Origin: Gemmatimonadales bacterium
GTDB lineage: Bacteria > Gemmatimonadota > Gemmatimonadetes > Gemmatimonadales > GWC2-71-9
Assembly: GCA_035712665.1 (NCBI GenBank)
Contig: DASTAN010000098.1
Coordinates: 1-53,438, forward strand
Direction of reading: 5' to 3'
Length of the DNA: 53,438 bases
In this document: piece by piece, positions 1 through 53,438 of the stretch
How positions within the stretch are numbered: the first letter of the stretch is position 1
Layout: each line of letters opens with the position of its first letter
Made by a program: the position numbers and the translations under genes
The notes under the pieces: model-generated
What the model saw: only the letters and a program-made list of their open reading frames with translations
What the model was told of the DNA's origin: nothing
Database searches by the model: none

Positions 1-144
1 CTGCGCGCGCTGCACGGCCCGATCCGCCGCGCCTTCGTGGTGCAGGGCGACGACCTCGCGGTCGCGATGATGGTGACGATCCTCCGCGAGGAGGGCGTCC
101 GCGACGTGATCGTGCCGCGCGAGGGGGAATCGTTCCCCTTCTGA
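1..144 (+). CDS. 3' end of an upstream gene; possibly a second beta-CASP/MBL-fold hydrolase (C-terminal fragment only)
   Basis: Frame 1 reads LRALHGPIRRAFVVQGDD...VIVPREGESFPF and stops at TGA 142-144. By eye the tail aligns with the C-terminus (VKRAFCVHGEPE...VHVPAHGERFVL) of the beta-CASP protein at 734-2128. Confidence 0.4.
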   Translation: MRALHGPIRRAFVVQGDDLAVAMMVTILREEGVRDVIVPREGESFPF

Positions 145-191
145 GTCGTGCCGCCCGCGCGTGGGCGCTCGCCCTCGCGGCCAGCGCCGCC

Positions 192-737
192 TTGCTGTAT
201 GTCCTCTCCTTCCTGGTCGTGCTCGTGGTGTCGCGACTCGACCAGCGCTACGATGCCGATGCGATCGTCGTCCTCGGCGCGGCGCAGTACGATGGCCGCC
301 CCTCGCCCGTCTTCCAGGCGCGACTCGACCACGCCGCGCTCCTGCGGCGCGAGGGATACGCCGGGCTCATCGTCGTCACCGGCGGCATCGTGGCCGGCGA
401 TCGGATGAGCGAGGCGACCGCCGGGCGTCGCTATCTCGTGCAGGCGGGGATCCCGACCGAGGAGATCGCGGTCGTGGCCGAGGGCCGCTCGACGGCGGAG
501 TCGATGGAGGCGGTGAGCGACCTGCTGGGCGGCGACGCGGTGCAGCGCGTGATCCTGGTCAGCGACCCGTTCCATCTCGCGCGCCTCCGGCTCGAGGCGC
601 GCCGCGTCGGGCTCGCGGCGTACACCTCGCCGACGCGGACCTCGCCGATCTCCGCGCGCTTCGGCACCGAGGTGCGCTACCTGCTGGCCGAGGCGGCCAA
701 GCTGCCCGTCATCCTTCTCTGGAGTCTTGCCTCATGA
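192..737 (+). CDS. DUF218 / YdcF (SanA-ElyC-like) family membrane-anchored protein
   Basis: 181-aa ORF with a hydrophobic N-terminus, then DAIVVLGAAQYDGRPSPVFQARLDHA...IVVTGG...ILVSDPFHLARL, a pattern typical of DUF218. The start is uncertain: TTG 192 in the track, but the frame stays open upstream to CTG 141, which overlaps the preceding TGA. Confidence 0.7.
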   Translation: MLYVLSFLVVLVVSRLDQRYDADAIVVLGAAQYDGRPSPVFQARLDHAALLRREGYAGLIVVTGGIVAGDRMSEATAGRRYLVQAGIPTEEIAVVAEGRSTAESMEAVSDLLGGDAVQRVILVSDPFHLARLRLEARRVGLAAYTSPTRTSPISARFGTEVRYLLAEAAKLPVILLWSLAS

Positions 738-2128
738 GTCGTGACGTCGCCATCTCGTTCTGGGGCGCGGCCGGGCAGGTCACCGGCTCGTGCCACCTCG
801 TCGAATGGCACGGGCGCAAGCTCGCGCTCGATGCCGGCCTCTTCCAGGGCCACCGCGAGGAGGCGCGCCGCCTCAACGCGGTGCTCCCCTTCGACCCGCG
901 GCACCTCGACGCCATCGTGCTGAGCCACGCGCACATCGACCACAGCGGGCGGCTGCCGCTCCTCGTCTCGAAGCAGTACGACGGCCCGATCCACTGCACG
1001 GCCGCGACGCGCGATCTCTGCGCGGTGATGCTCCCGGACTCCGCGCACATCCAGGAGACCGACTTCCGCTGGCTGCAGAAGAAGGGGCGTGCCGGCCGGG
1101 AATCGGAGCCGCTCTACACGATGGCCGACGCGCTGGCCGTCCCCGGCCTGATGCACACGCACCCGTACGGTCGCGAGTTCCGCGTGAACGGCGGCGACCT
1201 GCGCGCCACCTTCCACGACGCGGGGCACATCCTCGGCAGCGCGAGCATCACGCTCACCGGCGCCCCGGGGGAGCCGCGCGTCGTCTTCTCCGGCGACATC
1301 GGTCGCTGGAACCAGCCGATCATCCGGGACCCGCAGGCACCGACCGGCCCCGTCGACGCGCTCATCATCGAGAGCACCTACGCCCTCAAGCGCCACGGGA
1401 CGACCAGCGAGGCCTCCGAGGCGCTCGCCGACATCGTGCGTCGCGTCGCCCGGCGCGGCGGCAAGGTGCTGATCCCGTCGTTCGCCGTCGGCCGCACGCA
1501 GGAGCTGCTCTACGAGCTGCACGAGCTCTTCCGCGACGGGAAGATCCCCGAGATCCCCGTCTTCGTCGACTCGCCGCTCGCGATGGAGGCGACCGCCGTC
1601 TTCCGGCTCCACCCCGAGGTGTACGACGGCACCGAGGACCTGATCCAGGCCAACGCCAAGATCTTCGACCATCGCCTCGTGCGCTTCGTGCGCGACGTCG
1701 AGGAGTCCAAGCGCCTCAACGGGCTGCAGGGCGCGGCGATCATCATCGCGGCGAGCGGGATGGCCGAGTCGGGGCGGATCCTGCACCACCTGATCAACCA
1801 CGGCGGGCATCCCGACAACTGCGTCCTCTTCGTCGGCTTCCAGGCGGCGTACACCCTCGGTCGGCGCATCCGCGAGGGCGCGCGCGAGGTGAAGATCTAC
1901 GGCGAGATGCACCCGATGCGCGCCGAGGTCGCGACCATCGACGGCTACTCCGCGCACGCCGACCAGGACGAGCTGCGCCGCTGGGTGCGCAACCTCGGCG
2001 GCCCGGTGAAGCGCGCCTTCTGCGTGCACGGCGAGCCCGAGGCGCTCGCGGGGATGCGGGAGCTCCTCCTGTCGGAGGGCGTCGGCGAGGTGCACGTCCC
2101 GGCGCACGGCGAGCGATTCGTCCTGTGA
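734..2128 (+). CDS. MBL-fold beta-CASP family hydrolase (RNA-metabolising metallo-beta-lactamase type)
   Basis: MSRDVAISFWGAAGQVTGSCH..., HAHIDHSG (HxHxDH) motif, beta-CASP-like middle region, C-terminal ...DGYSAHADQDEL. ATG 734 overlaps the upstream stop (ATGA). The ORF-track entry 161-2128 is over-extended. Confidence 0.85.
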   Translation: MSRDVAISFWGAAGQVTGSCHLVEWHGRKLALDAGLFQGHREEARRLNAVLPFDPRHLDAIVLSHAHIDHSGRLPLLVSKQYDGPIHCTAATRDLCAVMLPDSAHIQETDFRWLQKKGRAGRESEPLYTMADALAVPGLMHTHPYGREFRVNGGDLRATFHDAGHILGSASITLTGAPGEPRVVFSGDIGRWNQPIIRDPQAPTGPVDALIIESTYALKRHGTTSEASEALADIVRRVARRGGKVLIPSFAVGRTQELLYELHELFRDGKIPEIPVFVDSPLAMEATAVFRLHPEVYDGTEDLIQANAKIFDHRLVRFVRDVEESKRLNGLQGAAIIIAASGMAESGRILHHLINHGGHPDNCVLFVGFQAAYTLGRRIREGAREVKIYGEMHPMRAEVATIDGYSAHADQDELRRWVRNLGGPVKRAFCVHGEPEALAGMRELLLSEGVGEVHVPAHGERFVL

Positions 2129-3489
2129 CCGCGCTCGCCCTCGGGCGCGCACTGCTCGGCACCGCGCTCCTCGCCGCACCGCTCGCCGCGCAGCAGGTCA
2201 GCGTCCCCGCGACGATCGACACGCTGCCGAACGGCCTCCGCGTCATCGTGCACGAGGACCACTCGGCACCGATCGCCACGGTGAACGTCTGGTACCACGT
2301 CGGCTCCGGGCGCGAGAAGCCCGGGCGCACCGGCTTCGCGCACCTGTTCGAGCACCTGATGTTCATGGGGAGCCAGCACGCGCCCTATCCGCAGTTCGAT
2401 CGCCTCCTCGAGGCCGCCGGCGCGAACAACAACGGCTCCACCACCGAGGACCGCACGAACTACTACGAGTCGGGACCGTCCAGCGCCCTCGCGCTGATGC
2501 TCTGGCTCGAGGCCGATCGGATGGGATGGCTGCTGCCGACGATGGACGCGGCCAAGGTCGATGCGCAACGGGACGTCGTGAAGAACGAGCGCCGGGAGAG
2601 CGTGGAGAACCAGCCGTACGGGCTGGTCACCGACCACCTGCCGACGATGCTCTATCGGTCGAGCCATCCCTATTCGTGGCCCGTCATCGGCTCGATGCGT
2701 GACCTCTCGGCCGCCTCGCTCGACGACGTGCAGGAGTTCTTCCGCACCTGGTACGCCCCGAACAACGCGGTGATCGCGGTCGCCGGCGCGGTGCGCCGCG
2801 ACAGCGTGCTGGCGCTGGTGCGCACCTACTTCGGCGCGATCCCGCGCGGCCCCGCGATCGTCGAGACGATTCCCGTGCGCGCGCCGATGCGGCGCGACAC
2901 CGCGCGGGTTCTCGAGGATCGCGTCCAGCTCCCGATGCTGCAGTACGTCTTTCCGACGGTCCGCGCGTGGCACCCGGATGATGCCGCGCTGCAGGTGGCG
3001 CGCGTGCTGCTCGCCGGCGCGAAGAATGCCCGGCTGACGCGTCGGCTCGTGTACGACGAGGCCACGGCGGCCGAGGTCTATGCCTTCGCCGACGCCAAGC
3101 GCTACGCGGGCGACTTCGTGGTCGGCGCGCTGGCGGGGCCAGGGATCGCGCTGCCCCGGCTGCAGCGCGCGATCGACGAGGAGCTCGCGCGGCTCGCGAC
3201 CGAGGGACCGTCGACACGCGAACTCGAGCAGGCCCGAAACGCGCTCGAGGCCGGCTTCCTTGCCCGGATCCAGACCGTCGACGGCAAGGCCGAGGCCCTC
3301 AACGCCTACTACTTCGAGACCGGCACCCCGGACGCGTTCCAGCGCGACCTCGATCGCCTCCGGGCCGTGACCGCCGAGGACGTTCAGCGCGTGGTGCGCA
3401 CCTACCTGACGGGGCCGCGGGCGATCGTCAGCGTCGTGCCGGAGGGCCAGCGCGCCCTTGCAGCGGTCGCCCCGGAGGTGGTCCCGTGA
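2125..3489 (+). CDS. M16 (pitrilysin/insulinase) family zinc peptidase, catalytic subunit, secreted
   Basis: Signal peptide ...LLAAPLAAQQ and the HLFEH (HxxEH) zinc motif followed by ...EDRTNYY. GTG 2125 overlaps the upstream TGA (GTGA). Confidence 0.85.
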   Translation: MTALALGRALLGTALLAAPLAAQQVSVPATIDTLPNGLRVIVHEDHSAPIATVNVWYHVGSGREKPGRTGFAHLFEHLMFMGSQHAPYPQFDRLLEAAGANNNGSTTEDRTNYYESGPSSALALMLWLEADRMGWLLPTMDAAKVDAQRDVVKNERRESVENQPYGLVTDHLPTMLYRSSHPYSWPVIGSMRDLSAASLDDVQEFFRTWYAPNNAVIAVAGAVRRDSVLALVRTYFGAIPRGPAIVETIPVRAPMRRDTARVLEDRVQLPMLQYVFPTVRAWHPDDAALQVARVLLAGAKNARLTRRLVYDEATAAEVYAFADAKRYAGDFVVGALAGPGIALPRLQRAIDEELARLATEGPSTRELEQARNALEAGFLARIQTVDGKAEALNAYYFETGTPDAFQRDLDRLRAVTAEDVQRVVRTYLTGPRAIVSVVPEGQRALAAVAPEVVP

Positions 3490-4919
3490 ACCGTTCACGT
3501 CGTCGTGCGTGGTGGAACGCGATTCCGGTCGCCGTGGCGCTCGCCGCCAGTGATCTCGGCGCCCAGGTCACCACGCCGCCCGAACTCGGCCCGCCTCCGG
3601 CGATCCTGCTCCCCACGGTGGATACGGCCCGGCTCGGCAATGGGCTGACCGTGCTCGTCGCGCGGAACGCCGAGGTCCCGATCGTCTCGGCCCGACTCGT
3701 CATCGATGGCGGTGCGCGGGTCGAGGGGGTGGCGCCCGGCGTGGTCGCCTTCACCGCGGGGATGCTCGACGAGGGCGCCGGCGCGCGCGATGCGTTTGCG
3801 TTCGCGGAGGCGACCGCCTTCCTCGGGGCGCGCCTGTCAAGCGGTGCCGACTGGGAGATGGTCGGACTCACGCTCAGCGGCCCGAAGCGCACCTTCAGCG
3901 AGGCGATGGCCCTTCTCGCGGATGCGGCGCTCCGCCCCGCGTTCGCGGCGAGCGACGTGGCCCGCCAGCGCGACCTGCGGCTGGCCGAGCTCACCCAGGA
4001 GCGCGACGAGCCCGACGCCGTCGCCGATCGCGTCTTCGCGCGCAACGTCTTCCCGGCCTGGCATCCGTATCACGTCGCCCTCGGCGGCGACTCGGCCAAC
4101 GTCGCGCGCATCGACTCCGCGCTGGTGCGCCGCACCTGGGACGGCCTCGCCGATCCGCGGCGCGCCACGCTGGTGCTCACCGGCGACATCACGCTCGCCG
4201 AGGCCCGCGCGATGGCCGACCGGCACTTCGGGGCGTGGACGCCACCCGCCGCGCCGCTGGGGAAGCTCGCCGCGGGCTCGCTCGGGGCCGCGCCGCGCCC
4301 GGCGACGCGGATCATCCTCGTGGACAAGCCGGGCGCCGCGCAGTCGGTGCTCCGCATCGGGGCGCCCGGCGTCCCGCGCAACACGCCGGACTACGCCGCC
4401 CTCGCGCTGATGAACACCATCCTCGGCGGCTCGTTCTCCGCGCGCGTGAACGACATCCTGCGTGAGCAGCGCGGCTACACCTACGGCGCCCGCACCGGCT
4501 TCGGCTGGAGCCCGGTGCCCGATGCGTTCGAGGCCCGCACCTCGGTGCGCACCGATGTCACCGACTCGTCGGTGGCGATCCTCTTCCGCGAGTTCGCGCG
4601 GCTTCGGGACGAGCCGGTGCCGACCACCGAGCTCGAGCGCGCCCGCAACTATCTCGTCCTCGGCTCGGCCGGCGATTTCGAGACGGCGGGCCAGCTCGGC
4701 ACCGCGATCGTCGAGGCGCTCCTCTTCGGTCGGTCGCTCACCGCGATCAGCGAGGAGCTTGAGGCGATCACCCGACTCACCGCGGAGGACGTGCAGCGCG
4801 CGGCGCGACGGCATCTCGATCCGGCGGCACTCACCGTCGTGATCGTCGGCGACGTCGCCGCCATCCGGCCAGGCCTCGAGCGCCTCGGCCTCGGCCCGAT
4901 CACCGTGCAGGCGTACTGA
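3486..4919 (+). CDS. M16 family peptidase-like protein lacking HxxEH (likely non-catalytic partner subunit)
   Basis: 477-aa ORF with a signal peptide and M16-like layout (…NGLTVLVARN…, C-terminal …YLVLG…) but no HxxEH. GTG 3486 overlaps the upstream TGA. Confidence 0.8.
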   Translation: MNRSRRRAWWNAIPVAVALAASDLGAQVTTPPELGPPPAILLPTVDTARLGNGLTVLVARNAEVPIVSARLVIDGGARVEGVAPGVVAFTAGMLDEGAGARDAFAFAEATAFLGARLSSGADWEMVGLTLSGPKRTFSEAMALLADAALRPAFAASDVARQRDLRLAELTQERDEPDAVADRVFARNVFPAWHPYHVALGGDSANVARIDSALVRRTWDGLADPRRATLVLTGDITLAEARAMADRHFGAWTPPAAPLGKLAAGSLGAAPRPATRIILVDKPGAAQSVLRIGAPGVPRNTPDYAALALMNTILGGSFSARVNDILREQRGYTYGARTGFGWSPVPDAFEARTSVRTDVTDSSVAILFREFARLRDEPVPTTELERARNYLVLGSAGDFETAGQLGTAIVEALLFGRSLTAISEELEAITRLTAEDVQRAARRHLDPAALTVVIVGDVAAIRPGLERLGLGPITVQAY

Positions 4920-5461
4920 TGACCCTCCTCGGCTCGCGGCGCATCCACACCGGGCGCGTGGTGTCGCTCGACATCGACACCGTGCGCTTCCCCAACGGCA
5001 ACGTCGGCGAGCTCGAGATGCTGCGACATCCCGGCGCCTCGGCGGTACTGCCGTTCCTCGATCCCGTCGACGATCCCGATCCGCGCGTGCTCCTCATCCG
5101 GCAGTACCGCCACGCCACGGGCGACTACCTCTGGGAGATCCCGGCCGGGCGGCGCGACGGCGACGAGGCACCGCTCGCCACCGCGCATCGCGAGCTCGCC
5201 GAGGAAACCGGCTACCGGGCGGCGACGATGCAGCCGCTCACCAGCATCTGGACCACCCCGGGCTTCACCGACGAGGTGATCCACCTCTTCCTCGCCGCCG
5301 GCCTCACCGCGGGGGAGACCGCGCTGGAGCACGACGAGGTGCTCGACCTCCACCCGACCCGCTGGTCCGCCGCCCTCACGATGGTTCAAAATGGAACCAT
5401 CCGTGACACCAAGACCGTGACCGCCCTCCTCTTTGTTCAGGGTTTCTTGCGGCAACCTTGA
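4919..5461 (+). CDS. NUDIX hydrolase (ADP-ribose pyrophosphatase-like)
   Basis: Nudix box GRRDGDEAPLATAHRELAEETGY. ATG 4919 shares its A with the upstream TGA. Confidence 0.85.
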   Translation: MTLLGSRRIHTGRVVSLDIDTVRFPNGNVGELEMLRHPGASAVLPFLDPVDDPDPRVLLIRQYRHATGDYLWEIPAGRRDGDEAPLATAHRELAEETGYRAATMQPLTSIWTTPGFTDEVIHLFLAAGLTAGETALEHDEVLDLHPTRWSAALTMVQNGTIRDTKTVTALLFVQGFLRQP

Positions 5462-5677
5462 ACAATCGTGTACCAGACAGTACACTTTGCTCGTCACCCA
5501 TCTCGCTGCCGGTTCAGGATGCTCTCCACGGGATTCCGTGTCGGTGCATCCATTCGGGAATCCGGAACGAATAGCGTGATGTGACGACCTTGCGGGACCC
5601 TCGGGGGCGCTCCCTCGACCGGTGTCCAACGTTGGGTCGACCTTGCTTGAACACACACAAGAGTAAGGGAGAGCCCC

Positions 5678-6340
5678 ATGACGTCGATCGCACTGCCCAG
5701 CGCGACCTACACCGCTGCTCCGGTTCGTGAGCGGACGATGGTTGCGTCCCCCGCCTCCGACCGCGCCAACGAGGAGAACGCGCGCCTCGTGGCGGCCCAT
5801 CTCGCCGGCGACGAGTTCGCCTTCGGCGAGCTGGTGCGCCGCTATCAGGGTCGGCTGCTGAACTTCATCTTCCGGATGATCGGCGACCGCGAGCGCGCCG
5901 AGGATCTGGTGCAGGAAGCCTTCGTGCGGGTGCACCGCCACCTGCACCGCTTCGATCCGACGCGGAAGTTCTCGACGTGGATCTACACCATCGCCTCCAA
6001 CCTGGCGAAGAACGAGCTCCGCAATCGCGCCCGCTCGCCGCTGGTCTTCCACGAGTCGGCCCGCGCGGAATGGGAAGAGGACGCCCGCCCGCTCGAGCTC
6101 GAGGATGCCTCGACGCGGCCGGACCAGGTCTTCCACAACCAGCACCTGTATGACCTCGTGCAGGGCACCGTGGCGCGGCTCTCCGACCACCACCGCACCG
6201 TCTTCGTGCTGCGGGAGCTCGAGGGGAAGTCGTACGAGGAGATCGCCGACATCACCGGCACCAACCTCGGCACGGTGAAGTCGCGGCTGAACCGGGCCCG
6301 GTCGGCGTTCGCGCAGATGGTGGCGCCATATCTGGACTGA
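5678..6340 (+). CDS. ECF-type RNA polymerase sigma-70 family factor
   Basis: Region 2 (DLVQEAFVRVHRHLHRFDPTRKFSTWIYTIASN) and region 4 (LRELEGKSYEEIADITGTNLGTVKSRLNRAR). AAGGGAG Shine-Dalgarno-like site upstream of the ATG. Confidence 0.9.
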   Translation: MTSIALPSATYTAAPVRERTMVASPASDRANEENARLVAAHLAGDEFAFGELVRRYQGRLLNFIFRMIGDRERAEDLVQEAFVRVHRHLHRFDPTRKFSTWIYTIASNLAKNELRNRARSPLVFHESARAEWEEDARPLELEDASTRPDQVFHNQHLYDLVQGTVARLSDHHRTVFVLRELEGKSYEEIADITGTNLGTVKSRLNRARSAFAQMVAPYLD

Positions 6341-6341
6341 C

Positions 6342-6420
6342 GGTGAACCGTGGGTGAGGGGTACGGGGTAAGGGGTGAGGGGGAGCGAACGGTCGTTCCC
6401 CCTCACCCCTTACCCCTTAC
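6342..6420. repeat. Heptamer-periodic palindromic element (GTGAACG + GGGGTGA/GGGGTAA units) with a perfect 20-bp stem
   Basis: GGTGAACCGTGGGTGAGGGGTAC, then GGGGTAAGGGGTGAGGGGGA (6365-6384), a 12-nt loop, and TCCCCCTCACCCCTTACCCC (6397-6416), which is the exact reverse complement. Confidence 0.9.
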
Positions 6421-6429
6421 ATCCCCCCT

Positions 6430-6455
6430 CCGCCTTCCGCCTTCCGCCTTCCGCC
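6430..6455. repeat. Tandem heptamer array (CCGCCTT) x about 3.7
   Basis: CCGCCTTCCGCCTTCCGCCTTCCGCC read directly; it lies just upstream of the anti-sigma start. Confidence 0.9.
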
Positions 6456-6478
6456 GATCCGCAGTATCCTGAGGGGTT

Positions 6479-6703
6479 ATGACCTGCGCCGAGTTCTCCC
6501 GCTACTACACCGACTTCCGTGACGGCAACGATCCGGCGATGGCCGAGCGGATGCGGGCCCACGTCGAGCTCTGCCCGAAGTGCCGCTCGCACCACCGGGC
6601 GCTCCACGTCGGGGTCGAGATGCTGCGGAATCACGAACTCGATCCGTCCGAAGGCCTCCAGCACTCCCTGTCCGCACGCTTCAAGACCCGCCCGATCCGC
6701 TAG
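6479..6703 (+). CDS. Putative zinc-finger (zf-HC2-like) anti-sigma factor
   Basis: 74-aa ORF directly downstream of the ECF sigma gene. Contains C-x...H-x3-C-x2-C (MTCAEF...HVELCPKCRSHH). GAGGGG lies before the ATG. Confidence 0.6.
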   Translation: MTCAEFSRYYTDFRDGNDPAMAERMRAHVELCPKCRSHHRALHVGVEMLRNHELDPSEGLQHSLSARFKTRPIR

Positions 6704-6716
6704 TTAGCTTTCGGCG

Positions 6717-7775
6717 ATGGCTCGCCGTCTCCGCCCCGACCAGCTCCAGCGCGCACTCGCCGCCGATCCGCCGGCGGGGGCGTACTACGTGCACGGGCCG
6801 GAGGCGCTGCTCCGCGACGAGGCGGTGGCGACGCTGCTCGACACCATCCTCGACCCCGGGCTCCGCGACTTCAACCTCGACCTGCTGAGCGCCACGCAGG
6901 TCGAGCCCGACGCCCTCGCCGCCGCGTGCAGCACGCTGCCGATGATGGCGGATCGCCGCGTCGTGGTGCTCCGCGACGTCGAGGCGTGGAAGCGGAAGAC
7001 GAAGGCGAAGCAGCCTGCCCTGCAGTATCTCGAACGTCCCGCGCCCGAGACCGTGCTGGTCCTGGTGCAGGGCGATGGCAACGACCCGGATGCCGACCTC
7101 GCGGCGCGCAGCGTGAGCGTCGAGTGCGCGACGCCGATCGGCGACGCCCTCGACGCCTGGCTCGATGCGCGCCTCGCCGCGGTCGACGTGACCCTCGCCC
7201 CCGACGCACGGGAGCACCTGCTTCGCGCCACCAACGGCGACCTCGGCCTCCTGCACGCCGAGTGCGGCAAGCTCGCCGGGCTCGGCGGCGGCGCGGCGCT
7301 CGACCTCGCGACGGTCGGTGACCTGGTCGGCGTGCGTGCCGGCGAGACCGCCGACGACTGGCGCGACGCCGTGCTGGCCGACGACCTCCCCCGCGCGATG
7401 GCGACGCTGCCGCGCGTGCTCGAGCAGTCGGGGGTCTCGGGGGTGAAGCTGGTCACCCTCCTGGGCTCCTCGCTGCTGGTGCTCCGCTGGGGCCGCGTCA
7501 CCGCCGAAGCGCGGAAGATCCGCGGCGCGTCGCTCGTCGACCCGGTGAAGAAGCTCTGCTTCGGCACGCGCCCGAGTGTCGGCTCCTACGATCCGTTCGC
7601 GCGACTCGTCGGTGAGGTCGTCGGGCGCTGGTCGCTCGCGCGCCTCGATGCGGCCGTGCGGGCCACCCTCGCCGCCGACGTCGCCCTCAAGACCACCACC
7701 GTCTCCGGCGAGCAGGGCATCCTGACCGATCTCGTCCTCGCCCTCGCTGCCTCACGCACCCGGAAGGCCGCCTGA
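6717..7775 (+). CDS. holA: DNA polymerase III delta subunit
   Basis: YYVHGPEALLRDEAV...FNLDLLSA...TLPMMADRRVVVLRDVE pattern typical of HolA; about 350 aa. Confidence 0.75.
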   Translation: MARRLRPDQLQRALAADPPAGAYYVHGPEALLRDEAVATLLDTILDPGLRDFNLDLLSATQVEPDALAAACSTLPMMADRRVVVLRDVEAWKRKTKAKQPALQYLERPAPETVLVLVQGDGNDPDADLAARSVSVECATPIGDALDAWLDARLAAVDVTLAPDAREHLLRATNGDLGLLHAECGKLAGLGGGAALDLATVGDLVGVRAGETADDWRDAVLADDLPRAMATLPRVLEQSGVSGVKLVTLLGSSLLVLRWGRVTAEARKIRGASLVDPVKKLCFGTRPSVGSYDPFARLVGEVVGRWSLARLDAAVRATLAADVALKTTTVSGEQGILTDLVLALAASRTRKAA

Positions 7776-8653
7776 TGTCGCTCCGTCGCCTCGCTGTCGT
7801 CCTGTCGCTCGCCGCGTCACCGCTCGCCGCGCAGGACTCCGCCCTCCCGACCACGCCGCGCTTCGTCGAGATCCTCCGCCTCGCGCAGGACGGCCGTGGC
7901 GACTCCGCCCGCGTGCTGGTCAATCGCTACCTCGAGGAGACGGCGTCGGCCGACGCGTCGTATCCCGAGGCGCTCTACACGGCGGCGACCGTGGCGCGCA
8001 CCGGCGACCAGGCCCGGCTCCTCTTCTCGCGCGTGGCGGTCGAGTACGCCACCTCGGCGTGGGCCGATCGGGCGCTGCTGCGGCTCGCGCAGCTCGACTA
8101 CGGCGCCGGCGACACCCAGGGCACGGTCGCGCGCGTCACCCGCCTGATGGCCGACTACCCGCTGTCGCCGGTCCTGCCGACCGCGGCGCTCTGGGGCGCG
8201 CGTGCGGCCTTCGAGCGGCGTGACGGCACCACCGCGTGTGCGTGGCTCACGCGCGGGATCGAGCGCGTCGGCGACGACGTCGAGCTCAAGAACCAGCTCG
8301 AGTTCACGCGCCAGCGCTGCACCACCCTGGGCGGCAGCACGACGCCGACCGGCCCGGTGCCGACCCAGCCGCAGCCCGAACCGGTGCGCACCCCGGCGCC
8401 GGAGGATCGCACCGCGACGGCCCCCGCCTCGCCGTGGCGCGTGCAGGTGGCCGCCGTGAGCGACCCGGCCGCGATCCGTCGCGTCGAGCAGCAGATCGAG
8501 CGTGCCGGCTTCACGGTGTTTCGCGTGCCGGGCCCCAACGGCCTCACCAAGCTGCAGGCCGGCCCGTTCGCGACCCGCGAGGCGGCGCAGGCGAAGGTCG
8601 CCGCGCTGGCAGCCGCGGTCGGCGGCCAGCCGTTCGTGACGCGAGCGCCGTGA
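7775..8653 (+). CDS. SPOR-domain protein with TPR-like N-terminal region, secreted
   Basis: Signal peptide ...ASPLAAQD, a Pro/Thr-rich linker, and a C-terminal SPOR-like WRVQVAAVSD...GLTKLQAGPFATREAAQA. ATG 7775 shares its A with the holA TGA. Confidence 0.7.
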   Translation: MSLRRLAVVLSLAASPLAAQDSALPTTPRFVEILRLAQDGRGDSARVLVNRYLEETASADASYPEALYTAATVARTGDQARLLFSRVAVEYATSAWADRALLRLAQLDYGAGDTQGTVARVTRLMADYPLSPVLPTAALWGARAAFERRDGTTACAWLTRGIERVGDDVELKNQLEFTRQRCTTLGGSTTPTGPVPTQPQPEPVRTPAPEDRTATAPASPWRVQVAAVSDPAAIRRVEQQIERAGFTVFRVPGPNGLTKLQAGPFATREAAQAKVAALAAAVGGQPFVTRAP

Positions 8654-11226
8654 GCACGACGCCGCTCCTCGCCCAGTACCAGGAGATCAAGTCGCGCCAC
8701 CCTGGCGCGATTCTCTTCTTCCGGATGGGCGACTTCTACGAGATGTTCTACGACGACGCGCAGGTCGCGTCGCGGGTGCTGAACATCACCCTCACCGCGC
8801 GCGGCGACGGCACGCCGCTCGCCGGCGTCCCGGTGAAGGCCGCCGCGGGGTACCTGCGCCAGTTCATCGCCGCCGGCCATCGCGTCGCGATCTGCGAGCA
8901 GATCGAGGACCCGAAGCTCGCCAAGGGCATCGTCAAGCGCGCCGTCGTCGAGACCGTGACCCCGGGCGCGTTCCTCGACGACGACTACGTCCCCGGGTCG
9001 CGCAACAACTGGCTGGTGGCCGTGCTCCCGCTTGCGGAGGGAGGTGCCGGCATCGCGGCCCTCGACCTCTCGACCGGCGAGTTCGCGCTCGAGCGCGCGG
9101 CGCCCGACGGCGTCGCCGAGGCGCTCGGTCGCCTGGCGCCCGCCGAAGTCGTGCACCCCAAGGGTGACGACGCGCTGCCGCTCGACAGCGAGGTGCTGCG
9201 CACGCCGCGCGAGCGCTGGGAGTTCGACGCCGAACTCGCGCGCGAGGAGCTCGCGCGTCGCCTCGGCCTCGCGTCGCTCGATGGCCTGGGCCTCGACCCC
9301 GCGGATGCGCCCGCCATCGGCGCCGCGGGGGCCCTGCTTCGCTATGCTCTCGAGCTGCAGCCCGCCGGCATCCCGCAGCTGCGCCGTCCGGTGCTGCGGC
9401 GCGCCGACGACCTCTGCTGGCTCGACGAGATGACGCGGCGCAACCTCGAGCTGGTGGAGCCGCTTCGCGCCGGCGCAAAGGGCGTGACCCTGGTCGAGAC
9501 GCTCGATCGCACGATGACGCCGATGGGGGCCCGCCTGCTCCGCCAGTGGGTCGTGTCGCCGCTGCGGGCCCTCGCGCGCATCACCGCGCGCCACGCCGCC
9601 GTCGGCACGCTCGCCACCGAGGGGCGCCTCCGCACGCGACTCCGCGAGTCGCTCGATGGCGTCCGCGACCTCGAGCGGCTCGCCGCGCGCGCGGCGGCCG
9701 GTCGCGCCACGCCGCGGGAGCTCGGGGCGCTGCGCGATTCGTTCGTGCGACTCCCGACGCTCGCGACGATCCTCGGCGAGCTCGCCGGCAGCGACGCGGA
9801 GCTGCTTGCCCACGCCGCGCGCACCTTCGACCCGCTCGCCGATCTCGCCGACCTGCTGCAGCGCGGCCTCAGCGAGCGGCCGCCGATCACGCTCGCGGAT
9901 GGCGGCGTCATCGCCCCGGGCTTCGACGCCGAGATCGACGAGCTCCGTGACCTGCGCGACAACGGCCGCAACGCCCTCGCCGCGATCCAGCAGCGCGAGC
10001 GCGACCGCACCGGGATCCCGTCGCTCAAGGTCGGCTTCAACAAGGTCTTCGGCTACTACATCGAGATCACCCACGCCAATCGCGAGGCGGTGCCGGCCGA
10101 CTACGAGCGGCGCCAGACCCTCGCCAACGCCGAGCGCTACGTCACGCCCGAGCTCAAGGAGTACGAGGCGAAGGTCCTCGGCGCGGAGGAGCGGATCCTG
10201 GCCCGCGAGGGTGAGCTCTTCGGCGAGCTCCGCGCGGCCGTCGGCACCGCGATCGCCCGAGTGCAGGGCACCGCGGACCTCGTGGCACGCCTCGATGTCC
10301 TCGCGTCACTCGCGGAGGTCGCCGTCACCGAACGCTGGGTGCGCCCCGAGCTGCACGAGGGGATGGAGCTGGTGCTCACGGGCTCGCGCCATCCGGTGAT
10401 CGAGCGGATGATGCCGCGCGAGCGCTTCGTGCCGAACGACGTCCGCTTCGACGAGCGCGAGCGGGTGCTCCTCGTCACCGGCCCGAACATGGCCGGCAAG
10501 AGCACCATCCTGCGCCAGATCGGGCTCTGCGTGCTCCTGGCGCAGCTCGGCAGCTTCGTCCCGGCCGAGCGCGCGCGCATCGGCATCGTCGACCGGCTCT
10601 TCACCCGCGTCGGCGCGAGCGACAACCTCGCGCGCGGGCAGTCGACGTTCATGGTCGAGATGAGCGAGACCAGCGCGATCCTCCACAACGCCACGGCACG
10701 CTCGCTGGTGCTGCTCGACGAGATCGGTCGCGGCACCAGCACCTACGACGGCGTGGCGATCGCGTGGGCGGTCACCGAGCACCTGCACGACCGCATCGGC
10801 TGCCGCACGATGTTCGCGACCCACTACCACGAGCTGATGCAGCTCCCCGAGAAGCTCGCGCACGCGCGGAACTGCAACGTCGCGGTGAAGGAGACGGCGC
10901 AGGGGATCGTCTTCCTGCATCGGCTCGAGCATGGCGGCACCGACCGGAGCTACGGGATCCACGTGGCCGAGCTCGCGGGACTTCCCGCCGCCGTGGTCGG
11001 GCGCGCGAAGGACGTCCTCGGGACGCTCGAGACCGGCCACCGGATGGTGCCGGGCGCACCGCCGGTGGGGCAGGACCCCGCGCAGCCGTCCCTCTTCGAC
11101 CTCGCTCCGGCCCCGGTGCCGCCGCCGGTCGATCCGATTCTCGAGCGGCTCCGCGAGCTCGACCTGAATCGGATGACGCCGCTCGAGGCGCTGCAGGAGC
11201 TGGCGAAGCTGAAGAACGAGACCTGA
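8650..11226 (+). CDS. mutS: DNA mismatch repair protein MutS
   Basis: TPLLAQYQEIKSRHPGAILFFRMGDFYEMFYDDA N-terminus, Walker A GPNMAGKST, and STFMVEMSETS. GTG 8650 overlaps the upstream TGA. The track ORF from 8236 is over-extended. Confidence 0.95.
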   Translation: MSTTPLLAQYQEIKSRHPGAILFFRMGDFYEMFYDDAQVASRVLNITLTARGDGTPLAGVPVKAAAGYLRQFIAAGHRVAICEQIEDPKLAKGIVKRAVVETVTPGAFLDDDYVPGSRNNWLVAVLPLAEGGAGIAALDLSTGEFALERAAPDGVAEALGRLAPAEVVHPKGDDALPLDSEVLRTPRERWEFDAELAREELARRLGLASLDGLGLDPADAPAIGAAGALLRYALELQPAGIPQLRRPVLRRADDLCWLDEMTRRNLELVEPLRAGAKGVTLVETLDRTMTPMGARLLRQWVVSPLRALARITARHAAVGTLATEGRLRTRLRESLDGVRDLERLAARAAAGRATPRELGALRDSFVRLPTLATILGELAGSDAELLAHAARTFDPLADLADLLQRGLSERPPITLADGGVIAPGFDAEIDELRDLRDNGRNALAAIQQRERDRTGIPSLKVGFNKVFGYYIEITHANREAVPADYERRQTLANAERYVTPELKEYEAKVLGAEERILAREGELFGELRAAVGTAIARVQGTADLVARLDVLASLAEVAVTERWVRPELHEGMELVLTGSRHPVIERMMPRERFVPNDVRFDERERVLLVTGPNMAGKSTILRQIGLCVLLAQLGSFVPAERARIGIVDRLFTRVGASDNLARGQSTFMVEMSETSAILHNATARSLVLLDEIGRGTSTYDGVAIAWAVTEHLHDRIGCRTMFATHYHELMQLPEKLAHARNCNVAVKETAQGIVFLHRLEHGGTDRSYGIHVAELAGLPAAVVGRAKDVLGTLETGHRMVPGAPPVGQDPAQPSLFDLAPAPVPPPVDPILERLRELDLNRMTPLEALQELAKLKNET

Positions 11227-11288
11227 GATCGGCGATCGGAGATCGGAGGACGCAGCCTCGGATCTCCGACCTCTGATCGCCAATCTCC
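11225..11288. repeat. GATCGGA-type palindromic element, copy E1
   Basis: GAGATCGGCGATCGGAGATCGGAGG-ACGCAGC-CTCGGATCTCCGACCTCTGATCGCCAATCTCC. It begins inside the mutS stop codon. Confidence 0.85.
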
Positions 11289-11305
11289 GGGGTTACTTTC
11301 CCGAA

Positions 11306-11671
11306 ATGCGCCCGCTTTCCCTGATCCTCCTCCTGGCCGCCTGCGGTGCCGAGCCCGCCCCGCCGGCCGAGCTGACCCCCGCGGTGCCGATCGGCGAACC
11401 GCAGATCCCCTATCCGCCTGACCTGTTCGCCGAGCGGGTCGAGGGCGAGGTGCTCCTCTACGTCGTGGTGGACACGGCGGGGATGGCGATCCGCGACTCG
11501 ACCCGGATCGCCACCTCGAGCGGCCGGGCCGCGTTCGACGCCGCCGCGCTCCAGGCCGCCGCGTCCCTCCGCTTCACCCCGGCCCGGATCGGCGACTCGC
11601 TGGTCGTGGCGCCACTGCAGGTGCCGATCAGGTTTGTGCTGCCGGATAGCACGACGACGCCGGTGAACTGA
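11306..11671 (+). CDS. TonB C-terminal-domain-like lipoprotein
   Basis: Lipobox LLLAAC followed by PYPPDLFAERVEGEVLLYVVVDTAG...AAFDAAALQAAASLRFTPA, which is TonB_C-like. Confidence 0.6.
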   Translation: MRPLSLILLLAACGAEPAPPAELTPAVPIGEPQIPYPPDLFAERVEGEVLLYVVVDTAGMAIRDSTRIATSSGRAAFDAAALQAAASLRFTPARIGDSLVVAPLQVPIRFVLPDSTTTPVN

Positions 11672-11677
11672 CCAGCA

Positions 11678-11754
11678 GGACACGCGACAAAGGACACGCG
11701 ACAAGGGATCTCGGTTCAGGCGCCCTTGTCACGCGTCCCGTGTCCCTTGTCCCC
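11678..11754. repeat. Heptamer-periodic imperfect palindrome (GGACACG/GGACAAG units)
   Basis: GGACACGCGACAAAGGACACGCGACAAGGG ... CCCTTGTCACGCGTCCCGTGTCCCTTGTCCCC. The arms are complementary apart from a few mismatches. Confidence 0.8.
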
Positions 11755-11760
11755 TTGCCA

Positions 11761-11790
11761 GTAACCATCGTTTAGCTGTATGGTGGTTAC
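11761..11790. promoter_or_regulatory. 7-bp inverted repeat GTAACCA-N16-TGGTTAC abutting the start codon (candidate operator)
   Basis: GTAACCA at 11761-11767 and TGGTTAC at 11784-11790, in a locally AT-richer patch directly before GTG 11791. Confidence 0.25.
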
Positions 11791-12258
11791 GTGCTAGCGC
11801 CTCTTCAGGAACACGCCGTCCTCGGCTTTCTCCACACCCCGTTCGATCCGACCGATGATCCGCCGCCCCCCGCGGTCCGGCGGGCGGTCCTGCGGGTCCG
11901 GGAGCTCCTCGCCCGACTGCTCCGCGACGAGGCCCGCGGGGTCGGTGCGAGCGACGCCGACCTCGACGCGCTGGACCGGATCCTGAGCCGAGCCGCCGCC
12001 GCCCGCGGGCTCGTGCCCACCGTCAGCGGCTACGGCTGGGGGTGGCGTCGCGACCCCGGCGAGGTCACCCGCCGAGTCTTCCCTGCGGTCTGGTCGACCG
12101 CCACCCTCCTCGCCTCACACGACGACCGCACCCGACTCAAGGTCTGCGACGGCTGCGGCGCGCTGTTCTTCGATCGCTCTCGCAACCGCTCCCGCCGCTG
12201 GTGCGACATGGGGAGCTGCGGGAACCGGGCGAAGGCGAGGGCCTACAGGAAACGGTGA
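11791..12258 (+). CDS. CGNR zinc-finger domain protein (ABATE/zf-CGNR family)
   Basis: C-terminal ...CDGCGALFFDRSRNRSRRWCDMGSCGNRAKARAYR is the CGNR signature. Confidence 0.8.
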   Translation: MLAPLQEHAVLGFLHTPFDPTDDPPPPAVRRAVLRVRELLARLLRDEARGVGASDADLDALDRILSRAAAARGLVPTVSGYGWGWRRDPGEVTRRVFPAVWSTATLLASHDDRTRLKVCDGCGALFFDRSRNRSRRWCDMGSCGNRAKARAYRKR

Positions 12259-12348
12259 ACCGTGAACAGGGTGAGGGGTGAGGCGTAAGGGGTGAGGGGG
12301 CACATCCCCTGTCCCGTGTCCCGTGTCCCCATTCACTGTTCACCGTTC
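12254..12348. repeat. Composite heptamer element: GTGAAC x2, GGGGTGA x4, centre, CCCGTGT x3, GTTCAC x2
   Basis: GGTGAACCGTGAACAGGGTGAGGGGTGAGGCGTAAGGGGTGAGGGGG-CACAT-CCCCTGTCCCGTGTCCCGTGTCCCC-ATTCAC-TGTTCACCGTTC. The stop codon of the CGNR gene lies in the first unit. Confidence 0.85.
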
Positions 12349-12372
12349 TCCCCCTCCGCTGTATCCTTCGCG

Positions 12373-14747
<2,375 letters not shown>

Positions 14748-14755
14748 CGCCCCCT

Positions 14756-14787
14756 CACGACCCACGACTCACGACCCACGACTCGAC
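14756..14787. repeat. Direct tandem heptamer array (CACGACY) x about 4.5
   Basis: CACGACC CACGACT CACGACC CACGACT CGAC fills the ddl-rhomboid spacer and runs straight into ATG 14788. Confidence 0.9.
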
Positions 14788-15636
14788 ATGCTCGACTCGC
14801 TGCTCAGCCGCCTCACGCCCGTCGTCGGTCGCCTCCTGGCGATCAACGCCGTCGTGCTGCTGCTGCAGCAGACGATCCTGACGTCGCCGGCGATCACCGA
14901 CGCGCTGCGCTTCGACCCGTCGAGCGCGTTCCGGCAGCCGTGGACCTTCGTGACCTACGCTTTCGTGCACGGCGGCCTGCTGCACCTGCTCGGCAACGCG
15001 CTGGCCCTGCTTGCGTTCGGGCCGGCGGTCGAGCGGCGGATGGGCGCGGCGTCGTTCACCCTCTTCTATCTCTACTGCGCCGTCGGCGCCGCGGCGTTCG
15101 CCCTGCTGGTGCACGGTGCGCTGCCGGTGACGCCATTCGTCGGCGCATCGGGCGCCGTGCTGGGCGTCGCGCTGGCGTTCGCGCGGCAGCACCCCGATGC
15201 GGAGATGTTCATCTTCCCCTTCCCCGCCCCGATCAAGGCGCGGACACTGATCGCCGTGATCGCCGTGTTCGATGTCGTCGGGATGTTCGTCGGGGGCGGC
15301 GCGATCGCGCACGAGGCGCATCTCGGCGGGATGGCGTTCGGCTGGCTCTGGTTCGCGATGCAGGGGCTCGGTCGCGGCCGGCCGACGATGCCGATGCCGC
15401 CGCTCCGGCCGCGCGTCTCGGTGCCGGTGGCGCACGGGGTGGAGCGCGAGGGGCGCGAGGCCGCCGCCGCGCCGCGTCCCGAGCCGACGCCCACCGCCGC
15501 GGATCTCGCCCGGGCCGAGCAGGCGGAGCTCGACCGCCTCCTGGACAAGATCGGCGCCTCGGGGCTCGACTCGCTCACCACCGGCGAGCGCGCCTTCCTC
15601 GATCGCGTCAGCCGGCAGCGGAAGCCGGGCGCCTAG
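14788..15636 (+). CDS. Rhomboid family intramembrane serine protease
   Basis: ...YAFVHGGLLHLLGN..., GASGAVLGV (GxSG), ...AHEAHLGGMAFG. Soluble C-terminal tail. Confidence 0.85.
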   Translation: MLDSLLSRLTPVVGRLLAINAVVLLLQQTILTSPAITDALRFDPSSAFRQPWTFVTYAFVHGGLLHLLGNALALLAFGPAVERRMGAASFTLFYLYCAVGAAAFALLVHGALPVTPFVGASGAVLGVALAFARQHPDAEMFIFPFPAPIKARTLIAVIAVFDVVGMFVGGGAIAHEAHLGGMAFGWLWFAMQGLGRGRPTMPMPPLRPRVSVPVAHGVEREGREAAAAPRPEPTPTAADLARAEQAELDRLLDKIGASGLDSLTTGERAFLDRVSRQRKPGA

Positions 15637-18600
15637 CGTCCCGCGAGCGAGGCCGCCACGCGATCGAGCAGTTCCTCGCGCGTGAACGGCTTGGTCAGCA
15701 GCGCGATCCCCTCCTCCAGCACGCCGTGCCGCACGATGGCGTCCTCGGTGTAGCCCGACATGTACACCACCGGGAGACCGGGGAACTTCGCCTGCACCGT
15801 CTCGGCCACCTTGCGGCCGTTGCGGCTCGGGAGGACGACATCGGTGAGCAGCAGGTGGAGCGGCCCATCGTGGGCCTGCGCGATCGACTCGGCCTCTGGC
15901 GCATCCCCCACTGCGAGCACCGCGTACCCCTCGCGCTCGAGCATCCGCACCACGTAGCGACGCACCAGCTCCTCGTCCTCGACGACGAGGATCGTGCCCG
16001 TCGCCGCGCCGCGCGCCGGCGGCGGGACCGGCGGCGGGGTGAGCTCGCGACCGCTCTGCGCGAGCGGCAACGTGACGGTCATCGTCGTGCCCTGCCCCTC
16101 GGCGCTCTGCACGGCGATGCGGCCGCCGCTCTGCGTGACGATGCCGAACACCGTCGAGAGGCCGAGCCCCGTGCCGCCGCGGTCGGCGCGCGTGGTGAAG
16201 AACGGCTCGAAGATCTGGCCCTGCAGCTCGGCCGGAATCCCCGTCCCGGTGTCCTGCACCGCCAGGACGGCGCGCTCGCCCTCCGGCGTCGTCGTGCGGT
16301 GCGCGCTGATCGTCATCCGACCGCCATCGGGCATCGCATCGCGCGCATTCACGACGAGATTGAGGAGCACCTGCTCCAGCTGCGCGGGATCGACGGAGGC
16401 GAGGATCGGGGCGTCGTCGACGGCCACGGTCATCTGGATCGACTCGCCGGCGAGCCGCGTGAGCAGCGGGACCATCTCCCGGACGAGGTCGCGCAGGTCG
16501 ACGGTGCGGACCTGCATCACCTGCCGACGCGAGAACGCGAGCAGCTTCCGCACGAGGTCGGCCGACCGGTCGGCCGCACGGCGGATCTCGTGCACGCTCT
16601 CGGCGCCCTTCCCGGGGCCGAGCTCGAGGGCCAGCAGCTCCGCGAAGCCCGAGATCGCCGTCAGCATGTTGTTGAAGTCGTGCGCGACCCCGCCTGCGAG
16701 ACGGCCGACGGCTTCCATCTTCTGCGCCTCGCGCAGCTGCCCCTCGAGCAGCTTGCGCTCGGTGATGTCGCGCTCGACGGCAACCCAGTGCGTGTACCAG
16801 CCCTTGGCGTCGGCGATCGGTGAGATGTCCATCTCGAGCCACACCGTGCGGCCGTCCTTGGTCACGTTCGCGACCTCGACGCGCACCGGCTGCCAGCGCT
16901 CGAGCGCCGCGCGCACCCGATCGAGCGTGGCGCGGTCGGTCACCGGCCCCTGCAGCATCCGCGGCGTCTTCCCGATCACCTCGCTGCGATGGTAGCCCAT
17001 CAGGCGCTCGAAGGCGCGGTTGACGAAGAGGATCTTCGGCCCATCCGGGGCGTTGATCGGCTCCGCCTCGGTGATCATCACGATGTCGTTGAGGTTCTCG
17101 ATCGCCGCATCGAGCCGCGCCAGCTCGTTGTCGAGTTGGTTGCGATCGATGGCGATGGCGACCAGTCGTGCCGCCGACTCGAGCGCGGCGAGCTCGGCGG
17201 GATCGGGCGCGCGCGGCGTCGACGTGTACGCGGCTGCGGTGGCCACCACATCGCCGCGGCGCCCCTTCACCGGCACGGACCAGCAGCCGAGGAGGCCGTG
17301 CGGCGTCGCCAAATGATGCAGCCCCTCCCAGAGCGGATCGGTGCGCACGTCGGGGACGATGACCGTCTCGCCGCGCCACGCGGCGGTGCCGCATGAGCCG
17401 GCGCGGGGGCCGATCGGTGCGCCGTTGAGTCCGGCACTGTACGTCGACGGCAGGTTCGGCGCCGCGGCGGTGAAGAGCAACCCGTCGCGCACGTGCAGGA
17501 TCGAGGCGCGCACGTCCGGGAGCGCCGCCTCGATGGAGCGGCAGATCCGGTCGAGCGCCTCGTCCAGGGAACGGCCCTCCGCGACCCCCTGGATCGCGTC
17601 CCGCTGCAGCGCCTCCATCGCCGCGTGCCGGCGTGCCTCGGTGACGTCGCGCACCGTGGCGTAACTGGTCCCTTCGGCCGTCATCGGGAGCGCAGTCCAC
17701 TCGAGCGCCCGCCAACTGCCATCGGCGTGGCGGTAGCGATTCACGAACCCGAGCGCCGGTCCCCCGCGCGACACCTGTGCCGCGGCCTCGATCGTTGGCT
17801 GGACGTCATCGGGGTGGATGAACGCCAGCCAGGGCTGGGCCAGGAGCTCGTGCGCGGACCGGCCGAGCATCTGGCAGAACGCCGGGTTCACGCGGCGGAA
17901 GCGCCCGTCCATGCCGGCCACGACCATGCCGGTCGGCGAGACCGCGAAGAAGCGCGCCAGGGTCGACGCCTGTCGGTGGCGCAGCACGATGGCGTGCAGG
18001 TGGCCGGCGAGCGAGATCGCCACCTCGGCCCAGACCGTCGTATCGAACGGCTTGGTGTCGAAGAAGGTGATCACCGCCAGCGGGCGCCCGTCCTCGAAGA
18101 GCGGGATGGCGAAGGCGCCGGCGAAGCGCGCCTCCCGCGCGAGCTCCGTGCGCTTGAAACCAGAGGCCGCATCCAGCACCGGGAAGATGGTCGGTATCCC
18201 GGCCGCAGCCGCCAGCGCCGGCACCCCCTCCCCCACGGCGAAGCGGATCCCGCGACTCGCGCCGAGAAAGACCTGGATCGCGAGCTCGTCATCGCCGTCC
18301 CCGCCGCACTGCACCCACTCGCCATCGGCGGAGGCGATCCAGCATTCAGCGGCGGACCACCCCGCCGTGCGTCGCATCCGTTCGGCCACGCGCACCAGCA
18401 ACCCGGCGAGATCATCGGTCTCGAAGAAGGCCGACGTGATCGCCTCCTCGAGACGGGCGCGCTTGTCCCGCTTCATCCGGGCGGTGACATCGCGGACCCG
18501 GAGCACCGCCAGCGAGCCGGCCGGCGTCATCCGCACCTCGTACCATTCGGGACGGGTGGGGTCGCGTTCGATGATCTCGACCGGCTGGCCGCTTGCGAAG

Positions 18601-18815
18601 GCGGTCTGCAGCGCGGCCATGCCGCGCTCCCACAGCGCGTCGGGTACCAGGGTGTGGAACGATCGGCCAACCGCCGCCTGTCCGAATGCCGCCGCGAAGG
18701 CCGTTGCCGGTTCGTTGGCGTAGTGGATCATCCCGGCCGAATCGACCACGAAGGTCGGCTCGACGCCGGTCTCGACACTCGCCAGCAACGCGTGCTGGAC
18801 CTCGGAGGGGAGCAT
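15633..18815 (-). CDS. Hybrid sensor histidine kinase (multiple PAS/GAF modules, HisKA, HATPase_c, C-terminal receiver)
   Basis: 1060-aa ORF. H-box VAHDFNNMLTAI, N/G boxes ...NLVVNARDAM...DTGTGIP...GGTGLGLS, receiver ILVVEDEELVR...LLLTDVVLP...YMSGY. Confidence 0.9.
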   Translation of the reverse strand: MLPSEVQHALLASVETGVEPTFVVDSAGMIHYANEPATAFAAAFGQAAVGRSFHTLVPDALWERGMAALQTAFASGQPVEIIERDPTRPEWYEVRMTPAGSLAVLRVRDVTARMKRDKRARLEEAITSAFFETDDLAGLLVRVAERMRRTAGWSAAECWIASADGEWVQCGGDGDDELAIQVFLGASRGIRFAVGEGVPALAAAAGIPTIFPVLDAASGFKRTELAREARFAGAFAIPLFEDGRPLAVITFFDTKPFDTTVWAEVAISLAGHLHAIVLRHRQASTLARFFAVSPTGMVVAGMDGRFRRVNPAFCQMLGRSAHELLAQPWLAFIHPDDVQPTIEAAAQVSRGGPALGFVNRYRHADGSWRALEWTALPMTAEGTSYATVRDVTEARRHAAMEALQRDAIQGVAEGRSLDEALDRICRSIEAALPDVRASILHVRDGLLFTAAAPNLPSTYSAGLNGAPIGPRAGSCGTAAWRGETVIVPDVRTDPLWEGLHHLATPHGLLGCWSVPVKGRRGDVVATAAAYTSTPRAPDPAELAALESAARLVAIAIDRNQLDNELARLDAAIENLNDIVMITEAEPINAPDGPKILFVNRAFERLMGYHRSEVIGKTPRMLQGPVTDRATLDRVRAALERWQPVRVEVANVTKDGRTVWLEMDISPIADAKGWYTHWVAVERDITERKLLEGQLREAQKMEAVGRLAGGVAHDFNNMLTAISGFAELLALELGPGKGAESVHEIRRAADRSADLVRKLLAFSRRQVMQVRTVDLRDLVREMVPLLTRLAGESIQMTVAVDDAPILASVDPAQLEQVLLNLVVNARDAMPDGGRMTISAHRTTTPEGERAVLAVQDTGTGIPAELQGQIFEPFFTTRADRGGTGLGLSTVFGIVTQSGGRIAVQSAEGQGTTMTVTLPLAQSGRELTPPPVPPPARGAATGTILVVEDEELVRRYVVRMLEREGYAVLAVGDAPEAESIAQAHDGPLHLLLTDVVLPSRNGRKVAETVQAKFPGLPVVYMSGYTEDAIVRHGVLEEGIALLTKPFTREELLDRVAASLAGR

Positions 18816-18921
18816 GCAGGATTCTCAGGGAAGCAGACGCCCTGAATCTGCCCCGGTTCCCGCGGGCGCGCACCCCCTCCGCCTAGACTTCAGCCACGCC
18901 GCCCCGCCACCCCGGACCGCC

Positions 18922-19737
18922 ATGACGCCGCTCGATCTCGTCACGCCGCTTGCCCACGCCCACGCCCGGGGACCGAACGGCGTGGCGGCGTTTCGCCTCG
19001 CGCACGCGGCGCTGCTTGGGCAGCTCGCCCGCCAGCGCCGACCGTGGGATCCGAGCGAGCCGACGCTGCCGATCGTCACCCCCGGGACGCTGGCCTTCGT
19101 GCACGCCGAGGCGGTCGCCACCGCGCTTCAGGCGGTCGCACGCACCGCCGACGCGGTGGGGCTGCTGCCGCGCGATGTCGCGGTCGTCTCGTTCGTCGGC
19201 GTCGGGCCGGGCGACGCCGTCGATGTCCTGCCGCACCCGGCCTCGCCGATGATCGTCCTTGCGATGGATCAGCTCGCGGCACCGCTCGCGGCCGGCGTCG
19301 CCCTCGCCCGCGGGCTGGCCCTCGCCGCGCGCTGGCACAGCCAGGCGCTTCCCACGCCGACCCCGTGGGATCGTCTCGCCGTGCTCGCCCACGTGCCGCT
19401 CGCCGAGTGGGTGTACGCCGAAGGGCTGGCCCACCACCTCATCGCGGCGTTGCACCCGGACTGTCCGGCGCACGAGCGCCTGGGACTCTCCCGGGTCGCC
19501 TTCGATCGGCTTCGGGCGCGCGAGCAGCGGCTCCTCGCGGCCCTCGAGGCGGACCTCCCGGAGCGGGGCATCGGCCCCTGGGCGCGCTGGCTCGACGCCG
19601 CCTCGCCGGTCCCGGAGACGCCGGATGGGAGCCGGCCACCCCGCGGCGCGATCGGCTACCTGTCGTGGCGACTCCTGGCGGCACGGGTGGAGCGGGTGGG
19701 GTTGGCGGCGGCGGGGGGGATGGCGGTGGAAGGGTGA
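18922..19737 (+). CDS. Hypothetical protein
   Basis: ORF with GC3-rich codon usage and no motif I recognise. Start re-set to ATG 18922 (MTPLDLV...). The stop TGA lies inside the GAAGGGT array. Confidence 0.5.
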   Translation: MTPLDLVTPLAHAHARGPNGVAAFRLAHAALLGQLARQRRPWDPSEPTLPIVTPGTLAFVHAEAVATALQAVARTADAVGLLPRDVAVVSFVGVGPGDAVDVLPHPASPMIVLAMDQLAAPLAAGVALARGLALAARWHSQALPTPTPWDRLAVLAHVPLAEWVYAEGLAHHLIAALHPDCPAHERLGLSRVAFDRLRAREQRLLAALEADLPERGIGPWARWLDAASPVPETPDGSRPPRGAIGYLSWRLLAARVERVGLAAAGGMAVEG

Positions 19738-19770
19738 AGGGTGGAGGGCGAAGGGTGAAGGGTGGAGGGC
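19729..19770. repeat. Tandem heptamers GAAGGGT GAAGGGT GGAGGGC x2 (a perfect 21-mer duplication)
   Basis: Read directly. Contains the stop codon (19735-19737) of the upstream ORF. Confidence 0.9.
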
Positions 19771-19833
19771 GAAAAGCAACCCAAATTATCGTTCATTTAT
19801 GTGGCAAAGTGTTGCAAAACAACGGGATGCAGA

Positions 19834-19869
19834 GCGGGCGGCGCACCGGTCGCCCGATCCGCCGCCCGC
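19834..19869. terminator. GC-rich perfect 10-bp hairpin in the convergent gap (possible U-tract-less terminator)
   Basis: GCGGGCGGCG (19834-19843), a 16-nt loop, CGCCGCCCGC (19860-19869). No adjacent T-tract. Confidence 0.3.
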
Positions 19870-19870
19870 T

Positions 19871-19898
19871 CACGACTCACGACCCACGCCTCACGACT
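19871..19898. repeat. Direct tandem heptamer array (CACGACT CACGACC CACGCCT CACGACT)
   Basis: Read directly. The yidC stop codon (19891-19893, minus strand) and last codons lie inside it. Confidence 0.85.
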
Positions 19899-21558
19899 TC
19901 TTCAGCTTCTGCCGCTCCTTCATGATCAGCCACTGCTGCGGGAGCGCCGCCAGGTTCTGCACCGCGTAGTACAGGTTCAGCCCTGACGCGAACTTCGAGA
20001 ACATCAACAGGAAGACCGCCGGCATCAGGTACATCATGATCTTCGTCTGCGGGTTCGGCGGCATTCCCATCTGCCCGATCTTGGTCATCAGGTACATCGA
20101 GCCCGCCATCAGCACCGGGATGATGTAGAGCGGATCGAAGCGCGCCAGGTCCGGCATCCACAGGAAGCCAACGCCGCGCAGCTCGATCGTGTTCGCCAGC
20201 ACGAAGAAGACCGCGATCAGGAACGGATACGGCAGCAGCATCGGCCAGCAGCCGCCGAGCGGATTGACGTTGTGCTCCTTGTAGAGCTTGAACATCTCCG
20301 TCTGCAGCTTCTGCGGATCCTGCTTGTAGCGCTCCTGCAGCCGCTGCAGCTCGGGCTGGATCGCCTGCATCGCCGTCATCGACCGCATCGCCTTCTGGTT
20401 GAGCGGCCAGAGCAGCAGGCGGATCAGCACGCCGAACGTCACGATCACCCAGCCGTAGGCGAGGCCGAGGGACTCGTGCATCCAGACGAAGACGGTGCGG
20501 ATGCCGACCGCGAACGGCCGGATGATGGTGCGGAAGCCCGGCCAGCCGTACGGGTTCACGTCGTCGAAATCGCGGCCCATCGCGGTGAGATGGTCGTACT
20601 CCATCGGCCCGAGATACAGCGTCGCCGCGAAGCCGCCGCTGGTCGGCACCGTGAGCGACGCCGAGACATCCGCCCGCGTCACCGTCTCGTTGGTGTCGCG
20701 CACCGCCGCGATGACGCTGCCGATCTGCCCCTTCGGCCCGTCGGTCCGGAGCGAGTCGTACGCGAAGACGCCCATCACGAAGTACTTGTTCTTGACCGCC
20801 GCCCACTCGAACGGACCGCCGAACACCTCGGTCGAATCGGGCTCGAGCTCGCCGAACCGGGTGAGCTCGCTCTTGTCCCGCTTCACCACCACGCCGCTTT
20901 CGCGGAGGTTCTCCGCAGCCACCGCCTCGGTCTGCCGGAAGCCGTCGCCCATCCCGAGCAGCAGCGTCGCCCCCGTCACCGGGAGGCCGCCGATGGTGCC
21001 CGCGACGTCGATGCGATAGTCGTGATGCTGGAAGGTGTAGCGCAGCGTCGCCGGCAGCCCGCGCACGGTGCCGGTGAGCGTGAGGGTCTTCGTCTCGCCC
21101 TCGCCCACGACCAGGTTCTCGGCGTCCGCCGTGAAGCCGGTCGCCGCGAAGTCGACCGTGTCGCCCGCGACGATGAGCCGGTTGTCGAGCAGCGGCGCCG
21201 CCGCCGGGACCAGCTCCAGCGTGTCGCGCCCCTCGCCCTCGGCGAGCGAGCGGTACTCGAGGAAGCGGGCCGAGACGATCCGGCCGCCGCGCGTCGAGAT
21301 CCCATAGGCGTAGATCGGCGAGCGCACCTCGATCGTGTCGTCGACGATCGCCGAGGCCGCGGGCAACGCCGCGGTCGTGTCGCCAGCCGCGAGCGCCGGG
21401 GCAGGGGCCGCGAGCGGCGGGGCAACCGCGGAGTCGGTCGCGGGCGCCGCGGCGGAATCGGCCACGGCTGGTGGGGCCGGCTTCTTGAGGAAGATGCTCG
21501 GCAGGAATGCGATCACCATGATCAGCGCAATCGCAAGCAACGGACGACGATCGTTCAC
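19891..21558 (-). CDS. yidC: Membrane protein insertase YidC
   Basis: 555 aa with a large periplasmic domain and the conserved C-terminal core (...NPLGGCWPMLLPYPFLIAVFF...YYAVQNL...). Located in the canonical rnpA-yidD-yidC context. Confidence 0.9.
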   Translation of the reverse strand: MNDRRPLLAIALIMVIAFLPSIFLKKPAPPAVADSAAAPATDSAVAPPLAAPAPALAAGDTTAALPAASAIVDDTIEVRSPIYAYGISTRGGRIVSARFLEYRSLAEGEGRDTLELVPAAAPLLDNRLIVAGDTVDFAATGFTADAENLVVGEGETKTLTLTGTVRGLPATLRYTFQHHDYRIDVAGTIGGLPVTGATLLLGMGDGFRQTEAVAAENLRESGVVVKRDKSELTRFGELEPDSTEVFGGPFEWAAVKNKYFVMGVFAYDSLRTDGPKGQIGSVIAAVRDTNETVTRADVSASLTVPTSGGFAATLYLGPMEYDHLTAMGRDFDDVNPYGWPGFRTIIRPFAVGIRTVFVWMHESLGLAYGWVIVTFGVLIRLLLWPLNQKAMRSMTAMQAIQPELQRLQERYKQDPQKLQTEMFKLYKEHNVNPLGGCWPMLLPYPFLIAVFFVLANTIELRGVGFLWMPDLARFDPLYIIPVLMAGSMYLMTKIGQMGMPPNPQTKIMMYLMPAVFLLMFSKFASGLNLYYAVQNLAALPQQWLIMKERQKLKKS

Positions 21559-21577
21559 GGCAGACTCACCGTTCGGG

Positions 21578-21814
21578 TCACGGAACCGGATCGGGACCGC
21601 CCGGATGCCAGGGGTGGCACCGCGCGATCCGACGAAGCCCCAACCAGCCGCCGCGCACCACCCCGTACCGGCTCACCGCCTCGAGGGTGTACTGCGAACA
21701 GCTCGGCGTGAACCGGCACGCCGGCGGCAGGGCGGGAGAAATGAAACGCTGGTAGCCCCGAATGACGAGGACCACCAGCTGACGGGGGAACCGGAGCACC
21801 CCCGAGACCTTCAC
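21578..21814 (-). CDS. yidD: Membrane protein insertion efficiency factor YidD
   Basis: ...[32 protein letters not shown]...[16 protein letters not shown] 21814 overlaps the rnpA stop (GTGA). Confidence 0.85.
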
Positions 21815-22170
21815 GGTGTCCCGGTCCCGAGGACCAGGTCGCGCCACCCCAGCAGGTCGTCGCGCAGCTCCGCGAACGAGGCCCGATAGCTCTCGGGACG
21901 GGCGCGGATCACCGCGTCGAGGGCCGGCAGCACCGCCTGGCACTCGCGGCGCCAGAGTTCCTTGAGCCGGCGGCGCAAACGATTGCGGGCCACCGCCGAC
22001 TGCCGGAACCGTGGTACGACCAGTCCGAGTCGAGGGTGGCCCATCTCGCCGACAGCCCACAGAATGTCGAGGTGCGACCGTCGCGACCGGCGCCCCGACT
22101 GGAGCACCCGTCGCACGTCAGCCGCGCGAACCAGCCGACGCGAGCGCGGGAAGCGCTCGTCGCCGGTCAC
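21811..22170 (-). CDS. rnpA: Ribonuclease P protein component
   Basis: ...[21 protein letters not shown]......[24 protein letters not shown] (RNR motif). GTG 22170 sits 2 nt after the rpmH stop. The longer track ORF is an over-extension. Confidence 0.8.
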
Positions 22171-22172
22171 GG

Positions 22173-22331
22173 TCAGACGCGGGCGTGCTTCGACGGCAGG
22201 GAGACCGCGAGCCGCTTCCGCCCCTTCTTGCGGCGGCGCGACAGGACGGCCCGACCCCAACGGTCGGCCATCCGCTTGCGGAACCCGTGCTTGGCGATGC
22301 GGCGCTTGTTGCGCGGCTTGTACGTCGGCAT
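22173..22331 (-). CDS. rpmH: 50S ribosomal protein L34
   Basis: Hand translation [52 protein letters not shown] (52 aa). Below the ORF-track size cutoff. Classic position upstream of rnpA. Confidence 0.9.
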
Positions 22332-22403
22332 CATATCCAGAAACTCCGTCCAAAGTAGCCCGGAAGAATACCTGCCTCACCCCCCAGACGTCAAGAGTTT
22401 GAC

Positions 22404-22412
22404 TTTTCCACA
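22404..22412. promoter_or_regulatory. DnaA-box-like 9-mer TTTTCCACA upstream of dnaA
   Basis: One mismatch to TTATCCACA. Weaker matches at 22332-22340 and 22456-22464. Confidence 0.35.
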
Positions 22413-22489
22413 ATGGACCGTACCTTTGGCCTCCCTTGCGACCACCGCAAGCCTTCTATCCGCACCATTCATCCGGTTCCGACACACTG

Positions 22490-23881
22490 ATGCCGCTGTC
22501 CGCCAAAGATCTCTGGAAGCGCGTGCTCGAGGGCGCCAAGGGCGCGATCCCCGAGCCGAACATCCAGACCTGGCTGGCTTCCAACGAGGCGATCTCGTGG
22601 GAGAACGGCGCGCTGCTCGTCAGCACCCCCGATGATTTCGCGAAGAAGTGGAACGAGGAGAAGTACGGGACGATCCTCACCGAGGTTGCCACGCGTGTCG
22701 CCGCCGAGCCGGTGACCGTGGCCTTCCAGGTGGCGGCCGAGCGCACCAAGCGGCCGCAGATGGATCTCTTCGTCCCGACCGCACCCGCGCAGCCCGCGCC
22801 GGCGCCGGCCACCCCGGTCAACCCGAGCACGCAGCCGCTCAACGACCGGTACACGTTCCAGCACTTCGTCATCGGCAAGTCGAACGAGCTCGCCGCCGCC
22901 GCCGCCCTTGCCGTGGCCGAAGCCCCCGGCAAGCAGTACAACCCGTTCTTCATCTACGGCCCGACGGGCCTCGGCAAGACCCACCTGATGCAGGCGATCG
23001 CGCACACCGTCTGTGCGCGGAACCCGGGGACCCGGGTCCTGTACGTGGGGGCCGAGCAGTTCATCAACGAGGTGATCGAGGGGATCCACGGGCGCACGAT
23101 GCCCGACCTGCGCCGTCGCTACCGCACCGACGTCGACCTCTTCCTGGTCGACGACGTGCACTTCCTCGAGGGGAAGGAAGCGACGCAGGAGGAGTTCTTC
23201 CACACCTTCAATGCGCTCTACGAGGCGGGGAAGCAGATCGTCCTCACCTCGGACCGGCTCCCGAAGGAGATCCCCGGCCTCGAGGCGCGCCTCGTCTCCC
23301 GCTTCGAGTGGGGGATGGTCGCCGACGTGAAGTCGCCCGACCTCGAGCACCGGATCGCGATCCTCCGGAAGAAGCAGGAGCAGGACCACCTCGAGACGAC
23401 GATCCCCGACGACGTCCTCCGCTTCATCGCCGAGAACGTCCGGTCGAACGTCCGCGAGCTCGAGGGGTGCATCATCAAGCTCCTCCTCTTCGCGTCGCTC
23501 AAGCACCGGGAGATCTCGATCGACCTCGCCCGCGAGGCGCTGGCTGACAAGATGCGCCCCGCCGACGACGGCGACGCGCACCCCAAGGCGCTGCCGACGA
23601 TCGAGAAGGTGCAGGAGGTCGTCGCCCGGCGCTGGGGCGTGACGCCGGAGGGGCTCCGCTCCAAGGCGCGCATCAAGACGCTGACCGTGCCGCGGCAGAT
23701 CGCGATGTTCCTCGCGCGCGAGCTGCTCCAGATGCAGCTCGTGGAGATCGGCCAGGCGTTCGGCGGGCGCGACCATTCCACGGTGATCCACAGCGTGGAC
23801 AAGGTGCAGAACCAGCTGTCGCGCGATCGGCAGTTCCGCGACCGTGTGGACAGCGCGCGGGCCGAGTTGCTCACGACCTGA
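22490..23881 (+). CDS. dnaA: Chromosomal replication initiator protein DnaA
   Basis: Walker A GPTGLGKTHL, ...LLVDDVHFL..., a sensor/box VII region, and the C-terminal DNA-binding ...GGRDHSTVIHSVDKV. Start re-set to ATG 22490. Confidence 0.95.
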   Translation: MPLSAKDLWKRVLEGAKGAIPEPNIQTWLASNEAISWENGALLVSTPDDFAKKWNEEKYGTILTEVATRVAAEPVTVAFQVAAERTKRPQMDLFVPTAPAQPAPAPATPVNPSTQPLNDRYTFQHFVIGKSNELAAAAALAVAEAPGKQYNPFFIYGPTGLGKTHLMQAIAHTVCARNPGTRVLYVGAEQFINEVIEGIHGRTMPDLRRRYRTDVDLFLVDDVHFLEGKEATQEEFFHTFNALYEAGKQIVLTSDRLPKEIPGLEARLVSRFEWGMVADVKSPDLEHRIAILRKKQEQDHLETTIPDDVLRFIAENVRSNVRELEGCIIKLLLFASLKHREISIDLAREALADKMRPADDGDAHPKALPTIEKVQEVVARRWGVTPEGLRSKARIKTLTVPRQIAMFLARELLQMQLVEIGQAFGGRDHSTVIHSVDKVQNQLSRDRQFRDRVDSARAELLTT

Positions 23882-24110
23882 TCCACACTGTGGATCGCGG
23901 CGTGTGGGGATGGCGGGACAATCTGGGAAGTCGGGGAAAAGCCGGGGCATCATCCCCATCGCGCACAGACGGTACACAGGTGCGTTGACGCGCAGATGAT
24001 GCTCCGGACGAGAGTTGCGGATCTGGTCCACATTTCCCGACCCTCTACTGCTACTACTACTATCTTTTAAACACTCTGTTCGTAGAACTACTGGCACTCC
24101 GGGGTCATCG
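23879..24110. other. Candidate oriC (dnaA-dnaN intergenic): inverted DnaA-box pair plus an AT-rich segment
   Basis: TGATCCACA (23879-23887) abuts CTGTGGATC (23888-23896), forming a 17-bp palindrome. Further box-like TCATCCCCA (23950-23958) and TGGTCCACA (24024-24032). The tract at 24045-24092 is roughly one-third G+C by hand count in a much GC-richer genome. Confidence 0.5.
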
Positions 24111-25220
24111 ATGAAGTTCACCATCACGCGCGAGCAGCTGAAGGAAGGGCTCGACGCCGTCGCCGCTGCGGTGCAGGCCAAGACGACGCTGCCGGTCCTC
24201 GCGAACATCCTGCTCGAGGCGACGCGCGACGGGCTGCGGCTCTCGGGCACCGACCTCGACATCGCGGTGAGCACGGTGGTCCCCGCCTCGGTCGACCAGG
24301 AGGGTGCCATCACCCTGCCGGCGCGGAAGCTCGTGGAGCTGGTGCGCGAGCTCCCCTCCGCGGGGATCCGCATCACGACCCAGGGCGAGCAGCGCGTGAT
24401 CATCGAGTGCGGTCGCTCGAAGTTCAAGCTCCTCGGCCTCCCGCGCGAGGAGTTCCCGGCGTTCCCGCAGGTCACCTTCACCGCCGCCTCGCGGACCACC
24501 GCGCGCGACCTCCAGAAGCTCGTGGCGCACGTCGCGTTCGCCGCGAGCACCGAGGAGTCGCGTCCGATCCTCAACGGCGTCCTGTGGCAGCTCACGGCCG
24601 ACCGGATGCGGATGGTGGCGACCAACGGGCATCGCCTGGCGAAGATGGAGGTCCCGGTCCAGGGCGGGGCTGAGCCGGCCGAGCTGATCGTGCCGCCGAA
24701 GGCGCTCGAGCAGATCCGGAAGCTCTTCGGCCCGGACGACGAGCTCGAGATCGGCCGTTCCGAGAACCACCTCGGCTTCCGCTCCGCGACGACCCAGGTC
24801 TTCACCCGCCTGATCGAGGGTCCGTACCCGAACTACGAGCAGGTCATCCCGCGCGAGAACGACAAGCTCGCGACCGCGGAGAAGGCGGCACTGATGGCGG
24901 CCCTCCGCCGCATGAGCATCGTCGCCTCGGACCAGACCCACCGGATCCGGATGTCGTTCGGCGACGGCTCGTGCAAGCTCTCGGTGACGACCCCGGACCT
25001 CGGCGAGGCGCAGGAAGAAATCACCGTCACCTACGAGGGCGAGCCGCTCGACATCGGCTTCAACGCCAACTACCTCCTCGAGGTGCTGAAGTACATCCCG
25101 ACCGAAGAGGTGCGGATGACCTTCAAGGCCCCCGAGCGCGCCGCGACGGTGGAGCCGGTGGGCTGGGACGATCCGTCGAGCTATCTCACGCTGGTGATGC
25201 CGTTGCGGTTGATTGACTGA
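24111..25220 (+). CDS. dnaN: DNA polymerase III beta sliding clamp
   Basis: MKFTITREQLKEGL....V..KTTLPVLANILLEA... About 369 aa, directly downstream of dnaA. Confidence 0.95.
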   Translation: MKFTITREQLKEGLDAVAAAVQAKTTLPVLANILLEATRDGLRLSGTDLDIAVSTVVPASVDQEGAITLPARKLVELVRELPSAGIRITTQGEQRVIIECGRSKFKLLGLPREEFPAFPQVTFTAASRTTARDLQKLVAHVAFAASTEESRPILNGVLWQLTADRMRMVATNGHRLAKMEVPVQGGAEPAELIVPPKALEQIRKLFGPDDELEIGRSENHLGFRSATTQVFTRLIEGPYPNYEQVIPRENDKLATAEKAALMAALRRMSIVASDQTHRIRMSFGDGSCKLSVTTPDLGEAQEEITVTYEGEPLDIGFNANYLLEVLKYIPTEEVRMTFKAPERAATVEPVGWDDPSSYLTLVMPLRLID

Positions 25221-25275
25221 GGGGCCATGGGCCTCGCGCCTTGGGCCTTGAGGGTTCACCCCCAAGGCTCATGGC
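25221..25275. repeat. Heptamer-periodic imperfect palindrome (GRGCCTT units)
   Basis: GGGGCCATGGGCCTCGCGCCTTGGGCCTTGAGGG-TTCAC-CCCCAAGGCTCATGGC. Same unit type as at 44590-44662. Confidence 0.7.
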
Positions 25276-25291
25276 ACGTCGCCTTGCATCG

Positions 25292-25322
25292 AGGCGCGGG
25301 GGCCAGATCCCCGCGCCTTTTT
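25292..25322 (+). terminator. Rho-independent terminator downstream of dnaN
   Basis: AGGCGCGGGG (25292-25301), a 7-nt loop, CCCCGCGCCT (25309-25318), followed by a TTTTT run. Confidence 0.7.
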
Positions 25323-25385
25323 CGTGTCCGGTAACCAATCGCCTCGGCCACGCGTATCTTGCCCGGACCCCCCGCCGTTCGCCGC

Positions 25386-25420
25386 TCCGATCTCGGATCT
25401 CCGATCTCCGATCTCCTCTC
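25386..25420. repeat. GATCGGA-type element, single (right-arm) half copy E10
   Basis: TCCGATC TCGGATC TCCGATC TCCGATC TCCTCTC. I see no matching left arm nearby. Confidence 0.8.
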
Positions 25421-25431
25421 GCGAGTCTTCC

Positions 25432-27141
25432 ATGCGCACTGCCCTCGTTGCCTCCTTGCTGCTGATTCCCGCCATTGCACCGGCCCAGTCATTCTGGCCC
25501 GACGAAGGGCCGCGCACCTGGAAGCCGCGTCCGACCGTCGCCGCGATCAGCGCCAACGACCTCCGCACTCGGCTCTACCAGCTGGCCGATGACTCGATGA
25601 TGGGTCGCGAGGCGGGGACCAGGGGCGGCGTGATGGCGACCGACTACATCGCGGCCGAGTTCAAGCGGCTCGGGCTCGTCCCGGCGGGCGAGAACGGGAG
25701 CTACTTCCAGGAGATCGGCTACGGCCGACTCCAGTACGACAGCACCACGGTGCGCTTCGTGGCGAACGGGACGGCGCTGCAACCGGGCCGCGACTGGATG
25801 CCGGCCCCGCCGAGCGCGGCGTCGATGCTGGTGGGCCGGGCCTCGTTCGCCAACGCCCCGGTCGTCTTCGGCGGCACCTTCGGCGATTCGACCGCGAAGG
25901 CGACCCTCGGCGATGTCCGGGGCAAGGTCGTCGTGGTCACCGCACCGCGCACCGTGCAGGAGCGCCTCCCGAGCGGGCAAACCCGGACGATGAACGCCCC
26001 CGGCGACTACACCTGGATGCAGCAGGCCGGCGTGGCCGCCCTCATCCAGGTCGGGGCGCCGAATCCGGTGGTGTTCCGGGCCCGCACCGGCCTGATGCCG
26101 ACCGTGAAGGCCGGGGCGCCGGCCGCCGTCCTGAGTGCCGCGGCCGCCAGCGGCCTCTTCGGTGGTCAGGCGCTGGACCAGCTCGCGGTCGGCACGACGG
26201 GATCACCTATTAGTGGTGAGTGGAACTACCAGATCCAGCCGCTGGAATACCCCACCCGCAACGTCCTCGCCGTCCTGCCGGGGAGCGATCCGGCCCTCAA
26301 GGGGCAGTACGTCATCATCGGGGCGCACAACGACCACGTCGGGATGGTCCGCGGCGACGTCGCCCCCGACCACGACTCGCTCCGGGCATTCAACACGGTG
26401 CTCCGGCCCCAGGGAGCCAACGACCGTGTCGCCCTTGATGCCGTCACCCCGGCGCAGTGGGCGAAGATCAACGACCTGATCGCCAAGGCCCGGAAGGTTC
26501 GCCCCGCCCGTCGTGACACCGTCAACAACGGCGCCGATGACGACGGCTCGGGGACCGCGGTGCTGCTCGAGATCGCCGAGGCGCTGGCGAAGGGGCCGCG
26601 GCCGAAGCGGTCGATTCTCTTCAACTCGCACGCGGCGGAAGAGAAGGGGCTCCTCGGCTCGAGCTGGTTCGTCGACAACCCGACAATCCCGCTCGACTCG
26701 GTCGTCGCGGCGCACAACATGGACATGCTCGGCAAGGGCCGCGTCACCGACGTGAAGTTCGGCGGGCCGAATGCCGTGCAGATGCTGGGGAGCCGGCGCC
26801 TGTCCGCCGAATTCGGCGACGTGATCGACTCGCTCAACGCGGTGCGCAGCGAGCCGATGGTGATCGACTACTCGTGGGATCGCACCAACGCGCTCAACCG
26901 GTTCTGCCGCTCGGACCAGGTCAGCTACATCCGGAAGAACATCCCGACGACCTACTTCTCGCTCGGCTACTCGCGCGACTATCACCAGCCGACCGACGAG
27001 CCGCAGTACATCAACTACGACCAGTCAGCCCGCGTCGGGCGCTTCGTCCACGAGATCGTCTCGGCCGTGGCGAACCGGCCGACCCGCCTCGCGATCCTCC
27101 CGCCGGAGCAGCAGGACCGGTCGGCGAGGTGTGGGGGCTGA
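25432..27141 (+). CDS. M28 family zinc aminopeptidase, secreted
   Basis: Signal peptide MRTALVASLLLIPAIAPAQS, ...IIGAHNDHVG..., NNGADDDGSGTAVLLEIA, ...HAAEEKGLLGS... Start re-set to ATG 25432 because the track N-terminus reads through the repeat. Confidence 0.85.
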   Translation: MRTALVASLLLIPAIAPAQSFWPDEGPRTWKPRPTVAAISANDLRTRLYQLADDSMMGREAGTRGGVMATDYIAAEFKRLGLVPAGENGSYFQEIGYGRLQYDSTTVRFVANGTALQPGRDWMPAPPSAASMLVGRASFANAPVVFGGTFGDSTAKATLGDVRGKVVVVTAPRTVQERLPSGQTRTMNAPGDYTWMQQAGVAALIQVGAPNPVVFRARTGLMPTVKAGAPAAVLSAAAASGLFGGQALDQLAVGTTGSPISGEWNYQIQPLEYPTRNVLAVLPGSDPALKGQYVIIGAHNDHVGMVRGDVAPDHDSLRAFNTVLRPQGANDRVALDAVTPAQWAKINDLIAKARKVRPARRDTVNNGADDDGSGTAVLLEIAEALAKGPRPKRSILFNSHAAEEKGLLGSSWFVDNPTIPLDSVVAAHNMDMLGKGRVTDVKFGGPNAVQMLGSRRLSAEFGDVIDSLNAVRSEPMVIDYSWDRTNALNRFCRSDQVSYIRKNIPTTYFSLGYSRDYHQPTDEPQYINYDQSARVGRFVHEIVSAVANRPTRLAILPPEQQDRSARCGG

Positions 27142-27148
27142 CCAACTC

Positions 27149-27217
27149 GAGATGAGTGATCGGAGATCGGAGATCGGAGGCGCGCCCTCCGATCTCTGAT
27201 CGCTGATCTCAGGTCTC
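27149..27217. repeat. GATCGGA-type palindromic element, copy E2
   Basis: GAGATGAGTGATCGGAGATCGGAGATCGGAGG-CGCGC-CCTCCGATCTCTGATCGCTGATCTCAGGTCTC. Hand pairing gives 24 Watson-Crick pairs, 3 G-T pairs and 5 mismatches over 32 positions. Confidence 0.9.
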
Positions 27218-27225
27218 CGCCCTGG

Positions 27226-27993
27226 TCACATCCGGCCCAGGATGAGATTCCTTCGCCACGCCATCCGACCCGGCTTGTAGTTGGGGTTACTACTCCTTGG
27301 GTGTGGCAGGGTGCCTGCGAGTGACGCCGCCTGGAAGTTCGTCAGCCGCGCCGCCGAGCGCCCGAAATACGCCCGGCTCGCCGCCTCCACCCCCCAGATC
27401 TCGTCCCCCAGCTCCGCCGTGTTCAGGTAGAGCTCCAGGATTCGCGCCTTCGGCAGCGCGATCTCGAGCCGCACCGTCGTCACCGCCTCCTTCACCTTGC
27501 GGAGCGGGTTCCGGCTCGGCGAGAGGTAGAGGTTCTTCGCCAGCTGCTGGGTGATGGTGCTCGCACCGCGGACATCGGACCAGTCGGTCCGCCTGATCCC
27601 CCGCCAGAGGTCGCGCCGGTCCCGGGCACTCGCCAGGTCGAACGAATCCCGCCGATACCCCAGCGCCTTCCGGAACTCGATCCAGTCGAAGCCGCCGTGC
27701 TCGTAGAAGCGATGGTCCTCGGCGACCAGCACCGCCCGCTGCATCGACCGCGAGATCTTCGTTAGTGGTACTGGGTCATACTTCCGCTTCTCGGCGCGCG
27801 CCGGATCCTGATCCCGGCGCATGGCCATGAAGGCGGTCTCTCTCGGGAAGTAGAACCGATACCAGAGCGGCGGCGGCCACACGGCGAAGAGGTAGAAGAC
27901 GAAGAGACACACCGCTGTCGCGGTGCTGCGCGAGAACCACCACCACCGCGAGCGGTTGCGGAAGTACCGCCACCTGGAGCCGGAAGATGCCAT
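27226..27993 (-). CDS. mtgA: Monofunctional biosynthetic peptidoglycan transglycosylase (GT51)
   Basis: N-terminal TM, ...LVAEDHRFYEHGGFDW..., ...GASTITQQLAKNLYLSP..., ...KARILELYLN. Confidence 0.85.
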   Translation of the reverse strand: MASSGSRWRYFRNRSRWWWFSRSTATAVCLFVFYLFAVWPPPLWYRFYFPRETAFMAMRRDQDPARAEKRKYDPVPLTKISRSMQRAVLVAEDHRFYEHGGFDWIEFRKALGYRRDSFDLASARDRRDLWRGIRRTDWSDVRGASTITQQLAKNLYLSPSRNPLRKVKEAVTTVRLEIALPKARILELYLNTAELGDEIWGVEAASRAYFGRSAARLTNFQAASLAGTLPHPRSSNPNYKPGRMAWRRNLILGRM

Positions 27994-27998
27994 GCGGC

Positions 27999-28832
27999 CT
28001 ACGGCTCGGTCGTCGGGGCCAGCGCGCGCAGCTCGACCCGCACGATCTGCGTCGTCGGGATCGTCTGCCGTCCGGCCGGGATGGTGATGAACTTCGCGAT
28101 CGAATCGCGGTGCACCACCTGATCGACTCGGCCGAGCATCGTAACGTAGTATGATGAGCTACGAACGCCTTGGGCCGTCATCGTCATCTCCCGGCCGCCC
28201 TGCGACCCCTTGCCGACCTGCTCGAACTGGGCCCTGAGGGTGATTGGCAGGATCGTCAGCCCGTCCCGCGTGGTGCGGGTGCCGGCGGTCCAGCGCGAGG
28301 TGCGGCGGTCGGTGGCGGTGAACGCCTCGACGGGGCGGGTGGTCTCGGTGGTGTCGGCCCAGCGGGCCTCGGGCAGGATGCCGCCGCGCGGCGTGCTCGG
28401 GAAGAGCGAGCGGACCGCCTCACCGAGGGTCCCGAGGAAGGCATCGCTGCGCGAGGCACGGAGCGGGCCGAGCCCCTGTCGGCTGAGGGTTCCGGTCCAG
28501 GTCGCGCCCACGAGATCCTGCATCCCGGTGGCCGAGACCGGGGTGACGCGCAGCGAGTCGAGCCGGATCGTGACCTTCGCGTCCTGGCCGACCCAGATGG
28601 TGAAGCGCGCCGCCTGCCCGAGCACTTGGCGCTGCACCGCCCCGGTCGGGAGGGTGATGGCGATCGAATCGGTGCGGCGCAGCGTGTAGCTCCCCGTCCA
28701 GCCGGTGGCGAGGCCGATCGCGCCCGGCGTCTTGGCGGGCTCCGGTGCCGGACGCGGCTCGGGGGCCGCGCGCCCGCGGGCGCAGGCACCGAGGCCGAGG
28801 AGCATCGTGGCAAGACAGCGGGTCGCGCGCAT
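27999..28832 (-). CDS. Hypothetical lipoprotein; paralog of the gene at 28954-29721
   Basis: Lipobox-like MRATRCLATMLLGLGAC. It shares ...W.DTT...W T...G..QGG..M.M...G... spacing with its neighbour. Start re-set to ATG 28832. Confidence 0.55.
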   Translation of the reverse strand: MRATRCLATMLLGLGACARGRAAPEPRPAPEPAKTPGAIGLATGWTGSYTLRRTDSIAITLPTGAVQRQVLGQAARFTIWVGQDAKVTIRLDSLRVTPVSATGMQDLVGATWTGTLSRQGLGPLRASRSDAFLGTLGEAVRSLFPSTPRGGILPEARWADTTETTRPVEAFTATDRRTSRWTAGTRTTRDGLTILPITLRAQFEQVGKGSQGGREMTMTAQGVRSSSYYVTMLGRVDQVVHRDSIAKFITIPAGRQTIPTTQIVRVELRALAPTTEP

Positions 28833-28953
28833 CGTCGCAGGATCTCCGGGAGGGGCGGCGGGGAAGGTGGCACCGATCGCGTCGCCCCGCAACGCACGAC
28901 GCCCGCCGCGCGTCACGAGGACGGGCGGCGGGCGTGGCACGGACCGCAGCGGA

Positions 28954-29721
28954 TTACGGCAGCGGGGTGACGGTCACCGTGGTCTTCCCCGTGATCGGGA
29001 TCGGGGCATCCGCCATCGGCACGGTGATCGACATCGTCTGCGCCGACTCGATGCCGATCGAGGACGCGGGGCCGATGGCCGCCGAGACGACCTTCGCGGT
29101 CGACGTGGTCGTGCCCGACATCAGCATCTGCCCGCCCTGCTGCTCGCCGCTCAGCGTCCCCTCGGCCTTCGCCGTGAGGGTGAAGACGCCGCCGGCGAGG
29201 CCATCCACCGTCCACGTGGTGATCGTGGTGCCGGTCTGCGAGCCCTGCTCGTTGGTGTTGTTGATGTTGGTCGTGTCGGTCCAGGTGTCGCCGACCTTGG
29301 CGCCCTTGATCGGGTTGAAGAGCGAGCCGATCCCCTGCTGGATGATCGCGACCGCCTGGCTCTCCTTCGACGGCTTCGGCGTCCCCTCGATCTTGCCGTT
29401 CACGATGTAGAGGTGCCAGATCGCACCCTTCGCACTGTCGGCGAGGAACGGCGGCAGCGCCCCGGCGGCGGCGCCGGTCGCGTTCAGCGTCATCGAGTCG
29501 AGGACGACGTGGGCGATCTTGCCGCCCGCGGTGTCGCTCATCGTGATCGAGACGAAGCCGATCGCGTCGACGTTGTTCTCCTGGGGCCCCTGTCCGAGGG
29601 CGGTCAGGTCGACGGTCTGCGCCTGCTTCACTTCGATCTTGAACCGCTGCGGTGCGCCATCGGGGCCGCCAGGACCGGCGGCGAGCAGTGAGAGCGCAAG
29701 AAGACCAGCAACCATTGCCAT
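28954..29721 (-). CDS. Hypothetical secreted Thr/Gly-rich protein; paralog of 27999-28832
   Basis: Signal peptide MAMVAGLLALSLLAAGPG. Start re-set to ATG 29721 (GAAAGGG upstream). The track N-terminus would run through rnpB. Confidence 0.55.
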   Translation of the reverse strand: MAMVAGLLALSLLAAGPGGPDGAPQRFKIEVKQAQTVDLTALGQGPQENNVDAIGFVSITMSDTAGGKIAHVVLDSMTLNATGAAAGALPPFLADSAKGAIWHLYIVNGKIEGTPKPSKESQAVAIIQQGIGSLFNPIKGAKVGDTWTDTTNINNTNEQGSQTGTTITTWTVDGLAGGVFTLTAKAEGTLSGEQQGGQMLMSGTTTSTAKVVSAAIGPASSIGIESAQTMSITVPMADAPIPITGKTTVTVTPLP

Positions 29722-29761
29722 CCCTTTCGTGGTGTCGTGGCCCCCGCAGCCCGCGCCGCGG

Positions 29762-30140
29762 GGGGTGAGGTCGGACCGTAAGCCGAGTCCTGTTCCCGGC
29801 CCGAAGGCGCGGGTGATGATCATCTCTCTGGGATGCCGGTCGCCCGGCACCTCAAGCAGCCTACCCGTGGCTCCGACGGTGCGGGCCGCACCTCGCCACC
29901 TATTTGGCCTTGCTCCGACCGGGGGTTGCCGTGCCGTTCCCGTTGCCGGGACCGCGGTGGGCTCTTACCCCACCATTTCACCCTTGCCTGTACCCCGAAG
30001 GGCCATCGGCGGTGTCTTTCTGTTGCCCTGTCCGTCGCCTTGCGGCGCCCAGGCGTTACCTGGCGGTCTGCCCTGTGGAGCTCGGACTTTCCTCGGTCGG
30101 GTTGCCCCGACCGCGATCATCGCGTCCAACCTCGCCGGTG
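29762..30140 (-). ncRNA. rnpB: RNase P RNA, bacterial type A (ends approximate, about +/-10 nt)
   Basis: The minus strand carries GAGGAAAGUCCGAGCUCC (30077-30094), AGGGUGAAAUGGUGGGGUAAGAGCCCACC (29957-29985), GGAGCAAGGCCAAAUAGG and ACAGGACUCGGCUUAC (29778-29793). A P1 helix can be drawn between GGCGAGGUUGGAC at the 5' end and GUCCGACCUCACC at the 3' end. Confidence 0.9.
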
Positions 30141-30272
30141 AAGTCTAGTCGGCGTTCCTTCTACGCAACATCCGGGGAATCGGTGTCAATCGCCTGATCT
30201 CCGGGGTGGGTTGAGCGGTCGTTGTCGCCCGCAGGCGAGCGTGCGTCCTCACCCTCATCCCCGGAGGTCCCG

Positions 30273-31115
30273 ATGTACGACCGCGTGCTCGCGCCGCCCA
30301 CCATCGCGGCCGTGCTCGATCCGCTCGAACGCCCCACGGCCGAGGCAGTGGGCGATGGCTGCTTCGCGCTCGTCCACCGCGACTCGGTCCGCGAGGCGCT
30401 GCGGATGGTCCGCGAGCGCACGGTCGACGCCGTGCTGGTCTCGGTGCGCCGCGGCGCCGACGAATCGTCGACACTCGAGCAGTTCGCGCGACGCTTCCCG
30501 TCGATCCCCACGGTGGCGCTGGTCACCCGGCACGACCCGGCCGACGCGGAAGCGCTGCTGCGGGTCGGGGCAACCGGCGTGCGGCAGGTGGTGGATGCCT
30601 CGCACCCCAACGGGTGGCGCCGGCTTCGCGAGCTGCTCGGCGGGGCGTCGGCGGATCGCGGCGCGGCGCTGCTCAGGCCGATCTGCGAGGCGATCGGCCC
30701 GATGCCGGCGGGGGCGCTGCGCTTCTGGGAGGAACTGGTGCACGCCGCACCCGAGACCGCCACGGTGCGGCGTCTCGCACGGCGGATGCAGATCACGCCA
30801 TCGACGCTGGTGTCGCGCTTCGCGCGGCACGAACTGCCGAGTCCGAAGGATCATCTCGTCGCGGTGCGGCTCTGCCTCGCGGCGCGGCACTTCGACTCGG
30901 GCGAGCTCACCGTGGCCGATGTGGCGTATCGTCTCGACTACGCGTCGCCGCAGAGCTTCGGACGACACGTGCGCACCGTGCTCGGGATCACGCCGAGCGA
31001 GTTCCGCGCGCGCTTCCCGTATCCGATGGTGCTGGCGCGCTTCCTGGATCGGTTGGTGGTGCCGCACGCGGCGACGTGGCGAGAATTTGATCCGCTTGCG
31101 GCCGGCAGGCGGTGA
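30273..31115 (+). CDS. AraC/XylS-family transcriptional regulator with an N-terminal receiver-like (pseudo-receiver) domain
   Basis: C-terminal HTH ...TVRRLARRMQITPSTLVSRF...VADVAYRLDYASPQSFGRHVRTVLGITPSEFR. The N-terminus has a CheY-like beta-alpha pattern without an obvious acceptor Asp. GGAGG lies before ATG 30273. Confidence 0.75.
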   Translation: MYDRVLAPPTIAAVLDPLERPTAEAVGDGCFALVHRDSVREALRMVRERTVDAVLVSVRRGADESSTLEQFARRFPSIPTVALVTRHDPADAEALLRVGATGVRQVVDASHPNGWRRLRELLGGASADRGAALLRPICEAIGPMPAGALRFWEELVHAAPETATVRRLARRMQITPSTLVSRFARHELPSPKDHLVAVRLCLAARHFDSGELTVADVAYRLDYASPQSFGRHVRTVLGITPSEFRARFPYPMVLARFLDRLVVPHAATWREFDPLAAGRR

Positions 31116-31120
31116 ACGAA

Positions 31121-31190
31121 GAGAGGGGGGATCGGAGATCGGAGATCCGAGGGTGCATTCTCCGATCTCCGATCTCTGGTCACCGATCTC
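31121..31190. repeat. GATCGGA-type palindromic element, copy E3
   Basis: GAGAGGGGGGATCGGAGATCGGAGATCCGAGGG-TGCAT-TCTCCGATCTCCGATCTCTGGTCACCGATCTC. Confidence 0.9.
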
Positions 31191-31196
31191 GCGCAG

Positions 31197-31742
31197 CTAC
31201 AGTCCCAGTTCCTTCGCCGAGACCAGCGCGCGCACGGGCACTCCAGCGTCCTGGATCGTCGCGACGCCGCCGGCGGCACGATCGACCACGGCGAGCACGC
31301 CGACGACGGTGCCGCCTTCCTCGCGCACCGCCTCGATCGCCTGCAGCGCCGAGCCGCCCGAGGTGATCACATCCTCGATCACCACCACGCGGTCGCCGGC
31401 GGCGAAGTTCCCCTCGATGCGGCGGCCGGTGCCGTGGGCCTTCGCGGCCTTCCGCACGCTGAACGCGTCGAGCGGGACGGCGTCGTCGGCGCTGGCCGCG
31501 GCGATCGCATACGCGACCGGATCGGCCCCCATCGTGAGGCCGCCCACCGATCGGACATCCCACCCCGCCTCACGAATGGCTGCAAGGCCGAGGCGGCCGA
31601 TGAGGCGCTGGCCCTGCGCCGACATCGTGGTGAGGCGGCAGTCGATGTAGTACGGGGAGCGGGCGCCGGACGCCAGCACGAAGTCGCCGAAGCGCACCGA
31701 GCGCTCGCGGAGCAGCGCCACGAGGGCGTCGTGGTCGGTCAT
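31197..31742 (-). CDS. pyrE: Orotate phosphoribosyltransferase
   Basis: ...FGDFVLASGARSPYYIDCR..., PRPP loop DRVVVIEDVITSGGS. Start re-set to ATG 31742. Confidence 0.9.
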   Translation of the reverse strand: MTDHDALVALLRERSVRFGDFVLASGARSPYYIDCRLTTMSAQGQRLIGRLGLAAIREAGWDVRSVGGLTMGADPVAYAIAAASADDAVPLDAFSVRKAAKAHGTGRRIEGNFAAGDRVVVIEDVITSGGSALQAIEAVREEGGTVVGVLAVVDRAAGGVATIQDAGVPVRALVSAKELGL

Positions 31743-31767
31743 CGTCGATCCTGTGGGTGGCGCGCGG

Positions 31768-32655
31768 TCAGCGCTTGAACAGCGAGGAGAAGAAGCCCTT
31801 CTTCTCCGGCTCGGCGGTCGCGGCCTCACAGAAGGCGGTGACGAACTCGGTCACCGTCTTCCAGCGCTTGCTGCGATCGCGGGCGAGCCCCTTCATCACC
31901 ACTTCCTCGAGCCGGGCCGAGAACTTGAGCCCCTTGGTCGCCGAATTGAGCGGCGTCGGGTTCTCGGTGAGCAGCTGCTGGAAGAGCTCACGTGGGTTCT
32001 TGCCGGGGAACGGCGTCACCTCCGTCAGTGCCTGGTAGGCAATGACGGCCATCGAGTAGACGTCGGCCTGCTCGCCCACCAGCTCGCCCGACAGCGCTTC
32101 CGGGGCGACGTACTGCAGCGTCCCGACGAAGAAGCCGGCCCGCGTGAGCCGCTCCTCGGCCGGTTCCTCGGCGTCGCGGGCGATCCCGAAGTCGAGCAGG
32201 CGCACCTTCTGCTCGGCCGGGTCGTACATGATGTTCGCGGGCTTGAGGTCGCGGTGGATGATTCCCTGCGCGTGCGCGGCCTCGAGGGCAGCGCCGAGCT
32301 GCTGGATGATCCCGGCGACGACCGGCGGGGCGAGTGCACCCGAACGGGTCAGGAACGTCTCAAGCGGCTCACCGGCGGCCCACTCGAGCGCGAGGTAGTA
32401 GACCCCTTCGGCCTCGCCGAAGTCGAAGGTCCGCACCACGTTCGGGTGGACGACGCGGGCCCCGAACTCGGCCTCGCGCAGGAAGCGCTTGACCGCGATC
32501 GGGTCCTGGGCCAGTCGGCCGCGCAGGATCTTGAGCGCCACCTCACCCCGCTCGGGGTGCTGGGCCCGGTAGACCGCCGCAGTGCCACCTTCGCCCACCG
32601 GCTTGGCGAGGGTGTAGCCGGCGATCGTGCGTCCGACGAGAGGATCTTGTGCCAT
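31768..32655 (-). CDS. Serine/threonine protein kinase (Hanks type), soluble
   Basis: GEGGTAAVY...VALK, HRDLKPANI, DFGIA, ...GTLQYVAPE. Start re-set to ATG 32655. Confidence 0.85.
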   Translation of the reverse strand: MAQDPLVGRTIAGYTLAKPVGEGGTAAVYRAQHPERGEVALKILRGRLAQDPIAVKRFLREAEFGARVVHPNVVRTFDFGEAEGVYYLALEWAAGEPLETFLTRSGALAPPVVAGIIQQLGAALEAAHAQGIIHRDLKPANIMYDPAEQKVRLLDFGIARDAEEPAEERLTRAGFFVGTLQYVAPEALSGELVGEQADVYSMAVIAYQALTEVTPFPGKNPRELFQQLLTENPTPLNSATKGLKFSARLEEVVMKGLARDRSKRWKTVTEFVTAFCEAATAEPEKKGFFSSLFKR

Positions 32656-32734
32656 GGGAGTCCCCAAACGTACCGCCCGCCCCCGAGCCTCGGCAAGGCG
32701 AGACCAAAACCCGGATTCAGGCGTATACTCCACA

Positions 32735-34084
32735 ATGCCCACTCTGACTCGTCGTGCCGCCCTGCTGCTCGCCGTGGCGCCCCTCGCCGCCTGCACCTCG
32801 TGGCAGCGCGTCGGTGACACCACCTCGCCCAATCCCGAGGCGACGCTCACCCAGCTCTTCAACCCGGGCCCGCTCTACGCCCGCCTCGGGCGGCTGGTCT
32901 CGACGGGGCAGATCCCGTTCATCGGATCGGTGGCGCAGCTGCCGGGGCCGGGCGACTCGACCCGCGTCCTCATCGGCGTCTCGCTGGCCAATCGGGCCTT
33001 CACCTTCGAGCGAGTCGGCGATCGCTACGAGGCGCCGTATCGCATCGAATACACGCTGAGCCGCCCCGAGGCGCCGCCGCGCACCGTGCGCCAGGAGTCC
33101 TCGCTTCGCGTCGCCACGCTGCAGGAGTCGCTGCGCACCGACGAGTCGCTGCTGCTGCAGCAGGAGATCGACGTCGCGCCCGGGACCTACCAGCTCACCG
33201 TCCGCGTCACCGATCCGCGCGGCAACCAGGTCGGCACGGCGCAGCAGGAGATCGTCGCCCGCCCCTTCGCGCCGGGGACGATTTCGACGCCGATGCTGGC
33301 CTACCAGGCCACCGGGCGCGGCGCGCGCGGCGACTCGCTCGCCGTGGTGATGAACTCCCGCGGTGCGATCGCGTACGGCGGCGACACGCTGATGGTCTAC
33401 CTCGAGGGCGTCGGCTTCACGCAGCCCACGACGGTGCCGGTCGAGGTGCGCGACGAGCGCGACAGCGTGGTCACCCGCGTCGCGCTCCGCTTCACCGGGG
33501 CCCGCGAGATCGAGTCGCAGGTGATCCGCGTCGCCCCTGACTCGGCCCCCCTCGGCCAGCTACAGGTGATCGTGCAGGGCCCCGACACCGTGCGCACCGT
33601 GTCGGCGCTGGTGTCGTTCTCCGGCAACTGGGTGATCACCAACTTCGACGACCTCCTGTCGCTGCTCCGCTACTTCGGCGAGGACACCCGCCTCGAGCAG
33701 ATGCGCGACGCGCCGATGCAGGATCGCATCGAGCTCTGGCGCGACTTCTACCGCCGCACCGACCCGAACCGCCAGACGCCCGAGAACGAGGCGATCGACG
33801 CCTACTTCGCCCGTGTCGCGATCGCGAACCTGCGCTTCCGCGACGAGGGGATCCCCGGCTGGCGCACCGATCGCGGCGAGGTGTTCATCACCTTCGGCAA
33901 TCCCGACGAGGCGTTCGACGCGTCGCCGCTCAACCAGGGGCGCTACGTGCGCTGGGCCTACAACGACCTCCGCCTGATCGTCTTCTTCCAGGACGTCACC
34001 GGCTTCGGGCGCTTCCGACTCACCCCGCAGTCGCGCGCCGAGTTCGAGCGGATCCGCCGGCGGGAGCTGCGGCCGGCACAGTGA
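32735..34084 (+). CDS. GWxTD-domain lipoprotein
   Basis: Lipobox ...LAVAPLAAC and a C-terminal ...EGIPGWRTDRGEVFITFGNPDE... signature. Start re-set to ATG 32735. Confidence 0.8.
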   Translation: MPTLTRRAALLLAVAPLAACTSWQRVGDTTSPNPEATLTQLFNPGPLYARLGRLVSTGQIPFIGSVAQLPGPGDSTRVLIGVSLANRAFTFERVGDRYEAPYRIEYTLSRPEAPPRTVRQESSLRVATLQESLRTDESLLLQQEIDVAPGTYQLTVRVTDPRGNQVGTAQQEIVARPFAPGTISTPMLAYQATGRGARGDSLAVVMNSRGAIAYGGDTLMVYLEGVGFTQPTTVPVEVRDERDSVVTRVALRFTGAREIESQVIRVAPDSAPLGQLQVIVQGPDTVRTVSALVSFSGNWVITNFDDLLSLLRYFGEDTRLEQMRDAPMQDRIELWRDFYRRTDPNRQTPENEAIDAYFARVAIANLRFRDEGIPGWRTDRGEVFITFGNPDEAFDASPLNQGRYVRWAYNDLRLIVFFQDVTGFGRFRLTPQSRAEFERIRRRELRPAQ

Positions 34085-34174
34085 ACGGTAAGTGGTGAAC
34101 GGTGAACGGGGGTGACACGCGACAGGGGACAAGAGACATGGATCCAGCGTCCCGTGTCCCTTGTCCCGTGTCAC
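34081..34174. repeat. Composite heptamer element: GTGAACG x3-4, then a GGGACAC-type imperfect palindrome
   Basis: GTGAACGGTAAGTGGTGAACGGTGAACGGGGGTGACACGCGACAGGGGACAAGAGACATG-GATCCAG-CGTCCCGTGTCCCTTGTCCCGTGTCAC. The stop codon of the GWxTD gene lies in the first unit. Confidence 0.85.
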
Positions 34175-34191
34175 AGGCCTAGATTTCGCCA

Positions 34192-37044
34192 ATGCAACAA
34201 GTCTTCCTCATCGACGGCTACGCGCTGATCTATCGCGCGTTCTTCGCGCTCATCACCCGGCCGCTGCGCACCGGCAAGGGCGAGAACACCAGCGCCGCGT
34301 GGGGGGTGACGAACTTCCTCCTCCGTCTCCGCGAGAAGTACCGCCCGGACTATGTGGTCTGGGTCAACGACGCCGGCGACTCGTTCCGCACCCAGGCCTA
34401 CGCCGAGTACAAGAGCACTCGCGAGAAGCTCGACGACGAGCTGCAGGCGGACTTCGACACCGCCGTCGAGCGGGTGCGCGAGCTGCTCGCCGCCTTCCGG
34501 ATCCCGCTGGTCGAGGTCGACGGCTACGAGGCCGACGACGTGATCGGCACGCTGGCGAAGCGCGCGGCCGCCGCGGGGCTCGAGGCGGTGATTGTCTCGG
34601 GCGACAAGGACTTCTATCAGCTCATCGGCCCCGGGATCGCGCTGCTCAACCCCGGGCGCGGCGGTCCGGCCGGGGTCGACGAGACCTGGGTCACCGAGGC
34701 CAATGCCTCCGAGCGACTCGGCGTCCCGCCCCACCAGGTCACCGACTGGCTCGCCCTGGTCGGCGACTCGTCCGACAACGTCCCCGGCGTGAAGGGGATC
34801 GGCGAGAAGGGCGCGGTGCAGCTCCTCACCGAGTACGGCGACCTCGAGACGCTGCTCGCGCGCGCGGCGGACGTGACGGCGAAGCGCGCCCGCGAGGCGC
34901 TGCTCGCCCACGCCGACAACGCCCGCCTCTCGAAGCAGCTCGTGACGATCATGACCGATGTGCCGGTCGAGCTCGATCTCCACGCCCTCGAGGCGCACGC
35001 GCCCGATGTCGCGTCGCTGGCGCGGGTGTTCAACGAGCTGGAATTCCATTCGCTGTTGCCCCGACTGGAAAAGATCGAGAGGGGAGATCAGCGATCGGAG
35101 ATCGGAGCAGGGGGACACGGGACACGGGACACGGGACAGGAGGCGGGTGACGGGGCCAGTGCCCCCGCCCCCCTCACCCCTCACCCCTCACCGGTCGCGA
35201 CGACGGTCATCGAGGATGCATCAGCGCTCCCCGGCCTGATCGCCGAATTGCGCCGGGCCGGGATGGTCGCCTTCGACACCGAGACCTCGTCGCTCGAGCC
35301 GCGCGACGCCGAGCTGATCGGCCTCGGGCTCGCGATCACGCCGGAGCGCGCGTGGTACCTGTCGTTCGGGCATCGCGCACCGGGGGCCGATCTCTTCGGC
35401 GATGGCGCGGGCGGCGACGTGGTGCCGGTGCGGAACCTCCCGCCGATCACCGATCCGGCGTGCGCCGAGCTGAAGGCGCTGCTCGAGGATCCGACGGTGC
35501 CGAAGGCCGGGCACAACCTGAAGTACGACGTGCAGGTGATGCGTCGCGCCGGGGTGGAGGTGCAGGGGCTCGCCTTCGACTCGATGCTGGCGTCGTTCGT
35601 CCTCGACCCCTCGCGCCGCTCGCACGGCATCGACGCGCTCTCGCTCGAGTTCCTCGGCCGACCGATGACGCAGTTCACCGACCTCGTGGGGAAGGGGAAG
35701 GCGCAGATCCCGTTCGCCGAGGTCGAGGTCGCGAAGGCCGCGGCGTACTGCGGCGCCGATGCGGCGACGGTGCTGTCGCTTCGTGATCGCTTCGATCCGG
35801 AGCTCGACCGCCACGCGCTCCGGACGCTGCTCGAGACGCTCGAGATGCCGCTGATCCGCGTGCTGGTGGACATGGAGTGGACCGGGATCGCGATCGACCC
35901 CGCCCACTTCGCGAAGCTCGCCGAAGAGCTCGGCCACGACCTCGACGTGCTCGATGCCGAGATCCGTCGCGTCGCGGACGAACCGGGGCTCAACATCAAC
36001 TCGCCGAAGCAGCTTGCCGAGATCCTCTTCACGAAGCTCGAGCTCCCGGTCATCAAGCGCACCAAGACCGGCCCCAGCACCGATGCCGAGGTCCTCGACA
36101 CGCTCGCCGAGCAGGGCCACGAGCTGCCGCGCCTCATCCTCGGCTATCGCGAGCTGCAGAAGCTCAAGAGCACCTACGTCGACGTCCTCCCCGCGAAGGT
36201 GCGCCGCGACACGGGGCGGATCCACACCTCGTTCAACCAGATCGGCGCGCAGACCGGGCGGCTCTCGTCGAACGACCCGAACCTGCAGAACATCCCGATC
36301 CGCACGCCGCGCGGCGAGGCGATCCGCCGCGGCTTCATCCCGCAGGCCGGGTGGCAGTTCGTGGTGGCCGACTACTCGCAGATCGAGCTGCGGCTGATGG
36401 CGCACCTCTCGGGCGACCCGGCCTTCGTGCAGGCGTTCCGCGAGGGCGGCGACATCCATCGCCAGACGGCAGCGCTGATCTTCGGCGTGCCGGTGGCGGA
36501 GGTGACGCCCGAGATGCGCGCGCGCGCCAAGACGATCAACTTCGGGACGATCTACGGGCAGGGGCCGTTCGCGCTCGCGAAGCAGCTGGGGATCACGCAG
36601 GACGAGGCGAAGGCGTTCATCGGCGACTACTTCACCCGCTTCAGCGGGGTGCGGGCCTACCTCGACCGCCAGGTCGAGATCGCGCGCGAGCAGGGCTACG
36701 TCGAGACCCTCTTCGGGCGCCGGCGCTACATCCCCGAGATCCGCGACAAGAACTTCAACCTCCGCTCGTTCGCCGAGCGCACGGCGCAGAACACCCCGCT
36801 GCAGGGGTCGGCCGCCGACCTCATCAAGCGCGCGATGCTCGCGGTGCACGCCGCGCTCCCCGCCGAGGGGCTCCGGTCACGGCTGCTGCTGCAGGTGCAC
36901 GACGAACTGGTGGTCGAGGCCCCGGCCGAGGAGGCCGAGCGCACCGCGGAGGTGCTCAGGCGCTGCATGGTCGGCGCGGCCCAGCTCGACGTGCCGCTGG
37001 AGGTCGGGATCGGGATCGGGGGGAACTGGAAGGACGCCAAATAG
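34192..37044 (+). CDS. polA: DNA polymerase I
   Basis: 5' nuclease (...GDSSDNVPGVKGIGEKGA...), 3'-5' exonuclease (AFDTETSSL), polymerase motifs A DYSQIELR, B KTINFGTIYG and C LQVHDELVVE. One continuous 950-aa frame. Confidence 0.95.
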   Translation: MQQVFLIDGYALIYRAFFALITRPLRTGKGENTSAAWGVTNFLLRLREKYRPDYVVWVNDAGDSFRTQAYAEYKSTREKLDDELQADFDTAVERVRELLAAFRIPLVEVDGYEADDVIGTLAKRAAAAGLEAVIVSGDKDFYQLIGPGIALLNPGRGGPAGVDETWVTEANASERLGVPPHQVTDWLALVGDSSDNVPGVKGIGEKGAVQLLTEYGDLETLLARAADVTAKRAREALLAHADNARLSKQLVTIMTDVPVELDLHALEAHAPDVASLARVFNELEFHSLLPRLEKIERGDQRSEIGAGGHGTRDTGQEAGDGASAPAPLTPHPSPVATTVIEDASALPGLIAELRRAGMVAFDTETSSLEPRDAELIGLGLAITPERAWYLSFGHRAPGADLFGDGAGGDVVPVRNLPPITDPACAELKALLEDPTVPKAGHNLKYDVQVMRRAGVEVQGLAFDSMLASFVLDPSRRSHGIDALSLEFLGRPMTQFTDLVGKGKAQIPFAEVEVAKAAAYCGADAATVLSLRDRFDPELDRHALRTLLETLEMPLIRVLVDMEWTGIAIDPAHFAKLAEELGHDLDVLDAEIRRVADEPGLNINSPKQLAEILFTKLELPVIKRTKTGPSTDAEVLDTLAEQGHELPRLILGYRELQKLKSTYVDVLPAKVRRDTGRIHTSFNQIGAQTGRLSSNDPNLQNIPIRTPRGEAIRRGFIPQAGWQFVVADYSQIELRLMAHLSGDPAFVQAFREGGDIHRQTAALIFGVPVAEVTPEMRARAKTINFGTIYGQGPFALAKQLGITQDEAKAFIGDYFTRFSGVRAYLDRQVEIAREQGYVETLFGRRRYIPEIRDKNFNLRSFAERTAQNTPLQGSAADLIKRAMLAVHAALPAEGLRSRLLLQVHDELVVEAPAEEAERTAEVLRRCMVGAAQLDVPLEVGIGIGGNWKDAK
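35077..35192 (+). repeat. Composite heptamer element embedded in frame in the polA inter-domain linker
   Basis: GAGAGGGGAGATCAGCGATCGGAGATCGGAG + (GGGACAC)x3-4 + a 27-nt spacer + (CCCTCAC)x3. Same module order as the intergenic element at 47199-47308. Translates as ERGDQRSEIGAGGHGTRDTGQEAGDGASAPAPLTPHPSP. Confidence 0.85.
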
Positions 37045-37047
37045 GAC

Positions 37048-37118
37048 GAGAGGGGAGATCGGCGATCGGAGATCCGGGGGCGCGGTCTCCGATCGCCGAT
37101 CACTGATCTCCCATCTCC
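37048..37118. repeat. GATCGGA-type palindromic element, copy E5
   Basis: GAGAGGGGAGATCGGCGATCGGAGATCCGGGGG-CGCGG-TCTCCGATCGCCGATCACTGATCTCCCATCTCC. The right arm encodes the last codons and stop of the MMPL gene. Confidence 0.9.
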
Positions 37119-39364
37119 TTCTTCCGCTTCCACCCCGGCCACCAGTTCCACTCCCCTGCGATCTGCATCAGCGACGGCACCAGCACCATCCGGATGATCG
37201 TCGCGTCGAGGAGCACCGCGACCGCGAGGCCGAAGCCGACGAACTGCATCAGCAGGATCCGCGCGAAGGCGAAGGCGCCGAAGACCGCGATCATGATCAG
37301 CGCGGCCGAGGTGATGACGCTGGCGGTGGCGCTGAGTCCCTCGCGCGTGGCCAGGGTGTTCTGCCCGGTGCGGTCGAACGCCTCCTTGATCCGCGCCAGC
37401 AGGAAGACCTCGTAGTCCATCGAGAGGCCGAACACGACGGCGAAGACGAGAATCGGCACCAGGACGTAGATCGCGTCGGTGGGGCCGCTGATCCCGAACG
37501 CCGCGCCGCCGGTTCCCTGCTGGAAGACGAGCACGATGAGCCCGAACGTCGCCGCCACGCTGAGCGAGTTCATGATCACGGCCTTGATCGGCACCAGCAC
37601 CGACTTGAAGACGATCGCCAACATCACCGCCGTGACGCCGAGGATCAGCGCCACGACCAGCGGGAAGCGCTCGAGCAGCAGCGCCTGGAAGTCGAGCGCC
37701 CCCGCGACATAGCCGCCGACCTTGCTCTCGGCGTTCCGCAGCTGGCGGATGCTGCCGCCGGCGATGACGCCGCGGACGTCCTCGACCACGTCCATCGCCG
37801 TCGTGAGCGACGTCGTGTCGGCGAGGATCACGTCGACCAGGGTGATCCGCCCGTCGGTGCCGAGGTACGCATCGAGGAAGTCGGGATAGCGCGCGCGCAC
37901 CGTGTCGGGCTCGCTGTAGAGCAGCGAGTACTCGAGCAGCGTCGTCCCGGGGGCGAGGTCCACGAGCGAGCGGACGTCGCGGATCCGGGGGTCGGTGCGC
38001 AGCGTGTCCGACAGCCGCTTCAGGCCGCGGAGCGCGGTGGCGCCGGTGGCATCGGTCCCCTCGGGGAACTCGACCAGGATGCGGATCGGCTGGATGTAGC
38101 CCGACATCCCCATCCGCTCGAGCGTCGCGACCCCGGCACCGGCCTCGGTCTGCTCGGGCCACCAGTGCCGGCTCGGCAGGCCGATCCGCAGCTGCAGCAC
38201 CGGCAGCGTCAGCAGCGCGATGATCGCGGTGCCGATCGCCGCGGCGCGATACGGGTGCCGCGAGAGCGAGCGCGCCCACCGCTCCCAGATCTGCGGGCGG
38301 TGGTACCACGCGAGGCGCGACGCGAGCCACTTCGGCCGGTCGATCTGGCGGCCCAGCACCGCGAGCAGCGCCGGAAGCAGCGTCGTCGAGAGCGCCACCG
38401 CGACCGCCACCACCACCAGCCCCGCGATCCCGACCGAGCGCGTCTCGGTGAGCGGCGTCAGCAGCAGCGCGCCGAAGCCGACCACCACCGTCGCGCCCGA
38501 GGTCACGACGGCGTGCCCCGCGGTCTTGAAGGTGCGCACCGCGGCTTCCGTCGCGCGGAGCCCGGCGGTCAGCTCCTCGCGGAACCGGGTGACCACCAGC
38601 AGCGAGTAGTCGATGCCGACACCGAGCCCGATCATCGAGACCATGTTGAGCACGAAGATCGACATCGGCATCACGGTGGCGATGACGCCGACCGCCGCGA
38701 GGGCGATCGCGATCGCCATCACCCCGACGATGATCGGCAGGGCCGCGGCGACCAGCGCGCCGAAGGCGAGCACCAGGATCGCGAGCGTGATCGGGATCAG
38801 CTTCCGCTCGTTGCGGCTGGCGTCCTCGGCCGTGACCTGGCGGATGTCGAGATCGAGCGGGGCGCGCCCGGTGACCTGCACCGTGTAGGCGTCGCGGTCG
38901 GGGAAGCGTCGCACCACCGAGTCGAACGCCTGCCGGAGCGGGGCGACGTGCTTCGCGACCTCCGACCCCTGCTCGTCGAGCGCCACGAGGAAGAAGGTCG
39001 TGCGGCCGTCGCGGGCGACGAAGGTGGAGTCGTTGGTCGAGCGGTACGAGACCGTGCCGCTCACGCCCGGGTGCCGCTTCGCCGTGGCGAGGAGGGCATC
39101 GAGGAGCTCGCCGCCCTGGCCGGCGACCATCGTCGATGGCCCCTGGACCGTGACCGCGAAGAACTCGGCGATCGGCCGCGCGAAGCGCGAGGTCAGGAGG
39201 GCGTCGGCCTCGCGGGCTTCGGTGATCGCCTGCGCCGACGAGCGCAGTTCGAGTCGCTCGACGGTGTCCCCCGCCCGGAGGGCGGCGACCACGCCGATGA
39301 CGGCCCACGCCGCGATGACGGCCCACCGCCACCGGACGAGGGCTTTGCCGAAGGACTCGAACAC
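37100..39364 (-). CDS. MMPL/RND-superfamily membrane transporter
   Basis: Two repeats of a periplasmic loop plus TM bundle, with MMPL-like ...GIDYSLLVVTRFREEL... and ...GLSMDYEVFLLARIKE... Start set to GTG 39364 (VFESFGKALVRWRW...), because upstream ATGs would overlap the divergent gene. The start remains uncertain. Confidence 0.8.
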   Translation of the reverse strand: MFESFGKALVRWRWAVIAAWAVIGVVAALRAGDTVERLELRSSAQAITEAREADALLTSRFARPIAEFFAVTVQGPSTMVAGQGGELLDALLATAKRHPGVSGTVSYRSTNDSTFVARDGRTTFFLVALDEQGSEVAKHVAPLRQAFDSVVRRFPDRDAYTVQVTGRAPLDLDIRQVTAEDASRNERKLIPITLAILVLAFGALVAAALPIIVGVMAIAIALAAVGVIATVMPMSIFVLNMVSMIGLGVGIDYSLLVVTRFREELTAGLRATEAAVRTFKTAGHAVVTSGATVVVGFGALLLTPLTETRSVGIAGLVVVAVAVALSTTLLPALLAVLGRQIDRPKWLASRLAWYHRPQIWERWARSLSRHPYRAAAIGTAIIALLTLPVLQLRIGLPSRHWWPEQTEAGAGVATLERMGMSGYIQPIRILVEFPEGTDATGATALRGLKRLSDTLRTDPRIRDVRSLVDLAPGTTLLEYSLLYSEPDTVRARYPDFLDAYLGTDGRITLVDVILADTTSLTTAMDVVEDVRGVIAGGSIRQLRNAESKVGGYVAGALDFQALLLERFPLVVALILGVTAVMLAIVFKSVLVPIKAVIMNSLSVAATFGLIVLVFQQGTGGAAFGISGPTDAIYVLVPILVFAVVFGLSMDYEVFLLARIKEAFDRTGQNTLATREGLSATASVITSAALIMIAVFGAFAFARILLMQFVGFGLAVAVLLDATIIRMVLVPSLMQIAGEWNWWPGWKRKKEMGDQ

Positions 39365-39446
39365 GGCACAATGGTAGGACGCGCCCGCCCCTGACGCCAG
39401 CGTGACCCCTCGCGCCGCCGCGTTCCCGTGCCGATATTCCCCTCTT

Positions 39447-40226
39447 ATGTCCCCCCGCATCCTTGGCGTCATCGCCGCCGCGCTCGTGGCGCTCATCGTC
39501 CTGTCGCGTGCCCAGCGTCAGGACGCGCCGGCCGCGACGGTGATCAACGCCGACACCGACGCCCTGGTCACGGCCGGGGCGCCGACCCAGGGCGCGGTGG
39601 CCCGCGGGCCCGACTCGATCGGCACCCCGTCGATCGATCTCCTCGCGCGGCTGGCGATCCGGCGCCGTCTCGAGCGCGACCGCGGCCGGGTCTACCTCGA
39701 CTCGCTGCTGCTGCAGACCGACTCGACGCTGGTGCGCTGGCCCGATCGGGCCGACAAGACGATCCGGATCGCCCTCGTCGCCGACACCACGGTGCCCGGC
39801 TTCACCCCGGCGCTGCTGGACCACGCCCGGGCGGGGATGGCGGCGTGGCAGTCGAACGAGGCGGGACTGCAGCTCCGCGAGGTCGACGATCCGCTGACGG
39901 CGGACATCCGTGTCGAATGGGTGACGATGCTCCCGGATTCCGCGCAGCTCGGCCTCACCGAGATCTCGTGGGAGGGCAACGGGAGCGCGAACCGGGCCCG
40001 CATCCAGCTCGCCCTGCGCACCAACCCCGACTCGCAGGTCGTCCCGGCGGCGATCGCCCGCCGAGTCGCGGCCCACGAGTTCGGGCACGCGCTGGGGCTG
40101 CCGCACTCGCCGGTCGACACCGACCTGATGTTCCCGTCCTCGCCGGTGGCCGCGCCGTCGCGCCGCGACCAGGCCACCCTGCTGCTGCTCTACGCCGTCC
40201 CGTCGGGACCGCTCAAGGATCCGTGA
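39447..40226 (+). CDS. Metzincin-type zinc metalloprotease (matrixin-like), membrane-anchored or secreted
   Basis: HEFGHALGLPHS (HExxHxxGxxH) followed by a Met-turn candidate ...DLMFP. N-terminal hydrophobic segment. Start re-set to ATG 39447. Confidence 0.75.
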   Translation: MSPRILGVIAAALVALIVLSRAQRQDAPAATVINADTDALVTAGAPTQGAVARGPDSIGTPSIDLLARLAIRRRLERDRGRVYLDSLLLQTDSTLVRWPDRADKTIRIALVADTTVPGFTPALLDHARAGMAAWQSNEAGLQLREVDDPLTADIRVEWVTMLPDSAQLGLTEISWEGNGSANRARIQLALRTNPDSQVVPAAIARRVAAHEFGHALGLPHSPVDTDLMFPSSPVAAPSRRDQATLLLLYAVPSGPLKDP

Positions 40227-40260
40227 CACCTCGCGGGGCACCGGAACGTCTCCGGTGGTG

Positions 40261-41415
40261 ATGCGCTCGCTCCTCGTGCTCCGCCTCGCCTGGTTCGCCC
40301 TCCTGATCGCCGCGCCGCAGCCGGCCTCGGCGCAGGCATCACGCATTGACGCCGCCGTGCGCGATGGCATCCGTCGCGGCACCTTCCCCGGCGCGGTCGT
40401 GGTGGTGGGCCGCGCGGACACCATCCTGTATGCGCGCGGCTACGGTCGCTTCGCCTGGTCCGGCAACAGCAGCGTGCCCGATCCCAGCCGCACGCTCTGG
40501 GACATTGCCTCGCTGTCGAAGGTGGTCGGCACGGCGAGCGCGGCGGCGGTGCTCGCTGGCGAGGGACGGCTCACGCTCGACGCGCCGGTCGCGGCGTTCC
40601 TCCCCGAGTTCACCGGCGGCGGGAAGGACAACGTCACCGTGCGGATGCTGCTCGACCACACGTCGGGGCTGCCGGCGTGGGCGAAGCTGAACGGTCCCGG
40701 GATCACCCCCGACGAGGCCGTGCGTCGGCTGCTCGCCGTGCCGCTGGCGCGGGCGCCGGGGGCGACGGCCGAGTACAGCGACCTCAACGCGATCCTCGCG
40801 GGAATGGTGCTGGAGCGCGCGGCCGGCACCACGCTCGACCGCCTCACGCGCGAGCGCGTCTTCGCGCCGCTCGGGATGACCAGCACGGCGTGGCGTCCGG
40901 CGCCGACCGACCGCACCCGCATCGTCCCGTCCGCGCGCCTCGCCGATGGCACGCAACTGGTCGGCATCGTCAACGACGAGAACGCGCGCGCCCTGGGCGG
41001 CGTCGCGGGGCACGCCGGCCTCTTCTCGACCGGCCTCGATCTCGCGCGCTTCGCGCAGGCGTGGCTCCGCGGCACGCGCCGCGGCGACGCACCCTGGGCC
41101 TCGGCCACCACCCTCGCCGCCTTCCTCGAGCGACGCCCGACCACCGGCACGCGGGCGCTCGGCTGGGACACGCCGCGCACGCCCGACGACGGCAAGCCCT
41201 CGCTCTACGGCGCGTGCGCGACGAGCACCACGGTCGGCCACACCGGCTGGACCGGCACGGCGCTCTGGCTCGATCCGCAGGCGGATCTGTTCGTGGTGCT
41301 GCTCACCAACCGGAGCTACGCGCCGCGGCGCGGCTCACGATCGTTCGACGAGATTCGATTGGTGAGGGCCGCGGTGAGTGATGCGGCGAGACGGATCGTC
41401 GGCGGGGGATGCTGA
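40261..41415 (+). CDS. Serine hydrolase, beta-lactamase (class C/esterase) family, secreted
   Basis: Signal peptide, SxxK motif ASLSKVV, ...YSDLN..., ...GHTGWTG. The start could be GTG 40255 or ATG 40261. Confidence 0.85.
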   Translation: MRSLLVLRLAWFALLIAAPQPASAQASRIDAAVRDGIRRGTFPGAVVVVGRADTILYARGYGRFAWSGNSSVPDPSRTLWDIASLSKVVGTASAAAVLAGEGRLTLDAPVAAFLPEFTGGGKDNVTVRMLLDHTSGLPAWAKLNGPGITPDEAVRRLLAVPLARAPGATAEYSDLNAILAGMVLERAAGTTLDRLTRERVFAPLGMTSTAWRPAPTDRTRIVPSARLADGTQLVGIVNDENARALGGVAGHAGLFSTGLDLARFAQAWLRGTRRGDAPWASATTLAAFLERRPTTGTRALGWDTPRTPDDGKPSLYGACATSTTVGHTGWTGTALWLDPQADLFVVLLTNRSYAPRRGSRSFDEIRLVRAAVSDAARRIVGGGC

Positions 41416-41483
41416 GAGGAGAGATCCGAGATCGGAGATCGGAGGTGCGATCTCTGATCTCCGATCACCGATCTCCCCTCTCC
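41414..41483. repeat. GATCGGA-type palindromic element, copy E6
   Basis: GAGAGGAGAGATCCGAGATCGGAGATCGGAGG-TGC-GATCTCTGATCTCCGATCACCGATCTCCCCTCTCC. It starts inside the stop codon of the upstream gene. Confidence 0.9.
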
Positions 41484-41490
41484 TGCCTGC

Positions 41491-41814
41491 TCAGTGCCCC
41501 AGGAATGCCCGGACCCTGGGATCCATCCGCTCGGGCGTCCAGTACGGCTCCCACACCAGCTCGACATCCACCGCGGTGATTCCCTCGAGGTCGGCGAGGG
41601 TCTGGCGGACATCCTCCATGATCTCGGCGCCTGACGGGCAGCCCGGCGAGGTGAGGGTCATCTTCACGTGCGCCGCCCCCTCGTCGGTGACGGCAACCTC
41701 GTAGATCAGGCCGATGTCGATGACATTCAGCCCGAGTTCGGGATCCTTCACGGCCCGGAGCGCCTTGCGGGCGATCTCCGGGGTCGGCACGGGCGAGACG
41801 TTCGGCGTGGTCAT
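41491..41814 (-). CDS. DUF59 / MIP18-family Fe-S assembly protein (SufT-like)
   Basis: ...VKDPELGLNVIDIGLIYEV...VKMTLTSPGCPSG... Confidence 0.8.
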   Translation of the reverse strand: MTTPNVSPVPTPEIARKALRAVKDPELGLNVIDIGLIYEVAVTDEGAAHVKMTLTSPGCPSGAEIMEDVRQTLADLEGITAVDVELVWEPYWTPERMDPRVRAFLGH

Positions 41815-41823
41815 CTGGTAATC

Positions 41824-42978
41824 CTACTGGTTCGGTCCCGATTCGGGGAGGGTGTGCAGGGTGGCGAGCAGCGCCTCCCCGATCGCCGCGGCCTGCCAGC
41901 GGCGGACCTCCTCGATGGCGGCCAGCCCGGCAACATCCTCGGGTTGAACACGCGCGATCGCCTCGAGGGTTCCGTTCGGGCAGAGGACCCCCGGCTGCAG
42001 CCCCAGCTCCTCGGCGAGCCGGTTGCGCGTCTTCTTGAGCGCCTCGACCCGCGCCTCCCAGGCCAGGTCGGGGACGCGCCGCGGCGGTCGCTCGACCTTC
42101 GGCAGGGCCGAGTCGGGAATCGCGAGCCCCCGTTCGATCGCCGCGAGGACCTCCGGGCCACGGCGTTCGGCGACATCGCGACCGATCCCCTTCACGCGGC
42201 CCAGGTCGGCGATGGTGCGGACCGGCCGCTGGGCGAGCTCGAAGAGGACCTCGTTCCCCATCACCCGGAACGACGCCCGGTCGAGCCGGGCGGCCGTCGC
42301 CTCGCGCCAGTTGTAGAGCTCACGGAGGATCGCCATCGCCCGACGCTCGAGGGTCTTGGCCCCCTTGAGGCGGAGGTAGCCGGACTCCAGGTCCTCATCG
42401 ACCGGCGTGGTGCGGAGCAGCTCGAGGCGCTCGAACTCCTCGGCGGCCCAGCTCTCGCGGCCCATCTCGACCAGCCTGGCTAGAAGTAGCGACCGCAACT
42501 CCTCAAGGTGGTGCGTGTCGCCGGCCGCGTAGTCGAGCATCGCCGGCGAGAGCGGCCGCACCGACCAGTCGGCCCGCTGGAAGCGCTTGTCGGGGCGCAC
42601 GTCGAAGTACTTCTCGAGCAGTGCCGCGAGGCCGATCCCCGGCTCGCCCAGCAGCTGGGCGGCGATCCGGGTGTCGAAGAGCCGGGTCGCGGTGAAGCCA
42701 TACTGCTTGTGGAAGAGCCGCAGGTCGTAGTCGGCGTCGTGGAAGATCTTCTCGATGCTGCGGTCGGCCAGGATCGCCCCGATCGGCTCGAGCGAGCCGA
42801 CGCCGAGGGGGTCGATCACCACCGTCAGGTCGGGGGTCGAGAGCTGGATCAGGTAGATCCGGTCGTGATACCGGTGGAACGACGCCGCTTCGGTGTCGAG
42901 TGCGACGCGGGGCGCCCCCTCGACCTCGCGCAGGAGCACCGCGAAGTCGGCAGGCTGGTCGATCAGGCGGACGGTCAC
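41824..42978 (-). CDS. rnd: Ribonuclease D
   Basis: DEDD exonuclease motifs (VALDTEAASFHRY..IYLIQL, HDADYDL, YAAGDTHHL) plus a C-terminal HRDC-like region. GTG start at 42978. Confidence 0.85.
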   Translation of the reverse strand: MTVRLIDQPADFAVLLREVEGAPRVALDTEAASFHRYHDRIYLIQLSTPDLTVVIDPLGVGSLEPIGAILADRSIEKIFHDADYDLRLFHKQYGFTATRLFDTRIAAQLLGEPGIGLAALLEKYFDVRPDKRFQRADWSVRPLSPAMLDYAAGDTHHLEELRSLLLARLVEMGRESWAAEEFERLELLRTTPVDEDLESGYLRLKGAKTLERRAMAILRELYNWREATAARLDRASFRVMGNEVLFELAQRPVRTIADLGRVKGIGRDVAERRGPEVLAAIERGLAIPDSALPKVERPPRRVPDLAWEARVEALKKTRNRLAEELGLQPGVLCPNGTLEAIARVQPEDVAGLAAIEEVRRWQAAAIGEALLATLHTLPESGPNQ

Positions 42979-42979
42979 G

Positions 42980-43153
42980 TCAGTCCCGGCGCTTCGCGGC
43001 GACGTCGATCCCCTCGGCGGCCTGTTCGAGCGCCTTGGCGAGCGTCTTCAGGTACTCCGGGTCGAGCACCACGGGGGTGCCCATCGAGGCGTCCATCGCG
43101 AGCTGGCGGGTGAGCCGCGCGGCGTGGCGGATGTAGTCGGTTGCTGGAGGCAT
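42980..43153 (-). CDS. Small hypothetical protein (57 aa), not in the ORF track
   Basis: Hand translation MPPATDYIRHAARLTRQLAMDASMGTPVVLDPEYLKTLAKALEQAAEGIDVAAKRRD. GAAGG lies 3 nt before the ATG, third codon positions are GC-rich, and the stop sits 1 nt before the rnd GTG. Confidence 0.45.
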   Translation of the reverse strand: MPPATDYIRHAARLTRQLAMDASMGTPVVLDPEYLKTLAKALEQAAEGIDVAAKRRD

Positions 43154-43180
43154 CCTTCAAGCTAGTCGTGGCGACGGGCA

Positions 43181-43258
43181 GAGAGGGGAGATCGGAGATC
43201 CGAGATCGGAGGGTCTATCCTTCCCTCTCTGGTCTCCGATCTCCGATCTCTGATCTCC
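43181..43258. repeat. GATCGGA-type element, copy E7 (in a divergent promoter gap)
   Basis: GAGAGGGGAGATCGGAGATCCGAGATCGGAGGG-TCTATCCTTCCCTCTCTGG-TCTCCGATCTCCGATCTCTGATCTCC. Confidence 0.85.
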
Positions 43259-43269
43259 GCGAGGCGAAC

Positions 43270-44445
43270 ATGACGATCCACCTCACCGTCTACCCCGACG
43301 AATGCGATGCCTTCGGCCACCTGAACCAGGCGTCCTACCTCGCGCTGTTCGAGCGAGCCCGCTGGGAGCTGCTGGCGCGCGGCCCGGGAATGGATGTCTT
43401 CACGCGCGCGGGGGTGTGGCCTGCGGTGCGGCGCGTGACGATCGACTACCTCGCCGGGGCGTGGCCGGGGGACGTGCTCGCCTTCACCGTCGAGCTCACC
43501 GGGCGGGGGCGGACATCGTTCACGCTCAAGCAGCGGGCCGAGCGCGTCTCCGACGGTCGGCTGGTCGCGACCGCGGAGCTGGTCTTCGTCTGCATCGATC
43601 ACGACGAGCGGCCGGTCGAGGTGCCGCCGGGGATTCTCGCGGCGCTCACCGAGAGTCCGCGCCGCGTGACGCTGCCGAGCGGCATCACCTACGCCGTCGA
43701 CGAGCGCGGCGAGGGCGACACGGCGGTGCTCTTCCTGCACGGCTATCCGCTCGATCGCACGCTGTGGCGCGCGCAGCTCGACGGGCTTCGCGGGCATCGC
43801 CTGCTCGCGCCCGACCTGCGCGGCTTCGGCGGGTCGGAGCATCGCGATCCGCCGCGCACGCTCGAGGCCCACGCGGATGAACTCGCGGCGCTCTGCGATG
43901 CGCTCGGCGTGCGCCGCGTGATTCCCGTCGGACTCTCGATGGGCGGCTACCTCGCGCTCGCGTTCGCGGAACGCCACCGCGAGCGGCTCGCCGGCCTGGT
44001 GCTGATGGACACGCGGGCGAGTGCCGATGACGAGGCCGGTCGCGCGAATCGTGACGCGGCGATCGCGACGGCCGAGCGCGACGGTGCGTCAGCCATCGCC
44101 GACGCGATGGCGCCGAAGCTCTTCGCCGAGCAGGTCGAGTCCCAGGTGCGCGACGGGATCGTGCGGGTGATGCGCGCGGCCCCCGTGGCGGGGATCACGG
44201 CGGCGCTCGCGGCGATGCGCGATCGCGCGGATCGCACCGCATTGCTGCCGACCCTGACTGGCCTGCCGGTCCTGGTGATGGTCGGGACCGAGGATCGGCT
44301 CACGCCGCCCGATGCGGCGCGCGCGATGGCGACGGCGATTCCCGGGGCCGAGCTCGTGGAGGTGGAAGGGGCGGGGCACCTGCCGCCGGTGGAGCGCCCC
44401 GCGACCGTGACCGAATCGTTGCAGCGCTTCCTCGACCGCGTGTGA
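43270..44445 (+). CDS. Fusion protein: hotdog-fold acyl-CoA thioesterase (4HBT/YbgC-like) plus alpha/beta hydrolase
   Basis: N-terminus YPDECDAFGHLNQASYLALFERARWE (4HBT-like). C-terminus ...LFLHGYPLD..., nucleophile elbow GLSMGG, ...GTEDRLTP..., ...GAGHLPP. Start re-set to ATG 43270. Confidence 0.8.
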   Translation: MTIHLTVYPDECDAFGHLNQASYLALFERARWELLARGPGMDVFTRAGVWPAVRRVTIDYLAGAWPGDVLAFTVELTGRGRTSFTLKQRAERVSDGRLVATAELVFVCIDHDERPVEVPPGILAALTESPRRVTLPSGITYAVDERGEGDTAVLFLHGYPLDRTLWRAQLDGLRGHRLLAPDLRGFGGSEHRDPPRTLEAHADELAALCDALGVRRVIPVGLSMGGYLALAFAERHRERLAGLVLMDTRASADDEAGRANRDAAIATAERDGASAIADAMAPKLFAEQVESQVRDGIVRVMRAAPVAGITAALAAMRDRADRTALLPTLTGLPVLVMVGTEDRLTPPDAARAMATAIPGAELVEVEGAGHLPPVERPATVTESLQRFLDRV

Positions 44446-44532
44446 AACCTTTGCCCCCCTCAGGCGTTTAAGAGGATGGCGCTCCCGATGGAACCTCTCC
44501 CTCCATCAACGCCAGACCGTAGTTGTCCTACC

Positions 44533-44584
44533 ACAAAACCTCGCCCCCGGATGCGTGAGCGTCCGGGGGCGGAGTCTTTTGTGG
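44533..44584. terminator. Bidirectional rho-independent terminator between convergent genes
   Basis: ACAAAAC-CT-CGCCCCCGGA (44542-44551), a 10-nt loop, TCCGGGGGCG (44562-44571), then GAGTCTTTTGTG. T-rich tails are present on both strands. Confidence 0.6.
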
Positions 44585-44589
44585 GTCAT

Positions 44590-44662
44590 GGGCCTTGGGC
44601 CCTGAGCCTTGAGCGCTGCCGTGTGATGATCTGCTCACGGCTCGCGGCCCGAGGCTCACGGC
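44590..44662. repeat. Heptamer-periodic imperfect palindrome (GRGCCTT/RGCCNYG units)
   Basis: GGGCCTT GGGCCCT GAGCCTT GAGCGCT GCCGTG-TGATGATCTGC-TCACGGC TCGCGGC CCGAGGC TCACGGC. It ends at the ferredoxin stop codon. Confidence 0.75.
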
Positions 44663-44926
<264 letters not shown>

Positions 44927-45051
44927 CGGAAAACAGCTCCTCCGGGCAGGGCCGGGTGGGGTGGCGACTGGGGGGACAGGTCGCGACGCTGGCGGACAGT
45001 AGGAACCGCTCCCGCGCCGCGCAAGGGGGTGTCGCGCTAGCTTCTACCGCG

Positions 45052-47196
45052 ATGCGCTCCCAACGTGCCCTTACCGCCATCGCGCTGGCGGCCGTGCTCG
45101 CCGCACCACCGCTTGCCGCGCAGGCGACGGTGCCGGCGTGCCAGGTCGGTCGCACGGCGCTGGTGCTGAGCGGCGGCGGTGCGAAGGGCCTCGCGCACAT
45201 CGGCGTGCTGCAGGCGCTCGAGCGCGCCGGGGTGCGTCCTGACCTGATCGTCGGCACCTCGATGGGCGCGGTCGTCGGTGCCCTCGCCGCCTCGGGCTAC
45301 ACCGCGACGCAGCTCGACTCGATCGCGCGCGCGCTGCCGCTCGCCGATGTCTTCCGCGCGCAGGAACCGCGCGGCCCCGGCGCGTGGGGCCCGCTCCTCC
45401 CGCTGGTGCTCTGGGAAGAGGGCGACGACGGCTTCGTGCTGCAGGGCGCGAGCGTGCGGCAGCACAGCGTGAACGGGATGCTGAGCGCGGCCCTGCTCCG
45501 CGGCAACCTGCTCGCGCGCGGCGACTTCAATCGCTTGCCGATTCCGCTGCGCGTCGTCGCGACCGACCTCGCGGATCGCACGCCGGTGGTGCTGGCCGGC
45601 GGCGACCTCGCGCAGGCGGTGCGCGCCTCGATCGCGATCCCGCTCGTGTTCACGCCGGAGAAGATCGGCGAGCGCATCCTCACCGATGGTGGGCTGTCGG
45701 CCAACATCCCCGTGCGCGCGGCCCGCGCCGCAGGTGCGCAGCGCGTCATCGTGAGCGATGTCACCGAACTGCCAAGCGACACGCTGAACCTTGCCTCGCC
45801 CCTCGTGGTGGCCGATCGCCTGCTCAACTGGCTGTTCCGCCAGCCCGACGATTCGCTCGGTCCCGAGGACCTGCGCGTGCGCCCCGCGGTCGATGGCTTC
45901 AAGGCGCTCGACTTCTCGCCGCGCGCGATCGACTCGCTGATTGCCGTCGGGCGGGGTGCGGGCGAGGCGATGCTGGCCACGTGGGGCTGCGCGGCCTCCC
46001 TCGGCGGACGCGACGCCCCGGTCGTGCCGCCGTTGCCGCGCACCGTGCTCGCGCTCGCTGGCGAGGCGCGCGATCCGGTCGGGACGCGGCTGGTCCGGCG
46101 TGCCCTCGGGCTCGAGGAGGGGGCGACGATCGACGTGCCGGAGCTGTCGCGCCGCCTGGTCCAGCTCAGCGAACGCGAGGTCTTCCAGGAGGTCTGGCTC
46201 GGGCCGGTCGGCGACGGCGACGCCATCGTGGTGCGCCCGACGCTGCGACGCCTGCCGCGGCGCGTTGGCGGCATCGGCCTCGCGTACGACGGCGAGCTCG
46301 GCGGCCGGCTCTGGGCGGGTTTCGTCGATCGCTCGCTGCCGCTGCTGCAGTCGGAGGGGTCGGGCGTCCTGATGCTCGGCCGCTTCAAGCGGAGTGCCCA
46401 GCTGCAGGTGCGGCGGCAGACCCTGCTCGGGCAGCCGACCGTGACGCCGATCGCCACGCTGCTCCTCGCCAACGAGGATATCCGTCGCTTCGACAGCGAG
46501 GGGCTCGAGCTCGCCACCGACCGCTTCCGCGAAGTCGTGGCGGCGGGCGGCGTCGAACGCCAGCTCGGCCGCGGCTATCGGATCGGGATCCTCGCGGAGG
46601 CGCGCGCCTGGCGCGAGGTCGATCTCCGGCTCCGGTCGACCGCGGTGCGCGATGCCGTCGGCGGCCATCTCGTGCTGGAGAAGCTGACCGCCGGGCAGGG
46701 ACGGCTGGCGCGGTTCGACCTGATCGCGAACACCGCCTTCACGATGGCGTCGCTTGATGTCCGCTTCCGTGGCCGGATCGGTACGGTGCGCCTCGAGCAC
46801 CAGCTCCGCGCCGGCTGGGGGAGCGACCTGCCAGCGCAGCTCACCTTCCCGCTGGGCGGCGAGGATGGCTTCCCGGGTCTCAACCTCGGCGAGCGGCGGG
46901 GTGACCGCGAGCTCTTCACGGCCATCACCCTGTCGCAACCGGTGGCGGGGTCGCTCTCGCTTCGCCTCACCGGGGCGGTCGGCCGCACGGCGTTCCGGGA
47001 CGAACTCAGCACCGCCATCGGCCCGCGCGACCCCGGGTTCTGGGTCCCCGGCGGCTTCTTCGGCCGCGAGGGGTGGCTGGCCGGCGTCCGGGCCGGCGTC
47101 GGCTCCGTGACCCCGATCGGCCCGGTCCGGGCGGAGTTCGGGTGGACCGCCGACGGACGGAGCGAGGGGTTTCTGCGGCTGGGGCGGTGGTTTTGA
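45052..47196 (+). CDS. Patatin-like phospholipase fused to an Omp85/surface-antigen-like C-terminal region (PlpD-like, type Vd autotransporter architecture)
   Basis: Signal peptide ...PPLAAQ, oxyanion GGGAKG, GTSMG (GxSxG), DGG, and a long C-terminal beta-rich region ending ...FLRLGRWF (aromatic terminus typical of outer-membrane barrels). Start re-set to ATG 45052. Confidence 0.75.
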
Positions 47197-47198
47197 CA

Positions 47199-47308
47199 GA
47201 GATGGGTGATCGGAGATCGGAGATCAGAGGGGAAAGGGACACGAGACAAAGGACGTCCCCCTCACCCCTCACCCCTCACCACTCACTTTTTCACCGTTCA
47301 CCGTTTCC
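47199..47308. repeat. Composite heptamer element, copy E8: GATCGGA arm + GGGACAC-type + CCCTCAC x3-4 + TTCACCG x2
   Basis: GAGATGGGTGATCGGAGATCGGAGATCAGAGGGG AAAGGGACACGAGACAAAGGACG TCCCCCTCACCCCTCACCCCTCACCACTCAC TTTTTCACCGTTCACCG. Confidence 0.85.
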
Positions 47309-47327
47309 ACCATTCCTCTGGTGGGAA

Positions 47328-47356
47328 TTGACGAATCCCGACTCCCGGGCTAGGAT
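47328..47356 (+). promoter_or_regulatory. Candidate sigma-70-type promoter of sufR (would give a nearly leaderless mRNA)
   Basis: TTGACG (47328-47333), a 17-nt spacer, TAGGAT (47351-47356). ATG 47366 is only 10 nt downstream of the -10 element. Confidence 0.3.
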
Positions 47357-47365
47357 TGCCGGTCT

Positions 47366-48060
47366 ATGGCATCCTTGGCCCTCCTTCGCGCGGCAGAGGC
47401 CGCCGGTCCGAGTGGACCGGTGGGGCATCGGGGCCCGCGCGGGGTCATCCTCCTCCACCTGAAGCGCGAGGGTGGGGCGACGGCCGGGGCACTGGCCGAG
47501 GCGCTGGGGTACTCCCTCAATGCGGTGCGGCACCACCTCAAGGAGCTCGAGGCCGAAGGGGTCGTGACCTACGACCGCACCCCGCAGGGGGTGGGGGCGC
47601 CGGCGCACACCTATCGGCTCACCGCGTCGGGGCACGCGCTCTTCCCCGATCGGTATGAGCGGACGGTGGCCGACCTCCTCGACCACGTCGTGAGCACCGG
47701 CGGGCGCGAGGCGGCGGTGGCCCTGCTCGAGCAGCAGTACCGGACGCTGGCCGAGCGGCTCGCCGTCGAGACGCAGGGGGTCCCGGCGGAGCGGCGCGGC
47801 GAGGTGGTCGCGCGGGTGCTCGACGCCGAGGGGTATATGGCGACGTGGGTGAAGGCGGCCGAGGGTGGGCTGCTCACCGAGCACAACTGTCCGCACCGGC
47901 TGATCGCCGAGCGGTTCCCGGAGGTCTGCGCGGCCGAGGAGCGGTTCCTCGCCGAGGTCTTCGGGGCCCCGGTCGAGCGGCAGTCCCGCATCGCGGGTGG
48001 CTGCGGCACGTGCAGTTATCGGATCGCGATGGGCAACGCCCGCGAGGGCGAGGAGCAGGG

Positions 48061-48064
<4 letters not shown>
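47366..48064 (+). CDS. sufR: ArsR/DeoR-like winged-helix regulator with a C-terminal Cys cluster; SufR-like by context
   Basis: HTH ...[39 protein letters not shown]... C-terminal cysteines (HNCPH...EVCAAE...GGCGTCSY). Its stop overlaps the sufB ATG (ATGA). Confidence 0.65.
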
Positions 48065-49500
<1,436 letters not shown>

Positions 49501-49504
49501 CACC

Positions 49505-49574
49505 GAGAGGGGAGATCGGAGACCGGAGATCGGAGGGCGCGATCTCGGATCTCCGATCCCCGATCTCCGATCTC
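49505..49574. repeat. GATCGGA-type palindromic element, copy E9 (inside the suf operon)
   Basis: GAGAGGGGAGATCGGAGACCGGAGATCGGAGGG-CGC-GATCTCGGATCTCCGATCCCCGATCTCCGATCTC. It fills the sufB-sufC spacer. Confidence 0.9.
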
Positions 49575-49588
49575 ATTCTGAGGACATC

Positions 49589-50359
49589 ATGGCACTGCTG
49601 GACATTCAGGATCTGCACGCTTCCGTCGACGACACGGCGATCCTCAAGGGGATCTCCCTCACCGTCAACGCCGGCGAGGTGCACGCCATCATGGGGCCGA
49701 ACGGCTCCGGCAAGTCGACCCTGGCGCAGGTGCTCGCGGGCCACCCGGCCTACGAGGTGACCGGCGGCAGCGTCACCCTCGACGGCGCCGACCTGCTCGA
49801 CATGGAGGCCGAGGAGCGCGCGTGGGCCGGCGTCTTCCTCGCCTTCCAGTACCCGGTGGAGATCCCGGGCGTGACCAACGCCTACTTCCTCCGCCAGGCG
49901 TACAACGAGATCCGCAAGGCGCGCGGCCTCGACGAGCTCGACCCGATGGACTTCCTCGACCTCCTCGAGGAGAAGCTCAAGGTCGTCGAGTGGGGCCCGG
50001 AGATCATGGAGCGCGCGGTCAACTTCGGCTTCTCCGGCGGCGAGAAGAAGCGGAACGAGATCCTGCAGATGGCGGTGCTCGAGCCGAAGCTCGCGATCCT
50101 CGACGAGACCGACTCGGGGCTCGACATCGACGCGCTGCGCATCGTGGCCGACGGCGTCAACCAGCTGAAGCGCCCCGACAGCGCGACCATCCTGGTGACG
50201 CACTACCAGCGCCTCCTCGACTACATCGTGCCCGACTACGTGCACGTCCTCGCGGGCGGGAAGATCGTCAAGTCGGGCGGCAAGGAGCTCGCCCTCGAGC
50301 TCGAGAAGCGCGGCTACGAGTGGCTGACGGGCGTCGCGGAATCGGCGGCGCTGGCATGA
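49589..50359 (+). CDS. sufC: Fe-S cluster assembly ATPase SufC
   Basis: Walker [10 protein letters not shown], signature FSGGEKKR, Walker [13 protein letters not shown]. Confidence 0.95.
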
Positions 50360-51660
50360 GCGGGACGACCACCACGCTCCCGTTCGTGGAGCTGTTCGGT
50401 CGCGCCGAGGCCGCGGGCGGCCCGTCGTGGCTCTCGGCCCGGCGGCGCGCGGCCTTCGATCGCTTCGCCGAGGTCGGTGTCCCGACTTCGAAGGTCGAGG
50501 ACTGGCGCTTCACCCCGGTGCACGCGCTGGCCACGACGCCGTTCAGCGCGCCGGCAGCGGCCGGCGTCCCGAGTGCCGCGACGCTCGCCCCGTACTGGAC
50601 CGGCCCCGACAGCTGGAGCCGCCTCGTGCTGGTCGACGGCGCCTTCGCCCCCGCGCTCTCGACGCTCCGCGACGGCGTCGCGGTCCGCTCGCTCAGGGCG
50701 GCGATCGAGGCCGGCGACCCGCTGGTCGAGCGGCATCTCGGGCGCACCGCGACCGCGGAGGCGACGCCGTTCGCGGCGCTCTCGCTCGCGACCTTCACCG
50801 ACGGCGTCGTGCTGCACCTCCCCGCGGGCACGCAGGCCGAGTCGCCGGTCGAGGTGCTGCACGTCACGACGACCGGCGCCGACAACGCGCTGGTCTCGAC
50901 CCGCGTGCTGCTCGTCGCCGGCGACAACGCCGAGGGCGCGCTGGTCGAGTCGTTCGTGGCCCTCGGCTCGGCGCCGTACCTCACGATCCCGGTGACCGAA
51001 GTCGTCCTCGGCGCCAATGCGCGCGTCGAGCACGTCCGCATCCAGCGCGAGGCCGCACCGGCCTGGCACATCGGCTTCACGCACGCCGACCAGCAGGCGA
51101 CCTCGCACTACCGCTCGTTCTGCTTGAGCGTGGGGGCGAAGCTCTCGCGCCACGACCTGCACGCGAAGCTCAACGCCTCCGGCATCGAGACGCTGCTCTA
51201 CGGCCTCTCGCTCGCCGATGGCGAGCAGCTGGCCGACACCCACTCGGCGATCTTCCACGACCAGCCCCACTGCAACTCGTGGGAGGTCTACAAGGGGATC
51301 TTCGGCGGGCGCGCACGCGGCGTCTTCAACGGCAAGGTCTTCGTGCAGCCGATCGCCCAGAAGACCGACGCCAAGCAGACCAACCGCAACCTGCTCCTGT
51401 CGGACACGGCGCAGGTGGACACCAAGCCGCAGCTCGAGATCTTCGCCGACGACGTGAAGTGCACCCACGGCGCCACCGTGGGCCGCCTCAACGAGCAGCA
51501 GCGCTACTACCTGCGCTCGCGCGGCATCGGCGGCCAGCTCGCGCAGCAGATCCTGACCTGGGCCTTCGCGGCCGAGGTCATCGCCGAGGTCACCATCCCC
51601 GAGACGCGCGCCGCGCTCGAGCAGCTGGTGCGCACCCGCCTCGACGAGATGACGTCGTGA
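50356..51660 (+). CDS. sufD: Fe-S cluster assembly protein SufD
   Basis: SufB/D-family C-terminus ...[38 protein letters not shown]...Q.YYL.SRGI. ATG 50356 overlaps the sufC stop. Confidence 0.9.
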
Positions 51661-52850
51661 TGGACGTCGCTGGCCTGCGCGCGGAGTTCCCGATCCTCGG
51701 GGCCACCTCGCGCGGCCAGCCGCTGCACTGGCTCGACAACGCCTCCACGACCCAGAAGCCGCGCGCGGTGCTCGATGCCGTGCACGGCTTCTCGTCGTCG
51801 TGGAACGCGAACATCCACCGCGGCGTGTACGAGTTCTCCGAGCGCGCCTCGCTCGCGTATGACGGCACCCGCGAGACCGTCGCCCGGTTCCTCGGCACCG
51901 GCGACCCGCACGAGGTCGTCTTCACCCGCGGCACGACCGAGAGCATCAACCTCGTTGCGCACGGGTTCCTCGCGCCGGGGGCGACCGTGCTCGTGAGCGA
52001 GATGGAGCACCACGCCAACATCGTCCCGTGGCAGCTCGCCGGGGCGCGCACCGTGCCGATCCCGGTGACCGACCGGGGCGAGCTCGACCTCGAGGCGGCG
52101 GCACGGTTGCTGGCCGACGGGCCGGCGCTGCTCGCGGTGGTGCACGTGTCGAACGCGCTCGGGACGATCAACCCGATCGCCGAGCTGGTGCGGATGGCGA
52201 CGGCGCACGGCGTCCCGGTGCTGGTCGATGGCGCCCAGGCGGTCGGGCATTTCCCGGTCGATGTCGCCGCGCTCGGCTGCGACTTCTACTGCTTCAGCGG
52301 CCACAAGCTCTTCGGCCCGACCGGCGTCGGCGTCCTCTGGGCCCGGCGTGCGCACCTCGAGGCGATGCGGCCGTACCAGGGCGGCGGCGACATGATCGAC
52401 ATCGTCGGCTTCGATCGCACCACCTTCGCCCCGGTGCCGCACCGCTTCGAGGCGGGGACGCCGAACATCAGCGGGGTGATCGGCCTCGACGCCGCGATCC
52501 GCTGGGTGATGGCGCACGACCGCGACGCGTGGGCCGCGCACGAGGAGGCGCTCTTCGCCGACGCCCTCGCCGCGGTACGCGAGATTCCCGGGCTCCGGCT
52601 GCTGGCCGAGCCGCGCGAGCGAGTGGCGGTGCTGACGTTCACGATGGACGGGGCGCACCCGCACGACATCGCGTCGATCCTCGACGGCGAGGGGGTCTGC
52701 ATCCGCGCCGGGCACCACTGCACCCAGCCGCTGCATCGCCGCCTCGATGTCGGTGCGTCGGCCCGCGCTTCGTTCGCACCCTACAACGACGCCTCGGATG
52801 TCGCGGCGCTGGTGCGCGGCCTCCGCCGGGTGCAGGAGCTCTTCGGCTGA
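51660..52850 (+). CDS. sufS: Cysteine desulfurase SufS (class II aminotransferase V)
   Basis: ...LDNASTTQKP..., HHANIVPW, PLP lysine SGHKLFGPTGVG, catalytic Cys RAGHHCTQPL. The ATG shares its A with the sufD TGA. Confidence 0.9.
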   Translation: MDVAGLRAEFPILGATSRGQPLHWLDNASTTQKPRAVLDAVHGFSSSWNANIHRGVYEFSERASLAYDGTRETVARFLGTGDPHEVVFTRGTTESINLVAHGFLAPGATVLVSEMEHHANIVPWQLAGARTVPIPVTDRGELDLEAAARLLADGPALLAVVHVSNALGTINPIAELVRMATAHGVPVLVDGAQAVGHFPVDVAALGCDFYCFSGHKLFGPTGVGVLWARRAHLEAMRPYQGGGDMIDIVGFDRTTFAPVPHRFEAGTPNISGVIGLDAAIRWVMAHDRDAWAAHEEALFADALAAVREIPGLRLLAEPRERVAVLTFTMDGAHPHDIASILDGEGVCIRAGHHCTQPLHRRLDVGASARASFAPYNDASDVAALVRGLRRVQELFG

Positions 52851-53278
52851 TGGCGAGCATGGACCAGCTCTACCAGACGCTCATCATCGAGCACGATCGC
52901 TCGCCGCGAAACTTCCGCACCCTCGAGGCGCCGACGCACGAGGGGCGGGGGCGGAATCCGCTCTGCGGCGACGAGGTGTCGCTGCAGCTGCGGCTCGACG
53001 CCGACGGCCGCGTGGCCGAGGTCGGCTTCCAGGGCCGCGGCTGCGCGGTGAGCAAGGCCTCGGCCTCGATGATGACCGGCGCGATCCAGGGGAAGACGGT
53101 CGAGGAAGTGCGGGAACTCTTCGATGCCTTCCACGCGTTGCTCACCGGTGGCGAGGCCGACCGCGACCGCCTCGGCAAGCTGGTCGCATTTGAAGGATTG
53201 AAGACGTATCCGATGCGCGTGAAGTGCGCCACGATGGCGTGGCACGTTCTGAAGGAAGCCGTGAGTCACGAGTCGTGA
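52850..53278 (+). CDS. sufU: SufU / IscU-like zinc-dependent sulfur transfer protein
   Basis: NPLCGDE, GRGCAVSKAS, RVKCATMAW. The ATG shares its A with the sufS TGA. Confidence 0.85.
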   Translation: MASMDQLYQTLIIEHDRSPRNFRTLEAPTHEGRGRNPLCGDEVSLQLRLDADGRVAEVGFQGRGCAVSKASASMMTGAIQGKTVEEVRELFDAFHALLTGGEADRDRLGKLVAFEGLKTYPMRVKCATMAWHVLKEAVSHES

Positions 53279-53327
53279 GTCGTCAGAGGGGCATGTTCCT
53301 TCTCACGACCCACGACTGACGACTCAC
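53261..53327. repeat. Heptamer-periodic imperfect palindrome (GTGAGTC / CACGACY units)
   Basis: GTGAGTC ACGAGTC GTGAGTC GTCAG-AGGGGCATGTTCCTTC-TCACGAC CCACGAC TGACGAC TCAC. The left arm encodes the last 6 codons and stop of sufU. Confidence 0.85.
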
Positions 53328-53351
53328 CTCTCAACAAGGAGCCCGATACCA

Positions 53352-53438
53352 ATGCCGTACCCCGAAATGATGATCGCCCCGATGCGTGCCGAAGTGACCC
53401 GGCTGGGCGTGCAGGAACTGAAGACCGTCGAGGACGTC
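53352..53438 (+). CDS. 5' end of a bacilliredoxin-like (BrxA/BrxB, YphP/YqiW, DUF1094) thioredoxin-fold protein (partial)
   Basis: AAGGAG lies 11 nt before ATG 53352. MPYPEMMIAPMRAEVTRLGVQELKTVEDV resembles the conserved Brx N-terminus (...PMR.ELT..GF.EL.T.E.V). Only 29 codons are visible. Confidence 0.5.
   Translation, partial: MPYPEMMIAPMRAEVTRLGVQELKTVEDV

What the first reader, a model, noticed from the sequence alone, without database searches (positions are those of the whole stretch)
6342..53327. Most intergenic spacers are built from a modular set of tandem 7-nt units
About 20 of roughly 28 spacers longer than about 35 nt consist of short tandem arrays of 7-nt units. I count at least eight unit types: GATCGGA, GGGACAC (variants GGACACG/GGACAAG), GGGGTGA (complement CCCTCAC), GTGAACG, CACGACY, GAAGGGT/GGAGGGC, GRGCCTT and CCGCCTT. 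Arrays of 2-5 units usually face an inverted copy 3-20 nt away, giving 20-35 bp imperfect palindromes; one is a perfect 20-bp stem at 6365-6384/6397-6416. Unit types are concatenated in a recurring order, with GTGAACG outermost and GGGGTGA facing GGGACAC inside (6342-6420, 12254-12348, 34081-34174, 47233-47308). Some arrays are direct only (14756-14787, 19729-19770, 19871-19898). The ORF track shows the same signal as recurring pseudo-peptides ([35 protein letters not shown]) in otherwise unrelated spurious ORFs. The strict 7-nt period, the multi-unit modularity and the density (about one site per 2.5 kb) do not match any named bacterial repeat family I can recall (REP/BIME, ERIC, BOX, RUP, Correia, HIP1). 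I cannot exclude that it is already catalogued.
Basis: partly seen in the sequence, partly recalled or inferred. Interest (0 to 1): 0.8.

Follow-up and report, generated by a model that had tools for sequence, protein, structure and literature searches.

The report
Heptamer-built palindromes at gene ends
An uncultured soil-type Gemmatimonadales bacterium fills most gaps after its genes with hairpin-forming palindromes made of tandem 7-base units; such heptamer repeats are known but poorly understood, and here they swap unit type between near-identical strains and nearly always put the G-rich arm first.

Summary
The window has 35 period-7 tandem-repeat rows against 0-2 for periods 5, 8, 10 and 11. 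Exact period-7 runs occur 10 times in 4.2 kb of intergenic DNA against 0.03 in shuffles. Seventeen of 31 spacers of at least 35 nt carry arrays: 6/6 convergent, 1/7 divergent, 10/18 co-directional. One composite lies in frame in the polA linker. Most elements are stable palindromes (-35 to -60 kcal/mol) without T-runs. The source is a Gemmatimonadales MAG, at the dnaA/oriC region. Intergenic heptanucleotide repeats are a described class of unknown function (Mrazek 2007; cyanobacterial STRR; Xanthomonas GGGAATC). I found nothing on Gemmatimonadota or on these units. (1) Orthologous gene-end spacers keep an element, but its unit type differs in 8 of 11 sites at about 91% identity. It is also replaced between same-species genomes about 2% apart, with identical flanks. 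(2) One element is inverted in situ. (3) Across 89 adjacent array pairs the 5' array is G-rich and the 3' array C-rich in 81, including non-complementary arms and octamer versions. Best reading: REP/BIME-like, non-autonomous palindromic repeats built from short-unit arrays. They are remodelled at the DNA level and tolerated, perhaps used, as transcript 3'-end hairpins. This is a new variant of a known kind.

The parts
6342..6455 (.). Composite element after the ECF sigma gene. It has an outer GTGAACC unit, then (GGGGTRA)4, a loop, (CCCCTYA)3 with a perfect 20-bp stem, then (TCCGCCT)4.
   Evidence: (-60.4 kcal/mol, z -8.7). It is replaced by a (GTGAACN)4 hairpin in the same-species contig L217.
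11222..11292 (.). GATCGGM hairpin that starts at the mutS stop codon.
   Evidence: -42.6 kcal/mol, z -6.7. The unit type differs in L217 and L218.
11676..11765 (.). (GGACACGCGACAA)2 array facing (GTCCCNT)n, forming a hairpin after the TonB_C gene.
   Evidence: L218 has a GATCGGA hairpin at this site.
12254..12350 (.). Nested composite with outer GTGAAC units and inner (GGGGTGA)4 facing the non-complementary (GTCCCGT)3. The stop codon of gene 11791-12258 lies inside the first unit.
   Evidence: classed as a heterotypic pair.
14756..14787 (.). Direct C-rich array (CACGACY)4, ending 5 nt before the start codon of the rhomboid gene.
19729..19773 (.). Direct G-rich array (GAAGGGT GAAGGGT GGAGGGC)2 that supplies the stop codon of gene 18922-19737.
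19869..19898 (.). C-rich array (CTCACGA)4 overlapping the yidC stop codon. It is the right-hand partner of the 19729 array.
25221..25275 (.). GGGCCTY/AAGGCYC hairpin directly after dnaN and upstream of a canonical terminator at 25291-25319.
25385..25416 (.). Direct C-rich array (CTCCGAT)4.6 upstream of the M28 peptidase gene.
27150..27215 (.). GATCGGA hairpin that fills a convergent spacer.
   Evidence: -41.2 kcal/mol, z -7.5. The unit type differs in L081 and L082.
31122..31192 (.). GATCGGA hairpin in a convergent spacer. The orthologous element in L081 is inverted in situ.
   Evidence: alignment score 48 for the reverse complement against 25 for the forward orientation.
34078..34176 (.). (GTGAACG)n followed by a GGGACAN hairpin, between the GWxTD gene and polA. 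The stop codon lies inside a GTGAACG unit.
35066..35196 (+). In-frame composite GAGAGGG-(GATCRGM)3-(GGGACAC)4-loop-(CCCCTCA)3. It encodes the PolA inter-domain linker (about residues 292-334).
   Evidence: The fold is not better than shuffles (z -0.6).
37050..37112 (.). GATCGGM hairpin that fills the polA/MMPL convergent spacer and overlaps the MMPL stop codon.
   Evidence: -43.1 kcal/mol, z -6.8.
41416..41482 (.). GATCGGA hairpin with GAGAGNN/CCCTCTC terminal units, in a convergent spacer.
   Evidence: -44.7 kcal/mol, z -8.1.
43180..43262 (.). GATCGGA hairpin. It is the only element in a divergent spacer.
44585..44665 (.). GGGCCTT.../GCTCACG... hairpin between a canonical bidirectional terminator (44541-44572) and the ferredoxin stop codon.
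47197..47310 (.). Composite (GATCGGA)3-(GGGACAN)3-loop-(CCCCTCA)4-(TTCACCG)2 after the patatin gene and upstream of the suf promoter-like site. It has the same module order as the polA copy.
49505..49578 (.). GATCGGA hairpin between sufB and sufC, inside an operon.
   Evidence: (-47.5 kcal/mol, z -7.6).
53255..53330 (.). GTCGTGA/TCACGAC hairpin that supplies the nifU-like gene's stop codon.

Best explanation
These are a lineage-expanded class of non-autonomous, REP/BIME-like extragenic palindromes whose arms are short tandem arrays of 7-nt units (8-nt in sister lineages). I infer that they are made and remodelled at the DNA level. Unit number would change by slipped-strand mispairing. Arms would be copied or flipped by intra-palindrome template switching or recombination. 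Whole elements would be overwritten, cassette-like, by copies of other dispersed elements of the same genome. They persist where long hairpins are tolerated: directly after stop codons, between convergent genes, inside operon spacers and in a disordered protein linker. They are excluded from promoter-bearing divergent spacers. Because they are transcribed with the upstream gene, their most likely physiological effect is that of a 3'-end RNA hairpin. Such a hairpin could act as a barrier to 3' exonucleases, and as a weak T-run-independent pause or termination site or insulator between convergent genes. That would resemble REP elements in enterobacteria (a comparison from my own recall). Shown here: the anatomy, the placement bias, the stability, the turnover, the inversion and the polarity. 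Inferred: the copying mechanism and any RNA-level function.
For: Period-7 arrays are massively enriched in intergenic DNA. Placement is 6/6 convergent, 1/7 divergent and 10/18 co-directional spacers (Fisher p = 0.005). Elements start 0-16 nt after, or overlap, stop codons. Hairpins are very stable. Canonical stem-plus-T-run terminators are rare: two convincing sites, and totals no higher than in shuffles. Evidence for dispersed copies rather than independent local births: the GATCGGA elements share a degenerate terminal unit GAGAGGG. The composite GATCGGA-GGGACAC-loop-CCCCTCA occurs both at 47197 and inside polA. L082's GGGGTGA elements share a conserved core of about 50 nt. L081's polA linker and its M28|Transgly spacer share the same (GCGAACG)n-plus-core composite. 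Evidence for rapid DNA-level turnover: promoter spacers are conserved, but unit type differs at 8 of 11 orthologous sites between the window and the L081/L218 genome, which is 90.9% identical in mutS. Type also differs at 2 of 2 sites between the window and L217 (97.8%). Type differs at 2 sites between L213 and L214 (1-2% coding divergence), where the flanks are identical for 96 and 116 nt; three further spacers there show unit-number changes or rearrangements. One element is inverted in situ. RNA fold energy shows no consistent sense-strand advantage, as expected for DNA palindromes. The window encodes no transposase, RAYT or reverse transcriptase, so the elements are non-autonomous. Independent assemblies from NCBI, JGI and Logan all show them.
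Against: There are no transcript data, so the RNA-level role is pure inference. The hairpins lack T-runs, and one sits inside the suf operon, so strong termination is unlikely there. The polA copy and about half of all G-rich/C-rich pairs have non-complementary arms, which a hairpin function does not explain. Inspection showed no target-site duplications, and no mobilising enzyme was identified. Replacement between unrelated unit types has no obvious homology to drive gene conversion. The G-rich-first polarity (81 vs 8) is not predicted by this model. The evidence rests on one 53-kb MAG contig plus fragments of relatives, not on whole genomes.
Confidence: 0.5

Rival explanations
1. The arrays are purely local simple-sequence repeats. 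Each would arise and grow in place by replication slippage, following Mrazek's idea that about 7 nt interact with the polymerase. Palindromy would arise by local template switching, with no movement between loci and no function.
For: Unit number differs between close relatives (s57|Fer4 and CDPOH|ABC in L213 vs L214). Heptanucleotide repeats are the commonest long SSR class in many bacteria (PMC4679880 and PMC4692102). (GATCGGA)n arrays occur in at least 120 unrelated metagenome contigs with GC 0.37-0.72.
Against: Identical multi-module composites and shared degenerate terminal units occur at separate loci. Wholesale replacement by an unrelated unit type occurs within about 2% divergence. Sister lineages use octamers with the same architecture, which argues against a fixed 7-nt polymerase footprint.
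Confidence: 0.15
2. The elements are REPIN- or MITE-type mobile DNA moved in trans by a dedicated enzyme encoded elsewhere in the genome, such as a RAYT (Y1) transposase or an IS transposase. The heptamer arrays would serve as its terminal inverted repeats.
For: The elements have a terminal inverted-repeat form and are extragenic. They occur at high copy number, with several families per genome and lineage-specific bursts: GATCGGA dominates the window, while GGATRTT is spreading in L214. There is an in-frame insertion in a gene, as reported for Rickettsia palindromic elements (own recall). REPINs are hairpin-forming doublets tied to RAYTs (PMC3116915).
Against: No RAYT or transposase lies in 53 kb. 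The arms are tandem heptamers and not individually palindromic REPs. No target-site duplications were seen. New elements replace old ones within the same boundaries rather than adding beside them. At least 10 unit families would need as many recognition specificities.
Confidence: 0.2
3. The elements exist because they are selected as T-run-independent, bidirectional transcription terminators or mRNA 3'-end stabilisers. Turnover would simply be replacement of one functional hairpin by another.
For: All 6 convergent spacers are occupied, and some spacers (for example 37045-37099) consist of nothing but the hairpin. Occupancy of orthologous 3' spacers is conserved in three genomes despite type changes. 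Canonical terminators are rare. A C-rich 3' arm gives a pyrimidine-rich RNA/purine-rich DNA hybrid. From my recall that such hybrids are relatively weak, this could favour hairpin invasion and explain the polarity.
Against: The elements also lie inside the suf operon and inside polA. Two spacers carry a canonical terminator as well as a heptamer hairpin. Half of the G-rich/C-rich pairs cannot pair well. Conserved occupancy could equally result from new copies preferentially overwriting old ones.
Confidence: 0.3
4. The arrays are G-quadruplex-forming regulatory repeats, like Xanthomonas GGGAATC and Nostoc GGGGAYT.
For: GGGGTGA, GGGACAC, GAAGGGT and GGGCCTT arrays of about 4 units fit a G3-4N3-4 quadruplex motif (PMC4692102).
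Against: The dominant unit GATCGGA, along with GTGAACG, GTCGTGA, CACGACY and relatives' GGATGTT and GTCGTAG, has no run of three Gs. Most G-rich arms face a complementary arm that would compete with quadruplex folding.
Confidence: 0.05
5. The arrays are an artefact of sequencing adapters or assembly. AGATCGGA is the start of the Illumina adapter (own recall).
For: The dominant unit shares 8 nt with AGATCGGAAGAGC. The sources are metagenome assemblies, and contigs L217 and L218 break at or near elements.
Against: The arrays are internal to contigs and flanked by syntenic genes. They are tandem and palindromic rather than adapter-like. They are present at orthologous sites in independent NCBI, JGI and Logan assemblies, and in frame in an intact polA. 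A de Bruijn mis-thread could swap loops of one type but could not substitute a different unit type between correct flanks.
Confidence: 0.01

Closest known systems
Heptanucleotide long simple-sequence repeats of bacteria (Mrazek et al. 2007), including Xanthomonas GGGAATC and Nostoc GGGGAYT arrays (Rehm et al. 2015, PMC4692102)
   Same: Both are tandem 7-nt units, typically 2-5 copies. Both are strongly intergenic and under-represented between divergent genes. [quoted passage not shown] Occasional inverted pairs occur. The repeats sit at the same inter-gene positions in related species, with length and sequence variation. Function is unknown.
   Different: Here one genome uses at least 8 unit types, concatenated in nested order. 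Most are organised as long palindromes. The dominant units are not G-quadruplex motifs. Whole elements are replaced by other unit types between same-species genomes. The host is Gemmatimonadota, at 70% GC.
Cyanobacterial STRR (short tandemly repeated repetitive) heptamers
   Same: Several distinct heptamer families, tandemly repeated and dispersed in non-coding DNA of one genome (cited in PMC4692102).
   Different: The units and phylum differ. I could not verify any report of palindromic arm arrangement, polarity or type turnover for STRRs.
REP/BIME elements and REPINs (PMC12306157; PMC3116915)
   Same: Extragenic, repeated and palindromic, with hairpins predicted in ssDNA or mRNA. They lie after genes and inside operons, with several families per genome, and behave as non-autonomous dispersed DNA.
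   Different: REPs are 14-40-nt units that are individually palindromic, and REPINs are doublets of such units tied to RAYT genes. Here the arms are tandem heptamers that are not themselves palindromes. No RAYT is seen, and the elements overwrite one another at fixed sites.
Rickettsia palindromic elements (RPE) (own recall, not checked in the held library)
   Same: Palindromic repeats that can sit in frame inside protein-coding genes without destroying them. The polA linker copy here behaves the same way.
   Different: RPEs are 100-150-nt single-consensus elements and are not built from short tandem units.
Beggiatoaceae/cyanobacterial TAACTGA heptamer repeats (PMC4679880)
   Same: Intergenic heptamer arrays of 2-6 copies, with a sporadic phylogenetic distribution across phyla.
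   Different: TAACTGA arrays are almost all direct (169 direct sets, one inverted). They lie just upstream of start codons and consist of a single unit type.
Intrinsic (Rho-independent) terminators, including bidirectional ones
   Same: GC-rich stem-loops placed immediately after genes and between convergent genes.
   Different: The heptamer hairpins have no T-run and stems of 20-35 bp made of repeats. They also occur inside an operon and inside a gene. True stem-plus-T-run terminators occur separately, at 25291-25319 and 44541-44572.

Membership tests
Heptanucleotide long SSR (Mrazek-type LSSR) | Head-to-tail tandem copies of a 7-nt unit, longer than expected by chance in that genome | tested here: met
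   35 TRF period-7 rows. Ten exact runs against 0.03 in shuffles, and none at other periods.
Heptanucleotide long SSR (Mrazek-type LSSR) | Predominantly non-coding location | tested here: met
   2.38 runs per kb in intergenic DNA against 0.041 per kb in coding DNA. The one coding copy lies in the polA linker.
Cyanobacterial STRR1-3 | Specific units (CCCCAGT, TTGGTCA, CAACAGT, from own recall) in heterocystous cyanobacteria | tested here: not met
   None of the units found here is one of these. The host is Gemmatimonadales.
REP | Repeated, extragenic, and able to form a stem-loop | tested here: met
   definition from PMC12306157.
REP | A short unit (about 14-40 nt) with one conserved, individually palindromic consensus | tested here: not met
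   The elements are 50-115 nt. Their arms are tandem heptamers, and at least 8 unit types occur.
REPIN | Two inverted REP copies plus a spacer, forming a hairpin | tested here: inconclusive
   The hairpin doublet form is present, but each arm is an array and not a REP. About half of the pairs are non-complementary.
REPIN | Association with a RAYT (Y1 transposase) gene flanked by the same repeats | not testable with these tools
   No Y1_Tnp or other transposase domain is found in the 46 window genes. The rest of the genome is not available.
MITE | Terminal inverted repeats with flanking target-site duplication and a related autonomous IS | tested here: inconclusive
   TIR-like arms are present. 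Inspection of flanks in the window and in orthologous spacers showed no direct duplications. A parent IS could not be searched for.
Intrinsic terminator | GC-rich stem-loop followed within 0-2 nt by a T-run | tested here: not met
   The consensus scan finds only 25291-25319 and 44541-44572 as convincing intergenic sites. None of the heptamer hairpins is reported.
G-quadruplex repeat (Rehm et al. type) | At least four runs of G3 or more, separated by short loops | tested here: inconclusive
   Met by the GGGGTGA, GGGACAC, GAAGGGT and GGGCCTT arrays. Not met by GATCGGA (the dominant unit), GTGAACG, GTCGTGA or CACGACY.
Any Rfam RNA family | Covariance-model score at or above the family's gathering threshold | tested here: not met
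   Only RNase P passes. At E <= 1 the hairpins hit miRNA-precursor models at 26-38 bits, against thresholds of 58-100.

The most novel reading that the evidence does not exclude
The arrays may not be passive slippage products. They may be the footprint of an active DNA transaction that writes short G-rich repeat units 5'->3' towards a break or palindrome centre from both sides. Candidate processes are templated repeat addition by a reverse-transcriptase- or telomerase-like activity, and break repair that copies from other dispersed arrays after hairpin cleavage. This would explain three things at once. First, the left array is G-rich and the right array C-rich in 81 of 89 adjacent pairs across many phyla, even when the two arms are unrelated units. 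Second, modules are nested in a recurring order. Third, an element at a fixed site can be overwritten by another unit type within about 2% sequence divergence while its flanks stay identical.
Probability: 0.1. Interest if true: 0.9.

Novelty: new variant of a known kind. Interest (0 to 1): 0.6.

Why it matters
Heptanucleotide repeats have been known since 2007 to be the commonest long simple-sequence repeats in bacteria, yet neither their origin nor their function is understood. This lineage offers an unusually dense and tractable case, with about one element per 3 kb. It uses many unit types at once, and same-species genomes already differ by whole-element replacement. Three regularities found here give concrete handles on mechanism that earlier single-unit studies lacked. 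They are cassette-like turnover at fixed sites, in-situ inversion, and a near-universal G-rich-then-C-rich polarity that also holds for non-complementary arms and for octamer versions. There are practical consequences too. The elements probably define most transcript 3' ends in these genomes. They supply stop codons and even protein linker sequence. They create spurious ORFs, and they probably fragment short-read assemblies of abundant soil bacteria.

Tried and rejected
(1) RNA-specific structure. I folded both strands of 17 elements. In co-directional spacers the sense strand is not consistently more stable, with differences from +5 to -12 kcal/mol in both directions. There is therefore no evidence for G-U-tolerant, sense-only selection. 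(2) Growth from the palindrome centre. It predicts that inner units are better preserved than outer ones. Across 152 arms the identity of edge units is 6.44 (outer) against 6.48 (inner) of 7, and beyond the array 2.49 against 2.44. Neither difference is significant. (3) Arm-length coupling. The Spearman correlation between the two arms of complementary pairs is weak and not significant (0.24, p = 0.14). (4) Import by homologous recombination. At the replaced L213/L214 sufB|sufC site, the nearest SNPs are 97 nt upstream and 117 nt downstream, which matches background. (5) Population-level hypervariability. L082, L083 and L084 come from three samples and have identical PolA. They are identical across all elements, so change is fast but not at phase-variation speed. 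(6) Mobilising genes. No transposase, RAYT or reverse transcriptase is encoded in the window. (7) Known families. Rfam at gathering and relaxed thresholds found nothing. Literature searches for the units, for Gemmatimonadota plus heptamer, and for heptanucleotide plus stem-loop also found nothing. Mrazek 2007 itself is not held and is cited second-hand. (8) An exact-protein look-up of my SufB call failed, probably because the annotated start differs. (9) Phage link. Only 8 viral contigs carry (GATCGGA)3, in contexts like the metagenome hits. I did not pursue this. (10) The second palindromic repeat of L081 (TCATCCTGAGCGCAGCGAAGGATC) is absent from the window.

Full report
WHAT THE WINDOW IS. 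The 53,438-bp window is 70.6% G+C. A codon-score gene caller finds 46 genes with clear third-position GC signal. Pfam identifies the chromosomal origin neighbourhood: yidC, dnaA, dnaN, RNase P RNA, polA, mutS, holA-like, ddl and sufBCDS-nifU. There are also an ECF sigma factor, a PAS/GAF histidine kinase and other housekeeping genes. PolA and MutS are identical to proteins of an NCBI 'MAG TPA: Gemmatimonadales bacterium' whose contig is exactly 53,438 bp. The best SufB matches among species-representative genomes are Gemmatimonadota MAGs at 85% identity or less.

Tandem Repeats Finder reports 35 period-7 rows, against 0, 2, 1 and 2 for periods 5, 8, 10 and 11. Periods 6, 9 and 12 mostly reflect coding periodicity. 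Exact runs of at least 10 consecutive period-7 matches occur 10 times in the 4,200 nt of intergenic DNA. Dinucleotide-preserving shuffles give 0.03 +/- 0.17, and periods 4-6 and 8-12 give none. The density is about 58-fold lower in coding DNA. Seventeen of 31 spacers of at least 35 nt carry an array. Most arrays face an inverted partner and fold at -35 to -60 kcal/mol, with z of -3 to -9 against shuffles.

PLACEMENT. All 6 convergent spacers carry an element, against 1 of 7 divergent and 10 of 18 co-directional spacers (convergent vs divergent, Fisher p = 0.005). Elements begin 0-16 nt after the upstream stop codon, or overlap it. In four genes the stop codon is part of a unit: 11791-12258, 18922-19737, the GWxTD gene and the nifU-like gene. 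In co-directional spacers the element precedes the next gene's promoter-like site, for example TTGACG-17-TAGGAT at 47328-47356. Canonical stem-plus-T-run terminators are rare. The two convincing sites are 25291-25319 and 44541-44572, and the totals are no higher than in shuffles. The heptamer hairpins have no T-run.

A COPY INSIDE A GENE. Positions 35066-35196 encode the PolA linker between the 5' nuclease and the 3'-5' exonuclease domains. They read GAGAGGG-(GATCRGM)3-(GGGACAC)4-loop-(CCCCTCA)3. This is the same module order as the intergenic element at 47197-47310. The linker is hypervariable in 30 homologues. In L081 and L082 the linker lies between the same boundaries but is encoded by other G-rich then C-rich heptamer composites. 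L081's copy contains the same (GCGAACG)n plus 'CCTTCGC..CTCAGGATGAC' composite as its M28|Transgly spacer. The polA copy has non-complementary arms and folds no better than shuffles (z -0.6).

RELATIVES AND CASSETTE-LIKE TURNOVER. L081 and L218 belong to one JGI sample. PolA is 90% identical in protein and mutS 90.9% identical in DNA. L082 has PolA 79% identical. Both L081 and L082 are fully syntenic with the window. Promoter-bearing spacers are conserved; for example, Pkinase|GWxTD is 79 nt long in all three genomes with few changes. Every 3'-end spacer that holds an element in the window also holds one in the relatives, but usually of another unit type:
- Blac|FeSP has GATCGGA, GGGACAA and GGATGTT (window, L081, L082).
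- polA|MMPL has GATCGGA, GTGAACG+GGGGTRA/GTCCCNT and GTCRTAG.
- GWxTD|polA has GTGAACG+GGGACAN, GATCGGA and GGTGAAA.
Counting the polA linker and the two L218 spacers, 8 of 11 sites differ in type between the window and the L081 genome. At AraC|PRT both genomes have GATCGGA. However, L081's core (4 units, loop GAATGCACCC, 3 units) matches the reverse complement of the window's core (score 48 vs 25), while the flanks align directly. This is an inversion in situ.

TURNOVER WITHIN SPECIES. L217 is 97.8% identical to the window in mutS and differs by 1 SNP in a 216-nt promoter spacer. Even so, it has (GTGAACN)4, a GC stem with T-run, and (NGTTCAC)4 where the window has the GGGGTRA hairpin. Its mutS|TonB spacer begins GGGGTAAGGGGTG where the window has GATCGGA. 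L213 and L214 come from two NCBI MAGs with identical SufB, 1-2% coding divergence and 0-1 SNP in ordinary spacers. At sufB|sufC and nifU|DsbIso, L213's GTCRTAG/CCTACGA hairpins are replaced in L214 by GGATRTT/AACATCC hairpins. The neighbouring 96 nt and 116 nt of coding sequence are identical, so the change is local and not an imported divergent tract. Three further spacers differ by unit number or rearrangement. L082, L083 and L084, which have identical PolA, are identical across all elements. Change is therefore rapid on the scale of species divergence but is not phase variation.

EVIDENCE FOR DISPERSED FAMILIES. The window's GATCGGA elements share a degenerate terminal unit GAGAGGG, whose complement CCCTCTC appears at some right ends. 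L082's two GGGGTGA elements share a core of about 50 nt. Multi-module composites recur at separate loci. Family usage is lineage-specific: GATCGGA accounts for 10 of the window's sites but is nearly absent from L082 and L213-L215. The window encodes no transposase, RAYT or reverse transcriptase.

BREADTH. It is often concatenated with other heptamer arrays and sometimes faces inverted partners. It occurs in 8 viral contigs. Among 80 SufB loci from many phyla most have few arrays, but an Acidobacteriota locus (L061) has 15. Several other Gemmatimonadales show the same palindromic architecture with octamers, such as L007 (GTCGGTAG)5(TACCGACC)5, L014 and L011. A fixed 7-nt period is therefore not fundamental.

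A POLARITY RULE. I took adjacent arrays no more than 150 nt apart, each with |GC skew| of at least 0.15. The left array is G-rich and the right C-rich in 81 pairs, and the reverse in 8 (binomial p = 2.5e-16). This pattern reads the same on both strands. The window plus L081/L082 give 20 vs 0. The rule holds equally for complementary arms (39 vs 2) and non-complementary arms (42 vs 6), and for octamers (7 vs 0). It agrees with, and generalises, the gene-relative bias that Rehm et al. reported for Xanthomonas and Nostoc. Because it does not depend on the orientation of the flanking genes, a simple sense-RNA explanation is not enough. I tested one mechanistic idea, growth from the centre, and found no inner/outer preservation gradient. 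The rule remains unexplained.

WHAT IS KNOWN. Heptanucleotide repeats were reported as the most abundant long SSR class in many bacterial genomes, with a polymerase-slippage suggestion (Mrazek 2007, as described in PMC4679880 and PMC4692102). Named cases are cyanobacterial STRRs, Xanthomonas GGGAATC/Nostoc GGGGAYT and TAACTGA in Beggiatoaceae, cyanobacteria and Bacteroidetes; all are of unknown function. REP and REPIN definitions come from PMC12306157 and PMC3116915. Searches of the held library found nothing on Gemmatimonadota or on these units. Rfam has no matching family.

INTERPRETATION. The best-supported reading is a REP/BIME-like class of non-autonomous palindromic repeats whose arms are short-unit arrays. 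They would be remodelled at the DNA level by slippage, template switching or inversion, and overwriting by other dispersed copies. They are tolerated, and possibly used, as 3'-end hairpins. The DNA-level dynamics and the placement are shown; the copying mechanism and any RNA function are inferred. Membership of REP, REPIN, MITE, intrinsic terminators, STRR1-3 or any Rfam family is not established. The defining features I could test were not met or gave inconclusive results. The elements do belong to the descriptive class of heptanucleotide long SSRs. I rate this a new variant of a known kind, of moderate to high interest. The turnover and polarity results make the long-standing question of what generates bacterial heptamer repeats directly testable.

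LIMITS. All sequences are metagenome-assembled. Only about 53 kb of the source genome and 3-23-kb pieces of relatives were available. Gene starts come from my own caller. No expression data exist.

Noticed in passing
window 35066-35196 (polA); L081 10871-10990; L082 10860-10960: The PolA inter-domain linker is encoded by heptamer composites in all three genomes. The boundaries are the same but the unit types differ, so repeat turnover is rewriting about 40 residues of an essential protein.
   Followed up: yes
L007 19159-19240; L014 699-803 and 10683-10765; L011 13518-13605; L041 4993-6086: Other Gemmatimonadales carry the same G-rich-arm/C-rich-arm palindromes built from 8-nt units, for example (GTCGGTAG)5(TACCGACC)5. 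The unit period is therefore lineage-specific.
   Followed up: partly
window 12256-12258, 19735-19737, 34082-34084, 53276-53278: Several genes take their stop codon (TGA) from a heptamer unit (GTGAACN, GGGTGAA, GTCGTGA). Because 7 is not a multiple of 3, three tandem TGA-containing units present a stop in all three frames.
   Followed up: partly
L214 7095-7130 versus L213 7154-7185: The last codons of sufB (..GTTGGATAA) contain one TTGGATA unit. This is a rotation of the GGATATT unit of the hairpin that replaced the older element in L214. It may be a microhomology used in the replacement, or it may be chance.
   Followed up: no
L081 2960-3050 and 10930-10960; L082 12960-13030: A second palindromic dispersed repeat (core TCATCCTGAGCGCAGCGAAGGATC, encoding ..ILRSAQDD.. 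in L081 PolA) is nested inside heptamer hairpins in relatives. It is absent from the window.
   Followed up: partly
L061 1446-9282: An Acidobacteriota locus has long direct (GRAGGCA)n arrays of up to 17 units. They repeatedly adjoin a conserved motif of about 30 nt, GCCGAACCGCGCGCGTCAGCAAGCGGAC. This suggests heptamer arrays attached to another dispersed element.
   Followed up: no
L217 8887-8899 (contig end); L218 (3.4-kb contig); L084 1-30: Short-read contigs of close relatives end inside or next to heptamer elements. The repeats therefore probably fragment assemblies of these genomes.
   Followed up: no
window, all GATCGGA arrays (e.g. 27158-27179): AGATCGGA equals the first 8 nt of the common Illumina adapter AGATCGGAAGAGC (own recall). 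The arrays are genuine, but aggressive adapter trimming could clip reads that end in them.
   Followed up: no
window 44541-44572; L081 20375-20410; L082 20615-20650: A canonical bidirectional terminator (a GC stem flanked by an A-run and a T-run) is conserved in three genomes next to the variable heptamer hairpin. The same holds for the dnaN terminator at 25291-25319.
   Followed up: partly
window 21541-22489 and 23882-24110: The spacers around dnaA, the presumed oriC region, are long (155-270 nt) and comparatively AT-rich in places, for example ..CTACTACTACTATCTTTTAAAC.. near 24070. They contain no heptamer arrays.
   Followed up: no
L213 11090-11175: One hairpin is highly asymmetric, with 3 units in the left arm and about 16 (CCTAYGA) units in the right arm. 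One arm can therefore expand independently of the other.
   Followed up: no
L205, L086, L117, L200; L207, L212, L156: In unrelated metagenome and viral contigs, (GATCGGA)n is followed by recurring partner arrays, either (GCTGGTN)n or (CGGTTGNNNNN)n. Fixed module orders therefore also exist outside Gemmatimonadota.
   Followed up: no

Follow-up and report, generated by a model that had tools for sequence, protein, structure and literature searches.

The DNA analysed here (the window) is a metagenome-assembled contig of 53,438 nucleotides from a member of the Gemmatimonadales; the exact unit numbers given below rest on this assembly. It contains a complete gene for DNA polymerase I (polA), and within the reading frame of this gene lies a composite element built of tandem heptamers. 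The gene, the domains on either side of the element and the hairpins on either side of the gene are as follows.

34081–34172, + strand: heptamer hairpin directly upstream of polA, consisting of GTGAACG units and then GGGACAC-type arms (fold z = -2.7).
34192–37044, + strand: polA, encoding full-length DNA polymerase I of 950 amino acids (continuous in the list of open reading frames; Pfam).
34201–35007, + strand: 5' nuclease domain, residues 4–272 (Pfam PF02739 and PF01367).
35077–35192, + strand: composite heptamer element, in frame as residues 296–334, ERGDQRSEIGAGGHGTRDTGQEAGDGASAPAPLTPHPSP (sequence; Tandem Repeats Finder).
35206–35805, + strand: 3'-5' exonuclease domain, residues 339–538 (Pfam PF01612; AlphaFold2 confident from about residue 337).
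37048–37117, + strand: intergenic GATCGGA/TCCGATC hairpin, with polA on one side and a convergent MMPL gene on the other (fold z = -5.4).

The protein is annotated as DNA polymerase I in the database (HET9133663.1). Pfam placed PF02739 at residues 4–164, PF01367 at 178–272 and DNA_pol_A (PF00476) at 572–948 (E = 5e-157), and the translation contains the motifs GYEADD, SGDKDFYQL, FDTETSS, DYSQIELR, RAKTINFGTIYG and QVHDE; with three domains in one chain together with the catalytic motifs, it is a family A DNA polymerase I. The 5_3_exonuc match ends at residue 272 and DNA_pol_A_exo1 starts at residue 339, which agrees with the position between the nuclease and proofreading domains that a preliminary description of this DNA had assigned to the element. 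The element makes up nearly the whole linker between these two domains. In Pol I this junction is protease-sensitive, and cleavage there yields the Klenow fragment. Upstream of the gene, the first unit of the hairpin at 34081–34172 provides the TGA stop codon of a GWxTD gene.

The element itself is composed of the following parts.

35077–35089, + strand: terminal 13-mer GAGAGGGGAGATC, also present at the outer ends of GATCGGA hairpins between genes (word matches).
35086–35106, + strand: GATCGGA-type arm (GATCAGC GATCGGA GATCGGA) without a complementary TCCGATC partner (sequence).
35112–35138, + strand: (GGGACAC)x3.9, 100% matches (Tandem Repeats Finder).
35139–35169, + strand: spacer of 31 nt, encoding QEAGDGASAPA (sequence).
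35170–35192, + strand: (CCCTCAC)x3.3, 100% matches (CCCCTCA x3.3 in Tandem Repeats Finder).

The preliminary description had given the location of the element, its translation, the uninterrupted 950-residue frame and the order of the GATCGGA-type arm, GGGACAC and CCCTCAC correctly; the spacer, which it put at 27 nt, measures 31 nt. Tandem Repeats Finder also reported AGATCGG-type units (x5.3, 70% matches) at 35072–35107, and a small palindrome, GGGGC-CAGT-GCCCC, was seen in the sequence and its fold at 35152–35165, inside the spacer. Both perfect arrays form part of a canonical G-quadruplex motif (G3+N1-7 x4). On the sense strand (35110–35135) the motif consists of (GGGACAC)x3.9 and the GG before it, and on the template strand (35162–35187) of (CCCTCAC)x3.3 and the preceding C-run. 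The entire 53 kb holds 8 such motifs, two of them in the polA element, one per strand; the capacity of the arms to form G-quadruplexes is a prediction from the motif.

When the autocorrelation at period 7 was calculated for 116-nt segments over the whole contig (mean 0.285, sd 0.063), the segment starting at 35077 ranked highest with a value of 0.706 (z = 6.7). Inspection against a rough gene map and the spacer sequences showed that the next 17–18 or so segments by rank are intergenic spacers, and the polA element is the sole intragenic signal among the top segments of the contig. The earlier suggestion that an insertion is tolerated only at this site holds for the 53-kb contig only. One could argue that this is an ordinary linker with chance periodicity, Pol I linkers being low-complexity and variable, or an artefact, the contig having come from a metagenome assembly. 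However, the periodicity is the strongest of the contig, the word counts given below exceed those of all shuffles, the repeats are at most 35 nt long and therefore shorter than sequencing reads, and neither the frame nor the two flanking domains are disrupted, all being collinear with the orthologs. We regard chance or artefact as extremely improbable.

On the + strand, frames 0 and 1 of the element are open and frame 2 has one TGA, and on the minus strand all three frames contain stops. Only the + orientation is stop-free, in line with the claim that the modules used are those without stop codons. Inspection of the flanks revealed neither a target-site duplication nor a long terminal inverted repeat at the boundaries of the element, and terminal pairing was limited to 9 nt at 89% (GAGGGGAGA with TCACCCCTC). 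Flanking copies of ATCGAG were rejected as a target-site duplication, as the distance of 134 nt between them is not divisible by 3 and puts them out of register.

Relatives of the element are found between the genes of the contig. Tandem Repeats Finder detected some 35 arrays of period 7, spread over about 18 loci, mostly just downstream of stop codons and mostly with copy numbers of 3–4.6. The units include GATCGGA (GGAGATC), GGGACAC, CCCTCAC, GTGAACG, GGGTAAG and others, and the three unit families of the polA element are otherwise intergenic. The intergenic arrays occupy most spacers and have a loop between a G-rich and a C-rich arm; the G-rich arm comes first in 17/17 paired loci, and the polA element has the same polarity. 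Two intergenic composites share its module order, the first of which had already been pointed out.

47199–47305, + strand: intergenic composite of GATCGGA x4, GGGACAC-like x3, CCCTCAC x4 and TTCACCG x2, with the module order of the polA element.
12258–12345, - strand: intergenic composite of GGGACAC x3 followed by CTCACCC x4 within GTGAAC/GTTCAC outer arms, again in the order of the polA element.

Double-unit words were counted over the contig with up to 2 mismatches allowed. GGGACACGGGACAC gave 11 matches (1.16 expected), CCCTCACCCCTCAC 13 (0.81 expected) and GATCGGAGATCGGA 41 (1.35 expected). None of these counts was reached in any of 100 shuffles, showing that within the contig the similarity to the intergenic elements is far above chance. 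Allowing at most 1 mismatch, the terminal 13-mer GAGAGGGGAGATC was found 8 times where 0.19 would be expected; in each of the 7 cases outside polA it lies at the end of an intergenic hairpin (31121, 37048, 37105 on the minus strand, 41414, 41470 on the minus strand, 43181 and 49505). The exact 13-mer, the module order and the polarity, all shared with the intergenic family, make the polA element a member of it and uphold the idea that an intergenic repeat has become the polA linker.

Canonical intrinsic terminators are present in the contig apart from the heptamer elements, and one heptamer element occupies a divergent promoter spacer; the intergenic copies thus have no single obvious role. 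The sole match of an Rfam search was RNase P RNA, and no known RNA family was found over the heptamer elements. In close relatives, the orthologous spacers contain other units and even other periods, indicating rapid local turnover.

The codon usage of the element sets it apart from the rest of the gene, in accordance with the view that this is not ordinary coding sequence. GC3 is 0.69 in the element and 0.94 in the gene, and codon adaptiveness is -1.02, compared with a mean of -0.24 over the gene; outside the element it nowhere falls below -0.48. Rare codons in the element are AGG (0.02), GGA (0.05), ACA (0.01), AGT (0.03), CCT (0.03) and TCA (0.04).

Comparison of 158 orthologous linkers showed that their length ranges from 15 to 91 aa (median 37.5) and that they have no sequence conservation and cannot be aligned. 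At 49 aa, the linker studied here represents a net gain of only about 12 aa over the median. The element accounts for essentially the whole of these 49 aa and is thus not an extra on a normal linker. In a scan of species-representative genomes the closest Pol I match (L001) had 79% identity; its linker of 37 aa has no period 7 and could not be aligned to the one in the contig. The repeat words of the polA element were absent from 160 other Gemmatimonadales polA loci, and the heptamer linker is therefore derived and lineage-specific, as had been expected of an insertion. At 90% identity the protein forms a singleton cluster. Exact and cluster look-ups and scans of representative genomes and metagenomes returned no exact or near-exact relatives, the best metagenome match having 70% identity over the N-terminal 450 aa. 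A protein search with residues 201–450 gave nothing but short fragments, many of them frameshifted at the tail; these were judged to be gene-calling or assembly artefacts and not taken as a sign of split polA.

A heptamer element was lacking from the linker in 155 of the 158 orthologs. A second lineage (L045/L050) carries heptamer arrays in the same linker that are unlike those described above: L050 has (GGGAGCA)x11 and (CCTGCTC)x5 in frame, and L045 has related but degenerate arrays (75% matches). To judge from their sequences, the two probably go back to one older event; two independent events were rejected, since the units (GxGAGCC/GGGAGCA) and the peptides (SREPGA/SREQGA) are related. In the linker of P0003 a 7-aa periodicity (GEKTASG GQRTASG EDTEAS) was seen at the protein level only.

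An AlphaFold2 model of the segment gave a coil with pLDDT 44–54 over residues 297–336 or thereabouts, with confident domains on either side. The segment is thus predicted to be a disordered linker, as proposed earlier. At the RNA level, the polA element folds like its shuffles (z = -0.17 and -0.83), while the intergenic hairpins fold at z = -3.5 to -6.1; the polA copy no longer has the strong hairpin seen in the intergenic members of the family.

These folding results bear on the possibility that the polA copy acts as a nucleic acid, either through a G-quadruplex or hairpin causing transcription or translation to pause between the domains, as an internal 3'-end or processing site, or as a protein-binding array. 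The presence of one quadruplex motif per strand, 2 of the 8 in the contig, would fit such a function, as would the G-rich heptamers of Xanthomonas and Nostoc, which favour arrays of four units and adopt G-quadruplexes in vitro (PMC4692102), and the L050 copy, which folds within the frame into a hairpin of very high stability (z = -5.7). However, the two lineages differ in their units and in how strongly they fold, and the difference in z (-0.17 and -5.7) means that there is no conserved RNA structure. Nearly all orthologs do without such an element, and the intergenic copies themselves have no single obvious role. An RNA-structure role for the polA copy was rejected, its folding being no better than that of shuffles, and a function as nucleic acid in the wider sense is improbable; the copy would then have no function at the DNA or RNA level.

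It had also been pointed out that the gain or loss of one unit would frameshift polA after the nuclease domain. By simulation (that is, by arithmetic), a change of one unit leads to a stop at 321–346 aa (533 aa if a CCCTCAC is added) and leaves the nuclease domain intact. The units are perfectly repeated and 7 is not a multiple of 3; slippage could switch the cell back and forth between Pol I of full length and a free-standing protein resembling a flap endonuclease, making polA a contingency locus. Stand-alone 5' nucleases occur in bacteria, and heptamer arrays recur in the polA linker of the second lineage. However, the arrays consist of just 3–4 units, which is short for efficient slippage, and polA is untypical as a contingency gene. 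No obvious restart is seen for the Klenow-like part, the in-frame ATG at 358 lying inside the exonuclease domain. The degenerate array of L045 is what neutral decay, and not a maintained switch, would leave behind. No copy-number variants were found, the protein being a singleton without near relatives to compare. Such a switch seems highly unlikely to us.

We consider it likely that the polA linker arose when an intergenic repeat element was captured in frame at a permissive position, and that the element is probably a tolerated passenger. A composite copy of the intergenic heptamer family would have arrived inside the interdomain tether of polA, in the sole stop-free orientation and adding a whole number of codons, and would now be transcribed and translated in frame as a low-complexity peptide of 39 residues that serves as linker. 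What is found at the locus is a member of a dispersed multi-copy family at a permissive site with the frame kept, as in in-frame insertions of the MITE or RPE type. The low GC3, the rare codons, the perfect arrays and the absence of the words from 160 loci point to a non-coding origin and a young age. That the element is tolerated as a passenger is suggested by a linker without constraint on sequence or length, by the stop-free orientation and the whole codons, and by the loss of the strong hairpin. The perfect arrays and the quadruplex motifs on both strands could, however, result from selection and not from youth.

Because the nearest genome has only 79% identity, the event and its direction are not directly visible; the direction would be from element to gene, and template switching, gene conversion or insertion may have brought the element in. 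As the present linker exceeds the median by only about 12 aa, a simple gain of 116 nt would fit the length only if older linker had been lost, and we infer that the old linker was partly replaced. The spacer may preserve a piece of an ancestral linker rich in Ala and Pro, its GASAPAP resembling GAAAPAP in the linker of L004.

The near-normal length (49 aa, median 37.5), the likeness of the GASAPAP peptide to orthologous linkers, the lack of a target-site duplication and the differences in units and periods between the spacers of relatives would also be consistent with growth in place, by slippage or template switching on G- and C-rich seeds in an ancestral Ala/Pro/Gly-rich linker, with no pre-formed element inserted. 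Against this, the exact 13-mer and the GATCGGA units occur together with two more families in the order seen at 47199, which is unlikely to have come about by independent growth, and the GATCGGA arm encodes ERGDQRSEIG, unlike the Ala/Pro-rich linkers. We give growth in place a small probability. It differs from capture in the route of arrival only and not in what the element is now.

Capture of the repeat would make this linker a natural example of non-coding repeat DNA turned into protein, here the linker between two domains of an enzyme central to replication and repair. It shows in which places elements inside genes can persist (unconstrained linkers, stop-free orientation, whole codons) and, being derived and lineage-specific, offers a dated marker for studying the spread of such elements. 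Heptamer arrays of this kind can also mislead gene callers and assemblers. The Gemmatimonadales appear to have a repeat landscape that has not been described, with modular heptamer or octamer hairpins in most spacers, the G-rich arm first and units that differ between relatives. A search of the accessible literature found no description of heptamer hairpins in the Gemmatimonadales, nor are they mentioned in a paper dealing with 3' stem-loops in metagenomes. A more general reading, in which an active and so far undescribed process in the Gemmatimonadales, maybe with dedicated machinery, keeps rewriting 7–8-nt repeat hairpins, G-rich arm first throughout and with units specific to each species, into nearly every spacer and the polA copies are its footprints in coding DNA, is rather unlikely. 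If it were true, the linker of a polymerase in lagging-strand processing would be a recurrent target, and in-frame arrays could double as a frameshift switch.

Among the known repeat systems, REP/BIME elements with RAYT transposases (PMC3733652) resemble the elements of the contig in being abundant short palindromes that fill spacers, often after stop codons. The elements of the contig, however, have arms of 7-nt tandems, without a GTAG/CGTC head or a single palindrome consensus of 20–40 nt, and no Y1 transposase domain was found among about 30 scanned proteins of the contig. In these respects they do not match REP/BIME elements with RAYT.

Rickettsia palindromic elements (RPEs) are found as in-frame insertions in protein-coding genes (review PMC10969869). 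Like the polA element, they form a dispersed palindromic family, keep the frame of a housekeeping gene and are translated at a site tolerated by the fold. RPEs are MITE-like, about 150 bp long and encode a conserved peptide, whereas the polA element consists of 7-nt tandem arrays with non-coding intergenic copies, lacks the terminal inverted repeats and target-site duplication of MITEs and RPEs, and is the one in-gene copy in 53 kb.

Closer in unit structure are the G-rich heptameric simple sequence repeats of the GGGNATC type in Xanthomonas and Nostoc (Rehm et al. 2015, PMC4692102), which fall within the 'long simple sequence repeats' described by Mrazek et al. 2007 (summary in PMC4679880). 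Both these and the repeats of the contig are dispersed 7-nt tandem units of about four copies, mostly intergenic and near stop codons, often in convergent pairs that are G-rich on each strand and capable of forming a stem-loop. The contig shows these features of long simple sequence repeats: head-to-tail 7-nt tandems above chance that are mainly intergenic, convergent G-rich pairs and a preference for about four units. Its units do not follow the GGGNATC consensus, although GGAGATC, a rotation of GATCGGA, is one position off. The contig further differs in coming from another phylum, in combining several unit families into modular composites within one genome, and in having units that differ between related species at orthologous sites. 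A composite copy as internal linker of a protein, as in this polA, is not described in PMC4692102.

TAACTGA heptamer repeats have been described in Beggiatoaceae, cyanobacteria and Bacteroidetes (MacGregor 2015, PMC4679880). TAACTGA is a single AT-rich unit, mostly upstream of starts and rarely inverted, and has been proposed to act in translational regulation; the heptamers of the contig are GC-rich, have paired arms and lie mostly just after stop codons. Common to these, to the cyanobacterial STRR heptamers and to the contig are direct repeats in mostly intergenic positions. The occasional copies of TAACTGA and STRR repeats in open reading frames occur, like the polA copy, only in the stop-free orientation and peripheral to protein domains, and for TAACTGA it was noted that insertions survive at the protein periphery (PMC4679880).

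The window (53,438 bp, 70.6% G + C) stems from a metagenome-assembled Gemmatimonadales bacterium and contains a polA ORF, in the translation of which the usual catalytic motifs of Pol I are all present. The preliminary description of nucleotides 35077-35192 (+; residues 296-334, here the polA element) as a series of heptamer arrays within this ORF matched the sequence exactly. The domains of the protein, and the arrays delimited by Tandem Repeats Finder, are as follows.

34192-37044, + strand: polA ORF, 950-aa DNA polymerase I
residues 4-272: Pol I 5' nuclease
residues 339-538: Pol I 3'-5' exonuclease
residues 572-948: Pol I polymerase domain
35072-35107: AGATCGG-type units, 5.3 copies
35112-35138: GGGACAC, 3.9 copies, 100% matches
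35170-35192: CCCCTCA, 3.3 copies, 100% matches

The spacer between the GGGACAC and CCCCTCA arrays is 31 nt long and holds a small palindrome (GGGGC-CAGT-GCCCC). Elsewhere, the contig spans the neighbourhood of the chromosomal origin (19891-25220), in which the 730-nt spacer between yidC and dnaA (21673-22402) is the likely oriC candidate.

19891-21672, - strand: yidC
22403-23881: dnaA
24000-25220: dnaN
29763-30133, - strand: RNase P RNA
8224-11226: mutS
6708-7775: holA-like gene
41824-43047, - strand: RNase D-like gene

Double-unit words of each heptamer family were 10-30 times as frequent in the window as in dinucleotide-preserving shuffles, none of which matched the observed counts for any family. 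The contig maximum of period-7 autocorrelation was the 116-nt stretch starting at 35077 (0.706, z = 6.7); the next ~17-18 stretches in rank fell in intergenic spacers, as judged by inspection against a rough gene map. A stricter scan of the window and 80 related polA loci (680 kb) yielded 39 strong arrays, five of which, at three sites, were located well within high-GC3 ORFs: two in the polA of the window, two in that of the related locus L050 and a doubtful one at a locus edge.

Almost every spacer of the contig contains heptamers, arranged as an array of 3-5 tandem units, a loop and a complementary array. Besides GATCGGA, the arm pairs GGGACAC/GTGTCCC, GGGTAAG/CTTACCC and GTGAACG/CGTTCAC were found. 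Compared with shuffled sequences, the GATCGGA hairpins fold much more stably (z = -3.5 to -6.1). At all 17 paired loci of the window the G-rich arm precedes the C-rich one in the 5' to 3' direction, and the reverse order was never seen among them; random orientation would give this result about once in 65,000-130,000. Because the arms are inverted repeats, the polarity holds for both strands. The coordinates listed for these loci are given here.

27158, 31130, 37054, 41421, 43187, 49511: (GATCGGA)n-loop-(TCCGATC)n
6352-6455, 11225-11278, 11677-11753, 12258-12345, 19729-19898, 27158-27210, 31130-31190, 34081-34172: paired heptamer loci
37048-37117, 41414-41482, 43181-43259, 44589-44662, 47199-47305, 49505-49574, 53260-53327: further paired heptamer loci

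Several intergenic elements adjoin the upstream gene's stop codon or provide it. TGA stops lie within the first repeat unit (GTGAACG, GAAGGGTGA, TGAGATCGG) at 34082-34084, 12256-12258, 19735-19737 and 11224-11226, so that the elements abut or define CDS 3' ends. Canonical intrinsic terminators (GC hairpin plus T-run; about 25290-25322 and 44535-44580) are near heptamer elements but separate from them, and the element at 43187-43259 occupies a divergent promoter spacer; the elements are therefore not simply terminators. The heptamer hairpins, which lack T-runs, are thus not the sole 3'-end signals. An AT-rich island of about 95 nt (19774-19868, AAAAGCAACCCAAATTATCGTTCATTTATGTGGCAAAGTGTTGCAAAACAACGGG...), unusual for a 70% G + C contig and without a match in Rfam, separates two heptamer arrays, not complementary to each other, within the convergent spacer adjoining yidC.

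The polA element starts at its 5' end with the 13-mer GAGAGGGGAGATC, which occurs eight times in the window at one mismatch or less (0.19 expected); each of the seven other matches caps an intergenic GATCGGA hairpin at its outer end. Its module order (GATCGGA-type, GGGACAC, CCCTCAC) is shared with the intergenic element at 47199-47305, and the GGGACAC to CCCTCAC part also with 12258-12345 on the reverse strand. The polA element conforms to the G-rich-first polarity as well; 13-mer, module order and polarity thus mark it as a member of the intergenic family.

The claim that the segment is not ordinary coding sequence was borne out by its codon usage. GC3 of its 39 codons is 0.69, versus 0.94 for the whole gene and at least 0.82 in any 39-codon stretch of polA outside it. 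It uses codons that are near-absent from the genes of the contig (AGG, GGA, ACA, AGT, CCT and TCA), with a mean log adaptiveness of -1.02 (gene mean -0.24, minimum elsewhere in the gene -0.48).

Linkers, defined as the residues flanked by the conserved anchors ELEFHSLL and V(I/V)xD, were cut from 158 orthologs, taken from 80 species-representative genomes and 80 metagenome contigs. They range from 15 to 91 aa (median 37.5) and could not be aligned with each other. The linker of the window has 49 aa (PRLEKI, 39 element-encoded residues and VATT), only about 12 aa above the median; the element has therefore probably replaced most of an older linker and was not simply added. The spacer-encoded GASAPAP may, weakly, be a remnant of this older linker (compare GAAAPAP in the related locus L004). 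In the closest relative (L001, 79% identity) the linker is 37 aa long and lacks period 7, and the four diagnostic words of the window's family are all absent from the 160 other loci (about 1 Mb in total); the element therefore post-dates the divergence of the window's lineage and is lineage-specific. Near polA, these related genomes have their own hairpins, built of heptamers or octamers. At 90% identity the Pol I of the window is a singleton, and the collections searched contained no DNA closer than L001.

A period-7 signal was present in three of the 158 linkers (window 0.59, L050 0.59, L045 0.52; all others ≤0.44). The L050 linker contains, in frame, (GGGAGCA)x10.9 and then (CCTGCTC)x5, which is complementary to it; the two are predicted to form a hairpin of very high stability (-86.6 kcal/mol, z = -5.7). 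L045 contains (GCCGGGA)x7.9 in the linker and, 190 nt downstream, a complementary (CGGCTCC) array in an exonuclease-domain loop. This second array (L045 4118-4152, PolA residues 373-384; in-frame CGGCTCC/CCCCGCT x4.4, encoding AAPAAGSPLPAP) is absent from the PolA of the window. L045 and L050 are mutual near relatives with related units and peptides, and their arrays probably descend from one older event. The polA linker has thus gained heptamer arrays at least twice, one acquisition being kept in frame through substantial divergence. At the protein level only, the linker of a 206-aa PolA fragment from a relative of L001 (P0003, AASGEKTASGGQRTASGEDTEAS) shows 7-aa (21-nt) periodicity, possibly a further case of a linker derived from heptamers in the clade closest to the window. 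Many Gemmatimonadales 'PolA' fragments in the database that come from long contigs (P0001, P0004-P0006, P0016, P0024, P0031, P0067) end in frameshifted, Arg-rich tails, which start within or close to the linker or the exonuclease region; these are probably assembly or gene-calling errors.

Four genomes that are closely related (L007, L008, L009 and L067) have near-identical PolA linkers and carry repeat hairpins in both of the orthologous spacers that flank polA.

L007 375-550 and 3372-3540: hairpins
L008 2656-2831 and 5653-5820: hairpins
L009 1973-2148 and 4970-5140: hairpins
L067 2826-3001 and 5827-5997: hairpins

Across these loci the units vary (GGAGAAC, GAGAAGT, GAGACTA, GAGAAGC), as does the period (8-nt GAGAGGTT in L009, AAGGGTTC in L067), and the two arms remain complementary despite the changes, indicating rapid, concerted unit turnover in place. 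The repeat landscape around the polA element, with its G-rich-first polarity and rapid unit turnover in orthologous spacers, is most worth following.

Cleavage of Pol I to the Klenow fragment takes place in this region, an exposed junction. In an AlphaFold2 model of residues 201-450 (18-sequence alignment), both flanking domains were predicted with confidence (pLDDT mostly 83-97) and residues about 297-336 as coil (block-mean pLDDT 44-54), which agrees with that position and with the disordered linker expected earlier. Three heptamer copies sample all three frames, and an array is therefore either open or closed in all of them. On the + strand of the polA element frames 0 and 1 are open and frame 2 has one TGA, located within the spacer; all three minus-strand frames are closed, (GTGAGGG)n providing TGA. 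Only the observed orientation is therefore survivable inside a gene, as the remark on stop-free modules implied. The predicted frameshift upon gain or loss of one unit holds arithmetically: simulated changes truncated Pol I at 321-346 aa, or at 533 aa with one extra CCCTCAC.

The polA element folds no better than shuffled sequences (z = -0.17 and -0.83); its GATCGGA arm has no partner, and complementarity between the GGGACAC and CCCTCAC arms reaches only about 5/7. In contrast to that of the window, the copy in L050 forms a strong hairpin, and no structure is common to both. This speaks against a conserved role for RNA or DNA structure in polA, and for a passenger that is tolerated and now serves as the tether. 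Canonical G-quadruplex motifs number only eight in 53 kb; six are in heptamer elements, including two in the polA element (one per strand). In Xanthomonas and Nostoc, four units are the preferred length of related G-rich heptamer repeats, which fold into quadruplexes in vitro (PMC4692102).

Taken together, these results support the original interpretation, namely that an intergenic repeat became the polA linker, taken up in frame where the protein is permissive. Of interest is that the entire interdomain linker of Pol I is made of modular heptamer arrays, and that such linkers have arisen more than once in the order. The defining features of a MITE, terminal inverted repeats and a target-site duplication, were not found at the polA element; for REP/RAYT, the GTAG or CGTC head was lacking and no transposase was present among about 30 contig proteins scanned. 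The literature searched gave no description of heptamer elements in Gemmatimonadales. Among known repeats, those closest to the intergenic family are the heptameric simple sequence repeats found in Xanthomonas and Nostoc, likewise mostly intergenic, near stop codons, of about four units and often in convergent pairs (PMC4692102); the family also fits the class of long simple sequence repeats, for which PMC4679880 gives a summary. The polA copy works like the palindromic elements of Rickettsia, which have been inserted into housekeeping genes with the frame kept (PMC10969869), and like the TAACTGA heptamer repeats, which survive in ORFs only when stop-free and at the domain periphery (PMC4679880).
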